Shown here piece after piece: positions 1 to 64,000 of a stretch of 64,000 nt of DNA. Below the pieces are notes generated by a model. That model was not told the DNA's origin. It saw nothing but the letters and a program-made list of their open reading frames with translations, and did no database searches. The translations under genes were made by a program, and so were the position numbers. Within the stretch, counting starts at the first letter, position 1, and every line of letters begins with the position of its first letter. This DNA comes from Methanocaldococcus indicus (GTDB taxonomy: Archaea; AGJL01; Methanococci; Methanococcales; Methanocaldococcaceae): the NCBI RefSeq assembly GCF_049554935.1, contig NZ_CP186926.1, forward strand, positions 384,001 through 448,000, written 5' to 3'.

Positions 1-605
1 TTGGCTATTCTTCTTCTCCAACCAAATCCAACATTTTTTAATGTTAAGTTCTCTCCCAATATATATGATGTTAAAAATCTTCTTTCATCTTTTGAGTAAT
101 GTTCAATAATCTCTTTAATATTTTCATTTTTAGGAGAGAGATATATATGGTATCCTCTATTACCACTAAAAACTATTTTTATATCTTCTTCATCAAATCC
201 AAAGTCAGGAAATAAAAACTCTTCAATTAAATAAAGAGTTTGCTTTTTTCCTTCTTCTAAGCAATATTTGCATATCCAATTGTCATCATGATTACATCTC
301 TTAGTTTTCTTAATATCCAAATCAAAGGCAATCTCTCTTCTAATAACTCCCTTCTTATCAGCACCACCTGAATTAGAAGGATATCTCATTATTGCCAATG
401 ATTTATATATATGATAAGGAACAATATTTAAAATCCAACTTTTATATTCTTTCTCATTTTTAAAAGATATGTTTCTATTATCAACTTTATTCTTTTTTCC
501 ATATCCAAATTCTCTATACTCAATAAACTCTGGAACTTCTAAAATATTGTTTTTTATAGCATATAGATAATATTTTTTATACAATCTGTTTATTATATTC
601 TCCAT
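1..605 (-). CDS. priS: DNA primase small (catalytic) subunit, 3' end outside window
   Basis: Manual translation from ATG at 605: MENIINRLYKKYY...REFGYG...AFDLD...FSGNRGYHIY; PriS motifs; ORF runs off the window start. Confidence 0.9.
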   Translation of the reverse strand, partial: MENIINRLYKKYYLYAIKNNILEVPEFIEYREFGYGKKNKVDNRNISFKNEKEYKSWILNIVPYHIYKSLAIMRYPSNSGGADKKGVIRREIAFDLDIKKTKRCNHDDNWICKYCLEEGKKQTLYLIEEFLFPDFGFDEEDIKIVFSGNRGYHIYLSPKNENIKEIIEHYSKDERRFLTSYILGENLTLKNVGFGWRRRIA

Positions 606-616
606 AAATCTCACAG

Positions 617-1624
617 GTGAAAATTTTGATTTTAGGTTTAGATATTGGTGGAGCTAATACTAAAATAACTCTCTTAGATAATAACTCTTATCATATAGAA
701 TCTAAATATTTGCCTTTTTGGAAAGATAAGGAAAAATTAAAAGATATTTTGAAAGATTATAATCCTGACTATGTAGGATTAGTTTTTACAGCAGAATTAG
801 CTGATTGCTATAAAACAAAAAAAGAAGGAGTTTTAGATATTATAACCAAAATCAAAAGTGTATTTAATTGCCCAATATATATTTTAGATGTTAATGGTAA
901 TTTTTTAACACCTGAGGAAGCTATAAAAAACTATTTAAATGTTTCTGCGAGTAATTGGGTTGCATCAGCTAAATTTATCTCTGAATTTGTTAAAGAGAGT
1001 TGTATATTTGTAGATATGGGCTCAACAACAACAGATATAATTCCCATAAAAGATAAAAATATATTAGCTGAAAAAACAGATTTAGATAGATTGATGAATA
1101 ATCAACTCCTCTATGTAGGGACTTTAAGGACTCCACTACATTTTTTAGCTAATAAAATAAAATTTAGAAATAGATTAACAAATATATCCTCTGAATATTT
1201 TTCAATAACAGCAGACATTTCCTTAATTTTAGGTAAGATATCTATTGATGATTATACATGTGATACTCCTGACAATGGAAAAAAAGATTTAGATGGATGT
1301 TTAACAAGATTAGCAAGGGTTTTATGTGCTGATAGAGAGTTAATATGTGATGATGAACTAATTTACTTGGCAAAAACCTTTTACAATAAACTTATAAACC
1401 TAATTAAAGAGGAAGTAGATAGTAATATAAAGAGATATAATATAGATGATATAGTTATAACTGGTTTGGGAGAGGAGATATTAAAAGATGCTTTAAAAGG
1501 ATATAATATAGTATCAATAAAAGAAAAATACAATAAGGAGGTGTCATTAGCTTTACCAAGTTTTTCTGTTGCTAATCTATTAAAACTATTTCTTGATTCC
1601 AAAGAAGTTAATCATTCCAATTAA
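617..1624 (+). CDS. mfnF: Hydantoinase/oxoprolinase-family methanofuran biosynthesis protein (MfnF-like)
   Basis: [16 protein letters not shown] and [11 protein letters not shown] motifs; lies between priS and marker 10 as in Methanococcales. Confidence 0.8.
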
Positions 1625-2821
1625 TTCCTCAAAAGCTTTAATTTCAAATTCAATGGCTTCCTTTTTTGAATAACTGCCACTAATTTCTCCATCTAATGTT
1701 AAGCTTTCTACTCCCCTAACAACTATCCTATCTTTTCCATCCCTTCTTAAAATTTCCTCAGCTACATTTGTATGGACAAATGCATTAGCGGGAATAAAGA
1801 CAGTATCTTTAACCTCTCTTAAATCTATTTTTTCTAAATCTTTGGATGTTATTAAATCAGCTATATCTTTATTAACTTTAACAACATTTACATCAGTATT
1901 TTCAAATATTTTATTTAAGTAAGGATAAGCTATCTTTCCTGTTATTATAGTTGCTTCTCCTTCAACTTTATCTCTCAATTTTTCTAAAATTTTTTCTTCC
2001 TTTGCAATAGCAAATGGTGTATTTGTTACTGGGTCATATAGAGGAGTTCCTGAAACTCTTATATAATCTCCAAATTCTTCATAAACTTTCTTAACAATAT
2101 TTTTAAATTCTTCAACTGAATGTGTCTTTAAACCTTCAATTATTGGGGCATTTCCTAAAATTAAGCCCTGTTCTTCTGTATTTGCAAATCTCATTAATAT
2201 AACTGCCTTAGCTCCCCAATCTACTAAATCACTTATAGTCTTAAAAAGTTCTTCTCCATCATTTACTCCTGGAATAACAATTATAGCACAATGAACTTCA
2301 CAATTTTCACAAAAATATTTTAAGCATTTTAAAGCTGTTTCAGCATTTTTATCATTCATCCATTCTTTTCTTAACTTTGGATTTGTTGAAAAGACAGAAA
2401 AAGTGACTTCATCAACACCATAATCAACTAAATTTTTTGCTATCTCTTCATTATTAAAACCTTTGCCAGATGTATAACCTAAATGGATTTTTAAATTAAA
2501 GTTAGATATTGCTTTACATAAATCTTCCAAAAATGGATAACAACTTACATCCCCTCCAGCTGTTAAAGAAACTTTTTTATATCTCTTAAAAATTAAAGAA
2601 CTTTGTAAATTCATCAAAACCATAGGAATTGGTAAAAAATCTCCATTAATTTCTCTAACTGAGTATGTACAGTATTCACAACCTACTGTAAATTGGCAAT
2701 ACTTACAACCTAAGGGATATAAATTATTTTTATCTAACTTTCTAAAATAGCAAAACTTACAAAATCCATTGCAATTAACTCCTGGCTCCCCTTTTAAGTC
2801 TAATAATAACCTACTCTCCAT
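1586..2821 (-). CDS. mmp10: Methanogenesis marker 10 radical SAM protein (MCR arginine methyltransferase)
   Basis: CNGFCKFC radical SAM motif plus GCKYC...GCEYC iron loop, [14 protein letters not shown]. Confidence 0.88.
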
Positions 2822-2864
2822 ATCTATCCCAAGAAATAAAAAATTAAAAATTAAATATTATAAT

Positions 2865-3962
<1,098 letters not shown>

Positions 3963-4045
3963 TTAAGATTAAACTTAAAAAATTAAATAATTATTGTAAA
4001 TGAAAATGAATTATAGAAATAATAAAAATAATAAAATCAAGTTAA

Positions 4046-5137
4046 ATGGGAATTTTTATGCTAATAAAGTCCAAATTTTTAGTTGGTGAAGATTTTGAAA
4101 TTAAAGAGGGAACTATAATTATTGAAGATGGAGAAATTAAAGGATTTACAAATGAAAAGGAAGATTTAAAAGTTAATGGACTATTTATTCCGGGAGTAAT
4201 AAATGCTCATACTCACATAGCAGACAATATAATAAAAGATATTGGTGTTAATAAAACTTTGGATGAATTGGTTAAGCCTCCAAATGGACTAAAACATAAA
4301 TATTTAAAAGTTCTCTCAAATGAAGATATAAAAAGAGGGATTTTATATGGATTAAAAGATTTAGAAGATTTTGGTGTTAAAATTTTTTGTGATTTTAGAG
4401 AAAATGGATTAGATGGAGTTAAACTTTTAAAAGAGTGTTTGAATAAGAGTAAAGTCAAAGGAGTTGTTTTAGGAAGACCATCAAGCTTAGAAGAATGCAA
4501 AGAGATATTAAAGATAGCTGATGGTATAAATTTAAGTGGTGCAAATGAAAACTCAGATAATTTTCTAAAAGCTGTTTATAAAGAATGCTTAAAAAACAAT
4601 AAACTTTTTGGGATACATGTAGCTGAGCATAAAGAAGCAGTAGAATTTAGCTTAAAAAAATATAATAAAACTGAATTAGAGAGATTAATTGATTTAGGAG
4701 TTATACCATCATTTATAGTTCATGGAGTCCATCTTACAGATAATGATATTTCTATCTTAGAAGAGAAAAATATTCCTATTGTATTATGTGTTAGAGCAAA
4801 TCTATATTTAAATGTTGGGATACCTAATTTAGAGAAATTAAAAAATTTAACTCTTGGCTTAGGAACAGATAATTTTATGATAAACTCTCCATCTATATTT
4901 AGAGAAATGGAATATATTTTTAGATTGTATCATTTAGAACCAAAAGAAATTTTAAGAATGGCTACTATAAACAATGCAAAAATATTAAATCTTGATAAAA
5001 TAGGATTAATTGAGGAAGGATACAAACCAATCTTTACTATTATAAAAGAAAATGCTTTTTTATTTAGTAAAGATATTGTTGCTTCATTGTTTAGGGTTGA
5101 AAAAGGAGATATTATAAATCTTAATATAATATATTAA
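4046..5137 (+). CDS. Amidohydrolase family metal-dependent hydrolase (start may be ATG 4058)
   Basis: PGVINAHTH, HVAEH and GLGTDN motifs. Confidence 0.85.
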   Translation: MGIFMLIKSKFLVGEDFEIKEGTIIIEDGEIKGFTNEKEDLKVNGLFIPGVINAHTHIADNIIKDIGVNKTLDELVKPPNGLKHKYLKVLSNEDIKRGILYGLKDLEDFGVKIFCDFRENGLDGVKLLKECLNKSKVKGVVLGRPSSLEECKEILKIADGINLSGANENSDNFLKAVYKECLKNNKLFGIHVAEHKEAVEFSLKKYNKTELERLIDLGVIPSFIVHGVHLTDNDISILEEKNIPIVLCVRANLYLNVGIPNLEKLKNLTLGLGTDNFMINSPSIFREMEYIFRLYHLEPKEILRMATINNAKILNLDKIGLIEEGYKPIFTIIKENAFLFSKDIVASLFRVEKGDIINLNIIY

Positions 5138-5192
5138 AATTAATTATACCTATAAGTATTTATTTTAGATTGTTAGGAAATTTATAATATAA

Positions 5193-6209
<1,017 letters not shown>

Positions 6210-6269
6210 ATTTTATTATCTATTTTTTAATTTTTTAATTATATATAGTTATATAGCAGATGGTTAGAT

Positions 6270-6698
6270 ATGGATATATTAAATAAGTTAAATATAAAAA
6301 TTGATGAACTCATTGATAGTGCTTTAATGTTGTATGTTGGAGAAAAGAATGAGATTCCAAAAGTTAAAGAAAAGTTAGAGAAAATTATTATAGATAGTTT
6401 AAATAATCCAAATGTATCAGTTTTATTGATAGCTGCTTTTTTATTAGATAAAGAAGGAAAAAAAGGGAACCTTCCATTTAATTATCATGATGACCCAAAC
6501 TATATTTATGTTGATGAAGTTATTGGCTTAGCTATTGCAAATGAAATAGCAGGGACAAAAGCTATATTTAATTTTAGATTCTATGATAAGCATAAACCTG
6601 GAGTTATTGGTAAGTTGGATAGAGAAGGTTATATGTTTTTAGATGATGCAATTGCTGGATTGTTGGCTGGATGTATGAGCAAAGTATTTGAAAAATAA
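6270..6698 (+). CDS. cobZ: Alpha-ribazole phosphatase CobZ / PgpA-like protein
   Basis: DDPNYIYVDEVIG, FNFRFYD..KPG, FLDDAIAGLLAG typical of the archaeal PgpA-like CobZ family. Confidence 0.7.
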   Translation: MDILNKLNIKIDELIDSALMLYVGEKNEIPKVKEKLEKIIIDSLNNPNVSVLLIAAFLLDKEGKKGNLPFNYHDDPNYIYVDEVIGLAIANEIAGTKAIFNFRFYDKHKPGVIGKLDREGYMFLDDAIAGLLAGCMSKVFEK

Positions 6699-6717
6699 AA
6701 ATTTTTGGTGAAAAAAT

Positions 6718-8025
6718 ATGCTAAAAGCAATAGAGAAGTTTTTTGAGTTTGAAAAGTATAATACTAATATAAAAATTGAGACATTAGCAGGACTAACAAC
6801 TTTTATGACTATGGCTTATATTATCTTTGTGAATCCAGCAATACTTTCAAAGACAGGAATGGACTTTGGAGCTGTTATGGTTGCTACTTGCTTAGCATCA
6901 GCAATAGCTACTTTTATAATGGGTGTTTATGCAAGATATCCTTTTGCCTTAGCACCTGGAATGGGATTAAATGCTTATTTTACTTATGGAGTTTGTTTAG
7001 GGATGGGAATTGATTGGAGAGTTGCATTAGGAGCAGTCTTTATTTCAGGTGTTTTGTTTGTTATTTTAACATTAACAAAAATTAGAAGTTGGATTTTTAA
7101 TGTTATTCCTAATGCTATTAAGTATGGAACTGCTGTTGGTATTGGATTGTTTATAGCTTTTATAGGGTTAAAAGCTGCTGGAATTATTGTAGCAAGTAAA
7201 GCAACTTATGTTACATTAGGTAATCTTTTAAATCCAACAACAGCATTGGCAATGTTTGGGATATTATTAACAGCTATCTTAGTTAGTAGAAATGTTATAG
7301 GAGGAATACTATTAGGAATAATAATAACTTCTTTAATAGGGATGATTTTAGGATTATCCCCATTCCCTGATGGAATAGTTTCTTTACCTCCTTCAATTGC
7401 TCCAACATTTATGAAATTAGATGTTATTGGAGCTTTAAATTTAGGATTATTAACAATTGTCTTAGCTTTCTTCTTTGTTGATTTGTTTGATACATTAGGA
7501 ACATTATCAGCATTAGCCTCTCAAGCAGGATATTTAGATAAAGATGGAAAATTACCAAGAATAGAAAAAGCTTTAATGGCAGATTCTACTGGGACTGTTG
7601 TAGGTTCAATATTAGGAACTTCAACTGTAACAACATATATAGAATCTGCCTCTGGAATTGCTGTTGGTGGAAGAACAGGATTTGTTGCAGTTGTAGTTTC
7701 AATATTGTTCTTATTGTCAATATTCTTTTATCCATTAGTTAAAGCAATTCCAGAATATGCAACAGCATCAGCTTTGGTTATAGTTGGAGCTTTAATGATG
7801 AAGGCAATAAAATACATTGATTTTGATGACTATACAGAGGGAATTCCTGCATTTATAACACTCTTAACAATTCCTTTAACATTTAGTATTGCAAATGGTT
7901 TAGCTCTTGGATTTATTTCATATGTTGTCCTAAAAGTATTTACTGGGAAATACAAAGAGGTTCATTGGTTAGTTTATATCTTAGCAGGAATATTTGCTTT
8001 AAGATTTATTTATCTTGGTCATTAA
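6718..8025 (+). CDS. NCS2/AzgA family purine permease
   Basis: AGLTTFMTMAYI, APGMGLNAYF, TTYIESASG, GGRTG; many TM helices. Confidence 0.93.
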   Translation: MLKAIEKFFEFEKYNTNIKIETLAGLTTFMTMAYIIFVNPAILSKTGMDFGAVMVATCLASAIATFIMGVYARYPFALAPGMGLNAYFTYGVCLGMGIDWRVALGAVFISGVLFVILTLTKIRSWIFNVIPNAIKYGTAVGIGLFIAFIGLKAAGIIVASKATYVTLGNLLNPTTALAMFGILLTAILVSRNVIGGILLGIIITSLIGMILGLSPFPDGIVSLPPSIAPTFMKLDVIGALNLGLLTIVLAFFFVDLFDTLGTLSALASQAGYLDKDGKLPRIEKALMADSTGTVVGSILGTSTVTTYIESASGIAVGGRTGFVAVVVSILFLLSIFFYPLVKAIPEYATASALVIVGALMMKAIKYIDFDDYTEGIPAFITLLTIPLTFSIANGLALGFISYVVLKVFTGKYKEVHWLVYILAGIFALRFIYLGH

Positions 8026-8094
8026 GCTAAATATACTAAAAAAATTTTTATTATCATTTATCATTATATTTTTAATAAAAAATCTGGGTTTGTT

Positions 8095-8505
8095 ATGAGA
8101 GGGCAGATAGCAATAGATGCTATTTTAGCAGTATTGTTTTTGTTATTGGTAAGTACTGTATTATCCTATACAATAATCTTTAACTCAAAAGAGACAACTT
8201 ACTCATTATTAGCAGATAGATTTTCAGATATTGCTGATACTATTGATAACTATATTTTATTATCTTACTCCCAACAAAAAAATATAACAATTGTTTTAAA
8301 ACCTGTTGGAACTTTAACTTACTCAGTTTATATTAAAAATTATGTTATTGATGTTGATAGTCCCATATACATTAAAATTGTTCCTTATGAAGATGGAGTA
8401 AAGTTAGAGAATGTTAATACCTCAACAATAGATGTAGGGAATAGAGTTGTTATAATTCACAATAGTATAAACATATCAAAACCTTTAAAGGTTAAGATAT
8501 ATTAG
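8095..8505 (+). CDS. Class III signal peptide (type IV pilin-like) protein
   Basis: N-terminus MRGQIAIDAILAVL: RG/Q cleavage motif followed by a hydrophobic helix. Confidence 0.7.
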   Translation: MRGQIAIDAILAVLFLLLVSTVLSYTIIFNSKETTYSLLADRFSDIADTIDNYILLSYSQQKNITIVLKPVGTLTYSVYIKNYVIDVDSPIYIKIVPYEDGVKLENVNTSTIDVGNRVVIIHNSINISKPLKVKIY

Positions 8506-9850
8506 CTATTGTTCTTACATATCCTCCTCCATCTCCAACAGGGACAGTTTGTCCATTTTTTCCACAGTATCCAATATTCAGCTCAAAATCCTTAGTTACT
8601 GCATCAACTTTAAATAATATGTCTAAAATCTCTCCACTTAATCCAGCATCTCTTAAATTATCTCTTAATTCACCATTTTCTATTAATCTTGCTTCAACTG
8701 CTGAAAATTGGAAAATACCTTTTCCAGTATCTACTTGTCCTCCTCTTGAACCAATTAATAAAATTCCATTCCTTGTATCTTCTATTAACTCATCTAAATT
8801 CCAATCTCCTGGTTTTATGTAGGTGTTGCTCATTCTAACAATTGGTTTATTTAATCCTTCTGCTCTACCATTTCCTGTTAATTCAGCATCTAATCTTCCA
8901 GCTGTTTCTCTACTATGCAAATAACTCTTTAATATACCTTTTTCAATAATTACAGTTTCTTTTCCTTTAACACCTTCATCATCATATTTATATGAGCCAA
9001 AACCATCTTTTATAGTTGGGTTATCTATGATAGTTACATATTCACTACCTACTTCTTCACCTAATTTATCTTTAAATACACTATCATTTTGTAAAACCAA
9101 ATCTGCTTCAGCAGCATGTCCAACAGCTTCATGTATAAATACTCCTGCTAATTCTGGATTCAATATAACTTTAAACTCACCTTTTGGGCATTTTTTAGCA
9201 TTTAATAATCTTAAAACTCTATCTTTTGCCTCTTTTGCTTTATTTAGATAGTTGTCTAAAATTATTTTAAAATCAACTCCTCCAACTCTTTCAGAGGAAA
9301 ATTGTAAATTTCCATTTTCCTCTGCAACACAATTCATTCCTAAATAACATCCATATTTTATACTTTCAATACAGCTCCCTTCACTGTTTAAAAAAATCTT
9401 TTTGGAGTAGCCATCAGAATAACTGACAGTTACACTTTTAATTTTATCATCTTTTAATTCACTATATGTATTAAATAAAATCTCTTCTTTATCTTTGATA
9501 TCCACATCAGTAGGTTTTATTTTTCCGGAAATTTCATATTTATCTTTTATAGCTTTATATTCTTTAAATTTTACCTCTTTATTTGAGTATTCATTTGATA
9601 GTTTTGCCATCTTATAAGCTTTCTCAATTAGTTCATTTATATTATTTATTTTATTTGAAAGAGCAAAACCCCAACCATTTTTATACAAAACTCTTACAGA
9701 AACTCCATAACTTACTCCTGAACTAATCTCCTCAATATTTCCATCTTTTAATATCAAATTATTACTTTCAGATTGAGCTATTCTAACATCTACATAATCC
9801 CCAATATCTAAATTTATCTTATCTATATCTATGTTCATAAATCTCACCAA
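8492..9850 (-). CDS. tldD: TldD/PmbA family metalloprotease
   Basis: GVFIHEAVGHAAEAD, YDDEG, RMSNTY, CGKNGQTVPV. Confidence 0.92.
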   Translation of the reverse strand: MVRFMNIDIDKINLDIGDYVDVRIAQSESNNLILKDGNIEEISSGVSYGVSVRVLYKNGWGFALSNKINNINELIEKAYKMAKLSNEYSNKEVKFKEYKAIKDKYEISGKIKPTDVDIKDKEEILFNTYSELKDDKIKSVTVSYSDGYSKKIFLNSEGSCIESIKYGCYLGMNCVAEENGNLQFSSERVGGVDFKIILDNYLNKAKEAKDRVLRLLNAKKCPKGEFKVILNPELAGVFIHEAVGHAAEADLVLQNDSVFKDKLGEEVGSEYVTIIDNPTIKDGFGSYKYDDEGVKGKETVIIEKGILKSYLHSRETAGRLDAELTGNGRAEGLNKPIVRMSNTYIKPGDWNLDELIEDTRNGILLIGSRGGQVDTGKGIFQFSAVEARLIENGELRDNLRDAGLSGEILDILFKVDAVTKDFELNIGYCGKNGQTVPVGDGGGYVRTIANIS

Positions 9851-9911
9851 AAAATAATATAATCTAATTTTAAAAATATCTTTTTAAGATATAAGATTTA
9901 AGTGATTACTT

Positions 9912-10631
9912 ATGGACTCTTTTGAAAAGCTTAAAGATAAGTATAAAGGAAAAAGGATAGTTTTAGCATATTCTGGTGGAATAGATAGCTTAGTTTTAGC
10001 TATCTTATTGAGTGAAGTAGCTAATATTCTAAATGTATTCATAAAAACTCCCTATATATCTAACTATTCATTAAAAAATGCTATAAGGTTAGCAGAAAAA
10101 TACAAATTAAATCTTAGAGTAATTAATATAAATGAAATAATAAAAAATGATAAATATAGATGTTACTATTGCAAGAAGATGTTTTTTGAAACTTTAAATG
10201 AGATAAAGGATACTGAGAACCATGATTTAGTTGTTGATGGAACTAACTATGATGATATATTTGAAGATAGAAAAGGTTTAAAAGCTAAGGAAGAGTTAAA
10301 TGTAGTTTCTCCCTATGTAGAATTTAAAATTAGGAAAAGAGATATTTTAGATTATGCCAAAAACAACAATATTGAAATTCCTCCAAAAGAAACATGTCTA
10401 TTAACAAGATTTTATAGAGAGGTAGATTTAGAGGACATAAAGAAAGTTGAAATCTTAGAGGAGTTTTTAAGAAATTTTACAGAAGGAGCTATAAGGTTAA
10501 GAGATTACATAGATTATTGTATATTAGAAGTAGAATATCCCGAAGATATATTTAAGAATAGAGATAAGATTTTAAATCATTTAAAAAAATACTATAAGAA
10601 AGTTTTACTAAACTTAGAAAAATATCAATGA
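9912..10631 (+). CDS. PP-loop ATPase, LarE-like sulfur transferase
   Basis: AYSGGIDS PP-loop, RCYYCK, DGTNYDD, CLLTRF. Confidence 0.72.
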   Translation: MDSFEKLKDKYKGKRIVLAYSGGIDSLVLAILLSEVANILNVFIKTPYISNYSLKNAIRLAEKYKLNLRVININEIIKNDKYRCYYCKKMFFETLNEIKDTENHDLVVDGTNYDDIFEDRKGLKAKEELNVVSPYVEFKIRKRDILDYAKNNNIEIPPKETCLLTRFYREVDLEDIKKVEILEEFLRNFTEGAIRLRDYIDYCILEVEYPEDIFKNRDKILNHLKKYYKKVLLNLEKYQ

Positions 10632-10734
10632 ATTTAAATTATTTTTAATAATCCGTATAATTTTAATAGTATTGAGCTTTATAATAATTTACTTTTAAAA
10701 ACTATCAACCTACATATATTTGAAGGGGATTTTT

Positions 10735-13359
10735 ATGGCTAAAAAGAAGAAAAAAGAAACACCTAAATTAAGATGTCCTATTGTGAGTGTTTTAGGACAC
10801 GTTGACCATGGAAAATGTGTCCATCCTAAAAGTAAGATTTTAACAAAATATGGAGAAATAGAAATAGAGGAATTATTTAACATAAGTAATGAGATTGTTG
10901 ATAAAGACAATAAAAAAATTATTAAAAAGTTAGATATTGATGTTTATTCATTAGATAAGGATGGAAAAGTTAAAGAAATAAATTCATTGTATATTTGGAA
11001 ATTGAGACATGTTGGAAAATTAGTTAAAGTAAAAACAGAAAATTATGAGGTTATAACCACATTAGAACATCCATTCTTAACAAATTTAGGTTGGAAAAAA
11101 GGAGAATTTTTAAATGTTGGAGATTACATTGCAACAATAAAAAATGATACTGAAGATTATCCAATATTTGAAGATTTAAAGAGATTAAGGATTTTATTTG
11201 GATTAACAAAGGAAGAGGTAGATATAGAGAATTATAACAAAATTGAAAATGGGGAAATTGTCCCAAACAAAAGTATTATAGAAGAGTTCATTAAAAACCT
11301 AAATCCTAAAAATTTAGATGAAAAAATTAGAGTTTTAGAGAGTTTGGATAAAAGTAGTAAATACTATAAGGAGTTTTTAGAAGATGGTTTAATAGAAAAT
11401 GATAATTTAACTGAATTAGGAAAAGAAGCTCTTAATATATGGAAGAATAAGGAGTTTGGAGAGGAAGATAAAGAATATATCTTAAATTTAGTTAATAATA
11501 TATCTTTTGATAAGATTGAAGATATTGAATTTATAGATTATGATGGATATGTCTATGATTTATCTGTGGAAACAGAGAACTTTATAGCTAATGGTGTAGT
11601 TGTTCATAATACAACTCTATTAGATAAAATAAGAAAAACAAAAGTTGCTAAGAGAGAAGCAGGTGGAATGACTCAGCATATTGGAGCAAGTGAGATTCCT
11701 ATTGATGTAATAAAGAAGGTTTGTGGAGATTTATTAAAGATGTTAAAAGCTGATTTAAAAATACCTGGAATTTTGATGATAGATACTCCTGGACATGAAG
11801 CTTTCACTTCTCTAAGAAAAAGAGGAGGTGCTTTAGCAGATTTAGCTATTTTAGTTGTAGATATGAATGAAGGATTTATGCCTCAAACACATGAAGCTTT
11901 AAATATATTAATGCAGACAAAGACGCCATTTGTTGTAGCAGCTAATAAGATTGATTTAATTCCAGGTTGGAACTCTAAAGAAGATTATCCTTTTATATTA
12001 AACTTCAATGAAAAAGTTCAACATCCTAATGCATTAACAGAATTTGAAATTAGATTGTATGAAAATATTATAAAACCACTCAATGAGAAAGGATTTGATG
12101 CAGATTTATATTCAAGAGTTAAAGATTTAACTAAAACTGTCTGTATAATTCCTGTATCTGCTAAGACAGGAGAAGGTATCCCAGATTTATTAATGATGGT
12201 TGCAGGACTTGCACAGAAGTTTTTAGAAGAGAGATTAAAGTTGAATGTAGAAGGTTATGCAAAAGGGACAATTTTAGAAGTTAAAGAGGAGAAAGGTTTA
12301 GGGAAAACAATTGATGTAATTATTTATGATGGTATTGCTAAGAGAGGAGATTATTTAGTTGTTGGTTTGCCAAACAATGAAGTTTTAGTTACAAGAGTTA
12401 AAGCTCTTTTAAAGCCAAAACCTTTGGATGAAATGAGAGACCCAAGAGATAAGTTTAAGCCAGTTAATGAAGTTGTTGCAGCTGCTGGAGTTAAAATAGC
12501 TGCTCCTGATTTAGATAAAGTTATTGCTGGATGTCCTATAAGGATTGTGCCAAAGGATAAGATAGAGGAGGCAAAACAGGAGGTTATAAAAGAGGTTGAA
12601 GAGGCAAAGATAGAAGTTGATGATGAAGGAATCATAGTTAAAGCAGATACATTGGGTAGTTTAGAGGCATTATGTAATGAATTAAGAAAGGCAGGCATTA
12701 AAATCAAAAAAGCAGAGGTAGGGGATATATCTAAAAAGGATGTTATTGAAGCAGCATCATATCTACAAGATAATCCATTATATGCAGTTATAGTAGGATT
12801 TAATGTTAAGATTCTCCCAGATGCTGAAAAAGAGTTAGAAAAACACAAAGGAGTAAAGATATTCTTAGACAATATAATTTATAAGATTGTAGAGGATTTA
12901 ACTGAATGGATAGAGAAAGAAAAAGAAAGAAGAGAAAGAGAAGAATTTGAAAAATTAATAAAACCAGCAATAGTAAGAATATTGCCAGATTGTATATTTA
13001 GACAAAAATCTCCTGCTATCTGTGGAGTTGAAGTTTTAGAAGGAACATTAAAAGTAGGAGTGCCATTAATGAGAGAGGATGGTATGGAGTTAGGATATGT
13101 TAAGGAAATTAAATATAGGAATGAGAATGTGAAAGAAGCAAAAGAAGGACAAGCTGTCTCTATATCAATAGATGGGAGATGTACATTAAAGAGGCATGTA
13201 GATGAAGGAGACATAATGTATGTTAAAGTTCCTGAAGAGCATGTTAGGAAGTTGTATCATGAATATAGAGATAAGTTGAGAGAAGATGAAAAAGAAGCAT
13301 TATTAAAATATATGGAATTAATGCGGAAATTAACAGGAAATATATTCTGGGGAAGATAA
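10735..13359 (+). CDS. infB: Translation initiation factor IF-2 (aIF5B) with one intein
   Basis: LGHVDHGK|intein|TTLLD, EAGGMTQHIGA, DTPGHEAF, NKID; ATG 10735 preferred over TTG 10720. Confidence 0.96.
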   Translation: MAKKKKKETPKLRCPIVSVLGHVDHGKCVHPKSKILTKYGEIEIEELFNISNEIVDKDNKKIIKKLDIDVYSLDKDGKVKEINSLYIWKLRHVGKLVKVKTENYEVITTLEHPFLTNLGWKKGEFLNVGDYIATIKNDTEDYPIFEDLKRLRILFGLTKEEVDIENYNKIENGEIVPNKSIIEEFIKNLNPKNLDEKIRVLESLDKSSKYYKEFLEDGLIENDNLTELGKEALNIWKNKEFGEEDKEYILNLVNNISFDKIEDIEFIDYDGYVYDLSVETENFIANGVVVHNTTLLDKIRKTKVAKREAGGMTQHIGASEIPIDVIKKVCGDLLKMLKADLKIPGILMIDTPGHEAFTSLRKRGGALADLAILVVDMNEGFMPQTHEALNILMQTKTPFVVAANKIDLIPGWNSKEDYPFILNFNEKVQHPNALTEFEIRLYENIIKPLNEKGFDADLYSRVKDLTKTVCIIPVSAKTGEGIPDLLMMVAGLAQKFLEERLKLNVEGYAKGTILEVKEEKGLGKTIDVIIYDGIAKRGDYLVVGLPNNEVLVTRVKALLKPKPLDEMRDPRDKFKPVNEVVAAAGVKIAAPDLDKVIAGCPIRIVPKDKIEEAKQEVIKEVEEAKIEVDDEGIIVKADTLGSLEALCNELRKAGIKIKKAEVGDISKKDVIEAASYLQDNPLYAVIVGFNVKILPDAEKELEKHKGVKIFLDNIIYKIVEDLTEWIEKEKERREREEFEKLIKPAIVRILPDCIFRQKSPAICGVEVLEGTLKVGVPLMREDGMELGYVKEIKYRNENVKEAKEGQAVSISIDGRCTLKRHVDEGDIMYVKVPEEHVRKLYHEYRDKLREDEKEALLKYMELMRKLTGNIFWGR
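10816..11610 (+). mobile_element. Intein in IF-2 P-loop, 265 aa, no recognisable LAGLIDADG domain
   Basis: Begins CVHPKS, block B TTLEHPF, ends VYDLSV...VVHN before Thr. Confidence 0.92.
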
Positions 13360-14145
13360 ATGATAATTCCTGCCCACATTACAGGATTTTTTACAATACA
13401 TAAGGAAAAAATTCCTATAAAATCTGGCTCTACAGGGGCTGGAATAACATTAGATAAAGGAGTAGAGATTAGATTAGAAGATGGGACTGGAAAGATATAC
13501 TACAATGATAAAAGAGCTGATATATGTCCTGTAAAAAAGATTCTAAAAGAGGAAACTGAGAATATATTTGATGTGTATTTTTACTCTCCTTTCCCCTTAG
13601 GTAGTGGATTAGGAATGTCTGGGGCATGTAGTTTAGCATTAACAAAAATTTTAAAGTTACCTATTGAAAAGGCTCATATTGCAGAGGTTGAATGCAACAC
13701 TGGATTAGGTGATGTTATAGCCCAAGCTATTAAAGGATTTGTTATTAGATTATCTCCAGGATTTCCTACTGTTGTTAAGAGAGTTCCTGTAAGAGTGGAA
13801 GATTATTATATAGTTTTAGAAATTTTAGGAGAAAAAGAAACAAAAGATATTCTAACTAATCCAGAACTTACAAAAAGAATAAATTTAAGTGGAGACTTAT
13901 GCTTAGATGAACTGTTGTTAAATCCAACATTAGAGAACTTTATAAAACTATCTTACAGATTTGCTAATGAAACTAATTTAATAGATGATGAGATAAAAGA
14001 GATATGTGAAGATTTAAATAAGATTTGTTTAGGAGCTTCTCAGTCTATGCTTGGAAAAACTGTATTTTGTATAGTAAAGAAAGGACAGTTAAAAGATGTC
14101 TTATCTATCTTAAAGAATCCTATTGTTTGTAAGATTTCTCAATAA
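13360..14145 (+). CDS. Pantoate kinase (GHMP kinase family)
   Basis: PAHITGFF, GSTGAG, PLGSGLGMSGA, AEVECNTGLGDV, SQSMLGKT. Confidence 0.88.
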   Translation: MIIPAHITGFFTIHKEKIPIKSGSTGAGITLDKGVEIRLEDGTGKIYYNDKRADICPVKKILKEETENIFDVYFYSPFPLGSGLGMSGACSLALTKILKLPIEKAHIAEVECNTGLGDVIAQAIKGFVIRLSPGFPTVVKRVPVRVEDYYIVLEILGEKETKDILTNPELTKRINLSGDLCLDELLLNPTLENFIKLSYRFANETNLIDDEIKEICEDLNKICLGASQSMLGKTVFCIVKKGQLKDVLSILKNPIVCKISQ

Positions 14146-14221
14146 TGATTTAATTTTTTATTTTTAAATGCATATCTATATATTTAAATTAATCAATAAA
14201 ATACTAAATATAATAAAATAG

Positions 14222-14296
14222 TGCTCCGGCCGGGATTTGAACCCGGGTCGCGGGCTCGAAAGGCCCGCATGATTGGCCGGGCTACACCACCGGAGC
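14222..14296 (-). tRNA. tRNA-Glu(TTC)
   Basis: Reverse complement GCTCCGGTGGTGTAGCCCGGCC...CGGGC-CTTTCGA-GCCCG...GGTTCAAATCCCGGCCGGAGCA; cloverleaf; CCA not encoded. Confidence 0.96.
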
Positions 14297-14306
14297 AAAA
14301 AAATAG

Positions 14307-14381
14307 CGGACCCGGGGGGATTTGAACCCCCGACCCCCGGCTTAGAAGGCCGGTGCCCTATCCAGGCTAGGCTACGGGTCC
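14307..14381 (-). tRNA. tRNA-Arg(TCT)
   Basis: Reverse complement GGACCCGTAGCCTAG...CCGGC-CTTCTAA-GCCGG...GGTTCAAATCCCCCCGGGTCCG; tandem with tRNA-Glu. Confidence 0.96.
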
Positions 14382-14441
14382 TTACAAGAAGAGCAATGTA
14401 TAGAAATAGTAAAACCCCTATAAATATTTTTCGTTAATTAA

Positions 14442-14768
14442 TTATTTTATATATTCTACTTTCTTTCCTATAAGTTCATTTAAATTAATATTTTTAGACT
14501 TAAACTCTAACATAGCTGTTGAATATTTTTTACACTTATAAAATCTCCAAGGTTTTAATGTTGTAGTTTCAACAACAATATCATTATCTATAAAAAGAAT
14601 ATCAATAGGGTAAAAAACAAAAAAAGTATGAACTGATATCTTCCTTCTTTTATATAGAAATAATAATCCTTTATCTTTAATATCTCTAAACATTAAGCCA
14701 AAAGCTCTTTTTATAAAATTATCTGCTACTTCAACATCAAACACTAAATTATCAATTTTTATTTTCAT
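14442..14768 (-). CDS. DUF192 family protein
   Basis: [30 protein letters not shown]. Confidence 0.85.
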
Positions 14769-15591
14769 AAGTATCTCTTTTGTTATTGTATGGAACTGGG
14801 ATATAATAGACAGATGGTCTATTTGTCTTAGGTTGAGGATAGAGCTCTAACAATTTATATACTTTCTTTGGAACATTAGTATCAATATCTATTCCCAACT
14901 CTCTCAACTTTTTAACAGTTAAAGGATAGTCATGTGTCCATCTTCCCTCTGTTAAAATTCTTGCCAACTTTTTTGCTTTTTTATCATCAAATTTATCTTT
15001 TAATAGGTTATATACAAAATCTTCCATTTGTGAAATAGCCTTCTTAGCTATATCTACTAAAATAAGTGTTTCATCACTCAATTTTTCTCCTTTTTTATAG
15101 TATGTTTCTAATATTGATGCTGCTGGATACTGTCCAAGTTGAGGGTCAACTGGCCCAAGAACTGCATTTTTATCCATAATTATTTTATCTGCTGCCAAAG
15201 CTATTAAAGTTCCTCCACTCATTGCATAGTGTGGAACTATAACCCTTGTCTCAGCTTTATGTTCCTTTAAAGCTAAAGCTATTTGTTCAGCAGCTAATGC
15301 TATACCCCCAGGAGTATGAATAATTAAGTCAATTGGCATATCATCAGGTGTTAATCTTATAGCCCTTAAAACTTCTTCACTATCCTCAATAGTTATATAT
15401 CTATAAATAGGAATTCCAAACAAAGAAAGAACTTCCTGCCTATGAATCATAGCTATAACTCTACTTTTTCTCTCTTTTTCAAGTTCTTTTATACATCTCA
15501 ATCTCTTCATTATTCTATATCTCATCATCATCTCAGGATACAAAAAGAGAAAGAAAAAGAAAATAAAAAAGAAAAAGTCAAAACTTGCCAA
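14752..15591 (-). CDS. SDH family Clp-fold serine protease (DUF114)
   Basis: [34 protein letters not shown]; N-terminal TM segment. Confidence 0.88.
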
Positions 15592-15602
15592 TTATCTCAC
15601 CT

Positions 15603-15800
15603 TTATTTTAAGCTAACTGATATAACATAGTATATAATAATTAGAATAGCTATACCTAAAAACATATAGTTTAATCTCATCATTCTTTTTCTTCTTTTTA
15701 TATACTCTAATCTACACTTTTCAGAACAAAAAAGTTGGTCTGGGGGAATAGATATACCACAATTTAAACAATGTCTATGTTTCTCAACCATAACAATCAC
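15603..15800 (-). CDS. DUF2116 Zn-ribbon membrane protein
   Basis: HRHCLNCG...FCSEKC followed by a C-terminal TM helix. Confidence 0.85.
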   Translation of the reverse strand: MIVMVEKHRHCLNCGISIPPDQLFCSEKCRLEYIKRRKRMMRLNYMFLGIAILIIIYYVISVSLK

Positions 15801-16471
15801 TCAATAACTGTTCCATCACTTTCTCCTTTAACAGCTTTTAATAGTTCTTCTGGTTCTCCTTTTACAACAACTGTCTTTATTTTAGCCCTTTCAATAATTT
15901 TAGCAGCTAAAGGGTCAATAACAGAAGAACTTCCAGCTTTCAGGGAAGAGGAAATAGCAATATTAACAAGTTCTTCAAAACTCAACTTACTGTATTTTTT
16001 AGCATCTTTAAATTTTTTTGGGTCTTTGTTATAGACACCATCAACATTAGTCCCAATAACTAACAAATCAGCATTAATAAACTCTGCTAATCCAGCAGCA
16101 ACTGCATCAGTTGTATGAGCTGGATGAGTTCCTCCTAACACAGGAATTTTTCCAGTAGATAAGATTATTTCAGCTTCTTCAAAATTTGTAGGAATCTTTT
16201 TTATACTATAATCATTTAGAGCAATAGCCAATATTAATGCATTTAATCTTGTAGAAAGTATTCCCAAAGTATCACACAGAGAATCATTAGCATTTAACTC
16301 TCTTGCTAATCTTATATAATCTCTTGCTGTCTTTCCTCCACCTACAACAATAGCAATCTCATGACCTTCATCTTTTAATTTTTTAAAAACCTTTGCATAT
16401 TCTTTTATCTTTTCTGATGATGGATTTTCAGGCATTATAACAGAGCCACCTAAATCAAAAACTATCCTCAA
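15797..16471 (-). CDS. pyrH: UMP kinase
   Basis: DLGGSV, VVGGGKTAR, HTTDAVAA, TNVDGVYNKDP. Confidence 0.95.
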   Translation of the reverse strand: MRIVFDLGGSVIMPENPSSEKIKEYAKVFKKLKDEGHEIAIVVGGGKTARDYIRLARELNANDSLCDTLGILSTRLNALILAIALNDYSIKKIPTNFEEAEIILSTGKIPVLGGTHPAHTTDAVAAGLAEFINADLLVIGTNVDGVYNKDPKKFKDAKKYSKLSFEELVNIAISSSLKAGSSSVIDPLAAKIIERAKIKTVVVKGEPEELLKAVKGESDGTVIE

Positions 16472-16562
16472 TGTTTCACCTTATAATAATCCTTAGTTTC
16501 TTTTTATTATAAAATGGTTTAGAACTTTTAATATATTTACTTTGTAATAATTTATATATTTG

Positions 16563-17003
16563 GATAACAATTATCACGCTAAAAATTTTTATTTTTTGAT
16601 TTTATTGGGTTTTAGTTGATTATTTTCAATTTAGAGGATTTTTAGGGAAATTCAGAGGGGTCTGTATTTTGAATATTTTATATATTCTAATTATATAATC
16701 TATTGAGATTTTTAGGTGTTTTATGTCGTTCCTTTTAATATTTGAAAATCTCCAATAAATAGAGTTGATTTTTTAATATAAAAAATTTTTAATTGAAAAA
16801 TATGGAATAGAAAGATTTTTATAAAAGTTCAAAGGTATATAAATGAATAGGGAAACCTACCCTTCAAAAAATTTTTATGTAGAAAAGCTTATATATGAGA
16901 AGGTCGTTAATGTTATTATGTCTAAAATGTGCCAATAAGCCCTTTTTGTTTCATAAATATTTTTAGAGAATGTCGTTAATGTTATTATGTCTAAAATGTG
17001 CCC
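16563..17003 (+). promoter_or_regulatory. CRISPR leader 1 (long AT-rich leader, BRE/TATA AAAAGCTTATATA near 16884-16896)
   Basis: Aligns by eye over its whole length with 56794-57166; immediately precedes array 1. Confidence 0.85.
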
Positions 17004-17367
17004 GCTAAAATCGTGCCTCTTGGAGGATGGAATTTTTATTTTAGAGTGTTTAATATATCATCTGATTACGAGCTAAAATCGTGCCTCTTGGAGGATGGAA
17101 TATTTTGCCACTTCTGAAACTCTTAACCCAAATAACCGCTAAAATCGTGCCTCTTGGAGGATGGAATTTATAATAATCATATTAAGAAGATGCAGAAGAA
17201 TGTCTTAAAAATGCAGAGTACTTGGAGGATGGAATTTATAATAATCATATTCTTCCTTTTTCTCCCATGCTAAAATCGTGCCTCTTGGAGGATGGAAACT
17301 TTTTTATTAAATTTATAGGATGTGGAGTTAGATTTGCGCTAAAATCGTGCCTCTTGGAGGATGAAAA
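17004..17367 (+). CRISPR. CRISPR array 1: 5 full 30-bp repeats plus one half repeat, repeat GCTAAAATCGTGCCTCTTGGAGGATGGAAW
   Basis: Repeats at 17004, 17072, 17138, 17269 and 17338 (last degenerate); half repeat 17221-17235; no cas genes adjacent. Confidence 0.95.
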
Positions 17368-17406
17368 TCACTTTTTTTTATTTTAAAAAAACAAATGTGA
17401 GTATAA

Positions 17407-18045
17407 ATGAAAGTTGCTATTTTATCAGAAGGTAAATATGGATTGAGAGCATATAATAACATTAAAGAGAAATTTCCTACTGATTTTTTAATTGTGAAGT
17501 ATTATGGAGATGTTGATATAGAGATTGATAAAGATATTATTAAAAAATTAAAAGATTATGATTTATTTATTTTATATTTAAATCCAAATTTATCCTATGA
17601 GATTGTTGAAAAAATTAAAAAACTAAATCCAAAAGCTTATGTTATATTAGGATTTTGGGGTGGAGAAGGTTTTAAGAGGCAAATTGAAAAGTTTGGTAAT
17701 TGTATAGCTCCTAAACTTTTATGTGAGTTAGATGAAGAATATTTAAAGAACTATATTGATAAGTATCCTCAACTAAAAGAGTTTTTAAAATACTTTGGAA
17801 AGCCAAAAATAGAAGTGAAACTTAAAGATAATAAAATAGTTGATTATATAGTAATTAGGGACTCTATTTGTGGCTCTGCCAAGGAAGTTATTAAAGAGTT
17901 TTTAGGTAAAGAGTTTAATAAGATAGATTTAGGTTTGAGATTACAACATTTCTGTGTTGCTGGAAAATGTGACATTTTTAAAAAAGAAGAGAGTAAAAAA
18001 GCAAAAGCTGGAAAAATTTTTGTTGAAAATATAGAGACTGTTTAA
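17407..18045 (+). CDS. DUF166 family protein
   Basis: GKYGLRAY, FGKPKIEV, RDSICGS, RLQHFCVA resemble DUF166. Confidence 0.65.
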   Translation: MKVAILSEGKYGLRAYNNIKEKFPTDFLIVKYYGDVDIEIDKDIIKKLKDYDLFILYLNPNLSYEIVEKIKKLNPKAYVILGFWGGEGFKRQIEKFGNCIAPKLLCELDEEYLKNYIDKYPQLKEFLKYFGKPKIEVKLKDNKIVDYIVIRDSICGSAKEVIKEFLGKEFNKIDLGLRLQHFCVAGKCDIFKKEESKKAKAGKIFVENIETV

Positions 18046-18761
18046 GATACAACAATATATTTAATTACTTGTTTTATAACATCTAAAATCTTTTTTGTTG
18101 TTATATATGATATAGCTTCATCATGATACTCTATATCTACATACTCCTCCAAAATTTTAGCTCTTCTTTTAGCTAACTGAATAGCTACTAAATGCTCCAC
18201 AGCATAACCTTCTCCAAAATACATATCTCTTAAAAATTCAGCTTTGATAACTCTAAAACCACACTGTATATCTCTAAAAATATAAATTTTTTTTACATAA
18301 AGGGATATCAGTAAAGATATTAAGAGAGAAGCTAAAAAATTAGAAATCTGCCTATAAAAAGGAATATTTTTATATCTTCTAATACCAAAAACTGCATCTG
18401 CATCTTTTATTTTACTTAAAAGCTTTGGAATATCTTTTGGCTTATGCTGATAGTCCCCATCCATAAAAACTATATATTCATATCCCAAGGATAATGCTAA
18501 ATTAACACCTTTCTCAATACTCTTAGCTTTTCCAAAATTTTTTTTATTTTTTAATAAGAAAACCTTTATTTTAGAGTTTTTTTTATAATCTTCAACTACT
18601 TTATAAGTTTTATCTTTTGAGCCATCATCTACAACTATAACATCTATCTTAATCTTTTCTAAATCATTTAAAACTTTTAAAATATTTTTTTCTTCATTGT
18701 ATGCTGGAATTACAACAACTGCCTTATGTGGTATATTCTGCATTGATTTTGACATATTCAT
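18042..18761 (-). CDS. Glycosyltransferase family 2 (DPM synthase-like)
   Basis: VVIPAYNE, VDDGSKD, MDGDYQH, DIQCGFR. Confidence 0.92.
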   Translation of the reverse strand: MNMSKSMQNIPHKAVVVIPAYNEEKNILKVLNDLEKIKIDVIVVDDGSKDKTYKVVEDYKKNSKIKVFLLKNKKNFGKAKSIEKGVNLALSLGYEYIVFMDGDYQHKPKDIPKLLSKIKDADAVFGIRRYKNIPFYRQISNFLASLLISLLISLYVKKIYIFRDIQCGFRVIKAEFLRDMYFGEGYAVEHLVAIQLAKRRAKILEEYVDIEYHDEAISYITTKKILDVIKQVIKYIVVS

Positions 18762-19890
18762 AACTTAAATCACAGCCATAGAATTTTTCCTCAACATCAC
18801 CAACTTTTAAGTCAATAATTATCTTAATTTTTTTATTTTTTATTATGTTTTCAGCTTTTTTTAGTATTTCTCCCCCAACTGCCAATGGCTCATTATTTTT
18901 AACTAAATAAACATCTTCTTTATAGTTAGAGAGAATAATATCAATATCTTTAAAATCTGCCCCACTGTATCCAACAGCTGCTAAAATTCTTCCCCAATTT
19001 GGGTCATTACCAAAAAGAGCTGTTTTAACTAAAAGGGAATTAATAACTGCTTTTCCAGCTTTTTTAGCATCATCTACATTTTTAGCATTTTTTATAACAA
19101 CTTCTACCAACTTAGTTGCTCCTTCACCATCTTCAACTATCTTCTTAGCTAAATAGTCCATAATTTCATATAAAGCTTTTTTAAATTCTTCTTTACATTC
19201 ATTATAATCAATTCCACACTCTCCATTAGCTAAAATAAAAACTGTATCATTTGTTGATGTATCCCCATCCACAGAGATGTTATTAAATGTCTTATTTACA
19301 CATTCATCAGTAACCTCTTTTAATTCCTCTCTGTCTATCTTTAAGTCAGTTATAATGAAGCATAACATAGTTGCCATATTTGGATGTATCATACCAGCTC
19401 CTTTTGCTATTCCTAAAATTTTAACCTCTTTACCATTAATATTTAAGCTCTTAGCTATATACTTAGGAAACTTATCTGTTGTCATTATAGCCTTAGCAGT
19501 ATTCTCAACATTACTCTCCTTCTTAACTAAATTAGAAACTCTATAAACTAAATCTTTTAATTTTTCAATATTTGCATCTCTACCAATAACTCCTGTTGAA
19601 GCTATTAATACATCATCTTCATTAACATCTAAATATTTTGAAACATCTTTTATCATTTCCTTACATGCCAATAAACCATTTTTGTTGTAACAGTTTGCAT
19701 TACCACTATTTGCAACTATAACTCTAAATTTGTCCTTCTTTTTTATTAACTCTTGAGAAATTAAAACAGGATAAGCCTTTACTCTATTTTGTGTAAAAAC
19801 TCCATAACCTACTGCCTCTTTTTCAGAGTAAATTATTGATAAACCATAATCTTCTTTAATTCCATTCAATTTAAAACCTTTTGGAATCAT
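18724..19890 (-). CDS. argJ: Glutamate N-acetyltransferase / ornithine acetyltransferase
   Basis: NSGNANC, AIMTTD, KGAGMIHPNMATML, DGDTSTND, DGEGATK, INAEYTT. Confidence 0.97.
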   Translation of the reverse strand: MIPKGFKLNGIKEDYGLSIIYSEKEAVGYGVFTQNRVKAYPVLISQELIKKKDKFRVIVANSGNANCYNKNGLLACKEMIKDVSKYLDVNEDDVLIASTGVIGRDANIEKLKDLVYRVSNLVKKESNVENTAKAIMTTDKFPKYIAKSLNINGKEVKILGIAKGAGMIHPNMATMLCFIITDLKIDREELKEVTDECVNKTFNNISVDGDTSTNDTVFILANGECGIDYNECKEEFKKALYEIMDYLAKKIVEDGEGATKLVEVVIKNAKNVDDAKKAGKAVINSLLVKTALFGNDPNWGRILAAVGYSGADFKDIDIILSNYKEDVYLVKNNEPLAVGGEILKKAENIIKNKKIKIIIDLKVGDVEEKFYGCDLSYEYVKINAEYTT

Positions 19891-20327
19891 TCTTTCTTAA
19901 CCTCCATTAGAGCTATTTTTTCTAAAACTCTCTCAACAGTAGAACCATATCCTTTAATTTTGAATATATTTCTTATAGCCTTTTCTTTTTCTTCATTTAA
20001 ATCTAAAACAGAGTTATCTACTTCTCCACCAACAATATTATGGATTTTTTTAAATGTTTCTTCATCTTTACAAACAACACATATATCTCCATCTTTTGCT
20101 CCAAATATCCTTATTGCTTCATTTATCTGCCTTCTCCCAGAAGCTCTTACTAATATCTCCATCCAAAAATCTTTTGCTATATTTTTTTTAGTTTTTGCTT
20201 GATATATAGCTTGTAAGATATGCCTCTCTGTCGCTATAAATTTTGCATTTAAAAGTTGTTTCTCCTTTATATTAAATACTTCATCTTTTATTTTAGCCCC
20301 TCTTATTCCTCTAATTATCATACTCAT
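19887..20327 (-). CDS. cgi121: KEOPS complex subunit Cgi121
   Basis: EILVRASGRRQINEAI, VLEKIAL. Confidence 0.88.
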   Translation of the reverse strand: MSMIIRGIRGAKIKDEVFNIKEKQLLNAKFIATERHILQAIYQAKTKKNIAKDFWMEILVRASGRRQINEAIRIFGAKDGDICVVCKDEETFKKIHNIVGGEVDNSVLDLNEEKEKAIRNIFKIKGYGSTVERVLEKIALMEVKKE

Positions 20328-21089
20328 TCACATTTTTATATTTAAATTATTCTCATCAACTATTTTAACATCTTTCAAACTTTTTAAACCAAAGTTTTTG
20401 GCAGTTTTTTCTATACCAAGTTCTTTATCAGTATTTACATAAACAACATAAGCATCTAACTCCTTAATTCCTAAGTTATAGGCAGCAACTGCTCTATGAT
20501 GCCCATCCACTAAAATATATTTATCATTATTATTTCTTTTAATTACAATTATTGGCTCAGCTAAACCTTTTTTTATCTCATAGATTCTACCTAAGTATTC
20601 ATCATAATCTATCTTATTTTGAGTAGGGAGAAGTTTCTCAACTTCAACCTTTTTCCTTTCAACTTTCACATCATAACCCAATGTTTTATATGTCTTTATT
20701 ATATTTTCTAATTTTTTTGGTGTTGTTTTTTCTATTTGAGACCTAATAACATCCATATTGGATATAATTCCCAATAAATTGTTATTTTCATCTACAACAG
20801 GTAGTTTTGAAAAACCAGTTCTAAACATAATCCTTCCAACATTCATAATATTTTCATTTGGATGTGTTACAACCATATTCTCTCTTTTTGTCATTATATT
20901 CTCAACTTTTTCATTTTCATCCACTCCTACAATATCTCTAACTGAAACTATTCCAACTAACTTACCATCCTCCACAACAGGAAAAGAGCCATGTTTTGTC
21001 TTTTTTATTAGTTCAATGACATCTTTAACAGTATCATCTTTTGATAGTGTATAAACCTTTTTTGTCATATACTCATAAACCTTTGTCAT
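20328..21089 (-). CDS. CBS-pair plus ParB/Srx-like domain protein
   Basis: Two CBS domains followed by PTQ...EPIIV...LVDGHHRA. Confidence 0.85.
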   Translation of the reverse strand: MTKVYEYMTKKVYTLSKDDTVKDVIELIKKTKHGSFPVVEDGKLVGIVSVRDIVGVDENEKVENIMTKRENMVVTHPNENIMNVGRIMFRTGFSKLPVVDENNNLLGIISNMDVIRSQIEKTTPKKLENIIKTYKTLGYDVKVERKKVEVEKLLPTQNKIDYDEYLGRIYEIKKGLAEPIIVIKRNNNDKYILVDGHHRAVAAYNLGIKELDAYVVYVNTDKELGIEKTAKNFGLKSLKDVKIVDENNLNIKM

Positions 21090-22231
21090 AATAATTCCTC
21101 ATTTATTTTTTCTTTAACAATATTATAAATCTCTCTAATAGTTAAATTATACTTTTTAGATAATTTTTTTAGGTCTTCAAATTCAGGTTTTATGTTGATT
21201 ATTTCATTATCTATACATGAAACTTTAATTCTAACATTTTCATCTAACACTTTTATTGTTTTTGTATATCTATCAGCCTTAAATCTATCTGAATAAAAAA
21301 CTCTAACTCCAATAGTCCCTGTTTCTTTCATTATCTTTTTTGCTGTTTCATAAGCTTTTTCTCTACTAACTATTGCTCTAATAATATATCCTGGCCTATT
21401 TTTTTTCATATATGTAGGAATAAAATGCAAATCTTTAACATCTAAAACCTCAAACAAGTTCCCTAAAATTTCTCCTGTTGTGTCATCAACATTACTCTCT
21501 AAGATTGCAACTTTTTCAATATTTTCCTTTTTAATTTTAAAAACTCTTAAAACATTTGGAATATCTAAATCTTTCTCTCCTGCACCATAAGAAACTTTTA
21601 ATATTTCAAAATCCCCACTTATTATCTTAGGATTTATATATTTTATTATAACAGCTCCTGTAGGTGTTGTTAGTTCCCCAAAATTTTTGTCTGAAAAGAA
21701 TACTTTAAAATTTTTTAAGAGCTCTGCAACAGCAGGAGGAGGAACTGGGTAAGTTCCATGCTCAATATCTATGAAACCATTTCCTAAGTTTATTGGTCTA
21801 TAAAAAGAATTATCTTTTAAGTTCAATTTATTTATAATATAGCTTGCCCCTACTAAATCCACAACAGTGTCATAACTTGCCAATTCATGGAAATGAACAT
21901 CTTCCAAATCAACATTATGAATTTTACTTTCAACCTCAGCTAAGGTTTTTAGCATAGTTAGAGATGTCTTTTTTATATTATTTTCAATATTTGAATTTTT
22001 TATTAAATTATATATTTCTTTATAGTTGTAGTTCCATTCATCATAATAATTAATTATTAGTTTATTAGCCAAAATCCCTCTCTTATTTACTTTTACAATC
22101 TCTAAATCAACATCTACAACTTTTTTTATTGTTAAAAATAGTTCTTCTTTATCTATATAATCACAAAAAGCTGAAATAAACATATCTCCACTAATACCAC
22201 AAAATGGGTCAATTATAAACATAACATTCAC
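21086..22231 (-). CDS. larC: LarC family nickel insertion protein
   Basis: GISGDMF, VHFHE, ELTTPTGA, YGAG, ESNVDD, MKKNRPG, ETGTIGVR, KPEFED. Confidence 0.9.
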   Translation of the reverse strand: MNVMFIIDPFCGISGDMFISAFCDYIDKEELFLTIKKVVDVDLEIVKVNKRGILANKLIINYYDEWNYNYKEIYNLIKNSNIENNIKKTSLTMLKTLAEVESKIHNVDLEDVHFHELASYDTVVDLVGASYIINKLNLKDNSFYRPINLGNGFIDIEHGTYPVPPPAVAELLKNFKVFFSDKNFGELTTPTGAVIIKYINPKIISGDFEILKVSYGAGEKDLDIPNVLRVFKIKKENIEKVAILESNVDDTTGEILGNLFEVLDVKDLHFIPTYMKKNRPGYIIRAIVSREKAYETAKKIMKETGTIGVRVFYSDRFKADRYTKTIKVLDENVRIKVSCIDNEIINIKPEFEDLKKLSKKYNLTIREIYNIVKEKINEELL

Positions 22232-22305
22232 ACTGAAATAAATAATTTTTAATAATTATTTTTATAATAATTTTATATGATTTTTTATTTTTAGTGTGAT
22301 ATAGT

Positions 22306-24009
22306 ATGTTATGGAAGGATGTATGTGAAATTTTTAGAAATATAGAAAATACTACCAAGAGATTAGAAAAAAGAGCACAATTTATTAAGTTAATTGACAA
22401 AGTAAAGAATCCAGAGGATTTAAAGAGGATATGTTATATTACTATTGGAAGAGTTTTTCCAGAGTGGGATGAGAAGGAGTTAGGAGTTGGAGAGAAACTT
22501 TTAATAAATGCAATAGTCTCATCAGGAATAAATAAGGATAAACTCTTAAAAGCTATTCATGAGACAGGAGATATAGGATTAGCAGTTGAAAAATTAAAAA
22601 AAGAGAAGAAGGGAACAAATCTACTATTTTATCAACCTCTAACAGTTGAAGATGTTTATAAAACATTAAAAAGAGTTGCAGAAATTGAAGGAGAAGGTTC
22701 TCAAAAGAAAAAATTAAGGTTAATAAGTAGTTTATTTGTTAGAGCTAATCCTTTGGAAAGTAGATACTTAGCAAGGTTAATTTTAGGAGATATGAGAATA
22801 GGAATGAATGTTCCAACTATATTGGAAGCACTCTCAATATATTACAATGTTCCAAAGGAAAAGTTAGAGAAGATTTACTCTGTTGTTAATGATATTGGAT
22901 TATTAGCTGAAAAGTTGGCTAAAAATGAATTAGATGAATCTTTAACTATTCAAGTTTTTAGACCAATAAAACCAATGTTGGCTCAACTAACTCCATCAAT
23001 TGAAGAAGCTCTCTTAGAGATGGGAACAGCTCAGTTTGAAACTAAGTATGATGGTGCAAGAGTGCAAATACACAAAAAAGATGATAAAGTCAAAATTTAC
23101 AGTAGAAGGTTGGAAGATATAACTAACTCTCTTCCTGAGATTGTTAATGAGTTTAAAAAGCTTCCTGGAGAGTTTATAGTAGAAGGTGAATGTGTAGCTA
23201 TTCAGGAAGGTAGGCCAAGACCTTTCCAAGATATTTTAAGAAGGATTAAAAGAAAGTATGACATACATAAAATTTCAAAGGAAATAAATTTAAGAGTTTA
23301 TTTATTTGATATTCTCTATAAAGATGGAAAGTCCTATATTGATATACCTTTTAAAGATAGAAGAAAAGCATTAGAAGAGTTTGTAGGTTATGAGAATGAT
23401 TGGAAGAAAGACAGAGAAAAGATTGAAAAAGAGCTTAAAGAACACAAAATAATTGATATATCTTATAAGTTAGTTACTAATAAAGTGGATGAGGCAAGAG
23501 AATTCTACAATTGGAGTTTAGATATAGGACATGAGGGAGTTATGATTAAAAATTTAAAAGCTCCTTATACTCCTGGAAGTAGAGTTAGAACAATGTATAA
23601 GTTTAAACCAACATTGGAGAATTTGGATGTTGTTATTATAAAAGCTAAGAAAGGTATGGGTAAGAGAAAAGATTGGTATGGCTCTTTTGAAATTGCTGTA
23701 AGAGATGAAGAAGGGAATCTCTATTCTATTGGACATGTTGGAACTGGATTAAGTGAGGAAGATTTAGAGATGTTAAAAAAGGAAATTGATAAAATTATAT
23801 TAGAGGATTTAGGAGATGAAGTAGTAGTAAAGCCAGAGATTGTTTTAGAGGTTGCTTATGAAGAGATACAGAAATCTGATAAGTATAAAGGAGGATATGC
23901 TCTAAGATTTCCGAGAGTTGTAAGATTTAGATTTGATAAAGGGAAAGATGATATAAACACATTGGATGATGTAAAACAGATATATGAAATTCAGAGGAGT
24001 AGGAAATGA
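22306..24009 (+). CDS. lig: ATP-dependent DNA ligase
   Basis: KPMLAQ, ETKYDGARVQIH, EGVMIK, LRFPR. Confidence 0.97.
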   Translation: MLWKDVCEIFRNIENTTKRLEKRAQFIKLIDKVKNPEDLKRICYITIGRVFPEWDEKELGVGEKLLINAIVSSGINKDKLLKAIHETGDIGLAVEKLKKEKKGTNLLFYQPLTVEDVYKTLKRVAEIEGEGSQKKKLRLISSLFVRANPLESRYLARLILGDMRIGMNVPTILEALSIYYNVPKEKLEKIYSVVNDIGLLAEKLAKNELDESLTIQVFRPIKPMLAQLTPSIEEALLEMGTAQFETKYDGARVQIHKKDDKVKIYSRRLEDITNSLPEIVNEFKKLPGEFIVEGECVAIQEGRPRPFQDILRRIKRKYDIHKISKEINLRVYLFDILYKDGKSYIDIPFKDRRKALEEFVGYENDWKKDREKIEKELKEHKIIDISYKLVTNKVDEAREFYNWSLDIGHEGVMIKNLKAPYTPGSRVRTMYKFKPTLENLDVVIIKAKKGMGKRKDWYGSFEIAVRDEEGNLYSIGHVGTGLSEEDLEMLKKEIDKIILEDLGDEVVVKPEIVLEVAYEEIQKSDKYKGGYALRFPRVVRFRFDKGKDDINTLDDVKQIYEIQRSRK

Positions 24010-26366
24010 AGTATATAAATCATCCTCTAATAAAACCAAACACATTAGAAGCAAGATTATATCAGCAGTTGATAGCAGCTAATGCACTAAAAAGGAATAC
24101 CTTAGTTGTTATTCCAACAGGTTTAGGAAAGACAGCAATAGCTGTTTTAGTTATAGCAGGAATTTTAACAAAAAAAGATGGGAAAATTTTAATCTTAGCT
24201 CCAACAAGGCCATTAGTTGAGCAACATTATAGAAGATTAAAAGAGATTTTAAATATTGATGAGGATAAAATTGTAGCTTTAACAGGAAAAATTTCACCAA
24301 AAAAAAGAGAAGAGATTTACAAAAAAGCTAAAATTATTATAGCTACTCCCCAGGTTATTGAGAATGATATTCTTTCAAATAGAATAAATATAGATGATTT
24401 TATCTTACTTATAGCTGATGAAGCTCATCATACTGTTGGAAATCATGCCTATGCATTTGTAGCTAAGAAATTTAAGGATAAATGTCACATATTGGCTTTA
24501 ACAGCCTCTCCTGGAAGTGATATAGAAAAAGTTATGGAGATTTGTGAGAACTTAAATATTCAGCATATTGAAATGAGAGATGAAGATGATGAGGATGTTA
24601 AACCATATATAGCTAAGGTAAAGCTTTATCCAATTAGGATAGAACTACCTAATGAATTTAAAAAAGCACTAAAATTATTAGATAAAGCAATAAAAGAAAG
24701 ATTAAAATTTTTAAAAGAAAATGGAGCAATAGACACCATTCAAATAACAAAAACAGAATTAATTGAATTAAATCCTAAACTTTTTGCTTATGATGATTCT
24801 ATAAAGTATGATTTGATTAGAGTATGTTCAGAGGCATTAAAATTAATGCATGCTAAGGAACTCTTAGAGAGTCAAGGGAAAAGTATCTTCTTAGATTATA
24901 TTGAAAAATTAAAGAACAATAGAAGTAAGTCAGCAAGGGCAATAGTTAATGATGAAAATGTAAAACAAGCTGTCTTATTATTAAAAAAATCAAATGTTGA
25001 GCATCCTAAACTAAATAAAGTATTAGAACTAATTAAAAAAATCTTAAAAAAGAATCCAAATGAAAAAATAATTTTATTTACACAATATAGAGCAACTGTT
25101 GAGAAACTCTTAGAACTATTAAATAAAGAAGGAATAAAAGCTATAAGGTTTGTTGGACAATCCAACAAGGAAGGAAAAGGAATGAGCCAAAAAGAGCAGA
25201 TAGAAGCAATAGAAAAGTTTAAGGAGGAAGGAAATGTCTTAGTTTCAACAAGTGTATCTGAGGAAGGGATTGATATCCCATCTGTTAATTATATTATTTT
25301 TTATGAACCAGTTCCATCTGAAATTAGATTAATCCAAAGAAGAGGAAGGGCAATGAGAGGAGAGGGAGGGATTTGTTATGTCCTCATAGCCAAAGGGACA
25401 AGTGATGAGGCATATTATAGAGCTTCTCTATATAAAGAAAGAGCAATGAAAAGAATATTAAGGGAAATTTATAAAGAAATTAAAAATAGATTAGAAGAGA
25501 AATATGGAAAATTAGAAGAAAGTAACATTCAAGAAGATAAAGAATCCAATAAAGAAGATAAAAAAGACAATGAAGAGAGCCATAATAAAATTAACAATGA
25601 AATAAAAGAAGAGAAAAAAGATGAAATAAAAAAACCAAAAACAATATTAGATTATTTAAAAATTGCTGAAAAAAAGAGCAAGGAGAAAGAAAGTATAGAG
25701 AGTGAGAATAATATTATACTAACTAAAATAGATAACAAAAAAGAGAAAAAAGCTAAAATTATAGTTGATGTTAGAGAAAAAGGAATAGCTAAATATTTAT
25801 CAGATAAAGTAGATGTGGAAATAAAAACTCTTGATGTTGGTGATTTTGTTTTAAGTGATAGGGTTGTAGTTGAAAGAAAAACAGGAGAAGATTTTATAAA
25901 TTCTATAATTGACAAAAGGTTATTTAATCAGCTAAAAGAACTAAAAAGATATGAAAAACCTATTTTAATTATTGAAGGAGATTATAAAAAAAGATTGCAT
26001 GAAAATGCTATAAGAGGTGCTATTTTATCTATTATATTAGATTACTCAATTCCAATTATATTTACTAAGGATTTAGATGAAACTATATCTTATTTAGTTC
26101 AAATAGCTGAAAAAGAACAAATAAAAGAAAAAAGACCTATTTTAATAAGAGCTGGGAAAAAACCAATGACTCTAAAAGAGAGACAGGAGTTTATTGTCCA
26201 ATCTCTCCCAGAAGTTGGTGGAGCATTGGCTAAAAATCTACTTAAACATTTTAAAACTGTTGAAAATGTCTTTACAGCTAAGGAAGAGGAATTAATCAAA
26301 GTTGAAGGAGTAGGAAAAGAAAGAGCTAAAAAAATTAGAGAAGTTTTAACTGCTGAATATAAATGA
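24006..26366 (+). CDS. hef: Hef helicase / ERCC4 nuclease (FANCM-like)
   Basis: PTGLGKT, DEAHH, QRRGR helicase motifs; VDVRE, GDF, VERK nuclease motifs; HhH tail. Confidence 0.95.
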   Translation: MKYINHPLIKPNTLEARLYQQLIAANALKRNTLVVIPTGLGKTAIAVLVIAGILTKKDGKILILAPTRPLVEQHYRRLKEILNIDEDKIVALTGKISPKKREEIYKKAKIIIATPQVIENDILSNRINIDDFILLIADEAHHTVGNHAYAFVAKKFKDKCHILALTASPGSDIEKVMEICENLNIQHIEMRDEDDEDVKPYIAKVKLYPIRIELPNEFKKALKLLDKAIKERLKFLKENGAIDTIQITKTELIELNPKLFAYDDSIKYDLIRVCSEALKLMHAKELLESQGKSIFLDYIEKLKNNRSKSARAIVNDENVKQAVLLLKKSNVEHPKLNKVLELIKKILKKNPNEKIILFTQYRATVEKLLELLNKEGIKAIRFVGQSNKEGKGMSQKEQIEAIEKFKEEGNVLVSTSVSEEGIDIPSVNYIIFYEPVPSEIRLIQRRGRAMRGEGGICYVLIAKGTSDEAYYRASLYKERAMKRILREIYKEIKNRLEEKYGKLEESNIQEDKESNKEDKKDNEESHNKINNEIKEEKKDEIKKPKTILDYLKIAEKKSKEKESIESENNIILTKIDNKKEKKAKIIVDVREKGIAKYLSDKVDVEIKTLDVGDFVLSDRVVVERKTGEDFINSIIDKRLFNQLKELKRYEKPILIIEGDYKKRLHENAIRGAILSIILDYSIPIIFTKDLDETISYLVQIAEKEQIKEKRPILIRAGKKPMTLKERQEFIVQSLPEVGGALAKNLLKHFKTVENVFTAKEEELIKVEGVGKERAKKIREVLTAEYK

Positions 26367-26504
26367 ATATATTAATATAATATATTTTTATAAATATATA
26401 TTGAAATATTCATATTTATAGTGACATATTAACTTTTTGATTTGAAAAAAATCAAAAGCTATAAATAAAATGATAATAAGAGCTACTATTTAAGAGGTGA
26501 TAAG

Positions 26505-26819
26505 ATGAAAAATAAAGTATTCTATGGAGAAGGAATTAAAGTTGTCAAAGAACAAAGACCTGATGTATATGAAATTATAGCTAAACTAAATGATACTGTT
26601 TATTCTGGAAAAGTTTTAGATTATAAAACTTTAAAGTTAGTTGCTATTGCTATAGTAGCAGCTAAGTGTGATGAAAAAGCAACAGAAAAACAGATGAAAA
26701 GTGGAATGAAAGAGTTAGGGATTACAAAAGAAGAGATTATGGATGTCTTAGGGATTGTTCTATTAACAAGTGGAGTTCCTGCTTATGTAAAAGCTATGAA
26801 GATACTTGAAAAATTATAA
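26505..26819 (+). CDS. Carboxymuconolactone decarboxylase/AhpD-like protein
   Basis: LDYKTLKLVAIAI...GITKEEIMD...SGVPA. Confidence 0.8.
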   Translation: MKNKVFYGEGIKVVKEQRPDVYEIIAKLNDTVYSGKVLDYKTLKLVAIAIVAAKCDEKATEKQMKSGMKELGITKEEIMDVLGIVLLTSGVPAYVKAMKILEKL

Positions 26820-26833
26820 ACATTGTAAGAGTT

Positions 26834-27190
26834 ATGAATTACTTCCACAAAATTAACAGACTAAAAGAAGGAACTGATTTTGAGAAAAAACATACATCAT
26901 TTATTGATTGTAGAGATTCAGTAAAAGCAGATGAAATTTTTGAAGTAAGAATATATACAGAAGTTGAGCATCCTATGGAAGATAACCATTATATTCAGTG
27001 AGTAGAACTATTTATGAATGATATTTACTTAGGAAGGGCTGAATTTACCCAATTTTTAAAGCCAGAAGTTGTTTTTAAAGTAAAAGCTCCAAATGAAAGT
27101 CATAAAGGCAAATCTTTTAAATTAAGAGCTTTAATGAGATGTAACCTATATGGTGTTTGGGAATTTGAGAAAGAGGTTAAAATAGAATAA
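26834..27190 (+). pseudogene. Superoxide reductase (neelaredoxin, class II SOR) pseudogene
   Basis: Manual translation EKKHTS...EHPMEDNHYIQ*VEL...RCNLYGVWE; in-frame TGA at 26999-27001 where Trp is conserved; His ligand of CNLHG replaced by Tyr. Confidence 0.88.
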
Positions 27191-27267
27191 ATTCATAAAA
27201 TTTTTGACGAATTTAGAATGATAAATTAAATATATTAGTAATCTACAAACCATATTTTGGTGATAAG

Positions 27268-27426
27268 ATGGCAAAATATCAATGTATGTGTGGATGGATT
27301 TATGATGAAGATAAAGGAGAACCTTCTCAAAATATTCCACCTGGGACTAAATGGGAAGAACTACCAGATACTTTTAGATGTCCTCAATGTGGATTAGGGA
27401 AGAATGCTTTTAGAAAGATAGAATAG
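27268..27426 (+). CDS. Rubredoxin (52 aa, not in ORF track)
   Basis: [52 protein letters not shown]; RBS GGTGAT upstream. Confidence 0.93.
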   Translation: MAKYQCMCGWIYDEDKGEPSQNIPPGTKWEELPDTFRCPQCGLGKNAFRKIE

Positions 27427-27446
27427 ACATTAAAATTGATGTAACT

Positions 27447-27722
27447 ATGATAACAACAAACCATCCATTAAGTGAAGCTTTAAGAGATATTCAAGAGTTT
27501 AAGTTAAGATTAGCTGAATACTTCAAAGATAAGGATGTTTTTCCAATTAAAAATAGAACAGAATTAGCTAATGCTTTACCATGTGGAATATCATTACCTT
27601 GTGGAGACATTGAAGCAGCAGAATTGGTTAAATTATTAACTGATAATGACTTTCCAATTAAAGATGTTGAAGATTTAGTTATGAAGTTAGCAAATAAATG
27701 CTTAATTGAAAAGAAAGAATAA
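27447..27722 (+). CDS. Small conserved protein, MTH865-like
   Basis: [16 protein letters not shown]...[10 protein letters not shown] resembles the MTH865 family. Confidence 0.6.
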
Positions 27723-27732
27723 AGGTGAAATT

Positions 27733-28413
27733 ATGTGTGAAGAAATGAAAGAATGCTGCAAAGTTGTTATAGGACAAAAATTCCCAGAAGTAGAGGTTAA
27801 GACAACTCATGGAGTTATAAAATTACCAGATTACTATGTAGAGAAAGGGAAATGGTTTGTATTATTTAGTCATCCAGCTGATTTCACTCCTGTTTGTACA
27901 ACTGAATTTGTAGGATTCCAAAAAAGATATGACCAATTTAGAGAGTTAAACTGTGAATTAATAGGTTTAAGTATAGACCAAGTATTTAGCCATATAAAAT
28001 GGGTAGAATGGATAAAAGAAAAGTTAGGAGTAGAGATTGAGTTCCCAATTATTGCTGATGATATGGGAGAATTGGCTAAAAAGTTAGGAATGGTATCTCC
28101 TTATAAAGGAACAAATACAGTAAGAGCTGTATTTATAGTTGATGATAAAGGAGTTATAAGAGCTATCATCTATTACCCACAAGAAATAGGTAGAAACTTA
28201 GATGAAATAGTAAGAGCTGTTAAAGCCCTACAAACCTCTGACAAGTATGGTGTAGCTACACCTGCAAATTGGCCAGAAAATGATTTATTAGGTGATAAGG
28301 TTATTATACCACCAGCTTCAAGTATTGAAGAGAAAAAGCAAAGAGAAGAAGCTTGTAAAAAAGGAGAAATAGAATGTTATGACTGGTGGTTCTGCTATAA
28401 AAAATTAGAATAA
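27733..28413 (+). CDS. Peroxiredoxin (archaeal Prx6/AhpC type)
   Basis: [35 protein letters not shown]; ATG 27733 follows GGTGA RBS. Confidence 0.96.
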
Positions 28414-28452
28414 TTTAATAATCATTTCCTTCAAAAAATTATATTTTGGGGT

Positions 28453-28683
28453 ATGGGCATGGTTGAGTTGAATATAGTTAGTAAAAAAGAAGAAAAAAAG
28501 GAATTAAAAAAATACAGATGTAGAGTTTGTGGATGGATTTATGACCCTGAAAAAGGAGAGCCTTCCCAAAATATTCCACCTGGGACTCCTTTTGAGGAAT
28601 TGCCAGATAGTTTTAGATATAGTTTTAGATGTCCTGTTTGTAGAGGAAATGTAACAAAAGAATACTTTGAGCCAGTTGAGTAG
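28453..28683 (+). CDS. Rubredoxin with N-terminal extension and a 4-aa insertion
   Basis: [10 protein letters not shown]...[22 protein letters not shown]. Confidence 0.88.
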
Positions 28684-28707
28684 AAATATTATAATATTTG
28701 GGATACT

Positions 28708-28913
28708 ATGAAAAAAACTATTTTAAATCTTTTAAAAGCTTATGTGGGAGAAAGTTTAGCAAGAAATAGATATACTTGTTATGCAAAGAATAGCTAAGCT
28801 TAGAAAATAATTCTTTAAAAGATAAATTTGAATTCTTATTAGAGAATGATTTATTTGGACATATAAGTTTAAAGAAATATTTGGATGAAGGTTACCAAAT
28901 TATAACCTTTTAA
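28708..28913 (+). pseudogene. Rubrerythrin 5' remnant joined to the 3' end of another gene
   Basis: MKKTILNLLKAYVGESLARNRYTCYAK (rubrerythrin N-terminal GESxARNRY motif) then stop; followed by the fragment LENNSLKDKFEFLLENDLFGHISLKKYLDEGYQIITF*. Confidence 0.8.
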
Positions 28914-28951
28914 ATATTTTTTAAGATAATTAAATAATTTGGTGAAGATAT

Positions 28952-30121
28952 ATGATAAGAAAAATAAAAGAGAATATTTATTTTGTTGGAGCAATAGATT
29001 GGGATGTTAGGAATTTTCATGGATACAATACAGACAATGGGACAACATACAACTCTTATTTAATTTTAGATGAAAAAATAACTTTAATTGATACTGTTAA
29101 AGACCATAAAGCTGATGAATTAATCAACAACATAAAAAAATTGGTTAATCCTAATGATATTGATTATATTGTTATAAATCATGTTGAAAAAGACCACTCT
29201 GGGGCACTTCCTGAGTTAATGAAAATAACTAATGCAAAGATAGTAACAAATGATAAAGGAAAGGAACATTTAGAAGAGCATTACAACACTGAGGGTTGGG
29301 AGTTTTTAGTTGTTGATGATGAAGAAGAGTTAAATATTGGTAAAAGAACTTTGAAATTCTTTAAAACTCCTATGTTACACTGGCCTGAAAATATGGTTAC
29401 TTATTTAATTGAAGATAAAATTTTATTCTCAAATGATGCCTTTGGACAACATTATGCATCATCTCAAAGATTTGACTATGAAGTTAGAGGAGATATATTT
29501 CTCTATGCAAGAGAATACTTTGCAAATATTTTAATGCCTTACAAATTCTTAATAAACAATGTAATTGAAAAGCTCACTAAGTTAGAGATTGAGTATATAG
29601 CTCCTTCTCATGGAATTATCTGGAATAAATATATTGATGATATAATAAAGTATTATATTGATTGGGCTTCTGGAAAAGTTAGTAATAAGGCAGTAATTGT
29701 TTATGATACAATGTATAACTCAACTAAAAAAATGGCTTATGCTATTGCTGATGGATTAATAGAAGAAGGAGTGAATGTAAAAATATACAATTTAACTGAA
29801 ACTCCTGTAAGTAAGATTATATCTGAGATATTAACAGCCAAATATTTATTAGTTGGCTCACCTACCTTAAATAAAAACTTATATCCTGAAGTTGCTAAGT
29901 TTTTAGCATATATGGAAGGATTAAATCCAACAGGAAAAATAGCTGTTGCTTTTGGTTCTTATGGCTGGTATGAAGTAGCAACAGAGAAAATTAAAGAAGT
30001 ATTTAAAAGGTTAAATTATAAAATTGTAGATGATGATTGTTTAAAAGTTAAATTCTCTCCAAAAGAAGAAGATTTAAATAAATTATATGAATTTGGTAAG
30101 AATTTGGCTAAAATTGAATGA
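28952..30121 (+). CDS. fprA: Flavodiiron protein FprA (F420H2 oxidase-like)
   Basis: [36 protein letters not shown]; flavodoxin YDTMYNST and FGSYGW. Confidence 0.95.
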
Positions 30122-30125
30122 TACT

Positions 30126-30791
30126 ATGAATCTAAGATATTCCTCTGGAAATGTTGTAAATGAAAAAGTCCATAAAATTGGTGTTATTGCATTAGGTTCT
30201 TTTTTAGAAAATCATGGAGCTGTTTTACCAATAGATACAGATATTAAAATTGCTTCATATATCTCTTTAATTTCTTGTATAAAAACTGGAGCTAAATTTT
30301 TAGGTGTTGTTATTCCATCAACAGAATACAGTTATGTTAAACATGGCATTCATAACTCTGTTGATGATGTTATAAAATATTTAGATTTTATAATTAATGA
30401 AGGAAAAAAGATAGGAATTGAGAAAATTGTTATTGTTAATTGTCATGGAGGAAATATTCTTATAAAAGATAAATTAGAAGATCTAGAGAAGAAACATAAT
30501 GTAAAAATAAAGCTATTAAATTTTCCATTAACACATGCAGGAACAGAAGAGGTATCTATTGGTTATGTTTTAGGGATTTATAAAGGTAGCTTGGAAGAGC
30601 ATAACAACTTTGGGAAGTATCCAGAGGTTGGAATGGTTGGATTAAAAGAAGCAAGAGAGAAAAACAAGGATATAGATAATGAGGCAAAAAAAGTTGAAAA
30701 ATTTGGAGTTAAATTAGATATAAATCTTGGAAAAAAGTTGTTAGATGAGTATATAAATAAAGTTATTAAAGAAATCATCTCTTTTATTTAA
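30126..30791 (+). CDS. arfB: Creatininase-family FAPy deformylase ArfB
   Basis: [40 protein letters not shown]; start adjusted to ATG 30126. Confidence 0.88.
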
Positions 30792-30913
30792 TTTAATATA
30801 ATTATGAGTTATACGCAATCTATTATAAAATTTTTACTATGGGAATAATATATAAAACTTTATATATTATAAAGTTACCTATAATACTCAGAAAACTTTG
30901 GAGGTGATAATAG

Positions 30914-31078
30914 ATGTGTGCCCCAATAGCAGTAACTGCTGGATTAGGAGCTCCAACATTAAGTGCAGTATTACCACAAATAATGGGAATGGTTTTTTTA
31001 ACAATTACTGGAGTATGGGCTATAGTTTCAGCAAAAGTTTCAACTTCAGTAAAATCTGAAGCAGTAGCTACTCAATAA
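30914..31078 (+). CDS. Small hydrophobic MCAP-motif peptide 1 (54 aa; putative precursor)
   Basis: RBS GGAGGTGAT; MCAPIAVTAGLGAPTLSAVLPQIMGMVFLTITGVWAIVSAKVSTSVKSEAVATQ*; below ORF-track size cut-off. Confidence 0.85.
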   Translation: MCAPIAVTAGLGAPTLSAVLPQIMGMVFLTITGVWAIVSAKVSTSVKSEAVATQ

Positions 31079-31120
31079 ATAGCCTTAATTAATTATAAAA
31101 TTTTTTGGAGGTGATAATAG

Positions 31121-31276
31121 ATGTGTGCTCCAGTATCTGCAACAATAGCAGTTAGTTCTTCAACATTATTAACAGCATTTACCTTAGCTCAAGTTTTAGG
31201 AATAGCAGCTATTATAGGAGCTGTTGGATTCATATTTAAAGATGTTTTAAACTCAAAAGTTGCAAATAGATCATAA
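31121..31276 (+). CDS. Small hydrophobic MCAP-motif peptide 2 (51 aa; putative precursor)
   Basis: Same RBS/start context TTTGGAGGTGATAATAGATGTGTGC; MCAPVSATIAVSSSTLLTAFTLAQVLGIAAIIGAVGFIFKDVLNSKVANRS*. Confidence 0.85.
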   Translation: MCAPVSATIAVSSSTLLTAFTLAQVLGIAAIIGAVGFIFKDVLNSKVANRS

Positions 31277-31318
31277 ATTTATTTATTATTATTTTTTTAT
31301 TTTTTTGAGGTAATACCT

Positions 31319-32143
31319 ATGATATCATTTTTAATAAAACCTAAGATATTACAAGTAGAGGTTACTAATGACTGTAACTGTAATTGTGACATATGTTTAA
31401 GGAATTATTGGAAGAGACCAAAAGGTAGTATAAGTGTTGAAGACTTCAAAAAATTGCCTATAAAAGATTTCAAAGAAGTAGCTTTACATGGTTGGGGAGA
31501 GAGTTTTTTACATCCAAATTTGTTTGAAATGGTAAAGTATGTTAAAAGTTTAGGAGTAAAAGCAAGTTTATGTACAAATGGTACATTGTTAGATGAGAGA
31601 TTAGACGAAGTACTTAATAGTGGTTTAGATGAGATTGCATTTGGAATATTTTCCTTAAAAGGTAAAGAAAAAGTAATATCTAATATAGAAATGCTCATAA
31701 ATGAAAAAGAAAAAAAAGGACTGAAATTAGATACCTACATAGATATAACAATGTTTAGGAGAAATTTAGAAGAGATTCCAGAAATTGTAGAAGCTGGTAT
31801 TAATCTTGGAGTAGATGGAATAGTTCTTCATAGGTTATTTGATTTGTATATAGAAGAGAAATATGGTTTATCCTCAAAAGAGGAAAAGAAATTCATAAAT
31901 GATTTAATAGAGAAATATGGAAAAAAAATAAGAATATATCCTCCTTTACCTCACACAACACCATGTAGAATACTATTAAATTGTATGTTTGTAAGATGGG
32001 ACTGCCAACAATCTCCTTGTGTTTATCTTACAGATGATACATTAGGTGATGCAAGAACTACATATAAGCAAATGAAAGATAGGCATATATCATTTATTAA
32101 GAAGGTGAAACTTAATGACATCTGTAGAAAATGCATATGGTAA
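31319..32143 (+). CDS. Radical SAM protein with C-terminal SPASM/Twitch-like Cys cluster
   Basis: EVTNDCNCNCDIC (CxxxCxxC), LHGWGES, TNGTLL; C-terminal PC...C...C..SPC...CRKC. Confidence 0.9.
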   Translation: MISFLIKPKILQVEVTNDCNCNCDICLRNYWKRPKGSISVEDFKKLPIKDFKEVALHGWGESFLHPNLFEMVKYVKSLGVKASLCTNGTLLDERLDEVLNSGLDEIAFGIFSLKGKEKVISNIEMLINEKEKKGLKLDTYIDITMFRRNLEEIPEIVEAGINLGVDGIVLHRLFDLYIEEKYGLSSKEEKKFINDLIEKYGKKIRIYPPLPHTTPCRILLNCMFVRWDCQQSPCVYLTDDTLGDARTTYKQMKDRHISFIKKVKLNDICRKCIW

Positions 32144-32687
32144 TAGCAATTTATCAGTAGTTATTCTAAAAATAGGTATAGCTTTCTTATTTGCATGTTG
32201 TGGATATTGGATTAGCTATTTAATGGGTGGAGAATCAGTTTTTGCTAAATGGTTATCTGCACCGTTTTTAGGTCCTACAATATTTGGAGGTATTCAATGG
32301 ATATTTTGGATAGTATTGAGTAAAGAGATATGTGGAAAATATTATGGAATTGTTACAGCATTGTTTATGACTGGATTTTATCTTATGACTGAACCTTGGT
32401 TTAGTGTTGTTGTCCCTGTTTGGTATAGTGTTATTGGTATAATTTCAGGTTTCTTAATTGGTTACTTAACAGAGAGATTTAACGGTGCTGTAGGATTGTC
32501 AGCATTTATGGTCTTTAATTGGATATGCTTTTATTTGTTTGCAAAATATCCATCTTGGGGACCACAATATACAATTGACGGCGTTATAATTGCATTTATA
32601 ATATCCATAATTTCAGGGTTTATAGGTGATATTGTAGCAAGATATATTGCCAAATTTATAAAACCCTACTTCCAAAGTATAGCATAA
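32115..32687 (+). CDS. Integral membrane protein (about 5-6 TM; ECF S-component-like or immunity-like)
   Basis: Repeated hydrophobic Gly-rich helices; overlaps the radical SAM stop; no family recognised with certainty. Confidence 0.65.
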   Translation: MTSVENAYGNSNLSVVILKIGIAFLFACCGYWISYLMGGESVFAKWLSAPFLGPTIFGGIQWIFWIVLSKEICGKYYGIVTALFMTGFYLMTEPWFSVVVPVWYSVIGIISGFLIGYLTERFNGAVGLSAFMVFNWICFYLFAKYPSWGPQYTIDGVIIAFIISIISGFIGDIVARYIAKFIKPYFQSIA

Positions 32688-32745
32688 TTTTTTTTACAAA
32701 AATTTTAAAATAAAATAAATTTTAAAATGAGTAAGGTGATATTGA

Positions 32746-34161
32746 ATGAATCCAAAGATGTACTATATAATTGGAATTATATGTCTATTAATAGCAGGAG
32801 TTTTAGCAGTAGATGCCTATCAGAAATATACAAGAGAAGCATTAGCAATAGAATTAACAAATAAAGCAATACCAATAGTAACTGATGCTATAGCAAATGA
32901 TAATATGACTGAATATAAAGAAGCAGAAGCTTTATTAAAAAAGGCTATTAGTTTAGACCCTAATTATCCCTGGGCTTGGTATAACTTAGCAAATGTCTAT
33001 ATAAATCAAGATCATTTCCACCATTATGATAAGTTCCCATTTCATACCTATGCACAGGATGGAGTTCCACAAGATACAAAATATTATAATGAAGGAATAT
33101 ATTGCATACATAAATTTATGGAGCTCTTGCCAGAAGCAAAACCATTAGGATACGAAAGAATTGGAGATGCTAACTACTTCTACTATGATTCATATGTAGA
33201 TAGAAAAGAAAAAGTTTTACCTAACTACTTTAAAGCATTGGATGGTGTAGATGTTATAAGGGAGTATGGAGGTAAAGGTGGAGTTGCAGCATTATATGCA
33301 AACATTGCAAGAACATATTTAGCTATGGGAGAGTTTCCAAAGTCCTTATATTACTACAATATATCAGTAAATATTCATCCAGAAGGACCAGCTTATGAAC
33401 ACTATATATGGGCATACATTATTAATGCAGAATTTGCTAATCCAAAATACTTTGAAGATGGATATAAATATGGACATAAATTCATAGATGACCTTGGAAT
33501 TAAAGGACACTGGTCTATAGACTTAGGTATGATGCCAACTGCTGTTTCAGCATATGAGTTAGGTAAATATGATGAAGTTGTAGATTTATGTAACAAAATA
33601 ATAAATGATTATCCAGACTCTCCATATGTTGGTGAGGCTCATAGATATATTGCAATGGTTGATATGAAAAGAGGAGATAAAGAAGACGCAATTAAACATC
33701 TATTAGAAAATGTTAAATTCTCAACAGCAATGACTCCTGAAGGTGGAGATGACTATCCAGGAGATATTCCAGTTGGATACTATGAAAGAGGATTAGCGTA
33801 CTATTATTTAGGAGAAGTTACAGGGAACAAATCCTATTATGAAAAAGCTTTACATGATTTTAATTACTTAGCAACTTACTGGAATGTTTCAGATAGAAGT
33901 ATAGCACATGAAAACTATTACTTCTTAGGTACAGAGATGGCTGCATTCACAAGTGCAAAATTAGGAAATCAAACATTAGCTATAAAATATGCAAAACAAG
34001 GTGTAGATGAGCTGAAATTAAAACACTGGTATGAAAGAGTTCAATTACCTGGATGGAGTAAATGCTTTGGTAATTGGTCAGAGAAAATCTATGAACTTGC
34101 AAAAGAAGGAAAACTTAATGAGACACCACTACCAACATTCTTATACCAAATAGAACACTAA
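32746..34161 (+). CDS. Membrane-anchored or secreted TPR-repeat protein
   Basis: N-terminal hydrophobic signal; TPR motifs KKAISLDPNYPWAWYNLA, YYERGLAYYYLG, INDYPDSPY. Confidence 0.8.
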   Translation: MNPKMYYIIGIICLLIAGVLAVDAYQKYTREALAIELTNKAIPIVTDAIANDNMTEYKEAEALLKKAISLDPNYPWAWYNLANVYINQDHFHHYDKFPFHTYAQDGVPQDTKYYNEGIYCIHKFMELLPEAKPLGYERIGDANYFYYDSYVDRKEKVLPNYFKALDGVDVIREYGGKGGVAALYANIARTYLAMGEFPKSLYYYNISVNIHPEGPAYEHYIWAYIINAEFANPKYFEDGYKYGHKFIDDLGIKGHWSIDLGMMPTAVSAYELGKYDEVVDLCNKIINDYPDSPYVGEAHRYIAMVDMKRGDKEDAIKHLLENVKFSTAMTPEGGDDYPGDIPVGYYERGLAYYYLGEVTGNKSYYEKALHDFNYLATYWNVSDRSIAHENYYFLGTEMAAFTSAKLGNQTLAIKYAKQGVDELKLKHWYERVQLPGWSKCFGNWSEKIYELAKEGKLNETPLPTFLYQIEH

Positions 34162-34269
34162 ATTTCTATTTTTTTTATTTTTTATTTTTAATATATCATA
34201 CATACATTTATAATTATATATCGTTCTTTTAATAAAAATAAACTTTATATATTTCCGTAACTAATATAT

Positions 34270-34289
34270 TGTTCAAAAATTTTTGAACA
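34270..34289. promoter_or_regulatory. Perfect 20-bp palindrome, probable operator of the GbsR-type regulator
   Basis: TGTTCAAAAA/TTTTTGAACA lies between TATA (TTTATATA ~34244) and the regulator start. Confidence 0.65.
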
Positions 34290-34309
34290 TTTTGAATATT
34301 GTGAGATAT

Positions 34310-34735
34310 ATGCAATATAAAAAGAAAGTTGTGGAGATGTTTGCAGAACTTGCTAAGCTACATGGATTGAACAAATCTGTTGGAGCAGTTTATGGGATCT
34401 TGTTTATTTTTGATAAGCCATTATCAATAAAGGACATCATGGAAGAACTGAAAATTAGCAAAGGAAATGTTAGTATGTCTTTAAGAAAGTTGGAAGAGCT
34501 TGGTTTTATTAAGAAAGTTTGGATTGCTGGGGAAAGGAAAAATTACTATATTGCTAAGGATGGATTTTCCTCAATTAAAGACATTGCAAAGAAAAAATAC
34601 AACATAATCTCTGAGTATTATAATGAGCTTGAGAATACAAATATTCCAAAAGAAAAGTTAGAAAAGATTGAAAGATTAAAAAAGATTTCAAATAAAATAC
34701 TGAAATGCTTGGAAGAATTAGAAAAAGAGTCATAA
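34310..34735 (+). CDS. GbsR/MarR family transcriptional regulator
   Basis: [35 protein letters not shown]; ATG 34310 follows GTGAG. Confidence 0.88.
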
Positions 34736-35902
34736 GTGATTGTTATGAAATTAAGAGATATAATGGAAAAAATTGGAAGTTTTTCAGCAACAAAACCATT
34801 TTTAGTCCTTGCTATTGTTCTTCTTATTACCTTAGCATTAGCCACTCAAATTCCCCACATAAAAAAGCAAACATCTTTTGAAAAAATGTTACCTCAAAAT
34901 CTCCCAGAAGTAAAAGAGATTTATGAGGTTAGAGATGAATTTGGTGGAACTGATGTAGCAATTATAGCAGTAAAAGTAGTTCCATCAGATTGTACAGATA
35001 AAGTTGTAGATATTAGAGACCCAAGGGTTTTAGAAGCTGTTAAAATGTTAGAAGAAAATTTAAGGACAATAGACGGAGTTACAAAAGTTACTTCTCCTGT
35101 TGATATTCTTACACAGATGAATGGAGGTGTAGTTCCAAAAAGTATAGACACAGTCAATAACTTACTCCAAAAACTTCCTCCATCTGAAAGAGAAAAGATG
35201 TTTAATAAAGATTACTCTATGCTAACAATTCAAGTATTCACAGATGTTGGAGCAGATGAAAAGAAAAATAAAGCTTTTGTCCAAGCCATGGAAGAAAGAA
35301 TAAAAGAAACTCCTTTTCCTCCAGGAGTTGAAGCTATTCCTACAGGAACTCCAGTTTTAAGAGCATTAATTGGAAAATTGATGAATGAAAGTCAATTCAT
35401 AACTACAGCTGTTGCAATGATAGCTATTCTCTTTATAATTCTTATACACTTCAAAAGATTAACATCTGTCCTATTATTAACTCCATTAGTTTTAGCTTTA
35501 ATTTGGACTGGGGGCTTTATGGGATTGTTTGGGATTCCATTAGATATGGCTACTGCTGCTGTTGGTTCTTTAGTTTTAGGGTTGGGGATTGATTATGGTA
35601 TTTACTTTGGAAGTAGATACAATGAGGAAAGAGAAAATGGAAAATCTCCAGAAGAATCAGCAATAACAACTGTTAGATTTGCTGGTTCATCAGTTTTAGC
35701 AAGTGCTGCCACAACAATTGCAGGTTTATTGGCTTTAACTATAGCTCCATTACCAATGATGGCAAACTTAGGAAAAGTTTGTGCCTTAGGGATAGCAAGT
35801 TGTTGTTTCTTAACTATATTCTTCCTTCCAGCAGTTTTAGTTATAGATGAGAAATACATTCATCCAGCAATTCAAAAACTCATAAAAATGATAAAAGGGT
35901 GA
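34736..35902 (+). CDS. RND/MMPL family exporter (HAE3-type half transporter)
   Basis: N-terminal TM, extracytoplasmic loop, TG.P, GLGIDYGI, SAATTIAG. Confidence 0.9.
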   Translation: MIVMKLRDIMEKIGSFSATKPFLVLAIVLLITLALATQIPHIKKQTSFEKMLPQNLPEVKEIYEVRDEFGGTDVAIIAVKVVPSDCTDKVVDIRDPRVLEAVKMLEENLRTIDGVTKVTSPVDILTQMNGGVVPKSIDTVNNLLQKLPPSEREKMFNKDYSMLTIQVFTDVGADEKKNKAFVQAMEERIKETPFPPGVEAIPTGTPVLRALIGKLMNESQFITTAVAMIAILFIILIHFKRLTSVLLLTPLVLALIWTGGFMGLFGIPLDMATAAVGSLVLGLGIDYGIYFGSRYNEERENGKSPEESAITTVRFAGSSVLASAATTIAGLLALTIAPLPMMANLGKVCALGIASCCFLTIFFLPAVLVIDEKYIHPAIQKLIKMIKG

Positions 35903-35907
35903 GATAG

Positions 35908-37557
35908 ATGATAAAAAAATTAATCTATTTCCTTTTAACTTTAATTGTAATTTCTTCAACCTATGCACTACAAATTTTAGAGCCAGAGTATCAGCCAAAA
36001 GTTATACATCCTGGAGATGATGTAGATTTATGGGTTAAAGTTGTTAATGACAACTACAATGACAACCAAAAAGTTGAAAACTTAGTTGTTAAAATTGTTC
36101 CAGAGTATCCATTTGTATTAAAGCAAGTAAATCCAATTAAAGGAGAGGTTATAATCCCTCAACTATATGAAGGTGAGCCATACACTTGCTACTTTAAACT
36201 TCATGTTAATGAAGGTGCAAAATCTGGAAGTTATCCTATATTAATTAAAGTTAGTTATGATGTAGTTGAATATAACAATGGAGAAAAGGTAGCTACTTAT
36301 CATTATGAATACTCTAAAAAATACTATCTAAATGTTTATGGTGTAGCTGATTTTGAAGTTAATGGTTTAGCAAACTTAATCCCTGGAAAAAATCAAAATG
36401 TAACAATTGAAATAAAAAATGTTGGAACAGGAACAGCTAAAAATGTAAATGTTTATATTGGCTATACTTTAAACTCTCAAAAAATTGGAAAAGAAAGTAA
36501 AACTGTCTCAATGTATGGAATAACTGAATCAAAAAATCAAGATATTATTTATCCAACACCAATACCTCAAAATAGTCCTATAACACCATTAGGAATAACT
36601 AAGTTTTATTTAGATTATTTAAAACCAGGGGATAGTAAAAAGATAGATGTTTTATTCCACACATCTCCAAAGTTAGTTGAAGGCTCCTACCCTATCCCTG
36701 TTGTTATAACATGGACAGATGAAGATGGAAATAAAAGAGCAGAATTGGTTAGTTTAGGTTTGTATGTTAAAGGAGATATTTCCTTAGGAATTAGTAATGT
36801 ATTGACTGACCCTAAAGAAATTAAACCAGGAGACACCTATGTAAGAATAGATGTAACAATAACTAACAATGGACATGCAGAAGCTAAAAATGTAAAACTA
36901 AATCTAATAACAAGCTATCCATTTAAGGATAGTTGGAGCAACTGTAATATAAAAGATGTTGGTAATCTACTTCCAGGAGTTTCTAAAGTAGCTTCTTTCT
37001 ATATAGATGTTGATAAATATGCTAAATCTGGAATTTATGAGTTGCCTATAAAAATAACCTATATGGATAGTGAGGATAACAAATATGAAACAACAAAATA
37101 TATAAAAATATATATTAAACCTAAGCCATTATTTGAGATTTTAACAAAAAATGTTACTGTTGTAGCTGGGAAAGACAATAAAGTTTTCATAAAAATAAAG
37201 AATATAGGAAATGAAAAAGCTGTAAGAGTTAGAGTATCTGCTATTAAAAATTCTGCTCAACCATTTGATTATCCAGTTAAATCTGATACAATTGGAACAT
37301 TAATGCCAAATCAAACAGGAACAGCATATATAGTTATACATCCTGATAAAAATGCTCCTTCTAAACCATACGATATAACATTAGAAATAAGATGTGCAGG
37401 AGATAGTGATATAGGAGATAACAATGTCTATACTTATCAAAAACCACTAAAAGTTATAATAAAAGGTTCATCTTCAAATGTAGGAGTTTATTTATTAGTT
37501 GGTGTGGTTATAATAATATTGATTGTAGGATATTTTGCTTATAGAAGAAGAAAATAA
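35908..37557 (+). CDS. COG1361 S-layer family protein
   Basis: Signal peptide, repeated Ig-like NxGxxxAxNV segments, C-terminal TM plus RRRK. Confidence 0.85.
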   Translation: MIKKLIYFLLTLIVISSTYALQILEPEYQPKVIHPGDDVDLWVKVVNDNYNDNQKVENLVVKIVPEYPFVLKQVNPIKGEVIIPQLYEGEPYTCYFKLHVNEGAKSGSYPILIKVSYDVVEYNNGEKVATYHYEYSKKYYLNVYGVADFEVNGLANLIPGKNQNVTIEIKNVGTGTAKNVNVYIGYTLNSQKIGKESKTVSMYGITESKNQDIIYPTPIPQNSPITPLGITKFYLDYLKPGDSKKIDVLFHTSPKLVEGSYPIPVVITWTDEDGNKRAELVSLGLYVKGDISLGISNVLTDPKEIKPGDTYVRIDVTITNNGHAEAKNVKLNLITSYPFKDSWSNCNIKDVGNLLPGVSKVASFYIDVDKYAKSGIYELPIKITYMDSEDNKYETTKYIKIYIKPKPLFEILTKNVTVVAGKDNKVFIKIKNIGNEKAVRVRVSAIKNSAQPFDYPVKSDTIGTLMPNQTGTAYIVIHPDKNAPSKPYDITLEIRCAGDSDIGDNNVYTYQKPLKVIIKGSSSNVGVYLLVGVVIIILIVGYFAYRRRK

Positions 37558-37573
37558 AAGTTTAAAAAAATAA

Positions 37574-37632
37574 TGGCTCAGTTCGGGTAAGTATCATCAT
37601 TAAATCAGTTAACCCTCTTATCATCATTGCCA
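37574..37632 (-). ncRNA. Double-guide box C/D sRNA
   Basis: Minus strand TGGCA-ATGATGA(C)-TAAGAGGGTTAA-CTGA(D')-TTTA-ATGATGA(C')-TACTTACCCGAA-CTGA(D)-GCCA; terminal TGGC/GCCA stem; two 12-nt guides. Confidence 0.9.
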
Positions 37633-40600
37633 AAAATCTAAGGTTAATTGTCTCTTTTCTTTTTTTAATTCACTTTCTTTAATGCCTAAGGATTCCATAA
37701 TTCTTAAAACAGGAGGTAAAATTTGATTTTCAATATAATAGTTAATATCTATTTCCTCTTTTTTTACTTCTTCTGGAAGTTTTACTCTCTCACTTATATT
37801 TTTTCCTCCTTTAACTACAACATAACCAATAACATCTCCAACATTTACCCTTTTTCCTTCTTTTATTAATCTCTTAGCCAATACAACATGTGGAGCAGTT
37901 GTTTTATACTCATTTATTGGTTTTGTTAATTGAGTATATATAACTAAATCATCTATATTTATTTTATGCTCTCTTAAATTTTTTATAGCTTCTTGAATAA
38001 TTTTTTTAGCTTTTTCAATATTTCCCTCTTTTAATAATGCCTCTAAAACAGCTTTTTGTGTAGTTTTTGCAATATTTGCCCAATTTCTTCTCACATACTC
38101 TAATCCTTTAATTATAATATTTCCTTCTTCATCAATTAGAGCATATTTCTTTTTAGTTATAAATAAACCTCTTTTAAAATACCCCTCAAATTCTAATTCC
38201 ATCTCACCAGGAAGCTTATTATTTATATATGTTAAGAACTCTTTAACTTTTTTTATAAGTTCTTCTTTACTAATTTTTTCTTTATATATTGCATAAAAAC
38301 CATCAGTGTCTATATAGATAGCTTTAAATCCAAACTTTTCTGCTTCTTTTATAACCTCTTTTATATACTTTCTGCCTAAATAAGTTACTATTTCAGCACA
38401 TTCTTTTGAGTAAAATCTTGCTCTTGGATATGCTAAATAACCATAATGACTGTTATGAGCAAATATATTATTTACTAAGAAGTTCTCATTCTTATTGACA
38501 CTTAAATCATACACATATCCATTATACTCAAATTCTTCAATTTCTTTAACCTTATCAAGCATTAAATCTTCAACTTCTTTATAGTTTGGATTTATAGTTA
38601 TTTTGTATCCTCTATTTTTTACTGGTGTAAATCTTGCTTTTATTCCAACCAAACTAAACATTAAAAGAAGTTGGTGCAAAAATTTCTCTGTTTTTGCCAT
38701 AAAAACATTTTGTCCTTTTGAATAATGTTTTTTTGCTTTAATAAATCCTTCTATAAAGCTTTTTAAGATACTTTCATTAGCTAAGAATATAATTTCTGGA
38801 ATATGTCTCTCATTATTCTTAAATTTAAATATATATTTGAGTATTAAATAAACTATTTTATTGTTGATACAAATACCATCTTTTATAAAAGCACCTCCAC
38901 CAAATACATCCCTAAATACCTTTTGAAGTTCTTCCACTTCATCTTTATTACTTTTATAAACTATTGTTAAATATCTTGTTTCTTCTTTACCATGAATCTT
39001 TTTTAATCTACCTTTATTTGCAAAATAACCTAAAAATTTGGCAAATTTTTTATCTACTTTAAAAAGAGCTGGAATTTTAGCAGAGAAAGCACCAATAAGA
39101 TAATCCTCAAACTCTTCATCTGGAATATATTTTAAATAGTCCTTCAATCTTTTAAAGTTGATTGTAACATAATCTCCTCTAAAAGTTCCATAAGTTATAA
39201 TTTTGTCAATATATTCTTTGTAAATACTTAACCTTTCCTTATCAAGAACTTTTATTTCAATTTTGTTAATTTTTTTGTATATCTTACCATCAATTAGTTT
39301 TAGTTTATTTAAATGTTCAATACTCTCCTTAAAGATAAGATTTAATTTATTATTTTCAATACTTTCAATTGTTGATTTTAACTTAACTAAAAACTCCTTA
39401 TTTCTAAAAATTGTTAATGATAAGTCATCAACATCATCATCCTCTACATAAGAAAGCTTTTTAGGTATATTTATTATGATATTTTTACCAACAGGTTTTA
39501 ATTTCTTTGGCACAACTATATAATCTCCTACTTTTATATCTTCTCCTTTTACACATACAACTTTATTATTCTCAAATTTAAACAAACTATGCCCTTGAGT
39601 AATTTTTATAGTTCTTCCAGATTTTAATTTTATTTTATAAGCTTTACCTTTATATCTATGTCTAATTACTGCTTTGACTTTGTTTATAGATGATTTTTTA
39701 TTATCAATATTTAAAGTGAAAGATTTTAAATTATCATCAACTTCTAAAATCTCACTATTTTCACTATACTTTATTTTATCTTTATTTTTCTCTATTAAAT
39801 TATCTATATATTTCCCAATTTTTTCTAACTTTACACCGTCCTCTTCAATAATTATTAAGTTTTCCTCTGGAAGGATACTATTAGCTAAAATCTTTAAAGA
39901 AAGTTGCTCATAGTTTAGCAAATCTCTTTCCTTTTCATCTTTTGTTACTTTCATTTGCTCTTTTATTTTTTTTCTTCTATCTACCAAATCTTTTAATGTC
40001 TTTGGAATTAAACCAACTCTTCTCTTACAGAACCAATGATTAAGGATTTTCTCACTAACATCTTTACAACACTTACAGTCTAAGGTATCTGGTGAGATGT
40101 TGTAAGTTATAATTATAGAGGGATACAATGATTTAAAATCCAAATATACTAAATCATTAAATAATCCTTTTTCAGCTTTTACATATCCCCCTTCATAGCT
40201 CTCTAAAACTCTCCTTTTATACTCTTTCTCATCTGGCTTATTAGGAACTATTAAGTTATCTAAATAAGCTCTCTTCATTAATAGATACTCTACCATCTGC
40301 CCAGAGGAGTATCTTGTAATTTCAAATAGTGTTTGATTAACAATCCTTGAAAACATAACTTCCAAAGGTAAAAAATAAGTTCCTATTTTATATGTGTATT
40401 TAGCATCTTCTAAGCTGTATTTAACTAAAATACTATTTTTCTCTTTCCAAAATTTTCCAATATCTTTATGAGAAATTTTTAATTTTTCAATATTGAATAA
40501 ATTTAAAACAACATCTTCCAATGTGTATTTAGTTAATTTTAAAACTCTCTTAGCAATTGGGAATAAATCAACATGTATCCTTCCAGGAATATATGCCTTT

Positions 40601-41373
40601 TGTCCTTTAATTTTTATTTCCTCTCCTTCTCTACCTAATTCTAACTTTATGTTGTAGAGTTTAGCTCTCTCTTTTAAATATGGAAAATCAAAATAATCTC
40701 CATTGTATGTAAAAATTAAATCATATTTTTTTAGTTCTTCAATAACTCTTTTTATAAGTTCTTTCTCATCCTTAACTCTAACAACATTTTCACAATCAAA
40801 ATCTTTATAAGTTATAACTTTTCCTCCATTCTCATCCCAAAAAGAAGCCATTATTATGGCATCATTCTTAGGTTTTGGCTCATAACCTTCATTATAAACT
40901 TCAATATCAAAAGCCACCATTTTTAATTTAGGAATATCTCTACTAACAACTCTGTTATTTCCAAAATCAAAATAGGTCATAGGAACAATATCTTTATCTA
41001 TTAAGTATCTTTTAGCAAAAGGAATATCATGCTCATAAATTTCTTTGACATCTTCATACTCCTTAATCTTTCTTAACTTAGGAACTCTTTGAGGATGTAC
41101 AGAAATAATTTTTAAAATTTCTTTTTCTTCTTTTAATATCCTTTTTTTTACAATTTCTATCTTCTCAACAAATTTTAATAAATCTTCTTTTAATAAAAAT
41201 TCTTTAATTTTCTCTACATCATCTTTCTCTATCTTATCTTTATATAGTTCAACATAAAAATATGGTTTAAACTCCCTATCTTTCAGAATAGAGTTTAATA
41301 AATAAAGATATATAATAGCTCTATCATCAACTGTTTTATAGGTGTTATCTAATAGTACATCTATCATATTCAA
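37624..41373 (-). CDS. polB: Family B DNA polymerase with one intein
   Basis: AFDIE, YNGDYFD, DFKSLYPSII, KILAN|intein|SHYGY, YIDTDG, KKKYA. Confidence 0.97.
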   Translation of the reverse strand: MNMIDVLLDNTYKTVDDRAIIYLYLLNSILKDREFKPYFYVELYKDKIEKDDVEKIKEFLLKEDLLKFVEKIEIVKKRILKEEKEILKIISVHPQRVPKLRKIKEYEDVKEIYEHDIPFAKRYLIDKDIVPMTYFDFGNNRVVSRDIPKLKMVAFDIEVYNEGYEPKPKNDAIIMASFWDENGGKVITYKDFDCENVVRVKDEKELIKRVIEELKKYDLIFTYNGDYFDFPYLKERAKLYNIKLELGREGEEIKIKGQKAYIPGRIHVDLFPIAKRVLKLTKYTLEDVVLNLFNIEKLKISHKDIGKFWKEKNSILVKYSLEDAKYTYKIGTYFLPLEVMFSRIVNQTLFEITRYSSGQMVEYLLMKRAYLDNLIVPNKPDEKEYKRRVLESYEGGYVKAEKGLFNDLVYLDFKSLYPSIIITYNISPDTLDCKCCKDVSEKILNHWFCKRRVGLIPKTLKDLVDRRKKIKEQMKVTKDEKERDLLNYEQLSLKILANSILPEENLIIIEEDGVKLEKIGKYIDNLIEKNKDKIKYSENSEILEVDDNLKSFTLNIDNKKSSINKVKAVIRHRYKGKAYKIKLKSGRTIKITQGHSLFKFENNKVVCVKGEDIKVGDYIVVPKKLKPVGKNIIINIPKKLSYVEDDDVDDLSLTIFRNKEFLVKLKSTIESIENNKLNLIFKESIEHLNKLKLIDGKIYKKINKIEIKVLDKERLSIYKEYIDKIITYGTFRGDYVTINFKRLKDYLKYIPDEEFEDYLIGAFSAKIPALFKVDKKFAKFLGYFANKGRLKKIHGKEETRYLTIVYKSNKDEVEELQKVFRDVFGGGAFIKDGICINNKIVYLILKYIFKFKNNERHIPEIIFLANESILKSFIEGFIKAKKHYSKGQNVFMAKTEKFLHQLLLMFSLVGIKARFTPVKNRGYKITINPNYKEVEDLMLDKVKEIEEFEYNGYVYDLSVNKNENFLVNNIFAHNSHYGYLAYPRARFYSKECAEIVTYLGRKYIKEVIKEAEKFGFKAIYIDTDGFYAIYKEKISKEELIKKVKEFLTYINNKLPGEMELEFEGYFKRGLFITKKKYALIDEEGNIIIKGLEYVRRNWANIAKTTQKAVLEALLKEGNIEKAKKIIQEAIKNLREHKINIDDLVIYTQLTKPINEYKTTAPHVVLAKRLIKEGKRVNVGDVIGYVVVKGGKNISERVKLPEEVKKEEIDINYYIENQILPPVLRIMESLGIKESELKKEKRQLTLDFWQ
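38452..39879 (-). mobile_element. PolB intein (476 aa) with degenerate LAGLIDADG motifs
   Basis: Begins SILPEE, block B ITQGHSL, ends FAHN before Ser; motifs FLGYFANKG and FIEGFIKAKK lack the catalytic acidic residues. Confidence 0.92.
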
Positions 41374-41393
41374 CCCTTTGTTAATGGGATGTT

Positions 41394-42338
41394 ATGATGT
41401 TGTCAATTATAATAAATAGTCTAATATTAAGTTTAAAATACACTATTAAGTTATCTATTATTGTCTTAATTATTATGTTTATTGTAGATGTTTTTATAAA
41501 CTTAGGTGGATTAAAATTTTTAGAGAAAATATTTTCTCCAATTTTAAAAAGATTGGATATTAATCCTCTTCTAATCTCTTCAATTTTAGCATGTTTTTTA
41601 AGTCCTACTGTTGGTTATAGTATTTTGTCAGAGTTGTATAAAGATAAACAAATATCTGAAAAGGAAGTTATAGCTACATCATTAGCCAACTCTTTTCCTT
41701 CTGTTTTTGCTCATACATTTACATTTTTTGTTCCTATTGTTATTCCACTTTTAGGTTTTGTAGGAATAATCTTCATATTAATTAGGTTAGGAGTTGCATT
41801 TATAAAAACTTGCATAGGTTTATTTTTACTTAACATTTTCTCATCAAAGAAAGAAATAAAAATAATTCAAAATCAAGAAGTAAATAAAAAGAAAACTTTC
41901 AAATCATCATTTAAGAGAATTATAAAATTTGCTAAAAGATTAGTTCCAACTATGTTTTTTATGCTATTTTTAGTTTCTATTTTATCAAAAATAGGATTTT
42001 TTGATTATTTAACAAAAATTTTCTATCCAATAACTTCTCTTTTAAATCTAAATCCAAATGTCATTACTATTGTATTCACTGAGATTATAAATGTGCAATC
42101 AGCTATTATATTGTCCTCAGCTCTACTAAATGAAGGGTTAATATCTGGAAAAGATGTTTTAATTGGACTAATTTTAGGAAATGTCTTAACTTTTTCATCA
42201 AGATATATAAAACATTCTCTACCACTACAAGTTTCTTTATTTGGAAAGTTAGGTTTTAAAATTGTTATGATAAATGCTATAATCACTCTAATCTTAGATA
42301 TAATTATTATTGCAATGCTAATATTTCTAAGGATATAA
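41394..42338 (+). CDS. Nucleoside recognition (Gate) domain membrane protein
   Basis: Two homologous hydrophobic halves: SPILKRL...SEKEV and YPITSLL...SGKDV. Confidence 0.7.
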   Translation: MMLSIIINSLILSLKYTIKLSIIVLIIMFIVDVFINLGGLKFLEKIFSPILKRLDINPLLISSILACFLSPTVGYSILSELYKDKQISEKEVIATSLANSFPSVFAHTFTFFVPIVIPLLGFVGIIFILIRLGVAFIKTCIGLFLLNIFSSKKEIKIIQNQEVNKKKTFKSSFKRIIKFAKRLVPTMFFMLFLVSILSKIGFFDYLTKIFYPITSLLNLNPNVITIVFTEIINVQSAIILSSALLNEGLISGKDVLIGLILGNVLTFSSRYIKHSLPLQVSLFGKLGFKIVMINAIITLILDIIIIAMLIFLRI

Positions 42339-42409
42339 ACAAAATAATAAAGCTATTTTTATATAATAATTATTTTTATATATAAACTAAAATTTTATTG
42401 GTGATGTTG

Positions 42410-42952
42410 ATGGAGCCAGAGTTAAAAATTGTTAATGTTGTTGTTTCTACAAAAATTGCTGACAGCTTAGATTTAGAAGAGGTTGCCTTAGTTTTAGAAA
42501 ATGCAGAATATGAACCAGAGCAATTTCCTGGTTTAGTTTGCAGATTATCCATTCCAAAAGTTGCATTATTAATTTTTAGAAGTGGTAAATTAAATTGTAC
42601 AGGAGCAAAAAGTAAAGAAGAGGCTGAAATAGCAATTAAAAAGATTATTAAAGAACTAAAAGATGCTGGATTGGATGTATATGAGAATCCTGAAATTAGA
42701 ATACAAAATATGGTAGCAACAGCTGATTTAGGAATTGAGCCAAATTTAGATGATATTGCTTTAATGGTAGATAATACTGAATATGAGCCAGAGCAATTCC
42801 CTGGTTTAGTTTATAGAATGGATGACCCAAAAGTAGTAGTTTTAATATTTGGTAGTGGTAAAGTTGTTATAACTGGACTAAAAAGTTTGGAGGATGGTAA
42901 AAGAGCACTTAAAAAAATATTAGAAACTATTAAAGAAATTCAGGAGATGTAG
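42410..42952 (+). CDS. tbp: TATA-box binding protein
   Basis: Duplicated EYEPEQFPGLV and LIFxSGK. Confidence 0.98.
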   Translation: MEPELKIVNVVVSTKIADSLDLEEVALVLENAEYEPEQFPGLVCRLSIPKVALLIFRSGKLNCTGAKSKEEAEIAIKKIIKELKDAGLDVYENPEIRIQNMVATADLGIEPNLDDIALMVDNTEYEPEQFPGLVYRMDDPKVVVLIFGSGKVVITGLKSLEDGKRALKKILETIKEIQEM

Positions 42953-43537
42953 ATGATTGCAATTATTGACTACAATGCAGGTAATTTAAGGAGTATAAAA
43001 AAAGCTGTTGAACTCTTTGATAAGCCAATTATAACCAACAATCCTGAGGATATACTATCTGCTGATAAAATAATCTTACCAGGTGTAGGAAACTTTGGAG
43101 CTGCTATTGAGCATTTAGAACCAATTAAAAAATACATAATAGAGAAGATAAATGAAGGAACTCCTTTCTTAGGAATATGTTTAGGAATGCAAATACTTTT
43201 TGAGGAGAGTGAAGAAACTCCTAATAAAAAAGGATTTTCAATATTTAGAGGAAATGTAATAAAATTCAAAAAAGGAAAAATTCCCCATATGGGATGGAAT
43301 ACTGTTAAGATAGTTAAAGATATCCCACTATTTGAAGGAATAAGAGATGAAAGTTATTTCTACTTTGTCCATTCCTACTATGTAAATCCAAAAGATGACA
43401 TAATAGCCGGAAAAACAGATTACTATGTTGAGTTTCCATCAGTTATTTATAAAGATAATGTTTATGCTACTCAATTCCATCCAGAAAAAAGTGGAAAATT
43501 AGGATTAAAAATTATTGAGAATTTTGTTAATCTATAA
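42953..43537 (+). CDS. hisH: Imidazole glycerol phosphate synthase glutaminase subunit
   Basis: IIDYNAGNL, LPGVG, GICLGMQ, PHMGWN, YFVHSY, QFHPEKS. Confidence 0.97.
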   Translation: MIAIIDYNAGNLRSIKKAVELFDKPIITNNPEDILSADKIILPGVGNFGAAIEHLEPIKKYIIEKINEGTPFLGICLGMQILFEESEETPNKKGFSIFRGNVIKFKKGKIPHMGWNTVKIVKDIPLFEGIRDESYFYFVHSYYVNPKDDIIAGKTDYYVEFPSVIYKDNVYATQFHPEKSGKLGLKIIENFVNL

Positions 43538-44324
43538 CAATTGAAGGATATACACCAAAGTTAAATATAAAATTAGTGTATTTTTTTATACTTTCTAAAA
43601 CATCAGATTCTTTGTATTCATAATCAATATAAAATATGTATGTCCCCAATCTTTTTTTTGAAGGTCTTGATTCTATTCTTGTTAGATTTATATCTCTCTC
43701 AGCAAACTCTTTCAATATATGATATAGAGCTCCTGGTTTGTCTTCTTTTAGCTCAAAAACAATACTTGATTTTAGTTTTGCATCTTTATTTTTTATTTTT
43801 ATATTATCATAACCTATCAAAATAAATCTTGTAACATTATTCTTATAGTCCTCTATATTTCTATCTAAAATATTTAAATTGAAGATTTTAGCAGATTCTT
43901 CTGATGCAATTGCTCCAAGAGTTTCATCTCTACTTTTTGCAACAATTTCCACTGCTTTGGCTGTTGAATCAACAAACTTAACATTCCAATTGTTCATTTT
44001 TATATATTTTCTACATTGTGCAATTGCTTGAGGATGAGAAATGATTGTTTTAATCTTTTTTTTATCATAACCTATTAAACAATGATGGATAGGCATAACC
44101 AACTCAGCCAAGATTTTAGGTTTAAACTCTAAAAGTAAATCTTGAGTTAAAGTGACAGAGCCTTCAATAGAGTTCTCAATAGGAACAACACCAAAACCTA
44201 AGTTCTCAAAAATATTATAAATTGTTGGGCAGTATTTTATCTTAAAATTATTATTTAAAAAATTTAAAAACTTTTTTGTAGCCATTGATAAATAACTTCC
44301 CTTTTGAAGAGTATATATCTCCAT
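43527..44324 (-). CDS. pheA: Prephenate dehydratase
   Basis: VPIENSIEG, SHPQAIAQC, NVTRF, ACT domain NLTRIESRP. Confidence 0.95.
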   Translation of the reverse strand: MEIYTLQKGSYLSMATKKFLNFLNNNFKIKYCPTIYNIFENLGFGVVPIENSIEGSVTLTQDLLLEFKPKILAELVMPIHHCLIGYDKKKIKTIISHPQAIAQCRKYIKMNNWNVKFVDSTAKAVEIVAKSRDETLGAIASEESAKIFNLNILDRNIEDYKNNVTRFILIGYDNIKIKNKDAKLKSSIVFELKEDKPGALYHILKEFAERDINLTRIESRPSKKRLGTYIFYIDYEYKESDVLESIKKYTNFIFNFGVYPSIVID

Positions 44325-44335
44325 ATTTTATTCCT

Positions 44336-45085
44336 CTAAAAATAAATTTTCTTTCCTGAATTAGTTCTTTTAAACTTTCCAAATTCTTTCATTAATTTTA
44401 ATTGTTCTCCACTAAAAACAGGGCCTTCTTTACATACAGTAAATTCATCTATACAACAGTGCCCACAGATTCCTATTCCACACTTCATATATCTCTCTAA
44501 ACTTGCCTGAATTGGAATATTATACTTTAAAGATATTTCAAAAACTTTCTTCATCATAACCTCTGGACCACAAGTTATAACCAAATCAAACTTTTCATTT
44601 TTTAATATATCTTCCATTTTATCTGTTGTAAAACCTTTGTATCCATAAGAGCCATCATCAGTACAAACAACTAAATTTGCATATTTTTCAAATCTATCTA
44701 AAAATAGGAGTTCTTTTTTTGTTCTTGCTCCTAAGATAACTGTTATATCTAAATCTTTATAGAACTCAACAAAGCTCATTATTGGCACAGCTCCAATACC
44801 ACCTGCAACAGCTAAGATCTTATCTCCATAAGGTTTAAAATAACTTCCATAAGGCCCTCTAACTCCAATAATATCTCCTTCTTTCAAAGAGAAAAGTTTT
44901 TCTGTGAATGGGCCAACTTTTGCAATTGTAAAACTATCTTCACTTAAAAAACTAAATGGTTTTTCATCTACTCCTGGAATCCAGAGCATTGCAAACTGTC
45001 CTGGTTTAAAGTTAAATTTTTTGTCAATAACAAATGTTTTAACTCTCTCATTCTCATCTATAATCTTTTTAATTTTGCATATCAA
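44336..45085 (-). CDS. pyrK: Dihydroorotate dehydrogenase electron transfer subunit
   Basis: KPGQF, RGPYG, AGGIG, CGPEVM, MKCGIGICGHC...VCKEGPVF. Confidence 0.93.
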   Translation of the reverse strand: MICKIKKIIDENERVKTFVIDKKFNFKPGQFAMLWIPGVDEKPFSFLSEDSFTIAKVGPFTEKLFSLKEGDIIGVRGPYGSYFKPYGDKILAVAGGIGAVPIMSFVEFYKDLDITVILGARTKKELLFLDRFEKYANLVVCTDDGSYGYKGFTTDKMEDILKNEKFDLVITCGPEVMMKKVFEISLKYNIPIQASLERYMKCGIGICGHCCIDEFTVCKEGPVFSGEQLKLMKEFGKFKRTNSGKKIYF

Positions 45086-45115
45086 AGATTTCCCTCTTGC
45101 TTTTTTATTTTTTCA

Positions 45116-45751
45116 TTACCTGTTTTGAGGATATTCTTCTATTTTCTTAATCATTGAACTGTTTATGTACCAAATAACTTTAACATTTTTTAGGAATTCT
45201 CCAACATTCTTAACATTCTTTGATACATTTTTTGTATCTATAGGAATGTTTATATTTTTACCTTCATAAACCAAATAAAATTCATCTAAATCTTTTGGAA
45301 CTTTAAAAACTAAAACTCCCTCATATTGAGAATGTTGTGGAATATTGTATATAGTTATTGCTGAGCTATCCATATAACTTTCTGGTTCATATTTTTTTCC
45401 ATTTTTATCTATGATATAAAAGTCCATATAGTTTATGAAATATTGTGTATTCAAATTATTAATAATTTTTATTTTAGTTATTATAAATTTTTCATCTAAA
45501 TTCTTTTTTAAGTATCCTGTAGGGGTATTTACACTATCTGTTGAATAGACATCTATTAATTCAAATGTTACATTACCAACTTTAGCAATTTTCCCAGTAG
45601 CATTTATTGTTATAGGGTTATTTTCAATAATATCTTTTAAACTTAAACCATTATCTCCAAAAAATCCTTGCAGATAGCTTATCACTGAAGCCCCAATAAA
45701 TATTAAAATAATCATAGATGCTGCTAAATATAACAAATCCCTCATAGCCAT
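45116..45751 (-). CDS. DUF4352-like membrane-anchored protein
   Basis: N-terminal TM; DFYIIDKNGKKYEP, EGVLVFKVP. Confidence 0.65.
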   Translation of the reverse strand: MAMRDLLYLAASMIILIFIGASVISYLQGFFGDNGLSLKDIIENNPITINATGKIAKVGNVTFELIDVYSTDSVNTPTGYLKKNLDEKFIITKIKIINNLNTQYFINYMDFYIIDKNGKKYEPESYMDSSAITIYNIPQHSQYEGVLVFKVPKDLDEFYLVYEGKNINIPIDTKNVSKNVKNVGEFLKNVKVIWYINSSMIKKIEEYPQNR

Positions 45752-45753
45752 AG

Positions 45754-46158
45754 TTATTCCCCAAAAAATAGTTTAATTTCTCTCTCAGCTGATTCTTTTG
45801 AATCTGATGCATGTATTACATTCTCAGGTAATTTTAATCCAAAATCTCCCCTTATAGTACCAGGTTCAGCTTCAGCTGGATTTGTTTTACCTATCATTTT
45901 TCTAACTACTGAAATGGCATTCTCTCCTTCAACAACCATTGCCACTACTCTCCCAGATGTTATAAAGTTAATTAAATTCTCATAGAAATCTTTTCCTTTA
46001 TGTTCCCCATAATATTTCTCAGCTAATTCTCTATCTATTTTTAGCATTTTCATCTCAACTATTTCTAAACCTTTATTTTCAAATCTTTCAATAATCTTAC
46101 CTATTAACTTTCTTCTGACAGCATCTGGTTTTAAAACAACAAAAGTCCTTTCTACCAT
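45754..46158 (-). CDS. ndk: Nucleoside diphosphate kinase
   Basis: [28 protein letters not shown]. Confidence 0.98.
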
Positions 46159-46222
46159 AGTTATCCCAAAGATTTTTATTATGTATTGTAATAAACTATT
46201 ATCCTAACAATTAAAATATTTA

Positions 46223-47548
46223 ATGGTTTGGTGTATATTATTGAAGAATGTAGCTGTTATCTACCCTAACAAATACAAAGCTGGAATAACTTGCTTAGCT
46301 GTTCATATTTTAGCTAATCATTTATCCAAATATTATAACACAAAAGTCTTCTTTTTAGAGAATTATCAACAAATAAAGAATTTTGACACTATCTTTATAA
46401 CTTTACAGTATGAATTAGACTATTTTAATGCAATAAATATAGTAAAGTTTTTAAAAATGCAAAATCCAAATGCTAAATTTATAGCTGGTGGGCCATGTGT
46501 TATGGAAAATCCTTATCCACTAATGGACTTTTTTGATGCATTTATTGTTGGTGAGATTGAAGGAAGTAATGTAATGTATGAAGTTGTTGAAGGTAATTAT
46601 GATGTTGAAGGTGTTTTAACAAAATATAAAGATAAAGTTAAAAGAATATATCCAAAAAAATTGGGAATAGAGGACTATCCAATATATCAACCTATTCCTG
46701 AAAATTCTGCTTATGGAAAAACATTTTTATTGGAATTGGGTAGAGGATGCCCAAGAAGATGTAAATTCTGCTTAGCAAGAGCTATCTACTACCCTCCAAG
46801 AATTAGAAAATTAGATGATTTAATATATTTAGCTGAAGAAGGTATTAAAACAAATAAAGTAAATAAAGTATCTTTAATACATCCATCTGTTGGAGATTAT
46901 AAATATATTTTAGATTTAGTTGAATATTTAGTTAATAAAGGTGTTCAAGTTTCTCTATCATCAATAAGAGTAGATACTCTAACAGAGGAATTTTTAAAGC
47001 TAACTAAACCAAAAACTTTAACAATAGCTCCAGAAGCAGGAAGTGAAAAGTTAAGAGAAATAATAAAAAAAGATATCTCTGAAGAGGATATATTTAGAGG
47101 AGTTGAATTAGCTAAAAAATATAATATTAGTAAGATAAAACTCTACTATATGGTTGGGCTTCCTAATGAGGAGTGGGAAGATATTGAGGCAATTATTAAC
47201 CAAGTAAAGGAGATTAAAAGACATATAAAAATGGTTGAAGTTTCAGTAAATCCCTTTATTCCTAAACCTCATACTGACTTTGAATTAGAGAGTTTTGATT
47301 TAGAAAGTAAGAAGAAAATAAAATATATTGAGAAGGAATTAAAAAAATATGGAGTTAGAGTTGAATATGAAAATTTCAATTCTATGCTATGTCAAGCAAT
47401 TTTAGCAAGAGGAGACACTTCTTTAAGCTATTATTTAGATAGAGCAAACAACTACTCAAAATTTTTAAGTTTAATTAAAAAAGATAATTTATTAGAAAAA
47501 TATTTAAATCCAAAGGAGTTAGTATGGAAGAACATAATATTAAAATGA
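46223..47548 (+). CDS. Radical SAM protein with B12-binding-like N-terminal domain
   Basis: AGGPC, ELGRGCPRRCKFC, TIAPEAGS, YMVGLP, FIPKPHT. Confidence 0.88.
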   Translation: MVWCILLKNVAVIYPNKYKAGITCLAVHILANHLSKYYNTKVFFLENYQQIKNFDTIFITLQYELDYFNAINIVKFLKMQNPNAKFIAGGPCVMENPYPLMDFFDAFIVGEIEGSNVMYEVVEGNYDVEGVLTKYKDKVKRIYPKKLGIEDYPIYQPIPENSAYGKTFLLELGRGCPRRCKFCLARAIYYPPRIRKLDDLIYLAEEGIKTNKVNKVSLIHPSVGDYKYILDLVEYLVNKGVQVSLSSIRVDTLTEEFLKLTKPKTLTIAPEAGSEKLREIIKKDISEEDIFRGVELAKKYNISKIKLYYMVGLPNEEWEDIEAIINQVKEIKRHIKMVEVSVNPFIPKPHTDFELESFDLESKKKIKYIEKELKKYGVRVEYENFNSMLCQAILARGDTSLSYYLDRANNYSKFLSLIKKDNLLEKYLNPKELVWKNIILK

Positions 47549-48177
47549 AACATTTAAAGATGATTATAGACAAAATTCCTAAACATCCAAATCCAAAAGC
47601 TTTTTTAGAGCAATATACAATTGATGGAGAACTTGCTTCAAACATTTTATACTTTGCAAGAAATGATTTTAAAGATAATGTTGTTATTGACTTAGGTTGT
47701 GGAACTGGAAGATTAGGAATTGGAGCAAAAATCTTAGGAGCTAAGAGAGTTTTAGGATTTGATATAGATAAAGAGTGTGTAGATTTAGCTAAAAAAGTTG
47801 TTAGAGAGTTAGATTTAGATAATATTGAATTTTATTGTAAGGACATTAGAGAAATTGATAGAGAATATATAAATAACTTGTTAGGAGAAGATAAAAATTT
47901 AAAAAAAGTAGTTATCCAAAATCCACCATTTGGAGCTCAAAAAAGAAATGCTGATAGAATATTTTTAGATAAAGCTTTGGAGATTGGAGATGTTATCTAC
48001 ACTATCCATAACTATCCTACAAAAGATTTTGTTAAGAGATATATTGAGGAGAAAGGGGGAAATGTAACACATATAGCAGAAGCAAAATTTAGAATTCCTG
48101 CTATTTATGAATTCCACAAAAAGAAGGTTTTAGATATCCCAGTAGTTATTTTCAGAGTTGAGAAAAAATTTTTATAG
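47545..48177 (+). CDS. METTL5-family SAM-dependent RNA methyltransferase
   Basis: PKAFLEQY, DLGCGTG, QNPPFGAQ, FHKKK. Confidence 0.9.
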   Translation: MKHLKMIIDKIPKHPNPKAFLEQYTIDGELASNILYFARNDFKDNVVIDLGCGTGRLGIGAKILGAKRVLGFDIDKECVDLAKKVVRELDLDNIEFYCKDIREIDREYINNLLGEDKNLKKVVIQNPPFGAQKRNADRIFLDKALEIGDVIYTIHNYPTKDFVKRYIEEKGGNVTHIAEAKFRIPAIYEFHKKKVLDIPVVIFRVEKKFL

Positions 48178-48228
48178 TTTTAATAGAATTATTACCAAAA
48201 ATAAAAAACATAAATTGGTGAGAAAAAG

Positions 48229-48660
48229 ATGTTTATATGCCTACATAACACATATTCAGCTAAGCAAGTTGAAGAATTTGGAAGGATAGCTTTTGGTTTT
48301 GATGTTAATACAGTTATAATAACAAAAGCAACTGCATCAGCTGCTCAGAGTGGTGTTCCAACATTACAAAAGATGGCATACAAATTAGGAAAAAATATGC
48401 TATTTTTTGAGGATTTAGATGATGCTATTGAACTTTTAAGGCCTGAAAAAATTTACTTAATAGGAAATAAAAATATTTGTGATGAAAAATTAAACTTTGA
48501 AGAAGTTGGAAAAAATGATTTAGTTGTATTTTGTGGAGCAAATACTGGATTTACTAAATTAGAATTAGAGAAAGGTTTAGGGAGATATATAGTGGAGAAT
48601 GAAATTGGAGCCTTAGGAAATTTAGCTATATTTTTATATGAAATAAATAAACTAAGATAG
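48229..48660 (+). CDS. DUF2122 (COG4080) SPOUT-like protein
   Basis: LHNTYSAKQVEEF, SAAQSGVP, GFTKLEL. Confidence 0.7.
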   Translation: MFICLHNTYSAKQVEEFGRIAFGFDVNTVIITKATASAAQSGVPTLQKMAYKLGKNMLFFEDLDDAIELLRPEKIYLIGNKNICDEKLNFEEVGKNDLVVFCGANTGFTKLELEKGLGRYIVENEIGALGNLAIFLYEINKLR

Positions 48661-48663
48661 ATT

Positions 48664-50022
48664 ATGAAAGAATTAATTAAAGCTAAAAATTTATTTTTAA
48701 ATGCTGAAAATGTATTGATAGTTACACATATTGATACTGATGGTCTAACATCAAGAGCTATCTTACAAAAGGTAGTTGAAAGAACAAATAAAGAAGCTGA
48801 ATTTTTATTTTTAAAACAAATTAATGAGAAGTCTATAAATTATGTTGAGAAAGATTATGACTTAATAATTTTTGCTGACTTTGGTTCAGGGCAACTATCT
48901 CTCTTGGAAGAATATTTTAAAGATTATAATGGAAAAATTATTATTTTAGACCATCATCAGCCAGAAAAAGAAAACATTAAACTTAAAAATATTGTCCATG
49001 TAAATCCAATAATGTATAATTTAGAGACATGTGGAGCAGGAGTTTGCTACTTATTTGCAAAATCTATTAATAATAATTGGATTGATTTGGCTAAATATGC
49101 TGTTTTAGGAGCTATTGGAGATGTGCAAAATCTCTATGGAAAGTTAGAAGGTTTGAATAGAAAGATACTAAATGATGCTGTATTTTCAGGGGAATTGGCT
49201 GTTAAGAATGACCTACAACTTTATGGTAGATGCAGCAGACCTCTTTTTGTCTCTTTAAGATATTGGAGTGATGTAAGAACAGATTTATTGAACAATGATT
49301 CAAATATTATCTCATTCATAAATAGAATAAACAAAAAATATAACATAGATATTAATCCAGCAGAGAAACTTAACAATATTCCTTATTCTCACAAAAAGAT
49401 TATTGGTAATGAACTTTTAATAAAGAGTTTGGAATATATTCCAACAGAATGGATAAAATATTTGCCTTATGTTATATTTGGAGAAGCTTATGAAGTTGTT
49501 AATGAGGAAGAAGATATATTAAGAGATTTATCTGAATTATCTACTTGTATAAATGCCTGCACAAGATACAAAGATTATAGGACTGCTTTGGATATCTTAA
49601 TTGGTAGTAGAAAAAGGTTAAGTAAGTTAAAATCAAATTTAAGAGAGCATAGAAAAAATTTAAGATATGCATTAGAACATATAGCAACAGAAGTAGATAT
49701 TATAAAAGAGAAAAACTTCCAATATTTCAAAACTGATAAAATAGATGAGAGTATAATTGGAATTGTTGCTGGAATGAGCTATTCAATTGAAGATATTGAC
49801 TGGAAAAAACCAATAATTGGAATAGTTGAAAATGATTATGGTTATAAAGTTTCTGCAAGATGTCCGAGATTGTTATGCTTTGCAGAAGATGTAAATTTAG
49901 CTGAAGCTTTAAGATATTCATCTAAAAAAGCTTATGGTTCTGGAGGAGGACATAAGTTTGCAGCAGGAGCATATGTTAAAGATATATCAGCATTTATAAA
50001 TTCTTTAAAAATTAGCTTATAA
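48664..50022 (+). CDS. RecJ-like DHH/DHHA1 phosphoesterase
   Basis: [31 protein letters not shown]. Confidence 0.92.
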
Positions 50023-50069
50023 ATATTATTTAAGAAAATTTAATTTTAATGTTATTTAAGGTGTTATTA

Positions 50070-51134
50070 ATGGAAGCTGTTTTAGTATTGGAAGATGGAA
50101 CTGTTCTAAAAGGAAAAGGTTTTGGTGTAGAAAAAGAGGTTTATGGTGAGTTAGTTTTTACAACAGTTATGACTGGATATGTAGAAGTTTTAACAGACCC
50201 TTCATATAAGGGACAAATTGTTACAATGACTTATCCTCTTATTGGAAATTATGGAGTATCAGAAGAATGGTTTGAATCTGATGGAATAAAAACAGAAGGA
50301 TATGTAATTAGAGAGCTAACAGGAATTGAATTAGACAATTTTTTAAAGAAATATGACATCCCAGGAATTGAAGGAATTGATACAAGATTTATAACAAAAA
50401 AAATAAGGACTGGTGGAGTAGTTAAGTGTTGCTTAAAAACAGCTGAAAAAATTAATGATGAAGAGATAGAAGAAATAAAAGATAAAGTAAAGAAACATAA
50501 AGATATATCTGAGATTGATTTAGTTCCACAGGTTTCTATAAAAGAGAAATTTATTCATAAAGTACAAAATCCAAAAGCAAGGTGTGTATTAATAGACTGT
50601 GGAGTTAAAAAAGGAATTATTCTAAATTTATTAAAAAGAGGATGTGAAGTTGTTCAAGTTCCATACAATACTGAATATGAAAAAATTTTATCTTATAATC
50701 CTGATTTTGTCTTAATATCTAATGGTCCAGGAGACCCAGAAAGGTTAAAAGATACTATAAAAACAATTAAAAATTTAATTGGAGAGGTTCCTTTAACTGG
50801 AATATGTTTAGGACATCAATTAATATCCTTAGCTTTTGGTGGAAAAACTTACAAAATGAAATTTGGGCATAGAGGAGGTAATCAGCCAGTTAAAAATTTA
50901 GAAACAGAAAAAGTTTATATAACATCCCAAAATCATGGATTTGCTGTTGATGTTAATAGCTTATCTGATGAAATAAAACCATTATACATAAATCTAAATG
51001 ATAACACAGTTGAAGGAATTAAACATGTTGAACTTCCAATATTCTCTGTCCAATTCCACCCAGAAGCAAGACCTGGACCACATGATACACAGTTTTTATT
51101 TGATGAGATGATAGCTCTAAAAAATATAAAATAA
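50070..51134 (+). CDS. carA: Carbamoyl-phosphate synthase small subunit
   Basis: [40 protein letters not shown]. Confidence 0.97.
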
Positions 51135-51229
51135 TAAATAAATATTGACAAATAATTAAATATATAAAATAATATTCCATAAACTATATATAAACCTTTA
51201 TTTTATTATTATTATTGCTCTTTTGATGT

Positions 51230-51318
51230 GCAGGGGTAGCCAAGCCCGGCTAAGGCGCTGGACTTGAGATCCAGTGGGGCTCCGCCCCGCCTGGGTTCAA
51301 ATCCCAGCCCCTGCGCCA
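51230..51318 (+). tRNA. tRNA-Ser(TGA)
   Basis: GCAGGGG...CTGGA-CTTGAGA-TCCAG, long variable arm, GGTTCAAATCC, discriminator G, CCA encoded. Confidence 0.94.
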
Positions 51319-51461
51319 TATTTTTTATGGGCTTTTTTTAATTTCTAATTTCTATTAATCATAATAGTATAGTATATTTTTATTTTCTAATCTAAATCTA
51401 ACATATTATTTATGCTATAAAATCTTTTTAATTAAAAATTAAATATTTTGGTGAAAAATTT

Positions 51462-52496
51462 ATGAAAGAAAATCCTTTTAAAAAAATTCCTACAATTTTA
51501 CTTCCTGATGAATTAATGGATAAAGCATTAAGAAGAGGAGAGAAAGTAGCAGAAGAGATGAGAAAGAAAGAATTACCTTGGCTAATGAAGGCTAAGGTTG
51601 TAGAAGAGCATAAAGTAAGGACTATATCCTCTGTATTGGCTGATAATTTACAAAAAATAATTGATAAAACACCTCCTGTAAGAAAGTTACCAAAGTTCTA
51701 TCAGGAGATGGTTGAGGTTTTGGTAGGAATTGATGAATTTAAAAAATGTATGGGTGCTTTTAAGTGGGCATCAGATTTAATAAGAAAGCTTGGAAATGAA
51801 TATGCAAAGAAAATTAGAAGAGCTAAAACACCAGAAGAAGCTGCTAAATTAAGAAAAGAATTTGTAGGTAGAGCTAAATCAATACTAAAAAGAATAGAGC
51901 CAGAAATGGGATTTATAGCAGTTGCAAGAGAAAAATTAAAAGATTTACCTACTTTTAGAGATACATTTACTGTTGTTTTAGCAGGTTATCCAAATGTTGG
52001 TAAATCTACAATTTTAAAAAAATTAACTGGCGCAGATGTAGAAATAAATAGTTATCCCTTCACAACTAAGGGAATAAATGTTGGACATCTTGAAGATATA
52101 CAAATAATTGACACACCAGGATTGTTAGATAGACCTCTATATGAAAGGAATGATATAGAACTTCAAGCAATATTAGCATTGAATTATTTGGCCAATTTGA
52201 TATTATTTGTTATAGATATTTCTGAATACTGTGGATATACATTAGAAGAGCAATTAAACTTATTAAAAGAGATAAAAAACCTCTTTAACATTCCAATTAT
52301 GGTTGTTATTAATAAAGTTGATTTAGTAGATGAGAATAAAATAAATGAGATTAAAGAAAAATTAAGAGAGTTAGGAATAGAGGATATTTTAGAGATATCA
52401 GCAGATAAAGAAATTAATTTAGATGAATTAAAAAAATTATTAAAAGAGAAATTTAAACAAAACCTTAGAAACAAATTAGAAAGTAATAATTTATAA
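51462..52496 (+). CDS. NOG1 family GTP-binding protein
   Basis: GYPNVGKS, YPFTTK, DTPGLLDR, NKVD. Confidence 0.93.
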   Translation: MKENPFKKIPTILLPDELMDKALRRGEKVAEEMRKKELPWLMKAKVVEEHKVRTISSVLADNLQKIIDKTPPVRKLPKFYQEMVEVLVGIDEFKKCMGAFKWASDLIRKLGNEYAKKIRRAKTPEEAAKLRKEFVGRAKSILKRIEPEMGFIAVAREKLKDLPTFRDTFTVVLAGYPNVGKSTILKKLTGADVEINSYPFTTKGINVGHLEDIQIIDTPGLLDRPLYERNDIELQAILALNYLANLILFVIDISEYCGYTLEEQLNLLKEIKNLFNIPIMVVINKVDLVDENKINEIKEKLRELGIEDILEISADKEINLDELKKLLKEKFKQNLRNKLESNNL

Positions 52497-52727
52497 TAAA
52501 GCCTTAACCATAGGGTCTGTTACTTCTTCTGGAGAAATCTCTTTTATACTTTTTATTATTATTCTTGTTCTTTTAACTTTATACAATCCTCCAAATTTTG
52601 AGTATATCTCTTCTAAAGCATCTTTTTCATTTAAAGCTCTTAATTCTTTTTTAAATACTAATGGCTGTTTTCCTTTTTTTCTAACTTCTCCCTCAACTCT
52701 AAATATTTTAACTTCCAAGTTTTTCAC
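52491..52727 (-). CDS. rpl18a: 50S ribosomal protein L18Ae (LX/eL20)
   Basis: KIFRVEG...FKKELRA...EEIYSKFG...KRTRI. Confidence 0.88.
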   Translation of the reverse strand: MKNLEVKIFRVEGEVRKKGKQPLVFKKELRALNEKDALEEIYSKFGGLYKVKRTRIIIKSIKEISPEEVTDPMVKALL

Positions 52728-52966
52728 CTCTTTACAATTTTATATATGTTTTGAGCAACAGATATCCACCTTAGATAGGAGTATAAAGAAGCTTTTAATA
52801 TTGAAAGTTCTTCTGCTTCAACATAAATTTTAATCTTGTTTTTATATTTTTCCATCTTTGCCCTTGATTTTATTTGACTATCTATATGCTCTATAAATAT
52901 TGATTTATATATTATTTCTGCTTCTTCTTCACTATCAAACTCTAAATTTAAAATAGAAGAGTTCAT
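52724..52966 (-). CDS. pcc1: KEOPS complex subunit Pcc1
   Basis: EEAEIIYKSI...LKASLYSYLRW; position in the conserved rpl37ae-rpoP-Brix-Pcc1 operon. Confidence 0.85.
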   Translation of the reverse strand: MNSSILNLEFDSEEEAEIIYKSIFIEHIDSQIKSRAKMEKYKNKIKIYVEAEELSILKASLYSYLRWISVAQNIYKIVKR

Positions 52967-52967
52967 T

Positions 52968-53459
52968 TTAATCCCAAACACTATCAAAGAGCTTAACTGA
53001 CTTAACTCTAATTAATGGCCCTATTTTAACTCTATTTTTATAGAACTGTATAGCAAATAAATATTTACTATCTTTCTCAACAGATAAAGTAAAGTTACTT
53101 TCATTATTTATATTGAAATGATTAAAGAAAAACTCTTCATAAAGATGGAGGTATTCATTATTATAATTAATCTTTATTTTAATTCCATTATTGTTCTCTA
53201 CTTTTCCTCCACATATCTCTCTTTGTAGTTTAACAGTTATGAATGAAGATAATTTTTTATCTTTTTCTAAATTATAAAAAACTAAACTTCCAGGATTTCC
53301 TCTAAACTCTCCAATTAATAAAATATTATTATCTATCTCAAATAATTCTTTTAATGATAATTTTCCTCTTTGGACATAAGGAATATTTAATACTCTTTCT
53401 AAATCTCTTGCAAAGCTTCTTGTTCTCTGGGAGGGTTTCCTTGATGTTGTTATAATCAT
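52968..53459 (-). CDS. Brix-domain ribosome biogenesis protein
   Basis: [24 protein letters not shown]. Confidence 0.88.
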
Positions 53460-53461
53460 AA

Positions 53462-53602
53462 TTATCTTGCCTTAACTACTTTAACTACTTTAGGTCTTAA
53501 TTTAACTAATATTTTATTACTACAATAAGGACATCTAACTCTACTTCCTAATTCTTCTAATTTTATGACTCTTTTACACTTTAGACATTTATACTCTACC
53601 AT
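53462..53602 (-). CDS. rpoP: RNA polymerase subunit P (Rpo12), not in ORF track
   Basis: Manual translation [46 protein letters not shown]. Confidence 0.93.
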
Positions 53603-53670
53603 ATTTAAATCCCCAAATATGAATTAAATTATCATAAAAAATATTTATAATAAATATATAAATGAATATT

Positions 53671-53949
53671 TTATTCTTCTTTCTCTAAGACTCTTCTAAT
53701 AGCTTTCATAACTGCTTTTCCTGCACCTGTTTCTGGTGTATATGCTCCACCAGCTATTTTAGCTCCACATTTTCCACAAACCCATATAGAAGTTGAAGCT
53801 CTTTTTAATTTTGGAAATCCACATACTGGACATTTGTATTTTTGTTTTGCTTTAACTTCTACATCTCTAACTCTTGCTCTAATTTTTAACCCATATCTTG
53901 CTCCAAATCTTCCAGCAGGTCCTACTTTTTTAGTGTGACTAAATGCCAT
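53671..53949 (-). CDS. rpl37ae: 50S ribosomal protein L37Ae
   Basis: [12 protein letters not shown]...WVCGKC, GGAY. Confidence 0.97.
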
Positions 53950-53955
53950 TTACTC

Positions 53956-54663
53956 TCACCCATCATATTTTTTTACTACTTTTGTTATTGCATTACCTTC
54001 TGTAATTTTGTTTAGTTCATTGTAGAACTCTGATTCTATACCACTTGGTATTTCAATAAGAACTATTAAACTACCGTCAGAACACCATTCCTCTTGTTTA
54101 ACTGCTCCAAATTTATATAAAAATCCATAAGCTTTTGAAGCATATTCTGGAGGAACTTTAACAGCAATATCTCTTTTTTCAAATTTAATAGGAAGAAGTC
54201 TTTTTAATTTTTTAACTATATCAGGAACTTGTTCTTCAGCAGATTTGTAAATGTCAATATTAATCCTTAACTCCTCCATAGCCCTCTCAATCCTTTGAGG
54301 AGGATGGGGAGTATCTGTTTGTGGATTAATAGTATTTCTACAAATAATATTTATTATTTGTCTTTTTTTCTGCTCTTTAATTTCTTCTCTTTGTTTAGCA
54401 GTTAATTGAACAGTTCCTTTTTTTATAATAATTTTAGCTATTTCTTTTATATCAGTAGTCCCAAATACTTTTTTAACAAGTTCTTCAGGAGCCTTTTCTC
54501 CTTTATGAGCATCTCTATATACTACATCAATAGCTAAAAGTTCATCCATATCTACATCTATTCCTTCTTTAAGCTTAGCAGCTAAATATGGATCTACTAA
54601 AATTTCAAACTTCTCTCCATGAGATGTATATCTTGCAATAACTGCCTCATCTAACGAGACCAT
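53956..54663 (-). CDS. Ribosome assembly factor SBDS/SDO1
   Basis: [24 protein letters not shown]. Confidence 0.95.
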
Positions 54664-54791
54664 AATATATCACCATAAATTATATAAAATTTTTGTTTAT
54701 CAAAAATAGTCTTAAAACATAAAAAAACAATACATTTATAATTATTATTAATTTTAAGGAGTTATAAATAAATTATGTTAAGTGTGTAATT

Positions 54792-56780
54792 ATGAAAACA
54801 GAATTAACAAATGTTGATATATCTGCTATTGTTGATGAGCTAAAATTTATAGAGAATGGAAGAGTAGATAAAGCATTTCTAATAAGTAATGAGGAAAATA
54901 AAGAACTAATCTTAAAAATTCATATCCCTGAGAGAGGTAGTAGAGAGTTAGTTATTAGTGTTGGTAAATATAAATATATAACTCTAACAAATTATGAGAG
55001 AGAAAAACCTAAGCTACCTCCTTCTTTTGCTATGCTTCTAAGAAAGTATCTTTCAAATGCAAAAATAGAGAAGATTTATCAGTATAGTTTTGACAGAATT
55101 ATTGTTATTGAATTTAGAAAAGTCAGTAAGTATAAGTTAATAGTTGAGCTGTTTAAAGAAGGAAATATAATATTTACTGATGAGAATAACAATATTATTG
55201 TTCCTTTGAAAGTAGAAAAATGGAGCACAAGGATTATAGCTCCAAAACATGAATATAAATTTCCAGAACAAAGACCATTAACTCCTTACAACTTAGATTA
55301 TTCAATTGCCTATGAAATTTTTAGAGATTACTTTTTAGAGAATAAGGATGTTGAATGTGTTAGATTAGTTTCAAGGTTGTTAGGTTTAGCAGGACTGTAT
55401 GCAGAGGAGATATGTGAAAGAGCTAAGATAGATAAAAAGAAAAAAAATTTAACAGAAGATGAAATAAAAAATCTATTTTTAGCTGTTAAGAATTTCTTTA
55501 ATGATGTTTTTAATAACAGAGAGCCAAAGATTATATTAAAGGATAATCAGTTTATAGATGTTACTCCTATCAATTTATTAAAATATAAAGATTATGATAA
55601 AAAAGATTATGAGAACTTTATAGAGGCAGTTGATGACTACTTTGCAAATTTCTTAGCTTTAAAAAAGATAACAAAAGTTAAAAGTAAAGTTGAAAAAGAG
55701 ATAGAGAAGCAAGAATCAATATTAAAAAGACAGTTAAGAACTTTGGAAGAGTATAAAAAAGAAAGTGAAAAAAATAGAATAAAGGGAGATTTAATTTATG
55801 CTAATTATCAATTAATTGAAGAGCTTTTAAATGCCATAAATTTAGCAAGAGAAAAAAAGAGCTGGGAAGAGATTAAAAAGATTATAAAAGAAAATAAAAA
55901 TCATCCAATTTTAGGAATTATTGAAGATATAAGAGAAAATAAAGGAGAGTTAATAGTTAGATTAAAATATGAAGATGTTGAAGAAAGAGTAGTTTTAGAT
56001 ATAAGAAAAAATGCATTTGAAAATGCTGAATCTTATTATGAAAAAGCCAAGAAATTAAAAAATAAGTTAAAAGGTATTGAGGAGGCAATTGAAAGAACTA
56101 AAAAGAAAATTGAAGAATTGAAGAAAAAGAGAGATGAAGAAATAGAAGAGAAAAAACCTAAGAAGAAAAAGAGAAGAGAAAGAAAATGGTACGAGAAATT
56201 TAAATGGACAGTTATTGACAATTTCTTAATAATAGCTGGAAAAGATGCTATAACAAATGAAATAATAATTAAAAAATATACTAATAAGGATGATATTGTC
56301 TTTCATGCAGACATAACAGGAGCTCCTTTTACTGTTATAAAAACTAATGGTAGAGAAGTTAAAGAAGAGACATTATTAGAGGTTGCTAAATTTGCTGCTT
56401 CACATTCAAAAGCTTGGAAGTTAGGTTATGGAGCTATAGATGTGTATTATGTTAAACCAGAGCAAATATCCAAACAAGCTGAAAGTGGGGAGTATTTAAA
56501 AAGAGGAGCATTTATGATAAGAGGTAAAAGGAACTATATCAGAAATGTGCCCTTAGAGTTGGGAGTAGGAGTGTTAGAATATGATGGAGAAATTAAAATT
56601 ACAACTGCCCCAAAAAGAACATTAGAAGAGAGATTTTTAAAGTATGTTATGCTAAAACCATCTAATAAAGAGAAAGGTAAGGTAGTTAAAGAACTTAAAA
56701 ATATATTTAAGGAGTATGACTTAGATGATGAAGAAATTCTTTCAGTTCTTCCACCAGGAGGTTGTGAAATAGTTAAATAA
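54792..56780 (+). CDS. rqcH: Ribosome quality-control protein RqcH/NEMF (NFACT)
   Basis: FAMLLRKYL, FDRI, ELFKEGN, WYEKFKW, GKDAITNE, FHADITGAP, GAFMIRG. Confidence 0.92.
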   Translation: MKTELTNVDISAIVDELKFIENGRVDKAFLISNEENKELILKIHIPERGSRELVISVGKYKYITLTNYEREKPKLPPSFAMLLRKYLSNAKIEKIYQYSFDRIIVIEFRKVSKYKLIVELFKEGNIIFTDENNNIIVPLKVEKWSTRIIAPKHEYKFPEQRPLTPYNLDYSIAYEIFRDYFLENKDVECVRLVSRLLGLAGLYAEEICERAKIDKKKKNLTEDEIKNLFLAVKNFFNDVFNNREPKIILKDNQFIDVTPINLLKYKDYDKKDYENFIEAVDDYFANFLALKKITKVKSKVEKEIEKQESILKRQLRTLEEYKKESEKNRIKGDLIYANYQLIEELLNAINLAREKKSWEEIKKIIKENKNHPILGIIEDIRENKGELIVRLKYEDVEERVVLDIRKNAFENAESYYEKAKKLKNKLKGIEEAIERTKKKIEELKKKRDEEIEEKKPKKKKRRERKWYEKFKWTVIDNFLIIAGKDAITNEIIIKKYTNKDDIVFHADITGAPFTVIKTNGREVKEETLLEVAKFAASHSKAWKLGYGAIDVYYVKPEQISKQAESGEYLKRGAFMIRGKRNYIRNVPLELGVGVLEYDGEIKITTAPKRTLEERFLKYVMLKPSNKEKGKVVKELKNIFKEYDLDDEEILSVLPPGGCEIVK

Positions 56781-56793
56781 TTTTAAATATTCA

Positions 56794-57166
56794 GATGACA
56801 ATTATCACGCTAAAAATCTTTATTTTTTGATTTTATTTAGTTTTAGTTGGTTATTTTTAATTTAAAGGATTTTTAGGAAAATTCGAAGGGGTCATTATTT
56901 TGAATATTTTGTATATTTTGATTATATAATTTATTGAGATTTTTTAGAGATTTATGTTGTTTCTTCCAATATTTGAAAATCCCTGATAAGTTGGTTTAGT
57001 TTTTGGAAATTGGGACTTTTTAATTGAATAATAGGAAATAGAAAGATTTTTATAAAAGTTCAAAGGTATATAAATGAATAGGGAAACCTACCCTTCGAAA
57101 ATTTTAGTACCAAAAAGCTTATATATGAGAACGTTGCTATATTATTATGTCTAAAATGTGCCTCCT
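56794..57166 (+). promoter_or_regulatory. CRISPR leader 2 (homologous to leader 1)
   Basis: Shares ACAATTATCACGCTAAAAAT...GGTATATAAATGAATAGGGAAACCTACCCTTC...AAAAGCTTATATATGAGAA...TTATGTCTAAAATGTGCC with 16563-17003. Confidence 0.87.
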
Positions 57167-58264
57167 GTTAAAATAAGACCGTCCCGGTATGGAAATTTTA
57201 TGTTATAATTTGTAATAGTATATAACATAGCTAAATGTTAAAATAAGACCGTCCCGGTATGGAAATTGCATCTCTAATAATTCTTTCAGCTGGAATGTGC
57301 TTGTTAAAATAAGACCGTCCCGGTATGGAAATTTATGTTATGACATTGGAATTGCAGGAGATGTTAAGTTAAAATGCCTTTCTAAATCGTTCTTTTGGTC
57401 TCTGCTTGAATTGGAATTGCAGGAGATGTTAAGTTAAAATAAGACCGTCCCGGTATGGAAATTATGAAGTCATAGAAATGGATGGAGAGCCTTTTTTGTT
57501 AAAATAAGACCGTCCCGGTATGGAAATCAACTTTTAAGAATTCTTTTGTTAGTTGGACTGGCTTAGTTAAAATAAGACCGTCCCGGTATGGAAATAATTT
57601 TGTCCTTGTGAGTGTTACTTTTAAGCCATATCCCTTAAGTTAAAATAAGACCGTCCCGGTATGGAAATTTCATTCCAAGAAAACGAAAATCTCGATAGGC
57701 GTTAAAATAAGACCGTCCCGGTATGGAAATAAAAAAGAGATGTGGTGCTCAATGGTTATTTGTTTAAGTTAAAATAAGACCGTCCCGGTATGGAAATCTT
57801 CATATTGGAATTCTTCTTTATCTTGCAAACCATGTTAAAATAAGACCGTCCCGGTATGGAAATCTTCATATTGGAATTCTTCTTTATCTTGCAAACCATG
57901 TTAAAATAAGACCGTCCCGGTATGGAAATTTTTTTGAATACATAGCTAATCACTTGACACTTGATGTTAAAATAAGACCGTCCCGGTATGGAAATATTGT
58001 AGGGGATATAACTAACACAATTAGGGTTAAGTTAAAATAAGACCGTCCCGGTATGGAAATATGACTAAGCAAATATTTTGAAGTATAAAACAAAATGTTA
58101 AAATAAGACCGTCCCGGTATGGAAATCGTCCCCCCTCGCCCCTCGGCTTTAAAGTCATGACATGTTAAAATAAGACCGTCCCGGTATGGAAATCTTATCT
58201 CAAATTGTATCTCAAATAAAAGATGCTAATATCAGTTAAAATAAGACCGTCCCGGTATGGAAAT
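57167..58264 (+). CRISPR. CRISPR array 2: 16 identical 30-bp repeats GTTAAAATAAGACCGTCCCGGTATGGAAAT
   Basis: Repeats at 57167, 57237, 57303, 57433, 57498, 57566, 57639, 57701, 57768, 57834, 57900, 57966, 58031, 58097, 58164 and 58235; no cas genes in window. Confidence 0.98.
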
Positions 58265-58403
58265 CTTTCTTTTATTCAAAAAATAAAAAATAAAAAGGCA
58301 AATGTTTTTTTTTTATATTTGAGAAATCTAACAAATAAAAAATGTTAATAAAACATATAGTGGTGTTCCAGCAAAATCAACTGTAACTCCACTTAAATAA
58401 TCC

Positions 58404-58602
58404 TATTTTCCAATTAATCCTAACTTAGCCAATAAAGCACTTAACTGAATTCTTTCATTTACCGCCGCATAGAGGCAAGGCCTCTATTGCTATACACCAG
58501 AGAGGGGTTGCTTTTGGGCAACCCCACTTTAAATATTAAGTATTTTATTTTCCAATTAATCCTAACTTGGCTAATAAAGCACTTAACTGAATTCTTTCAT
58601 TT
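58404..58602. repeat. 57-bp direct repeat of the rfcS 3' end flanking two GC-rich hairpins
   Basis: 58404-58460 vs 58546-58602 (2 mismatches); hairpins ATAGAGGC-AAG-GCCTCTAT (58469-58487) and GGGGTTGC-TTTTGG-GCAACCCC (58504-58525). Confidence 0.88.
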
Positions 58603-61600
58603 GCTCCTTCAACTATTCTATAATCTGTTTCTCCTATTGCCTCAGCTATTTGAACTTTTTTCTTCTCATCTATATTTAGATTATTAATTTCTCTAAACAT
58701 TTGATTTAGAATATCTTCTCCACTCATACCCCACTCTAACATCAATTTGTATAATAAATCTCTTGCTTCATTGAATTTTCCTTCTAAGGCTAAATCCATC
58801 ATCTTTCTAACTTCTTCTGGTCTTGCCCTTGAAGAAACTTTGTATATAACTTCATCATCTATTACATCACTTATAGCAGAAGCAGTTTGTAGAACATTAA
58901 TTGCTTTTCTTAAATCTCCCTCAGAAACATAAATTATTGCATCTAATCCTTTTTCTGTTAATTTTAATCCTTCTTTCTCAGCAATCTCTTTTAATTTTTT
59001 AGCTATATCTTCTCTTTTCAATGGTGAGAATCTAAATATAGCACATCTTGATTGTATTGGTGGGATAATCTTGCTTGGATAGTTGCAGTTGTGGGATATT
59101 AACCCATTTGCTATAAAGGAGTGGTCTTTAAGGCATGTTATATCATACACATCTCTATAACCAATACACTCTTTTTTAATGATTCTTTCTGAAACATACT
59201 TTCCATCAACAACCTTTTCTTTTAAGAACTCTTCAAAGGTCATAAAGTTTCTTGGTAATCCAATGTCTTTTCCTTTAAGTTGATTTACTATAAAATCAAC
59301 TGGAATGTTATATTTCCTTGCTAATTCTCTTAGAGATTTTTCACCATCTACTTCTTTCAATGCCTTTTCAGCAATGTCTTTTAGGATTATATCTTTATAT
59401 GCTTCTTTGATTCTTAAATACTCTCCAACCAACCTTGCAAAGTTGTCTTTTTCATAGGCATAGGATATTCTTGATAAATATTTGAGATAGTTTTTATTGT
59501 TTGCTTTAACTATCAACTCAATTAAGTTTTTGTTATCAATTTTACTAACTCTAATATCTGCCTCAACTTCAAATTCCTTCAACATTTTTCTAATGTCTTC
59601 AAAGAACTCTAATGTTTTATATTTACTAATATTTTCAACTCTTATACCTAATTTAATTCCATTTATGTTATATTTTTTAATGTATGGTTTAGTTCCATCA
59701 GCTCCAAATAATCCTCTTAAAAACTCTCTCTTAACAAATTTATTTCCATATTTTATCCATTTTGGAATATTGTAGCCATTTATAGTTTTATTTCCAATTT
59801 CTACTCCCCAGAAGTTTAACAATAGATATAATGCTTTATTATCAATGTATATGAATGATGTTTTCCCTTTAATTTCTCTACCATCTAAGTTATGATTAAT
59901 ATCTTTTTCAATTATATTTGATGATTTTATGCCTAATTTCTCTAAATCCTTCTTAATTTCTTCAAGTTCATTTATTGTAGCAGTTATTAATATTCTTCCT
60001 TCTTTTGATTTTGATAAATGCCCATCTCCAATTATAAAGCCTAACAACCTTGCAAATATTCCTGCTTTCTCATCATCATAAGTTATCTTATCCCATCTAA
60101 GTTCTTTGATTTTCTTTATGTATTTTAAAGCAAATCCATTAATTTTTCCATCAATAAGATTTTTTATAGTTGTTAATGATATTTTTATCCCAAATTCTTC
60201 CTCAATCTTTCTTTTAATCTCTGATTTGTTGTATTTTCCTGATAACTCTAAAACTCTATTTAATATTTTTTCTTTATCTTTTGTTATTAATTCTTTATAG
60301 GTTTTTGCTTTATCATAAGGTTTATATCCAATTTTAAGCTCATATTTTGTTAAAAACTCATAGAACTCATTTAAGTTAATTATCTTCCTATTATCAACTT
60401 CAAACTCAACTCCTTCCAATGCTGGATAAACCAATATCCCATCATCTTCCTTTAACTCATAAACCTCCTTCCACCCATATCTTGTTAAAAACTTGTGGTC
60501 TCCTGTTGCCTCTATCTCTCTACCACTTTCTAAAACTAATCTATAAACCTTATGATTTACTATCTTTGAATTAAATTTAACTCCTGCTAAAACTAAATCT
60601 TCTCCACTTCTATTTAAAACATGTTTAATTTTTCTTTTTTCAAACATTTTTATAAAGTCCTCTATCTTTATCTCCCTCTCATCTGGAAGAGTTATTTTTG
60701 CATCTCCTGTTAAACAACTTAAGATAAATCTACATACATCTGAATACTTCTCCATTGTTCTTCTTAAAGCATTTTGAGCATCTGCTGTTAGTGCATCACT
60801 CTCATCTAAGAATATTATCTTAAATGGAACATCTCCAATTGGCTTAGTTCTTGCAAATTCTTTTACTTTTGTCCTAATAACGTCTATACCTCTTTCATCT
60901 GAATTATGTAACAATATTGGCACATTTCCTGCAAAGAACATTTCATTATTTGGAACTGACACATCATAAACAAAGTCATTGTAGTCAATAACTTCAATCT
61001 CTTTAACAATCAAAGCATGAATCTCTGTTTCAGATAATTTTTGTAATAAATTGTAAATCTTTCTTTCTACATCAGTTAATTTCTCAACATCAACCATTTC
61101 TAAAATCTGCTTAATTTTGTCCTTTGAAACTCTCTTTTTATTTTCATAGAGTTGGTGTCTTAATATATATCTCCAATTTCCTTTTATCTTACTATCTAAC
61201 TTTTTAATCATTTTAATTATTGGCTCACTTGGTAATAAATTGCCTTTCTTCCATCCCATTTTTCCTTTCCAAATTAATCTTACCTCATTTTCAAATATTG
61301 AACTTTCAATTCCAGAAATTCTTGCTAACCATGCTGTATCTATTAATAAATTCTCGGATTTTGATGATATTCTAACAACTCCTCCCCAATTTCCACTGCC
61401 ATCTCCATCAGCCAATCCTTTTAAAAATTCAACTCTTAAATTTTCTTTTAACTCATATACAATATCTGGAATTCTTTTATCTCCTGCTTTTCTTCCATTT
61501 CCATTGTAGAAGTTTTTCTCAATAAATTTTGCAAGTTGAGTATTTAATATTCTAATCTGCTTAGCAGATAATCTTTTTCTATCAAATCCAGAACCTGTGA

Positions 61601-64000
61601 AGTTTTCATATTTACTAAATCCTTTTTTATCAATGATGTCATTTAGTCTATCAATTAAATCATGCTCATGACTGCCTAATGTGTAGATTACTTGCCCGGA
61701 AGTTTCTCCTCTAAATCCTATGGCTCCTTCAGCAGCATACAATCCAAGCATCCATGCAGTATCTTCATCAACCTCAAACTCATTAATTACTTTAACTCTT
61801 GAAGTTATATCCTTTGGTTCAAACTCTTTTAAATCTAATTTATCTTTTTCTCCTTCAATATTAGATATAAAGCTTAATAGACAATCTCCAACCTTTATAT
61901 CACTTGCTTTTCTTGCTACTAATCCATTTTCATCAAGCATCATAATAGAGTGGTTTCCTGTTAGTTCTATATATCCACCTTCAAACTTAACTCTTAAGAT
62001 TTTATCTACTTTATGCCTAATTATTGTAGAAACTTTTCTCCATCTAATTTTGAAATCTTTATCAATAGTTAAAACCTCTAAGTTATCAACTTTTTTATAC
62101 ATCTCATTTTCATCATTGGTGTTAAAGTATATCTTATCAAGCTCTTCAAATGTTGTTCTTTTTATCTTTCCATCTATTTTAACCAATATTGGAGTATTTT
62201 TTGAAACGGAGGCATTCAATTCCAAAAAGTTTTCTTTCCAATTTTCTCCAAATAAATCTCTTGCTAAACAAAGGGCTGTAGTTGTATTGTGTAGTATTGT
62301 TGGTAAATTCCCACCAATGAAGTTATGATATTTTGGAACATGCAAATCATATATTGTAAAGTCACCATTTAATTGTTCAATTTCTACAATCTCATCCCAG
62401 TAGATTTCGTTAGATGCTAAGAATAAGATATAACTAATACTATCCATTAATTTTTCATCATTGAGAATATCTCTTACAAGTTTGAGTTCAACCTTTCTAA
62501 TTTCTTCAAGCTTTTCAATTTCTTGTGTATTGCTTTCTAAATAAATCCTTATACTTGAATTCCATGTATTGAGCATCCTTCCTATTTCTGCATAACTTGA
62601 ATATTTCTTAGCAAATACTCTCATTGCATCTATTGTTTTTTCAATATCTTTATTTAAAGCATTAGCAATTTTTATGTAATTCTTTAAACTTGGTTTTCTT
62701 TTACCTTTTATGTATTCTAAAATCCTATCACTTCTTATTTCTGTCTTTTCTGCAATTTCTTTTCTTCTTTTTTCAACATCATTCCAATCAATTAATATAC
62801 TCTTTTCTAATATTTTTTCAATTTCTTTTAGCTCTTCTAATCTGTAATATATTTCATTTAAAAGTTCTTGAGCTATTTTTTTGCATTTATTGTAACTCCA
62901 ATTATCCTTTTCAATATCCCTCGTTAATTTAACTTTTAATCTATCCCTAATGTATTTTATTTTCTCTTTGTCAATAGTTATAACATCTAAGTTTGGATTT
63001 TCATCTTTTATAATATTTAAAAGCTTTTTAAGTTTTCTTTCATGATTAAAGCCAATATTATCTAAAAATGCTTTTAAATTTATAGAGTTTGATATTACAA
63101 TATGGTAATATTTCTTGTTATTGTTTTTATTTACTTTTTCTTTTAATTTTGCAATTATTCCAAACCTTAACAATGCATAAGTTAAATCCTCTGCCATCTT
63201 TTTGCTTGCAGTTGATAAAACTATCGAATGGCTTTCAACACCTCCATCACAATCAAAGTATGCTCTTAAAAATGCTTTTAATGCTCTACTTTTCATTATT
63301 TCTTTTGGAATTCTAACTTTATCTGCCTTACTTCCCCTTAAACCAAGCTTATCAATTAATGCCATTGCCTCTTTTGAATTAACATAAATATCTGGTGTTC
63401 TGTCTTTGTGTATTCTTTCTTTTATTTTTGCATCTTTAAATAATCTTTTAGTAAGTTCTGCAAATCTCTTTCTAAGTTTTTCATCACTGTTTGTGAAGGT
63501 TATCTTATTTGATTCTTTATCTGCATGCCCATCTCCAATGAAATAACCAAGCCACTCTGCTAAATCATCATTAAAATCTTTTTTTTCAAATAAGATGTAT
63601 CTTGGTGTTGCTAACTTATCTCCTACTTTTAAATTCTCTGCTTTTACCCATTTTATTTCTCCATTTTTATTGTTTATTAGTAAAGGATGATAAGTAGTTA
63701 CCTTTAACTCTCTACCCATTTTAGTTTTTATTTTTATTAAGACATTTGTTTTATCTTTATAGACATATTTAACATTAAATTCTTTAATTTTTCCATCTTC
63801 ATCAATTCCTAAAACCTTTAAGTTGTTGGTTAAAGTAGCTCCAAACTTTCCACTACTTATTTCTTCAACAACTTCTCCAATTTCTTTAACTTCTCCATTA
63901 ACAATAACTCTTGTATTTCCAGTTAAGCACTTCCCAACTCCTGGAGGTCCAGAGAAAAGTAGATGGGGCATACTTTTCTTTTCAACATACTTTTTTAATC
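58545..64000 (-). CDS. rfcS: Replication factor C small subunit with three inteins, 5' end outside window
   Basis: PHLLFSGPPGVGK|TTTAL, LELNA|SDERG, LDESD, AQNALRRTME, FILS|CNY, IQSRC; frame stays open upstream of the ORF-track start (LKKYVEKKSMPH). Confidence 0.96.
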   Translation of the reverse strand, partial: LKKYVEKKSMPHLLFSGPPGVGKCLTGNTRVIVNGEVKEIGEVVEEISSGKFGATLTNNLKVLGIDEDGKIKEFNVKYVYKDKTNVLIKIKTKMGRELKVTTYHPLLINNKNGEIKWVKAENLKVGDKLATPRYILFEKKDFNDDLAEWLGYFIGDGHADKESNKITFTNSDEKLRKRFAELTKRLFKDAKIKERIHKDRTPDIYVNSKEAMALIDKLGLRGSKADKVRIPKEIMKSRALKAFLRAYFDCDGGVESHSIVLSTASKKMAEDLTYALLRFGIIAKLKEKVNKNNNKKYYHIVISNSINLKAFLDNIGFNHERKLKKLLNIIKDENPNLDVITIDKEKIKYIRDRLKVKLTRDIEKDNWSYNKCKKIAQELLNEIYYRLEELKEIEKILEKSILIDWNDVEKRRKEIAEKTEIRSDRILEYIKGKRKPSLKNYIKIANALNKDIEKTIDAMRVFAKKYSSYAEIGRMLNTWNSSIRIYLESNTQEIEKLEEIRKVELKLVRDILNDEKLMDSISYILFLASNEIYWDEIVEIEQLNGDFTIYDLHVPKYHNFIGGNLPTILHNTTTALCLARDLFGENWKENFLELNASVSKNTPILVKIDGKIKRTTFEELDKIYFNTNDENEMYKKVDNLEVLTIDKDFKIRWRKVSTIIRHKVDKILRVKFEGGYIELTGNHSIMMLDENGLVARKASDIKVGDCLLSFISNIEGEKDKLDLKEFEPKDITSRVKVINEFEVDEDTAWMLGLYAAEGAIGFRGETSGQVIYTLGSHEHDLIDRLNDIIDKKGFSKYENFTGSGFDRKRLSAKQIRILNTQLAKFIEKNFYNGNGRKAGDKRIPDIVYELKENLRVEFLKGLADGDGSGNWGGVVRISSKSENLLIDTAWLARISGIESSIFENEVRLIWKGKMGWKKGNLLPSEPIIKMIKKLDSKIKGNWRYILRHQLYENKKRVSKDKIKQILEMVDVEKLTDVERKIYNLLQKLSETEIHALIVKEIEVIDYNDFVYDVSVPNNEMFFAGNVPILLHNSDERGIDVIRTKVKEFARTKPIGDVPFKIIFLDESDALTADAQNALRRTMEKYSDVCRFILSCLTGDAKITLPDEREIKIEDFIKMFEKRKIKHVLNRSGEDLVLAGVKFNSKIVNHKVYRLVLESGREIEATGDHKFLTRYGWKEVYELKEDDGILVYPALEGVEFEVDNRKIINLNEFYEFLTKYELKIGYKPYDKAKTYKELITKDKEKILNRVLELSGKYNKSEIKRKIEEEFGIKISLTTIKNLIDGKINGFALKYIKKIKELRWDKITYDDEKAGIFARLLGFIIGDGHLSKSKEGRILITATINELEEIKKDLEKLGIKSSNIIEKDINHNLDGREIKGKTSFIYIDNKALYLLLNFWGVEIGNKTINGYNIPKWIKYGNKFVKREFLRGLFGADGTKPYIKKYNINGIKLGIRVENISKYKTLEFFEDIRKMLKEFEVEADIRVSKIDNKNLIELIVKANNKNYLKYLSRISYAYEKDNFARLVGEYLRIKEAYKDIILKDIAEKALKEVDGEKSLRELARKYNIPVDFIVNQLKGKDIGLPRNFMTFEEFLKEKVVDGKYVSERIIKKECIGYRDVYDITCLKDHSFIANGLISHNCNYPSKIIPPIQSRCAIFRFSPLKREDIAKKLKEIAEKEGLKLTEKGLDAIIYVSEGDLRKAINVLQTASAISDVIDDEVIYKVSSRARPEEVRKMMDLALEGKFNEARDLLYKLMLEWGMSGEDILNQMFREINNLNIDEKKKVQIAEAIGETDYRIVEGANERIQLSALLAKLGLIGK
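59088..60716 (-). mobile_element. RFC intein 3 (543 aa, LAGLIDADG homing endonuclease)
   Basis: CLTGDA start, LLGFIIGDG and LRGLFGADG, ends ISHN before Cys. Confidence 0.93.
60903..62210 (-). mobile_element. RFC intein 2 (436 aa, LAGLIDADG homing endonuclease)
   Basis: SVSKNT start, MLGLYAAEG and LKGLADGDG, ends LLHN before Ser. Confidence 0.93.
62286..63929 (-). mobile_element. RFC intein 1 (548 aa, LAGLIDADG homing endonuclease)
   Basis: CLTGNT start, WLGYFIGDG and LRAYFDCDG, ends ILHN before Thr. Confidence 0.93.

Follow-up and report, generated by a model that had tools for sequence, protein, structure and literature searches.

That Cas1-Cas2 can integrate off target has been established in vitro and with over-expressed enzyme; in the excerpted literature considered here, fixed cases from nature are few and have been called circumstantial. 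Nivala, Shipman and Church reportedly found in 2018 that non-canonical integration by an over-expressed type I-E integrase seeds neo-CRISPR loci in E. coli, and natural off-target cases in two other species are said to be termed 'circumstantial' in the context of that work. For a type II-A system, McGinn and Marraffini are said to have described in 2016 ectopic integration inside the array after loss of the leader-anchoring sequence.

In vitro, P. furiosus Cas1-Cas2 also integrates at non-CRISPR sites, which are paired 30-31 bp apart (Grainy et al. 2019, PMC6698737). According to the sections of that paper considered here, the junction CCCT/GTTA and an A-rich block midway along the repeat are critical for accurate integration, mutations of the junction destroy accuracy, and the off-target sites resemble the repeat, the best of them at 43% identity (PMC6698737). 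For type I-B adaptation in Haloarcula hispanica, the excerpts of Wang et al. 2016 (PMC4872114) describe a ruler that places the distal cut independently of sequence, and engineered repeat mutants gave aberrant duplications of 29 and 31-33 bp upon a shift of the anchor (PMC4872114).

Here we describe a 31-bp duplication around a 38-bp insert inside a CRISPR leader of an archaeal type I-B genome, together with five sibling events in the same genome. The genome consists of a 1.41-Mb chromosome (C1) and a 22-kb plasmid (C2), has 28% GC and is assembled in two contigs with no N. To judge from its relatives, it belongs to the thermophilic Methanococcales. The window, that is, the whole stretch of DNA that was analysed, comprises 64 kb of the chromosome (C1:384001-448000).

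Structure of leader 1 and its insertion

The elements of leader 1 and of the adjoining array are listed below; the event in the leader is designated E1.

16530 to 17003, plus strand: CRISPR leader 1, homologous to 11 other leaders up to 16933 and then from 16966
about 16836 to 16844: second conserved TATA-like stretch of the leader
16889 to 16896, plus strand: TATA-like box TTATATAT, conserved in 12/12 aligned leaders
16903 to 16933, plus strand: E1 duplication, copy 1, leader sequence
16934 to 16971, plus strand: E1 spacer-length insert, 38 bp, 21% GC
16972 to 17002, plus strand: E1 duplication, copy 2, adjoining the array via one C (17003)
17004 to 17367, plus strand: CRISPR array 1, five full 30-nt repeats (GCTAAAATCGTGCCTCTTGGAGGATGGAAT) and one partial repeat made by event E2

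A sequence-only reading of this DNA had noted a unique 38-bp insert between the copies of a perfect 31-bp direct repeat whose end is 1 bp short of the first CRISPR repeat. Its coordinates were reproduced exactly and the observation is confirmed. Two copies of the 31-mer GTCGTTAATGTTATTATGTCTAAAATGTGCC, and no more, are present in the window (16903-16933 and 16972-17002), a recurrence for which 100 dinucleotide shuffles gave an expectation of 0. The 38 bp between the copies (16934-16971) are unique in the 64-kb window, and a single base, C at 17003, lies between the second copy and the first 30-nt repeat at 17004. If one mismatch is allowed, the direct repeat reaches 37 bp on its left side (97% identity), since GAGAA precedes both copies and is followed by G in one case and by T in the other.

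The duplication, 31 bp against a repeat of 30 nt, is about one repeat long, and the period of 69 bp compares with 66-69 bp elsewhere in array 1. Ordinary spacers (n=81) measure 24-48 nt, mostly 35-41, so that the 38-bp insert falls inside their range. With a GC content of 21%, the insert is AT-rich, like the host.

Three simple explanations were rejected. E1 is no ordinary repeat-spacer unit, because the flanking 31-mers differ from the array repeat: aligned in register, the 31-mer agrees with a repeat at no more than 11/30 positions, the mean of the null distribution being 12.6. Simple tandem duplication or slippage does not fit the 38 bp between the copies, which align nowhere in the leaders or the genome. 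Insertion sequences and MITEs are recognised by target duplications of a few to about 15 bp and by terminal inverted repeats; in E1, the duplication measures 31 bp, the ends (AATAAG.../...GAGAAT) are not inverted repeats and the insert is single-copy.

In array 1, which holds two of the six events (E1 and E2), the last two full repeats are degenerate at their 3´ end. Its leader-repeat junction reads GCCC/GCTA versus the consensus TCCT/GTTA, and array 1 is the sole array with that junction. Because of such scars, CRISPR finders list 'spacers' that are too long (100 and 101 nt here) and misplace the ends of leaders.

Authenticity and derived state of the duplication

The second array of the window has a leader homologous to leader 1 and served for direct comparison.

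57167 to 58264, plus strand: CRISPR array 2, 16 identical repeats (GTTAAAATAAGACCGTCCCGGTATGGAAAT), with a single-copy leader ending at 57166

Leader 2 (about 57100-57166 for the part concerned) has one copy of the duplicated segment and no insert, as had been stated before, and alignment of all leaders of the genome extends this to 11/11 other leaders (leader 2 and ten elsewhere), each single-copy and free of the insert. The duplication in leader 1 is thus derived. The other leaders are 85-91% identical to leader 1 over an interval from about 16526 or 16571 to 16933, and at least three of them share the 31-mer. Nine of the 11 end in ...TGTGCC(T) TCCT / GTTAAAAT, two in ...CCT / GTTAAAAT. An orthologous empty site was not found for E1, the closest available relatives being only about 75% identical in the flanking gene.

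The junctions were also checked against reads. In run X1, a Logan unitig of 98 nt equals positions 16904-17001 with 0 differences at a depth of 24.5, and the flanking single-copy contigs have depths of 24.6-28.9. The length of the unitig is as expected, because the word length is 31 and the unique insert lies between two exact 31-mers. X1 is possibly the assembly's own data, so the unitig checks the assembly and is not independent support. Contigs of two further runs, X2 and X3, match the unique flanks of the array (16300-16592 and 17396-17700) with 100% identity or close to it, which suggests that both contain a near-identical strain. Among the pieces listed for runs X2-X4, none extends across the insert, so that these runs speak neither for nor against it.

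The search for a source of the 38-bp insert in virus and plasmid databases, which the sequence-only reading had suggested, gave none. In the own genome there are only AT-rich partial matches (23-24/38), and 39 other genomes of the order contain no match with up to 3 mismatches. Plasmid and phage records gave only chance partials in unrelated bacteria, and no exact match was found in viral, metagenome and genome collections, where exact scans would miss a diverged protospacer.

By simple arithmetic, the block moves the array 69 bp away from the TATA-like box at 16889-16896, in agreement with the earlier reading. This box is a putative promoter element of the leader.

Array 2 carries a duplication of another type. 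At 57768-57929, one repeat-spacer unit is perfectly duplicated in tandem with a period of 66 bp (2.5 copies, 100% identity), probably by recombination or slippage and not by new acquisition.

Adaptation genes of the genome

The genes cas4, cas1 and cas2 were all found in the genome. There is a single copy of cas1, a 330-aa open frame recognised by the type I-B Cas1b model with 448.9 bits; the family is also present in the control genome of Methanocaldococcus jannaschii. The type I-B locus consists of cas6, an IS6 transposase gene, a 517-aa ORF, cas7, cas5, cas3, cas4, cas1 and a convergent cas2. For the 517-aa ORF, which takes the position of cas8b, no family match was obtained. The convergent arrangement of cas1 and cas2 was considered as an oddity and dropped, since one relative (G011) has the same arrangement.

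The gene of the IS6-family transposase (L013:6843-7487, minus strand; C1 about 958.8-959.5 kb) stands between cas6 and the ORF in the cas8b position, and its insertion might affect the expression of interference genes. We also observed perfect, iteron-like 30-bp tandem repeats at C2:1863-2002 and C1:635689-635811; they may be replication-origin elements.

Five sibling events

The whole genome was scanned for exact direct repeats of at least 18 bp at offsets of 40-130 bp, and non-canonical repeats of at least 25 bp were sorted. These comprised five with a unique insert (E1, E2, E3, E5 and E6), five tandem-array loci (C1:635689, 770301, 1265296, 1271871 and C2:1863) and one mis-filtered canonical repeat. 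A sixth event of the insert type, E4, was masked from the scan by nesting. A looser scan (at least 27/31 matches, offsets 55-85) revealed nothing more outside arrays except tandem repeats and a 27/31 pair at C1:227085. Thus, in a genome of 1.44 Mb, short direct repeats around a unique insert lie in or beside CRISPR-cas DNA in 5/5 cases.

17153 to 17251, plus strand: E2, 31-bp duplication (17153-17183 and 17221-17251) around a 37-bp insert (17184-17220)
57345 to 57440, plus strand: E3, 31-bp duplication (57345-57375 and 57410-57440) around a 34-bp insert (57376-57409)
C1:967342-967177, minus strand: E4, 31-bp duplication, 37-bp insert; target of 14 nt leader and 17 nt repeat
nested in E4: E5, 31-32-bp duplication, 35-36-bp insert; extends from the true leader-repeat junction into the E4 insert
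C1:965777-965881 (L013:13778-13882): E6, 33-bp duplication, 39-bp insert, 51% GC

The duplications of the six events measure 31, 31, 31, 31, 31-32 and 33 bp and the inserts 34-39 bp. In E2, the target combines the final 15 nt of repeat 3 with 16 nt of spacer, and in E3 it combines 23 nt from the end of a spacer with the first 8 nt of repeat 4 in array 2. When E2 and E3 are excised in the sequence, spacers of 33 and 35 nt are given back. E4 and E5 share a locus beside cas2 (C1:967164-967353, minus strand) that consists of a leader, the two nested off-register events and a single full repeat. The leader at this locus also contains a plain tandem duplication of 13 bp, GTTGCTATATTAT being present twice.

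E6 covers exactly the cas4 stop, an 8-nt gap and the cas1 start, and leaves both cas4 and cas1 intact. In at least seven relatives, the half on the cas4 side and the half on the cas1 side map to overlapping coordinates, and the single-copy junction was read in the sequence of G011; E6 thus has orthologous empty sites and is derived. No source of its GC-rich insert was found.

Repeat mimicry by the targets was considered and rejected for E1, E2, E4 and E6, whose targets are no more repeat-like than random 31-mers.

The insert of E2 is copied from a HEPN gene

The insert of E2 is identical in 37/37 positions to C1:1171348-1171384, 770 kb away, within the HEPN-domain gene (Pfam) of a nucleotidyltransferase-HEPN pair. 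As the bases flanking source and insert differ on both sides, the lengths are fixed at exactly 37 bp for the insert and exactly 31 bp for the duplication. CCA, a candidate PAM, precedes the source. Further matches of the insert are to the plasmid paralogue of this gene (C2:9761-9797, 35/37) and to two paralogues in another genus. Beside this plasmid HEPN gene, the plasmid has its own leader and an array of six repeats (C2:9397-11139).

Since the insert copies a distant gene, slippage is ruled out for E2. A 37-bp copy of a distant gene between 31-bp duplications is the kind of product that a spacer integrase generates, and neither slippage nor homologous recombination yields it.

In a search for the PAM of the system, none of the 81 ordinary spacers gave a full-length match in the own genome or in plasmid or phage records, and only two 18-nt self partials were seen; the corresponding search of relatives used the whole array, and its output was dominated by array-to-array matches. 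The E2 insert is the only self-matching 'spacer', and it stands without intact flanking repeats. Mis-registration may well have made this self-derived spacer harmless.

Occurrence in congeners

The same scan was applied to 40 array loci of six congeners with 285 and 221 repeats (506 together). A single comparable event was found, in G009 (L064:1379-1482, C1 about 1049.4 kb). There, the leader-proximal repeat lacks its first 6 nt, and a duplication of 30-31 bp extends from the true junction (CCCT/) to 6 nt into the spacer, around an insert of 42-43 bp. We class it as a natural 'ruler' event. In G010 (L053), a pair of repeats that looked 'odd' turned out to be two complete repeats.

By the same criteria, four events per 95 repeats here compare with one per 506 in the six congeners. 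A binomial estimate gives about 0.003, which is suggestive of an excess in this genome, for kin and events that are not independent and for the sampled loci only.

Origin of the insertion in leader 1

The sequence-only reading had proposed that a spacer was integrated off target, about one repeat length upstream of the proper site. The geometry of E1, its derived state and the five sibling events all support this proposal. The 69-bp block, made of the 38-bp insert and one 31-bp leader copy, is in our opinion quite likely the scar of an out-of-register full-site integration by the sole Cas1-Cas2 of the genome, which we infer to be the agent of E1.

The integrase would be the type I-B Cas1-Cas2, acting with Cas4. 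Both of its strand transfers would hit the leader, at a distance of about 31 bp: one would fall between GAGAAG and GTCG on the top strand, the other 1 nt upstream of the true leader-repeat junction on the bottom strand. Upon repair of the gaps, a prespacer of ordinary length would come to lie between two copies of the 31-bp leader segment. The right border, which is on the opposite strand and 1 nt away from the true junction, would fit a complex docked one repeat-length upstream, or one in mirror orientation. A ruler of about 31 bp that depends little on sequence presumably sets the spacing of the events, and mis-docking may have been favoured by the degenerate junction of array 1 (GCCC/GCTA). 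An insert without real flanking repeats would not be expected to undergo crRNA processing and would be a dead spacer. The array retains 31-37 bp of authentic leader beside repeat 1, with the upstream leader elements 69 bp more distant.

Four points were counted against out-of-register integration: no protospacer was found for the E1 insert, the insert is AT-rich, the target is not repeat-like, and the duplication measures 31 and not 30 bp. To these comes the GAGAA in front of both copies. Its chance occurrence is estimated at about 0.3% per event and side and at about 4% over 12 sides, and the match hints at a 37-bp duplication or at microhomology.

The first of these hints leads to other borders drawn by the same integrase: a duplication of 37 bp (GAGAAGGTCG...TGTGCC) around an insert of 32 bp, followed by a G/T substitution in one copy. 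Such borders would account for a direct repeat of 37 nt at 97% identity and for a GAGAA match that is improbable by chance (about 0.3%), and spacers of 32 nt do exist (2/81). However, 37 bp would be an outlier among the other five duplications of 31-33 bp, exactly 31 in E2, and the later mutation would have to have happened to leave a perfect 31-bp run. We consider these borders unlikely.

The second hint is that of a Cas-independent process, in which break repair or template switching with microhomology doubled the leader and filled in about 32-38 bp of unrelated DNA. GAGAA at the junction could be the microhomology, the E1 insert is without a found source, and the 13-bp tandem duplication in the C1:967-kb leader demonstrates that slippage occurs in leaders. 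Nevertheless, such repair leaves unexplained the repeat-length duplication with its spacer-length insert, the 5/5 confinement to CRISPR-cas DNA and the 37-bp copy of a distant gene in E2, and it is very unlikely to have produced E1.

An ancestral or selected bipartite leader element, e.g. a second promoter, lost from the other leaders, could be imagined from the TATA-like run ATAAATATTTTTA in the insert; it is extremely improbable, as the element is missing from 11/11 paralogous leaders and from 39 other genomes of the order, and the identity of the copies over 31 bp points to a recent event. An error of assembly in the form of a collapsed or chimeric join, conceivable among about 12 near-identical leaders of which at least three others share the 31-mer, has an equally minute probability in a genome of two contigs without N, where the 98-nt unitig (X1 maybe being the assembly's data) carries the insert and 30 nt of leader on each side at single-copy depth with 0 differences.

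Out-of-register integration thus being the preferred origin of E1, a broader supposition about the lineage can be considered, which we put forward tentatively and rather doubt: its one type I-B integrase no longer keeps register and has left at least six misplaced insertions per about 95 repeats, against one junction-anchored event per 506 in six congeners. The 72-bp insertion that now parts cas4 from cas1 could be the cause, as could the degenerate junction of array 1. If this is true, the scars show a ruler of about 31 bp that is largely sequence-independent, and mis-registration may let a self-derived spacer, such as that from the HEPN gene, escape autoimmunity by lack of crRNA processing. 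The leader-derived 31-bp duplicates would then be a first step to a new repeat type, the natural birth of a neo-CRISPR.

Six scars with exact borders, one of them of known source, provide a natural read-out of the integrase ruler in a type I-B archaeal system that has no genetic system of its own. They suggest a link between a degenerate leader-repeat junction and mis-registration and open plausible routes to the tolerance of self-derived spacers and to the birth of new repeat sequences.

Comparison with known systems

The evidence supports E1 as a natural, fixed instance of the known off-target or off-register integration by Cas1-Cas2. Especially notable are the count of events in a single genome, the location of E1 within a leader, the insertion between cas4 and cas1, and the self-derived insert that fixes the duplication at 31 bp.

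The genome shares with P. furiosus a 30-nt repeat of the GTT...GAAA type, the junction being CCCT/GTTA there, in the portion of the published account considered, and TCCT/GTTA here. Whereas the off-target sites of P. furiosus reported in that portion are repeat-like, the E1, E2, E4 and E6 targets resemble the repeat no more than random 31-mers do. The system of H. hispanica is of the same subtype, and like the aberrant duplications in the excerpted description of its mutants, E5 and the G009 event reach from the true junction over about 30-31 bp into non-repeat DNA. The E1 duplication differs from what these excerpts describe in lying wholly in the leader, so that even the first cut must have been displaced.

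As in the ectopic integration said to occur in the type II-A system, spacers have gone to the wrong place where junction signals are weak; the type II-A events reportedly involve a whole repeat in register, whereas the register is shifted here. The closest resemblance in form is to the E. coli work attributed to Nivala and colleagues, where, in the part of the account at hand, a spacer-length insert likewise lies in a repeat-length duplication of non-repeat DNA. Unlike those reported laboratory events, the six described here are fixed in a wild type I-B archaeal genome, most of them no more than about 32 bp away from a true repeat border and one of them in a leader.

Follow-up and report, generated by a model that had tools for sequence, protein, structure and literature searches.

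The window, by which we mean the whole 64,000-nucleotide stretch of Methanocaldococcus indicus DNA that was analysed, carries two CRISPR arrays, A and B, each with a leader, and three direct duplications that each enclose an insert, here termed ev1, ev2 and ev3. The features are as follows, with coordinates given as window positions.

16563..17003, + strand: leader of array A, of the leader family found at 12 arrays of the genome; ev1 lies near its 3' end
16903..16933, + strand: ev1 duplication copy 1, 31 bp (genome-scan row C1:400903, L=31, d=69)
16934..16971, + strand: ev1 insert, spacer-sized, 38 bp
16972..17002, + strand: ev1 duplication copy 2, which stops 1 nt short of the first repeat of array A
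17004..17367, + strand: CRISPR array A, repeats at 17004, 17072, 17138 (30 bp), 17269 (31 bp) and 17338 (degenerate)
17153..17183, + strand: ev2 duplication copy 1, made up of 15 nt from the end of repeat 3 and the 16 nt with which its spacer begins (row C1:401153, L=31, d=68)
17184..17220, + strand: ev2 insert, 37 bp, a copy of part of a chromosomal HEPN gene
17221..17251, + strand: ev2 duplication copy 2, 31/31 identical to 17153-17183
56790..57166, + strand: leader of array B, ending ...AAAATGTGCCTCCT
57167..58264, + strand: CRISPR array B; its 16 repeats are identical, each 30 bp long, and ev3 separates repeat 3 from repeat 4
57345..57375, + strand: ev3 duplication copy 1, made up of 23 nt from the end of spacer 3 and the 8 nt that open the next repeat (row C1:441345, L=31, d=65)
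57376..57409, + strand: ev3 insert, 34 bp
57410..57440, + strand: ev3 duplication copy 2, 31/31 identical to 57345-57375; its last 8 nt open the intact repeat 4

The original prediction had described three 31-bp duplications at particular offsets from a repeat start, and it was right in each particular. Every pair of copies is identical at 31/31 positions, the inserts are 34-38 bp long and the offsets are -32 for ev1 (16972 relative to 17004), +15 for ev2 (17153 relative to 17138) and +42 for ev3 (57345 relative to 57303). Their distances from a leader-repeat junction are no greater than 149 and 178 bp. The contrast that had been drawn between 31-bp duplications and 30-bp repeats applies to array B and to repeats 1-3 of array A; repeat 4 of array A is itself 31 bp long.

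The ev1 match between 16903-16933 and 16972-17002 extends to 37 bp with one mismatch (GAGAAG versus GAGAAT) if positions 16897-16902 are counted, and this extension allows a second reading of the event, in which the duplication is 37 bp and the insert 32 bp long. Chance is an unlikely origin for the five additional matching bases, and we have no explanation for them. We considered whether ev1 is a diverged 69-bp tandem duplication and rejected this, given that its first half, the non-duplicated part, matches in register at 14/32 bases (p = 0.07) compared with 31/31 in the second half.

The leader of array A (G000:C1:400563-400933) matches that of array B at 85%. Most leaders of the genome share the end ...GTGCCTCCT and most repeats have their first 8 nt in common; the exceptions are array A and two further arrays. 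The repeat of array A is an A-type variant starting GCTAAAAT, and its leader-repeat junction is altered. Three repeat types are present in the genome, and the A-type repeat has a first half that is similar to the last 14-18 nt of the leader (p about 0.004). Entire repeat-spacer units are duplicated in tandem at window positions 57768-57899 and at C1:1004150, and a 57-bp duplication flanks an 85-bp insert directly downstream of array B. A search of positions 16000-59500 against Rfam returned nothing beyond one tRNA and one sR3 sRNA.

Duplications with inserts across the genome

The original prediction had proposed a genome-wide scan for such duplications, which we ran on this genome. An exact scan of all 1.44 Mb for direct repeats of at least 20 bp at a spacing of 50-95 bp gave 82 rows: 69 are canonical CRISPR repeats, eight are tandem repeats or a 20-mer and five are duplication-plus-insert events, namely ev1, ev2, ev3, C1:965777 and C1:967231. 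Outside the window there are three more events: a nested pair, ev4a and ev4b, in the array beside cas2, and ev5, between cas4 and cas1. A mismatch-tolerant scan of the same 1.44 Mb found no comparable duplication-plus-insert beyond the CRISPR-cas loci, within which all six events of the genome are located.

The six duplications measure 31, 31, 31, 31, 31-32 and 33 bp and their inserts 38, 37, 34, 37, 36 and 39 bp. The inserts (34-39 bp) fall within the range of canonical spacers, 32-48 bp, and each of the six events combines an insert of spacer length with a direct duplication of about one repeat length.

The start of ev4b is the exact canonical leader-repeat junction, from which 17 nt of repeat and 14 nt of non-repeat sequence are duplicated, giving 31 bp, or 32 bp if a chance T is counted. 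This event reused the full leader with 17 nt of repeat, bypassing an intact repeat preceded by merely 14 nt of leader, and in doing so it propagated a chimeric 31-bp 'repeat' once. At ev5, about 1.5 kb away from the closest leader-repeat junction, 72 bp have been inserted; four of the four aligned relatives have an empty site. The ev5 duplication is 33 bp long, and two chance matches are required to fit a 31-bp spacing.

Paralogous empty sites are available for ev1: each of the other 11 leaders in the genome carries its flanking segment once. For ev2, ev3 and ev4 there is no orthologous array for such a comparison, because the leaders of the relatives are only 65-75% identical. In sequencing run X1, which may be the source of the assembly, one contig spans ev1 (16904-17001) with zero differences. 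The metagenome runs X2 and X3 contain the HEPN context of the ev2 insert. The contigs of the three runs are too short to reveal or rule out pre-insertion alleles.

The adaptation module and the origin of the inserts

The genome has a single cas1, which scores 448.9 bits against the type I-B Cas1b model TIGR03641 (cut-off 304.1). It closes an operon of order cas6, putative cas8b, cas7, cas5, cas3, cas4, cas1, with cas2 adjacent and convergent. Scores also exceed the cut-offs for cas2 (TIGR01573, 52.4 versus 24.5), cas4 (TIGR00372, 72.7 versus 65) and cas7 (TIGR02585, 153 versus 72.75), as they do for the cas3 core, the cas3 HD domain and cas6. For cas5b the full-length model is below its cut-off and the Cas5 domain above its own, and the 517-aa open reading frame at the cas8b position has no family match. 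Judged by the Cas1 cut-off and the gene neighbourhood, the adaptation module is of type I-B (Cas1b, Cas2 and Cas4). An IS6-family element sits between cas6 and cas8b. The convergent orientation of cas2 was considered as a cause of imprecision and rejected; an opposite-strand open reading frame of 87 aa likewise follows cas1 in the two relatives checked.

A source could be traced for one of the six inserts. The ev2 insert is identical at 37/37 positions to C1:1171348-1171384, within the chromosomal HEPN gene, and at 35/37 to a plasmid paralogue (C2:9761-9797); both source genes match PF05168 HEPN, with E values of 3e-26 and 1e-26, and the 5' flank of the source reads ...TATACCA. This self-derived spacer probably survives thanks to a context that cannot be processed.

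When the 86 spacer intervals of the genome were compared with the genome itself, the ev2 insert gave the only match and no PAM was derived. The spacers of relatives, in which the repeat type of one genome was covered, yielded neither a protospacer nor a PAM, and a comparison of array A with a plasmid collection found CRISPR repeats on one Methanocaldococcus plasmid and no protospacer. A source was sought for the ev1 insert and none was found; AT-rich partial matches (22/23 and 21/22) are not protospacers. The ev3 insert has no match to itself elsewhere in the genome, and neither it nor the ev5 insert matches any of 16 relatives at up to three mismatches. The ev5 insert also has no exact match in viral_contigs or metagenome_contigs.

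Duplication length, site choice and fidelity

Our length statistics cover seven events, the six of this genome and one in a relative, with exact duplications of 31, 31, 31, 31, 32, 33 and 31 bp. The set bears out the fixed cut spacing that had been predicted, with a likelihood ratio of about 130 for 31 bp over 30 bp, or 23 if ev1 and ev5 are omitted. The true duplication might nonetheless equal the repeat length of 30 bp, with the insert end and the flank happening to agree at one extra base in each event. Chance extension makes 32% of 493 canonical 30-bp repeat pairs in relatives look like exact 31-mers, and an event in a distant genome (L106), ambiguous between 30 and 32 bp, fits a length of 30 bp. 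We regard this explanation as very unlikely, since 30 bp is found in none of the seven events, the probability that all seven would exceed 30 bp is 0.005 if that were the true length, and in a Haloarcula hispanica experiment the duplication became 31 bp once the distal half of the repeat was lost (Wang et al., 2016; PMC4872114).

The cut sites fall into more than one class. The flank of ev5 equals the leader end at 10/13 positions with no shift, a match as good being found at 1.7e-4 of genome positions, and ev2 lies at a leader-end-like motif within the repeat (8/12, p = 0.003). Comparison of the cut sites of ev1, ev3 and ev4a with the junction revealed no similarity. ev4b uses the true leader-repeat junction. 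ev1 and one event in each of two other genomes directly adjoin a canonical cut site and extend from it away from the repeat. The claim that integration is sequence-independent fails for part of the set, ev5 and ev2 among them.

About 84 of the 89 integrations in this genome (about 94%) are in register. Elsewhere the proportion is above 99%, with 679/680 in eight genomes of the genus and 1611/1612 at 80 wider Cas1 loci, and the excess of out-of-register events over the relatives is about 40-fold (odds ratio 40, p = 1e-4). Several other candidates were set aside. Among the 80 wider loci, L128 (one protospacer acquired twice) and L110 (a tandem repeat) were dismissed on inspection, and L117, a 25-bp pair, without explanation; L119 (a second array) and L127, L138, L154 and L162 (two-copy arrays at contig ends) were dismissed from the listing alone.

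A stronger form of the original prediction takes the events as samples of the normal behaviour of an integrase that the long leader, or chromatin on it, would position, and that would cut at a fixed spacing while hardly recognising repeat or target. The dissimilar cut sites of ev1, ev3 and ev4a are in keeping with this, as is the finding that five of the seven events of the genus (ev1, ev4a, ev4b, the L050 event and also ev2, provided that array A then began with repeat 3) start within about 32 bp of the leader-repeat junction. The preference of ev4b for a full leader and half a repeat over an intact repeat with 14 nt of leader adds to it and upholds the view that the leader end matters. So does the service of three repeat types by one cas1, with most leader ends alike, and here the idea of one leader family working with divergent repeats is sustained. 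Against it stand the fidelities given above and the observation that canonical duplication tracks the length of its own repeat, 30 bp for the B and C types and 31 or 30 bp for the A type; these contradict the supposed weakness of repeat recognition. In addition, the last 40 nt of the leader co-vary with repeat type, and ev5 occurred far from any junction, at a mimic of the leader end. The argued proximity to leaders also falters, given the distance of ev5 and given that the nearness of ev2 and ev3 is not significant by itself (ev3 is at unit 3 of 15 in array B). Placement by the leader with so little recognition is therefore, in our view, unlikely.

An origin that does not involve the integrase, by replication slippage, unequal recombination or a mobile element with a long target duplication, might be suggested by the whole-unit tandem duplications and by the 57-bp duplication around an 85-bp insert noted above. 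Slippage and recombination would not, however, produce unrelated inserts of 34-39 bp between the copies, and the disparity between the two halves of ev1 also counts against such an origin. The inserts have the sizes of spacers, one of them was copied from a HEPN gene and all six events are in CRISPR-cas loci. We consider an origin of this kind extremely improbable.

Probable out-of-register integration and its known counterparts

It is, in our judgement, highly probable that the scars are full-site spacer integrations by the single type I-B Cas1-Cas2, with Cas4, made out of register or off target. In the model that we infer, which names Cas1-Cas2 as the agent, orders its two attacks and accounts for the fallback spacing, a spacer-sized fragment of 34-39 bp would use its two 3'-OH ends to attack opposite strands 31 bp apart, and gap repair would leave 31 bp duplicated on both sides of the insert. 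Normally the first cut would be set by the leader end (...TGTGCCTCCT) together with the repeat start (GTTAAAAT), and the distal half of the repeat would trim the second cut to the length of that repeat, 30 or 31 bp. Where the distal signal is missing the enzyme would revert to an intrinsic spacing of about 31 bp. At ev5 and ev2 the complex may have docked on a look-alike of the leader end, and at ev4b on the true junction with an already damaged repeat behind it. For ev1 and the one event in each of two other genomes, the canonical cut site would have served as one boundary, with the spacing measured away from the repeat. ev3 and ev4a would represent docking at shifts for which we have no explanation.

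We have no explanation for the excess of events in this strain over the comparison genomes. The adaptation machinery could be unusually error-prone or deregulated and the genome a natural record of CRISPR locus remodelling, a suggestion that we make with considerable reserve; such a state might stem from the IS6-family element that separates cas6 from cas8b, or from the 72 bp inserted between cas4 and cas1. If this were so, leaders would grow through the capture of half-repeats and inserts, and look-alikes of the leader end would give rise to new mini-arrays, of which ev5 would be an example. New repeat types would arise by propagation of a chimeric 31-bp segment beside the leader; that such seeding can occur, as originally proposed, follows from the single propagation seen in ev4b. 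A conserved junction combined with a tolerant ruler of about 31 bp would let one integrase serve several repeat families and make repeat turnover possible.

The scars are real, and they are natural instances of an already known off-register integration that is unusually frequent in this strain. Such integration has mostly been studied with engineered repeats or purified proteins, and a preprint that cites such work calls the natural-genome evidence circumstantial. Here one genome provides six clean natural events, including a nested pair, the second of which mirrors the outcome of the distal-half mutation in H. hispanica, an insertion in the adaptation operon at a look-alike of the leader end, and a self-derived spacer. 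They form a natural record of how a CRISPR integrase measures and chooses its site. They yield testable numbers for an archaeal type I-B integrase, namely 31 versus 30 bp and a specificity element formed by the final 13 nt of the leader, and offer a concrete route to chimeric repeats and new mini-arrays. The roughly 40-fold excess makes the strain a candidate for studying what keeps integration accurate.

Among the experimental counterparts is the motif-anchored ruler described for the type I-B system of H. hispanica (Wang et al., 2016; PMC4872114). The Cas1b family is shared, TIGR03641 being a model built on that lineage, the repeat is likewise 30 bp long and duplication begins at the leader-repeat junction. 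Mutation of repeat positions 16-30, 16-20 or 18-22 in that system led to a 31-bp duplication from the junction, of which ev4b is a natural counterpart, as a single case. The mid-repeat anchors of H. hispanica, AACCC and GTGGG, are missing from all three repeat types here, and therefore any anchor must be a different sequence. The work also differs in that the repeat was engineered, and the available part of the report contains no account of a shifted choice of first site or of events mirrored away from the repeat.

Off target, the Cas1-Cas2 of Pyrococcus furiosus carries out full-site integration in which the paired sites are separated by 30-31 bp (Grainy et al., 2019; PMC6698737). The likeness lies in paired attacks on opposite strands of non-CRISPR DNA at this spacing and in the help that leader-like and repeat-like bases give to site choice; the attack can begin at either border, in agreement with the mirrored events described here. 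Those results come from an in vitro plasmid assay with a protein from another order of archaea, and the cuts show a preference for G or C, whereas the first and last bases of the seven duplications considered here show no clear preference of this kind.

Off-target integration by the type I-E system of E. coli creates 'neo-CRISPR' loci, in which, as here, a spacer-sized insert is accompanied by a duplication of about repeat length at a non-canonical site (Nivala, Shipman and Church, 2018; Nat Microbiol 3:310). ev5, in structure a repeat-spacer-repeat unit outside any array, resembles such a locus. Unlike the E. coli case, the present events are natural, fixed and located in an archaeal type I-B genome, most are inside or at the edge of existing arrays and the footprint is 31 bp; our comparison concerns the kind of event and leaves aside the sizes and motifs of those in E. 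coli.

Ectopic acquisition in the type II-A systems of Streptococcus thermophilus and S. pyogenes also places spacers away from the first repeat (PMC8047081; PMC7999890; PMC5338259). Leader mutations have been implicated in some of these cases (PMC8047081), and array A has an altered leader-repeat junction. In type II-A, as reported in the part of that source used here, internal integration is in register and duplicates a whole repeat (PMC8047081), whereas in M. indicus the register is shifted and it is chimeric or non-repeat sequence that is duplicated.

Duplication-plus-insert scars on the chromosome

The window spans C1:384001-448000 and holds two CRISPR arrays, the leaders of which belong to one family, and three duplication-plus-insert scars (ev1, ev2 and ev3). 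The three duplications as first noted are exact and each is 31 bp long. The nested ev4a and ev4b and a sixth scar, ev5, lie elsewhere on the chromosome (C1).

Arrays and scars (window positions unless prefixed C1)
Array A: repeats from 17004; repeats 1-3 of 30 bp, repeat 4 of 31 bp
Array B: 57167-58264; 16 identical 30-bp repeats
ev1: copies at 16903-16933 and 16972-17002; 31-bp duplication, 38-bp insert; offset -32 from repeat start
ev2: copies at 17153-17183 and 17221-17251; 31-bp duplication, 37-bp insert; offset +15 from repeat start
ev3: copies at 57345-57375 and 57410-57440; 31-bp duplication, 34-bp insert; offset +42 from repeat start
ev4 array: C1:967164-967345, minus strand; beside cas2; two nested events
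ev5: copies at C1:965777-965809 and 965849-965881; 33-bp duplication, 39-bp insert; between the cas4 stop codon and the cas1 start codon

The genome (1.414 Mb plus a 22-kb plasmid) was scanned for exact direct repeats of at least 20 bp at spacings of 50-95 bp. The 82 rows comprised 69 canonical CRISPR repeat pairs, eight tandem-repeat rows or 20-mers and five events, those beyond ev1-ev3 being at C1:965777 and C1:967231. With up to 2 mismatches allowed per 28 and the spacing set to 55-160 bp, a second scan gave nothing comparable outside the arrays; a tandem repeat of 57-60 bp in the vicinity of C1:1271850 accounts for the only other rows with spacer-like spacing. The original prediction had tied such duplications to leaders, and the genome scan found none away from the CRISPR-cas loci, within which all three additional events fall.

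In ev4a the 31 duplicated bp straddle the junction, with 14 nt from the leader end and 17 nt from the repeat start, and the insert is 37 bp. In ev4b the 31-bp duplication runs from the exact leader-repeat junction through the 17-nt half-repeat and 14 nt of the ev4a insert, with a 36-bp insert; exact identity reaches 32 bp when a T shared by chance is included. Of the two, ev4a must have come first, since ev4b needs sequence that ev4a alone creates. The predicted seeding of a chimeric repeat is real in ev4b. The ev5 scar is a 72-bp insertion, and the cas4-cas1 junction is single-copy in all four aligned relatives. In ev1 the match continues for six bases with one mismatch, giving 37 bp in all with five extra identities; the duplicated segment is single-copy in the genome's other 11 leaders. 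A diverged tandem duplication was ruled out for ev1 because, outside the duplicated part, only 14 of 32 bases agree in register (p = 0.07).

Several other repeats were observed. A whole 66-bp repeat-spacer unit of array B is tandemly duplicated without change (57768-57899), and a similar duplicated unit occurs in the array at C1:1004150-1004320; both look like repeat-to-repeat recombination or slippage and not an integration scar. In the array at C1:753653 the last spacer carries an extra GTTAAAAT just before the terminal repeat (spacing 76 bp; C1:753770-753800), which may be another small register error. Spacer-like spacing outside arrays is seen for a 20-bp pair at C1:898252-898271 (d=52) and, at 15222-15246 of L117, one of the loci around Cas1 relatives, for a 25-bp pair that differs at one position (d=67). 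A 57-bp direct repeat (58404-58460 and 58546-58602, 96% identical) surrounds an 85-bp G+C-rich segment with a hairpin, and its 58546-58602 copy forms the 3' end of an 1808-aa ORF (58545-63971, minus strand), the motifs of which suggest a replication factor C subunit that carries inteins. This structure, for which Rfam gave no match at 58404-58602, may be the leftover of an element integrated into the end of that gene.

Occurrence in other genomes

The leader family is present in 17 genomes of the genus at only 65-75% identity, and among these no orthologous 'before' state was found for the array events. Sixty leader-array loci from seven complete genomes of the genus gave 662 canonical adjacent pairs and one event. 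Inspection of 33 further flagged rows in this set showed 32 repeats of the ordinary kind, lengthened by chance, and the event itself. From 18 loci of an eighth member of the genus came 17 pairs and no events, and 80 loci around Cas1 relatives from archaea and bacteria (910,609 bases) gave 1,611 pairs and one event. At locus L050 a 31-bp leader segment abutting the first repeat is duplicated (389-419 and 453-483) with a 33-bp insert, which is the geometry of ev1. At L106, a record of Candidatus Pyrohabitans, a distant archaeon with a Cas1 that is 52% identical, the duplication (near 11640-11738) starts at a repeat-spacer junction and runs into the spacer; it measures 30-32 bp, depending on how a mismatch and a shared base are counted, and encloses an insert of about 34-36 bp. 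Five events within arrays or leaders among about 89 integrations in M. indicus compare with one among 680 for the genus sample, an odds ratio of 40 (p = 1e-4, Fisher test).

Footprint length and choice of site

The exact duplications of seven events, six from this genome and that of L050, read 31, 31, 31, 31, 32, 33 and 31 bp. For calibration, 493 canonical 30-bp repeat pairs from five relatives, with chance extension, read 30 bp in 53% of cases, 31 in 32%, 32 in 11% and 33 in 3%. The footprint of the scars is 31 bp, not 30: the likelihood ratio is 130 (23 without ev1 and ev5), and the probability that none of seven events would read 30 bp, were that the true length, is 0.005. The fixed 31-bp spacing is thus borne out. 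Canonical integration behaves otherwise in part. A variable base follows the repeat in B- and C-type arrays, two of the three repeat types of this genome, so that 30 bp is copied there; 31 bp is copied in the A-type array at C1:935195, and the C1:281864 array and the window array carry 30-bp leader-proximal repeats beside older 31-bp ones. The copied length differs by array, which argues that the distal part of the repeat sets the second cut. It would do so at that repeat's own length, and in its absence a spacing of ~31 bp would be used.

Site choice is partly sequence-directed. The ev4b cut is at the true leader-repeat junction, and ev5 has on its left 13 nt, 10 of which agree with the canonical leader end without any shift, a fit equalled by only 1.7e-4 of genome positions; at least these two were guided by leader-end sequence. 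The same is probably so for ev2, cut directly after ...CTAAAATCGTGCCT within an A-type repeat, which matches the array A leader end ...CTAAAATGTGCCC at 8 of 12 ungapped positions (p = 0.003). The ev3 and ev4a cuts showed no similarity when compared with the junction. The ev1 duplication ends 1 nt ahead of the first repeat and reaches into the leader. In ev1, L050 and L106 one boundary is within 1 nt of a canonical cut site and the duplication extends away from the repeat, as if the complex had docked on a real junction and measured in the wrong direction. Offsets from the junction (-32, -14, 0, +15 and +42, with -31 in the relative) all fall within 3 nt of multiples of 15, a post hoc pattern that assumes the repeats of ev2 and ev3 were then first. 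The events, their spacing and the chimeric repeat of the original prediction stand, whereas 'sequence-independent' integration with 'little repeat recognition' was overstated: leader-end sequence plays a part, most integrations are in register and canonical length follows the repeat.

A resemblance to the first half of the A-type repeat (TAAAATCGAGCCTC) is seen in the final 14-18 nt of the leader (…TAAAATGTGCCTC…; p about 0.004), for example at window 57147-57166 and C1:753633-753652. Of 5000 shuffles, 19 reached the local alignment score, as did 24 among 5000 random 20-mers from the genome. This likeness could represent a fossil half-repeat or a functional mimic.

The integrase and known systems

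That the six scars are integrase products, with Cas1-Cas2 as the agent, we consider very likely. Insert lengths are 34-39 bp, compared with 32-48 bp for canonical spacers in this genome. The ev2 insert matches C1:1171348-1171384 at 37/37 positions and the plasmid (C2:9761-9797) at 35/37, both within HEPN-domain genes (PF05168, E 3e-26 and 1e-26). With part of a spacer on one side and a half-repeat on the other, this insert probably cannot be matured to a functional crRNA, and that would account for tolerance of the perfect self-match. For the other five inserts no source was found in the genome itself, for ev5 and ev3 also in 16 relatives, and for ev5 in viral and metagenome contigs; no PAM was derivable from the genome's own spacers or those of relatives.

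The single cas1 encodes a type I-B Cas1b, which scores 448.9 bits with TIGR03641, where the cut-off is 304.1. The operon runs cas6, a 517-aa ORF that matches no family, cas7, cas5b, cas3, cas4, cas1, with cas2 convergent to it and adjoining the ev4 array. Convergent cas2 was rejected as a peculiarity of this genome; an opposite-strand 87-aa ORF likewise follows cas1 in both relatives checked. An IS6-family transposase gene (NF033587, E 6.5e-43) lies between cas6 and the ORF in the cas8b position (L001 8842-9486, that is C1:958842-959486, minus strand), where the relative L096 has only a 123-nt gap and no IS6 gene. This insertion might have altered expression of downstream cas genes including cas4 and cas1, and it and ev5, as genome-specific features, might bear on the excess of events.

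The one integrase can serve three repeat types because the leader's final 14 nt and the repeat's initial 8 nt are common to most arrays; the 40 nt ahead of the junction vary together with repeat type. Some arrays change along their course, with 11 C-type repeats followed by three B-type, B-type repeats with a terminal C-type, or degenerate A-type relics behind a B-type array.

Arrays with a change of repeat type or length
C1:299409-300316
C1:1004082-1004859
C1:281864-282430
C1:1143964-1144014

One spacer is common to a 31-bp A-type array (C1:935500-935540) and a 30-bp B-type array (C1:1004460-1004500); its length differs by about two bases, which suggests independent acquisition from one protospacer.

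A limited literature search gave no account of comparable scars from Methanocaldococcus. In the type I-B system of H. hispanica, duplication always begins where the leader meets the repeat, and becomes 31 bp when the 30-bp repeat is mutated at positions 16-30, 16-20 or 18-22 (PMC4872114); ev4b is a natural case of the same outcome, although the AACCC and GTGGG motifs described there are absent from the repeats of this genome. P. furiosus Cas1-Cas2 alone carries out full-site integration off target, at paired positions 30-31 bp from each other, aided by leader-like and repeat-like bases and with first attack possible at either border (PMC6698737). Off-target integration in E. coli spawns new arrays, according to papers citing Nivala et al. 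(2018). In ectopic type II-A acquisition, integration at internal repeats is in register, unlike that of the scars described here.

Follow-up and report, generated by a model that had tools for sequence, protein, structure and literature searches.

The window, that is, the whole stretch of 64,000 nucleotides of Methanocaldococcus indicus DNA analysed here, contains a compact group of genes on its forward strand (Table 1). It comprises two short peptides (A and B), a radical SAM enzyme, an S-component membrane protein and a TPR protein, and this five-part cassette is conserved in other archaea. Boxes resembling the BRE/TATA-like promoter 5′ of peptide A are present at a comparable distance in relatives. 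Directly 3′ of 43 of 53 B peptides lies a T-run (a count made without a control), and the T-rich tract in the window is a possible partial terminator that would yield more peptide than enzyme.

Table 1. Features of the peptide cassette, with positions counted from the first letter of the window.
Feature	Position	Strand	Remarks
BRE/TATA-like archaeal promoter AAAACTTTATATA, ~48 nt 5′ of peptide A	30854..30866	+	recognised in the sequence; putative function
25-nt block, copy 1	30897..30921	+	covers the RBS, the start codon and the next codons of peptide A
Peptide A, 54 aa	30914..31078	+	tip MCAPI; TM helix ~19-37; subfamily that tracks the TPR protein
25-nt block, copy 2	31104..31128	+	covers the RBS, the start codon and the next codons of peptide B
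Peptide B, 51 aa	31121..31276	+	tip MCAPV; TM helix ~20-38
T-rich tract 3′ of peptide B	31277..31306	+	putative partial terminator
Radical SAM enzyme, 274 aa	31319..32143	+	CxxxCxxC (C19/C23/C26)
Membrane protein, 190 aa	32115..32687	+	six helices, ECF S-component fold; start overlaps radical SAM gene
Exported TPR solenoid (TPR-A), 471 aa	32746..34161	+	N-terminal signal or anchor helix

Genes that by eye are of oxidative-stress type (rubredoxins, a peroxiredoxin, a flavodiiron protein) lie directly 5′ of the cassette at 26505-30121. The TPR gene is followed at 34283-37557 by a regulator, an HAE3/MMPL transporter and a CARDB-repeat surface protein, none of which was seen beside the cassette in relatives. 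Further along, a family B DNA polymerase (37624-41373, minus strand) carries an insertion of ~476 residues in a conserved motif, an intein by appearance, and the end of its gene is overlapped by the Rfam C/D-box RNA sR3 (37576-37631, minus strand). Two copies, 85% identical, of a ~390-bp element with about a dozen copies genome-wide are found at 16546-16933 and 56776-57162; short spaced repeats follow the copies, which have the appearance of CRISPR leaders and arrays. The same 37-bp stretch occurs at both 16897 and 16966, and three tRNAs are located at 14222-14381 and 51230-51315.

The two peptide genes begin with the same 25 nt, TTTGGAGGTGATAATAGATGTGTGC. An identical block before both ORFs had been noticed in a preliminary description of the locus, and it was confirmed here over its full 25 nt. 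The 17-nt core of the block occurs twice in the whole 1.44-Mb genome, both times at this site. Past codon 5, 612 of 2000 shuffles score as high as the comparison of A with B at the DNA level, and 1078 of 2000 at the protein level. At the ten block positions that are free of constraint (RBS spacer and wobble positions), the average number of matches is 7.4 for A and B from the same genome and 4.9 for A and B taken from different genomes, and as much agreement is reached in 17 of 5040 permutations; within genomes it amounts to 9-10 sites in four of the seven genomes and 4-6 sites in the other three. Gene conversion between neighbouring A and B genes is the likely cause of the matching block, and genome-specific base preference may contribute to it. 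The shared 5′ end would then reflect constraint on the RBS and the tip, together with probable gene conversion between neighbours.

Both peptides are real genes under purifying selection: pN is lower than pS in every one of 42 orthologue pairs, which are not independent. The view that A and B are paralogues is borne out. The preliminary description also had their conservation confined to the RBS and first codons. This is true of A against B (17% identity after residue 5) and untrue within the orthologues of each peptide, for which mean identity after residue 5 is 45% (A) and 49% (B). The family profiles of A and B align over 41 columns (HHalign probability 96.7), mainly through the first nine. 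Peptides were labelled by gene position, B being the peptide directly 5′ of an enzyme or S-component gene. In a tree of 65 peptides over 53 columns, all 24 A peptides split from the other 41 with a support of 98/99, and profiles made from the bodies alone in other lineages, this order being left out, assigned 13 of 13 of its peptides correctly. The body is therefore not a variable region, since it carries subfamily identity; of the ‘variable TM helix’ proposed earlier, the single TM helix stands and the variability does not. A and B are old, separate and subfunctionalised subfamilies, each conserved along its length.

Each window peptide has one hydrophobic 19-mer (KD 1.78 in A and 2.18 in B) with positive charge C-terminal of it, and the helix of B is non-amphipathic (moment 0.12). 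A wider set of 91 distinct peptides was selected by a pattern that itself demands Met, Cys and Pro. All of them have A, T or V at residue 3, residue 6 is S, A, T, Y or G and never R, and 73 of the 91 have no second Cys. The tips are near-same across subfamilies. Charge on the C side exceeds that on the N side in 86 peptides, which by the positive-inside rule suggests an N-out topology. Pfam and NCBIfam contain no family for the window's peptides apart from one generic TM match, NCBIfam gave stray matches alone for 38 B peptides, and a query of the ESM Atlas with peptide B returned no usable match. No published account of the peptide system was found in a search of main texts, chiefly of journals that need no subscription.

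A likeness to podovirus gp14-like ejection proteins, raised in the preliminary description, was not upheld: the best PHROGs match has an E-value of 0.0096 and occurs in 1-3 members, and a viral motif scan was negative, with four matches, none with an RBS and a TM body. A viral scan using the enzyme gave three remote matches and nothing closer. The context of the cassette is chromosomal, and the absent phage match leaves room for a shared tip chemistry.

Homologous small MCxP ORFs occur in other archaeal genomes. When 40 genomes of this order were compared, the present one being among them, one and the same set of eight was found to carry the membrane protein, peptide B, the TPR protein and the enzyme, and peptide A is present at all eight cassette loci; the search with peptide B gave a ninth, weak match of 16 columns in the outgroup genome. 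The chromosomal site of the cassette varies among these relatives, and the TPR gene swaps ends. A metagenome scan yielded 35 loci, 32 of them with close enzymes; MCxP peptides are present at 30 of these 32, and the other two loci start within the enzyme gene. The S-type membrane protein was found in 36 of 401 genomes sampled around one genome (G041). When clustered at 90% identity, the radical SAM clade has at least 120 close members (E < 1e-102), and the minority of these clusters that are named are all archaeal (Methanococci, Archaeoglobus, Methanophagales, Thermoproteota and Hydrothermarchaeota). Homologues are carried by named Methanocaldococcus and Methanothermococcus species. In assembling these loci, the peptide of L105 was reassigned from B to a TPR-linked type (D, see below), and L123 (a broken S match) and L070-L072 (remote enzymes) were left out as being without a cassette.

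A hydrophobic MCxP ORF lies upstream of 53 of the 55 distinct enzyme genes with sufficient upstream DNA, and the two enzyme genes without one come from genomes in which B directly precedes the S-component gene. Linkage of a precursor gene to a maturase gene, a criterion for RiPPs, is thus seen at 53 of 55 loci. The preliminary description took MCAP for a recognition or modification motif, and a shared MCxP start linked to a radical SAM gene fits that reading. As an alternative it proposed that an exposed N-terminal Cys is acylated or cyclised. Initiator Met is removed before a small residue, so that the Cys might alternatively be exposed and lipidated or acylated, with the enzyme incidental. 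The Cys at position 2 upstream of those same 53 genes agrees with such a fate; we nevertheless hold it to be very improbable, given that a TM anchor is already present, that no acyltransferase recurs among the neighbours and that the enzyme strictly co-occurs.

The enzyme matches PF04055 with 44.6 bits against a cut-off of 29.5 and is a member of the radical SAM superfamily. Its C-terminal domain is of the twitch type, with C216, C234, C269 and C272. The three Cys of the CxxxCxxC motif and the four C-terminal Cys are all invariant in 36 of 36 homologues; the C-terminal pattern is present in 120 of 120 homologues among the matches listed, and PF13186 is annotated on many. These features place the enzyme, by its sequence, in the twitch subclass with a layout for one auxiliary cluster. 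There is no room for an N-terminal RRE, because the SAM motif begins within ~31 residues of the N-terminus. Its best NCBIfam match is TIGR04317 (E 9.7e-34), of which it is not a member (117 bits against a cut-off of 380). Its best solved relatives act on small molecules or lipids, with BlsE, BtrN and similar enzymes heading the PDB match list. The gene is split over two frames at L018 8054-8883 and L113 4650-5490 (genomes G024 and G364), through decay or sequencing error. A second, distinct radical SAM family recurs beside the cassette at L108, L109, L116, L118, L121 and L138.

The membrane protein had no match in a Pfam sequence search. Its predicted structure has six helices (pLDDT 85.7); the best Foldseek match is YkoE (E 5.5e-3), and the best 14 matches of a wide structure search are all ECF S components. 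The model aligns with YkoE over 156 residues (Z 14.9, rmsd 3.6) and with NikM over 155 (Z 9.8, rmsd 3.6) from NikM residue 32 onward; the alignment with CbiM starts at residue 36. NikM's metal-binding loop and first helix are thus missing from the model, a correspondence that is not specific because all vitamin S components lack the first helix of NikM. The alignment of S proteins has no conserved His. Its conserved aromatics are W65, W95 and W136, a Cys found in 37 of 44 homologues is Phe in this genome, and of an AxxxA-type motif in helix 1, A27 is kept in 40 of 44 and A23 poorly. No T or A genes lie within the core cassette, and the T components of this genome are found only in its two cbiM/nikM operons, so the S protein would either borrow these or act alone.

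Peptide B is genetically tied to this S component. The B subfamily is found directly 5′ of a radical SAM or S-component gene, and at eight loci the S gene follows B immediately, without an intervening enzyme gene. In five such genomes searched for the enzyme, it is encoded elsewhere in three, is a fragment at a contig end in one and was not found in one (G234); a sixth also has the enzyme gene. A single S gene, at L122, is without an adjoining peptide. In a complex model the S protein and peptide B reached a score of 0.37, the best control 0.00; no interface was given, contact agreement was at least 91% and partner pLDDT at least 63. The mark used is reached by 116 of 157 solved pairs and 2 of 215 mismatched pairs; at scores of up to 0.60 it is reached by 18 of the 157 solved pairs and by both mismatches. 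The model therefore supports the pairing weakly, as its score falls in the band that holds both mismatches. No sequence homology to CbiM N-termini was found for peptide B (probability 0.1) or for peptide A.

Peptide A, for its part, is genetically tied to the TPR protein. TPR-A is modelled with confidence as a solenoid, its structural matches being generic TPR solenoids alone, and it has conserved His residues (His92, His219, His388) and a C-terminal His. In 29 genomes chosen for carrying the S component, to which neither G302 nor further genomes with a complete cassette contributed loci, peptide A and TPR-A are both present in seven, A alone in two, TPR-A alone in one and neither in 19; in the lone TPR-only genome the contig ends where A would sit. 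The co-occurrence has a Fisher's p of 2e-4, which overstates the association because many of the 19 genomes with neither look closely related. A is thus present in nine of the 29 genomes and absent from 20, and most of the S loci of the 29 hold B. At some loci A is encoded on the other strand, or next to the gene for the TPR protein. A 35-aa ORF at L108 7387-7494 joins a start like that of peptide A to an end like that of TPR-A, and is probably a deletion scar left when both were lost together. TPR-A genes unlinked from the cassette also occur. A second TPR-A copy in genome G024 (L023 6388-7761) has no peptide nearby and lies ~1.4 kb from an apparent molybdate/tungstate ABC transporter, judged by eye.

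This distribution bears on the suggestion, made in the preliminary description, that the pair forms a two-peptide pore. Hydrophobic paralogues that lie side by side and match in length and RBS invite such a comparison, but A is missing from most S-component genomes and may be encoded on the opposite strand or next to the TPR gene. The bodies are also conserved across lineages, B is non-amphipathic, and genes for export or immunity are lacking, as is a leader. We consider a pore-forming toxin extremely improbable.

Further peptide types occur beside other exported proteins. Type C peptides are divergent from a TPR gene, and type D peptides follow every TPR gene in tandem runs, with up to three complete units in a row; TPR-type peptides far from any S gene also have the enzyme alongside. 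At L161, L164 and L165 (G187:C33, G414:C23, G349:C115) tandem exported TPR paralogues are each followed by a near-identical MCxP peptide, and in L161 and L164 these arrays are 3′ of FmdE and radical SAM genes. Another MCAP peptide type is convergent with an exported protein at L114 11961-12131, L163 2984-3142 and L165 1476-1646; the exported protein facing it in L114 is a PD40 beta-propeller.

These arrangements would also suit peptides that are unmodified accessory or anchor subunits, comparable to CbiN/NikN or to trans-anchors for exported proteins, with the enzyme making or salvaging a small molecule for a YkoE-like S component. The TPR proteins and the propeller beside a peptide have no C-terminal anchor of their own, whereas the majority of exported FmdE proteins are self-anchored and come without an additional peptide. 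Such a role for the enzyme is in keeping with the best fold match (YkoE), with three conserved Trp and no His in the S protein, and with the small-molecule enzymes that lead its PDB list. What it leaves unexplained is why every subfamily carries the MCxP tip and why the enzyme stands beside a peptide at 53 of 55 loci, even those of TPR type; we regard it as fairly unlikely.

The genes around the cassette repeatedly concern metals. Recurring neighbours include exported FmdE with HxHxC motifs, CbiM/Q/O, DUF4198, DUF364, HypA, family-5 binding proteins, FeoAB, and ATPases that we take to be CooC-like (from their Pfam CbiA match). FmdE structures are described as binding Zn or Ni through the HxHxC motif, with genes mostly beside metal transporters (PMC2954224). 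Of 29 locus clusters, 16 have metal-related neighbours, or 10 if FmdE and TrmO are not counted, against 8.8% of random windows of this genome; 8 of 37 clusters, with less than 3 kb of flank, were excluded from the count. The NikR signal reported for delta-proteobacteria is GTGTTAC-N13/14-GTAACAC (PMC545781), and half-sites resembling it were found in 12 of 27 upstream clusters, against 2.8 in shuffled sequence and 15% of 274 control regions. Paired sites occur in five of the 27, two of them overlapping RBS-like sequence. A near-perfect TGTTAC-N13-GTAACA lies at ~1695-1719 of L037, between a TPR gene and the peptide divergent from it, and another is in L047. A scan for spaced palindromes gave scattered enrichment and no single clean motif. 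The neighbour families and site patterns were chosen after the data had been seen, and related genomes are not independent. The present genome has a NikR gene and neither a paired site nor an FmdE homologue; the cassette flank examined holds no gene for metal transport.

No protease, exporter, kinase, regulator or acyltransferase is among the recurring neighbours of the cassette, and this weighs on two further explanations. The first is signalling at the cell surface, in which the matured tip would be a tethered ligand or tag for TPR, propeller and S-component receptors, with no metal transport. TPR solenoids and propellers are peptide-binding folds, TPR-peptide pairs occur in tandem, and this genome has no dedicated ECF module. 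Near-same tips would nonetheless make a poor identity code, and the genes that do recur handle metals rather than signals, so that we think signalling improbable. About as improbable is a classical RiPP, whose modified core would be cut from a TM follower, freed as a metallophore or pheromone, caught by the TPR protein and re-imported by the S component. The conserved N-terminal core, the dedicated enzyme, an importer-type protein and a possible excess of peptide transcript are as such a pathway would have them; a releasing protease and an exporter are what it lacks, and subfamily-specific bodies and one peptide gene per TPR protein would be needless if the tip were the product.

The explanation that we favour treats A and B as subfunctionalised, single-pass, N-out membrane peptides of archaea, acting through maturation of the tip, docking and Ni/Co capture. 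The cytoplasmic twitch radical SAM enzyme would probably recognise the common (M)CAP[IV] tip and oxidise or cross-link its Cys. It is quite likely that the TM body positions the tip at the outer surface and determines with which protein it pairs 1:1, the S component for B and the exported TPR protein for A. Evenly balanced is the last step, in which the matured tip would be a ligand arm in trans and the module would capture Ni/Co as a trace metal, or else some metal chelate, to be taken up. The tip arm would serve the six-helix S component as the built-in N-terminal loop and helix serve NikM and CbiM. The chance that the whole chain holds falls just short of even. A broader generalisation is more doubtful: the peptides may represent a class matured by radical SAM chemistry and never released, whose TM paralogues plug the tip, one per partner, into unrelated surface proteins (an S component, TPR proteins, a propeller) for modular Ni/Co capture by anaerobic archaea in the manner of a split NikM. 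As part of that joint and equally doubtful reading, one enzyme would make the Cys-Ala-Pro tip metal-binding or reactive.

Methanogens and their relatives are heavily dependent on nickel and cobalt. If the favoured explanation is true, this module of peptide and enzyme, with its link to an S component, would give them a new route of metal capture, and the modification would be a new kind for archaeal peptides. The chemistry is directly testable, because a short peptide that can be synthesised is the candidate substrate and homologues occur in named species.

Several known systems resemble parts of the cassette. Class IIb bacteriocins have a cleavable leader, a dedicated exporter/peptidase and an immunity gene, and their two peptides are encoded together; here no leader precedes the motif, no exporter or peptidase is among the recurring neighbours, and A accompanies the S component in only nine of 29 genomes. 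The best structural match of the membrane protein is to the vitamin S components of the YkoE type (PF09819; PDB 5EDL), which likewise have six helices; YkoE itself is not known to work with a peptide or an enzyme. With SPASM/twitch RiPP systems (e.g. SkfB sactipeptides) the cassette shares a small Cys-containing ORF directly 5′ of the enzyme gene. It differs from them in having no leader, RRE, protease or exporter, in the position of the motif at the extreme N-terminus, and in peptides with a TM body, several paralogues and distinct partners; leader/RRE recognition with proteolytic release was rejected, there being no room for an RRE and no recurring protease.

Among enzymes, the tungsten-oxidoreductase maturase TIGR04317 is a model of 349 positions, against 274 aa here, and the cassette has no tungsten oxidoreductase. 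The substrate motif of anSME is CxPxR, which the cassette tips resemble in reading C-[A/T/V]-P; the Arg is absent from all 91 peptides, and anSME has two auxiliary cluster sites against one in the cassette enzyme. The reaction of anSME is described as oxidation of Cys or Ser to formylglycine (PMC10114670). BtrN is reported to have one fully ligated auxiliary cluster (PMC6231123), and the four invariant C-terminal Cys of the cassette enzyme are placed as for that cluster; the similarity of the two enzymes is remote (E ~2e-6).

The closest parallel is with NikM and CbiM (TtNikM2, PDB 4M5C; CbiMQO, 5X3X), which have the S-component fold in common with the membrane protein. The latter is not a member of that family, being without its own Met-His loop, extra helix and a conserved His as fourth ligand. 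In the structural account of NikM, residues 1-9 and the helix 10-34 place the N-terminus outward and provide three of the four nickel ligands (PMC3945884), metal ligands coming from residues 1-2 of this outward N-terminus with its one extra TM helix (PMC3945884). Here the S gene is linked to a one-helix peptide whose Met-Cys tip is predicted to face outward, an arrangement analogous rather than homologous to that of NikM: the putative arm is a separate gene, position 2 is Cys and not His, a radical SAM gene is attached, and paralogous arms would serve TPR proteins.
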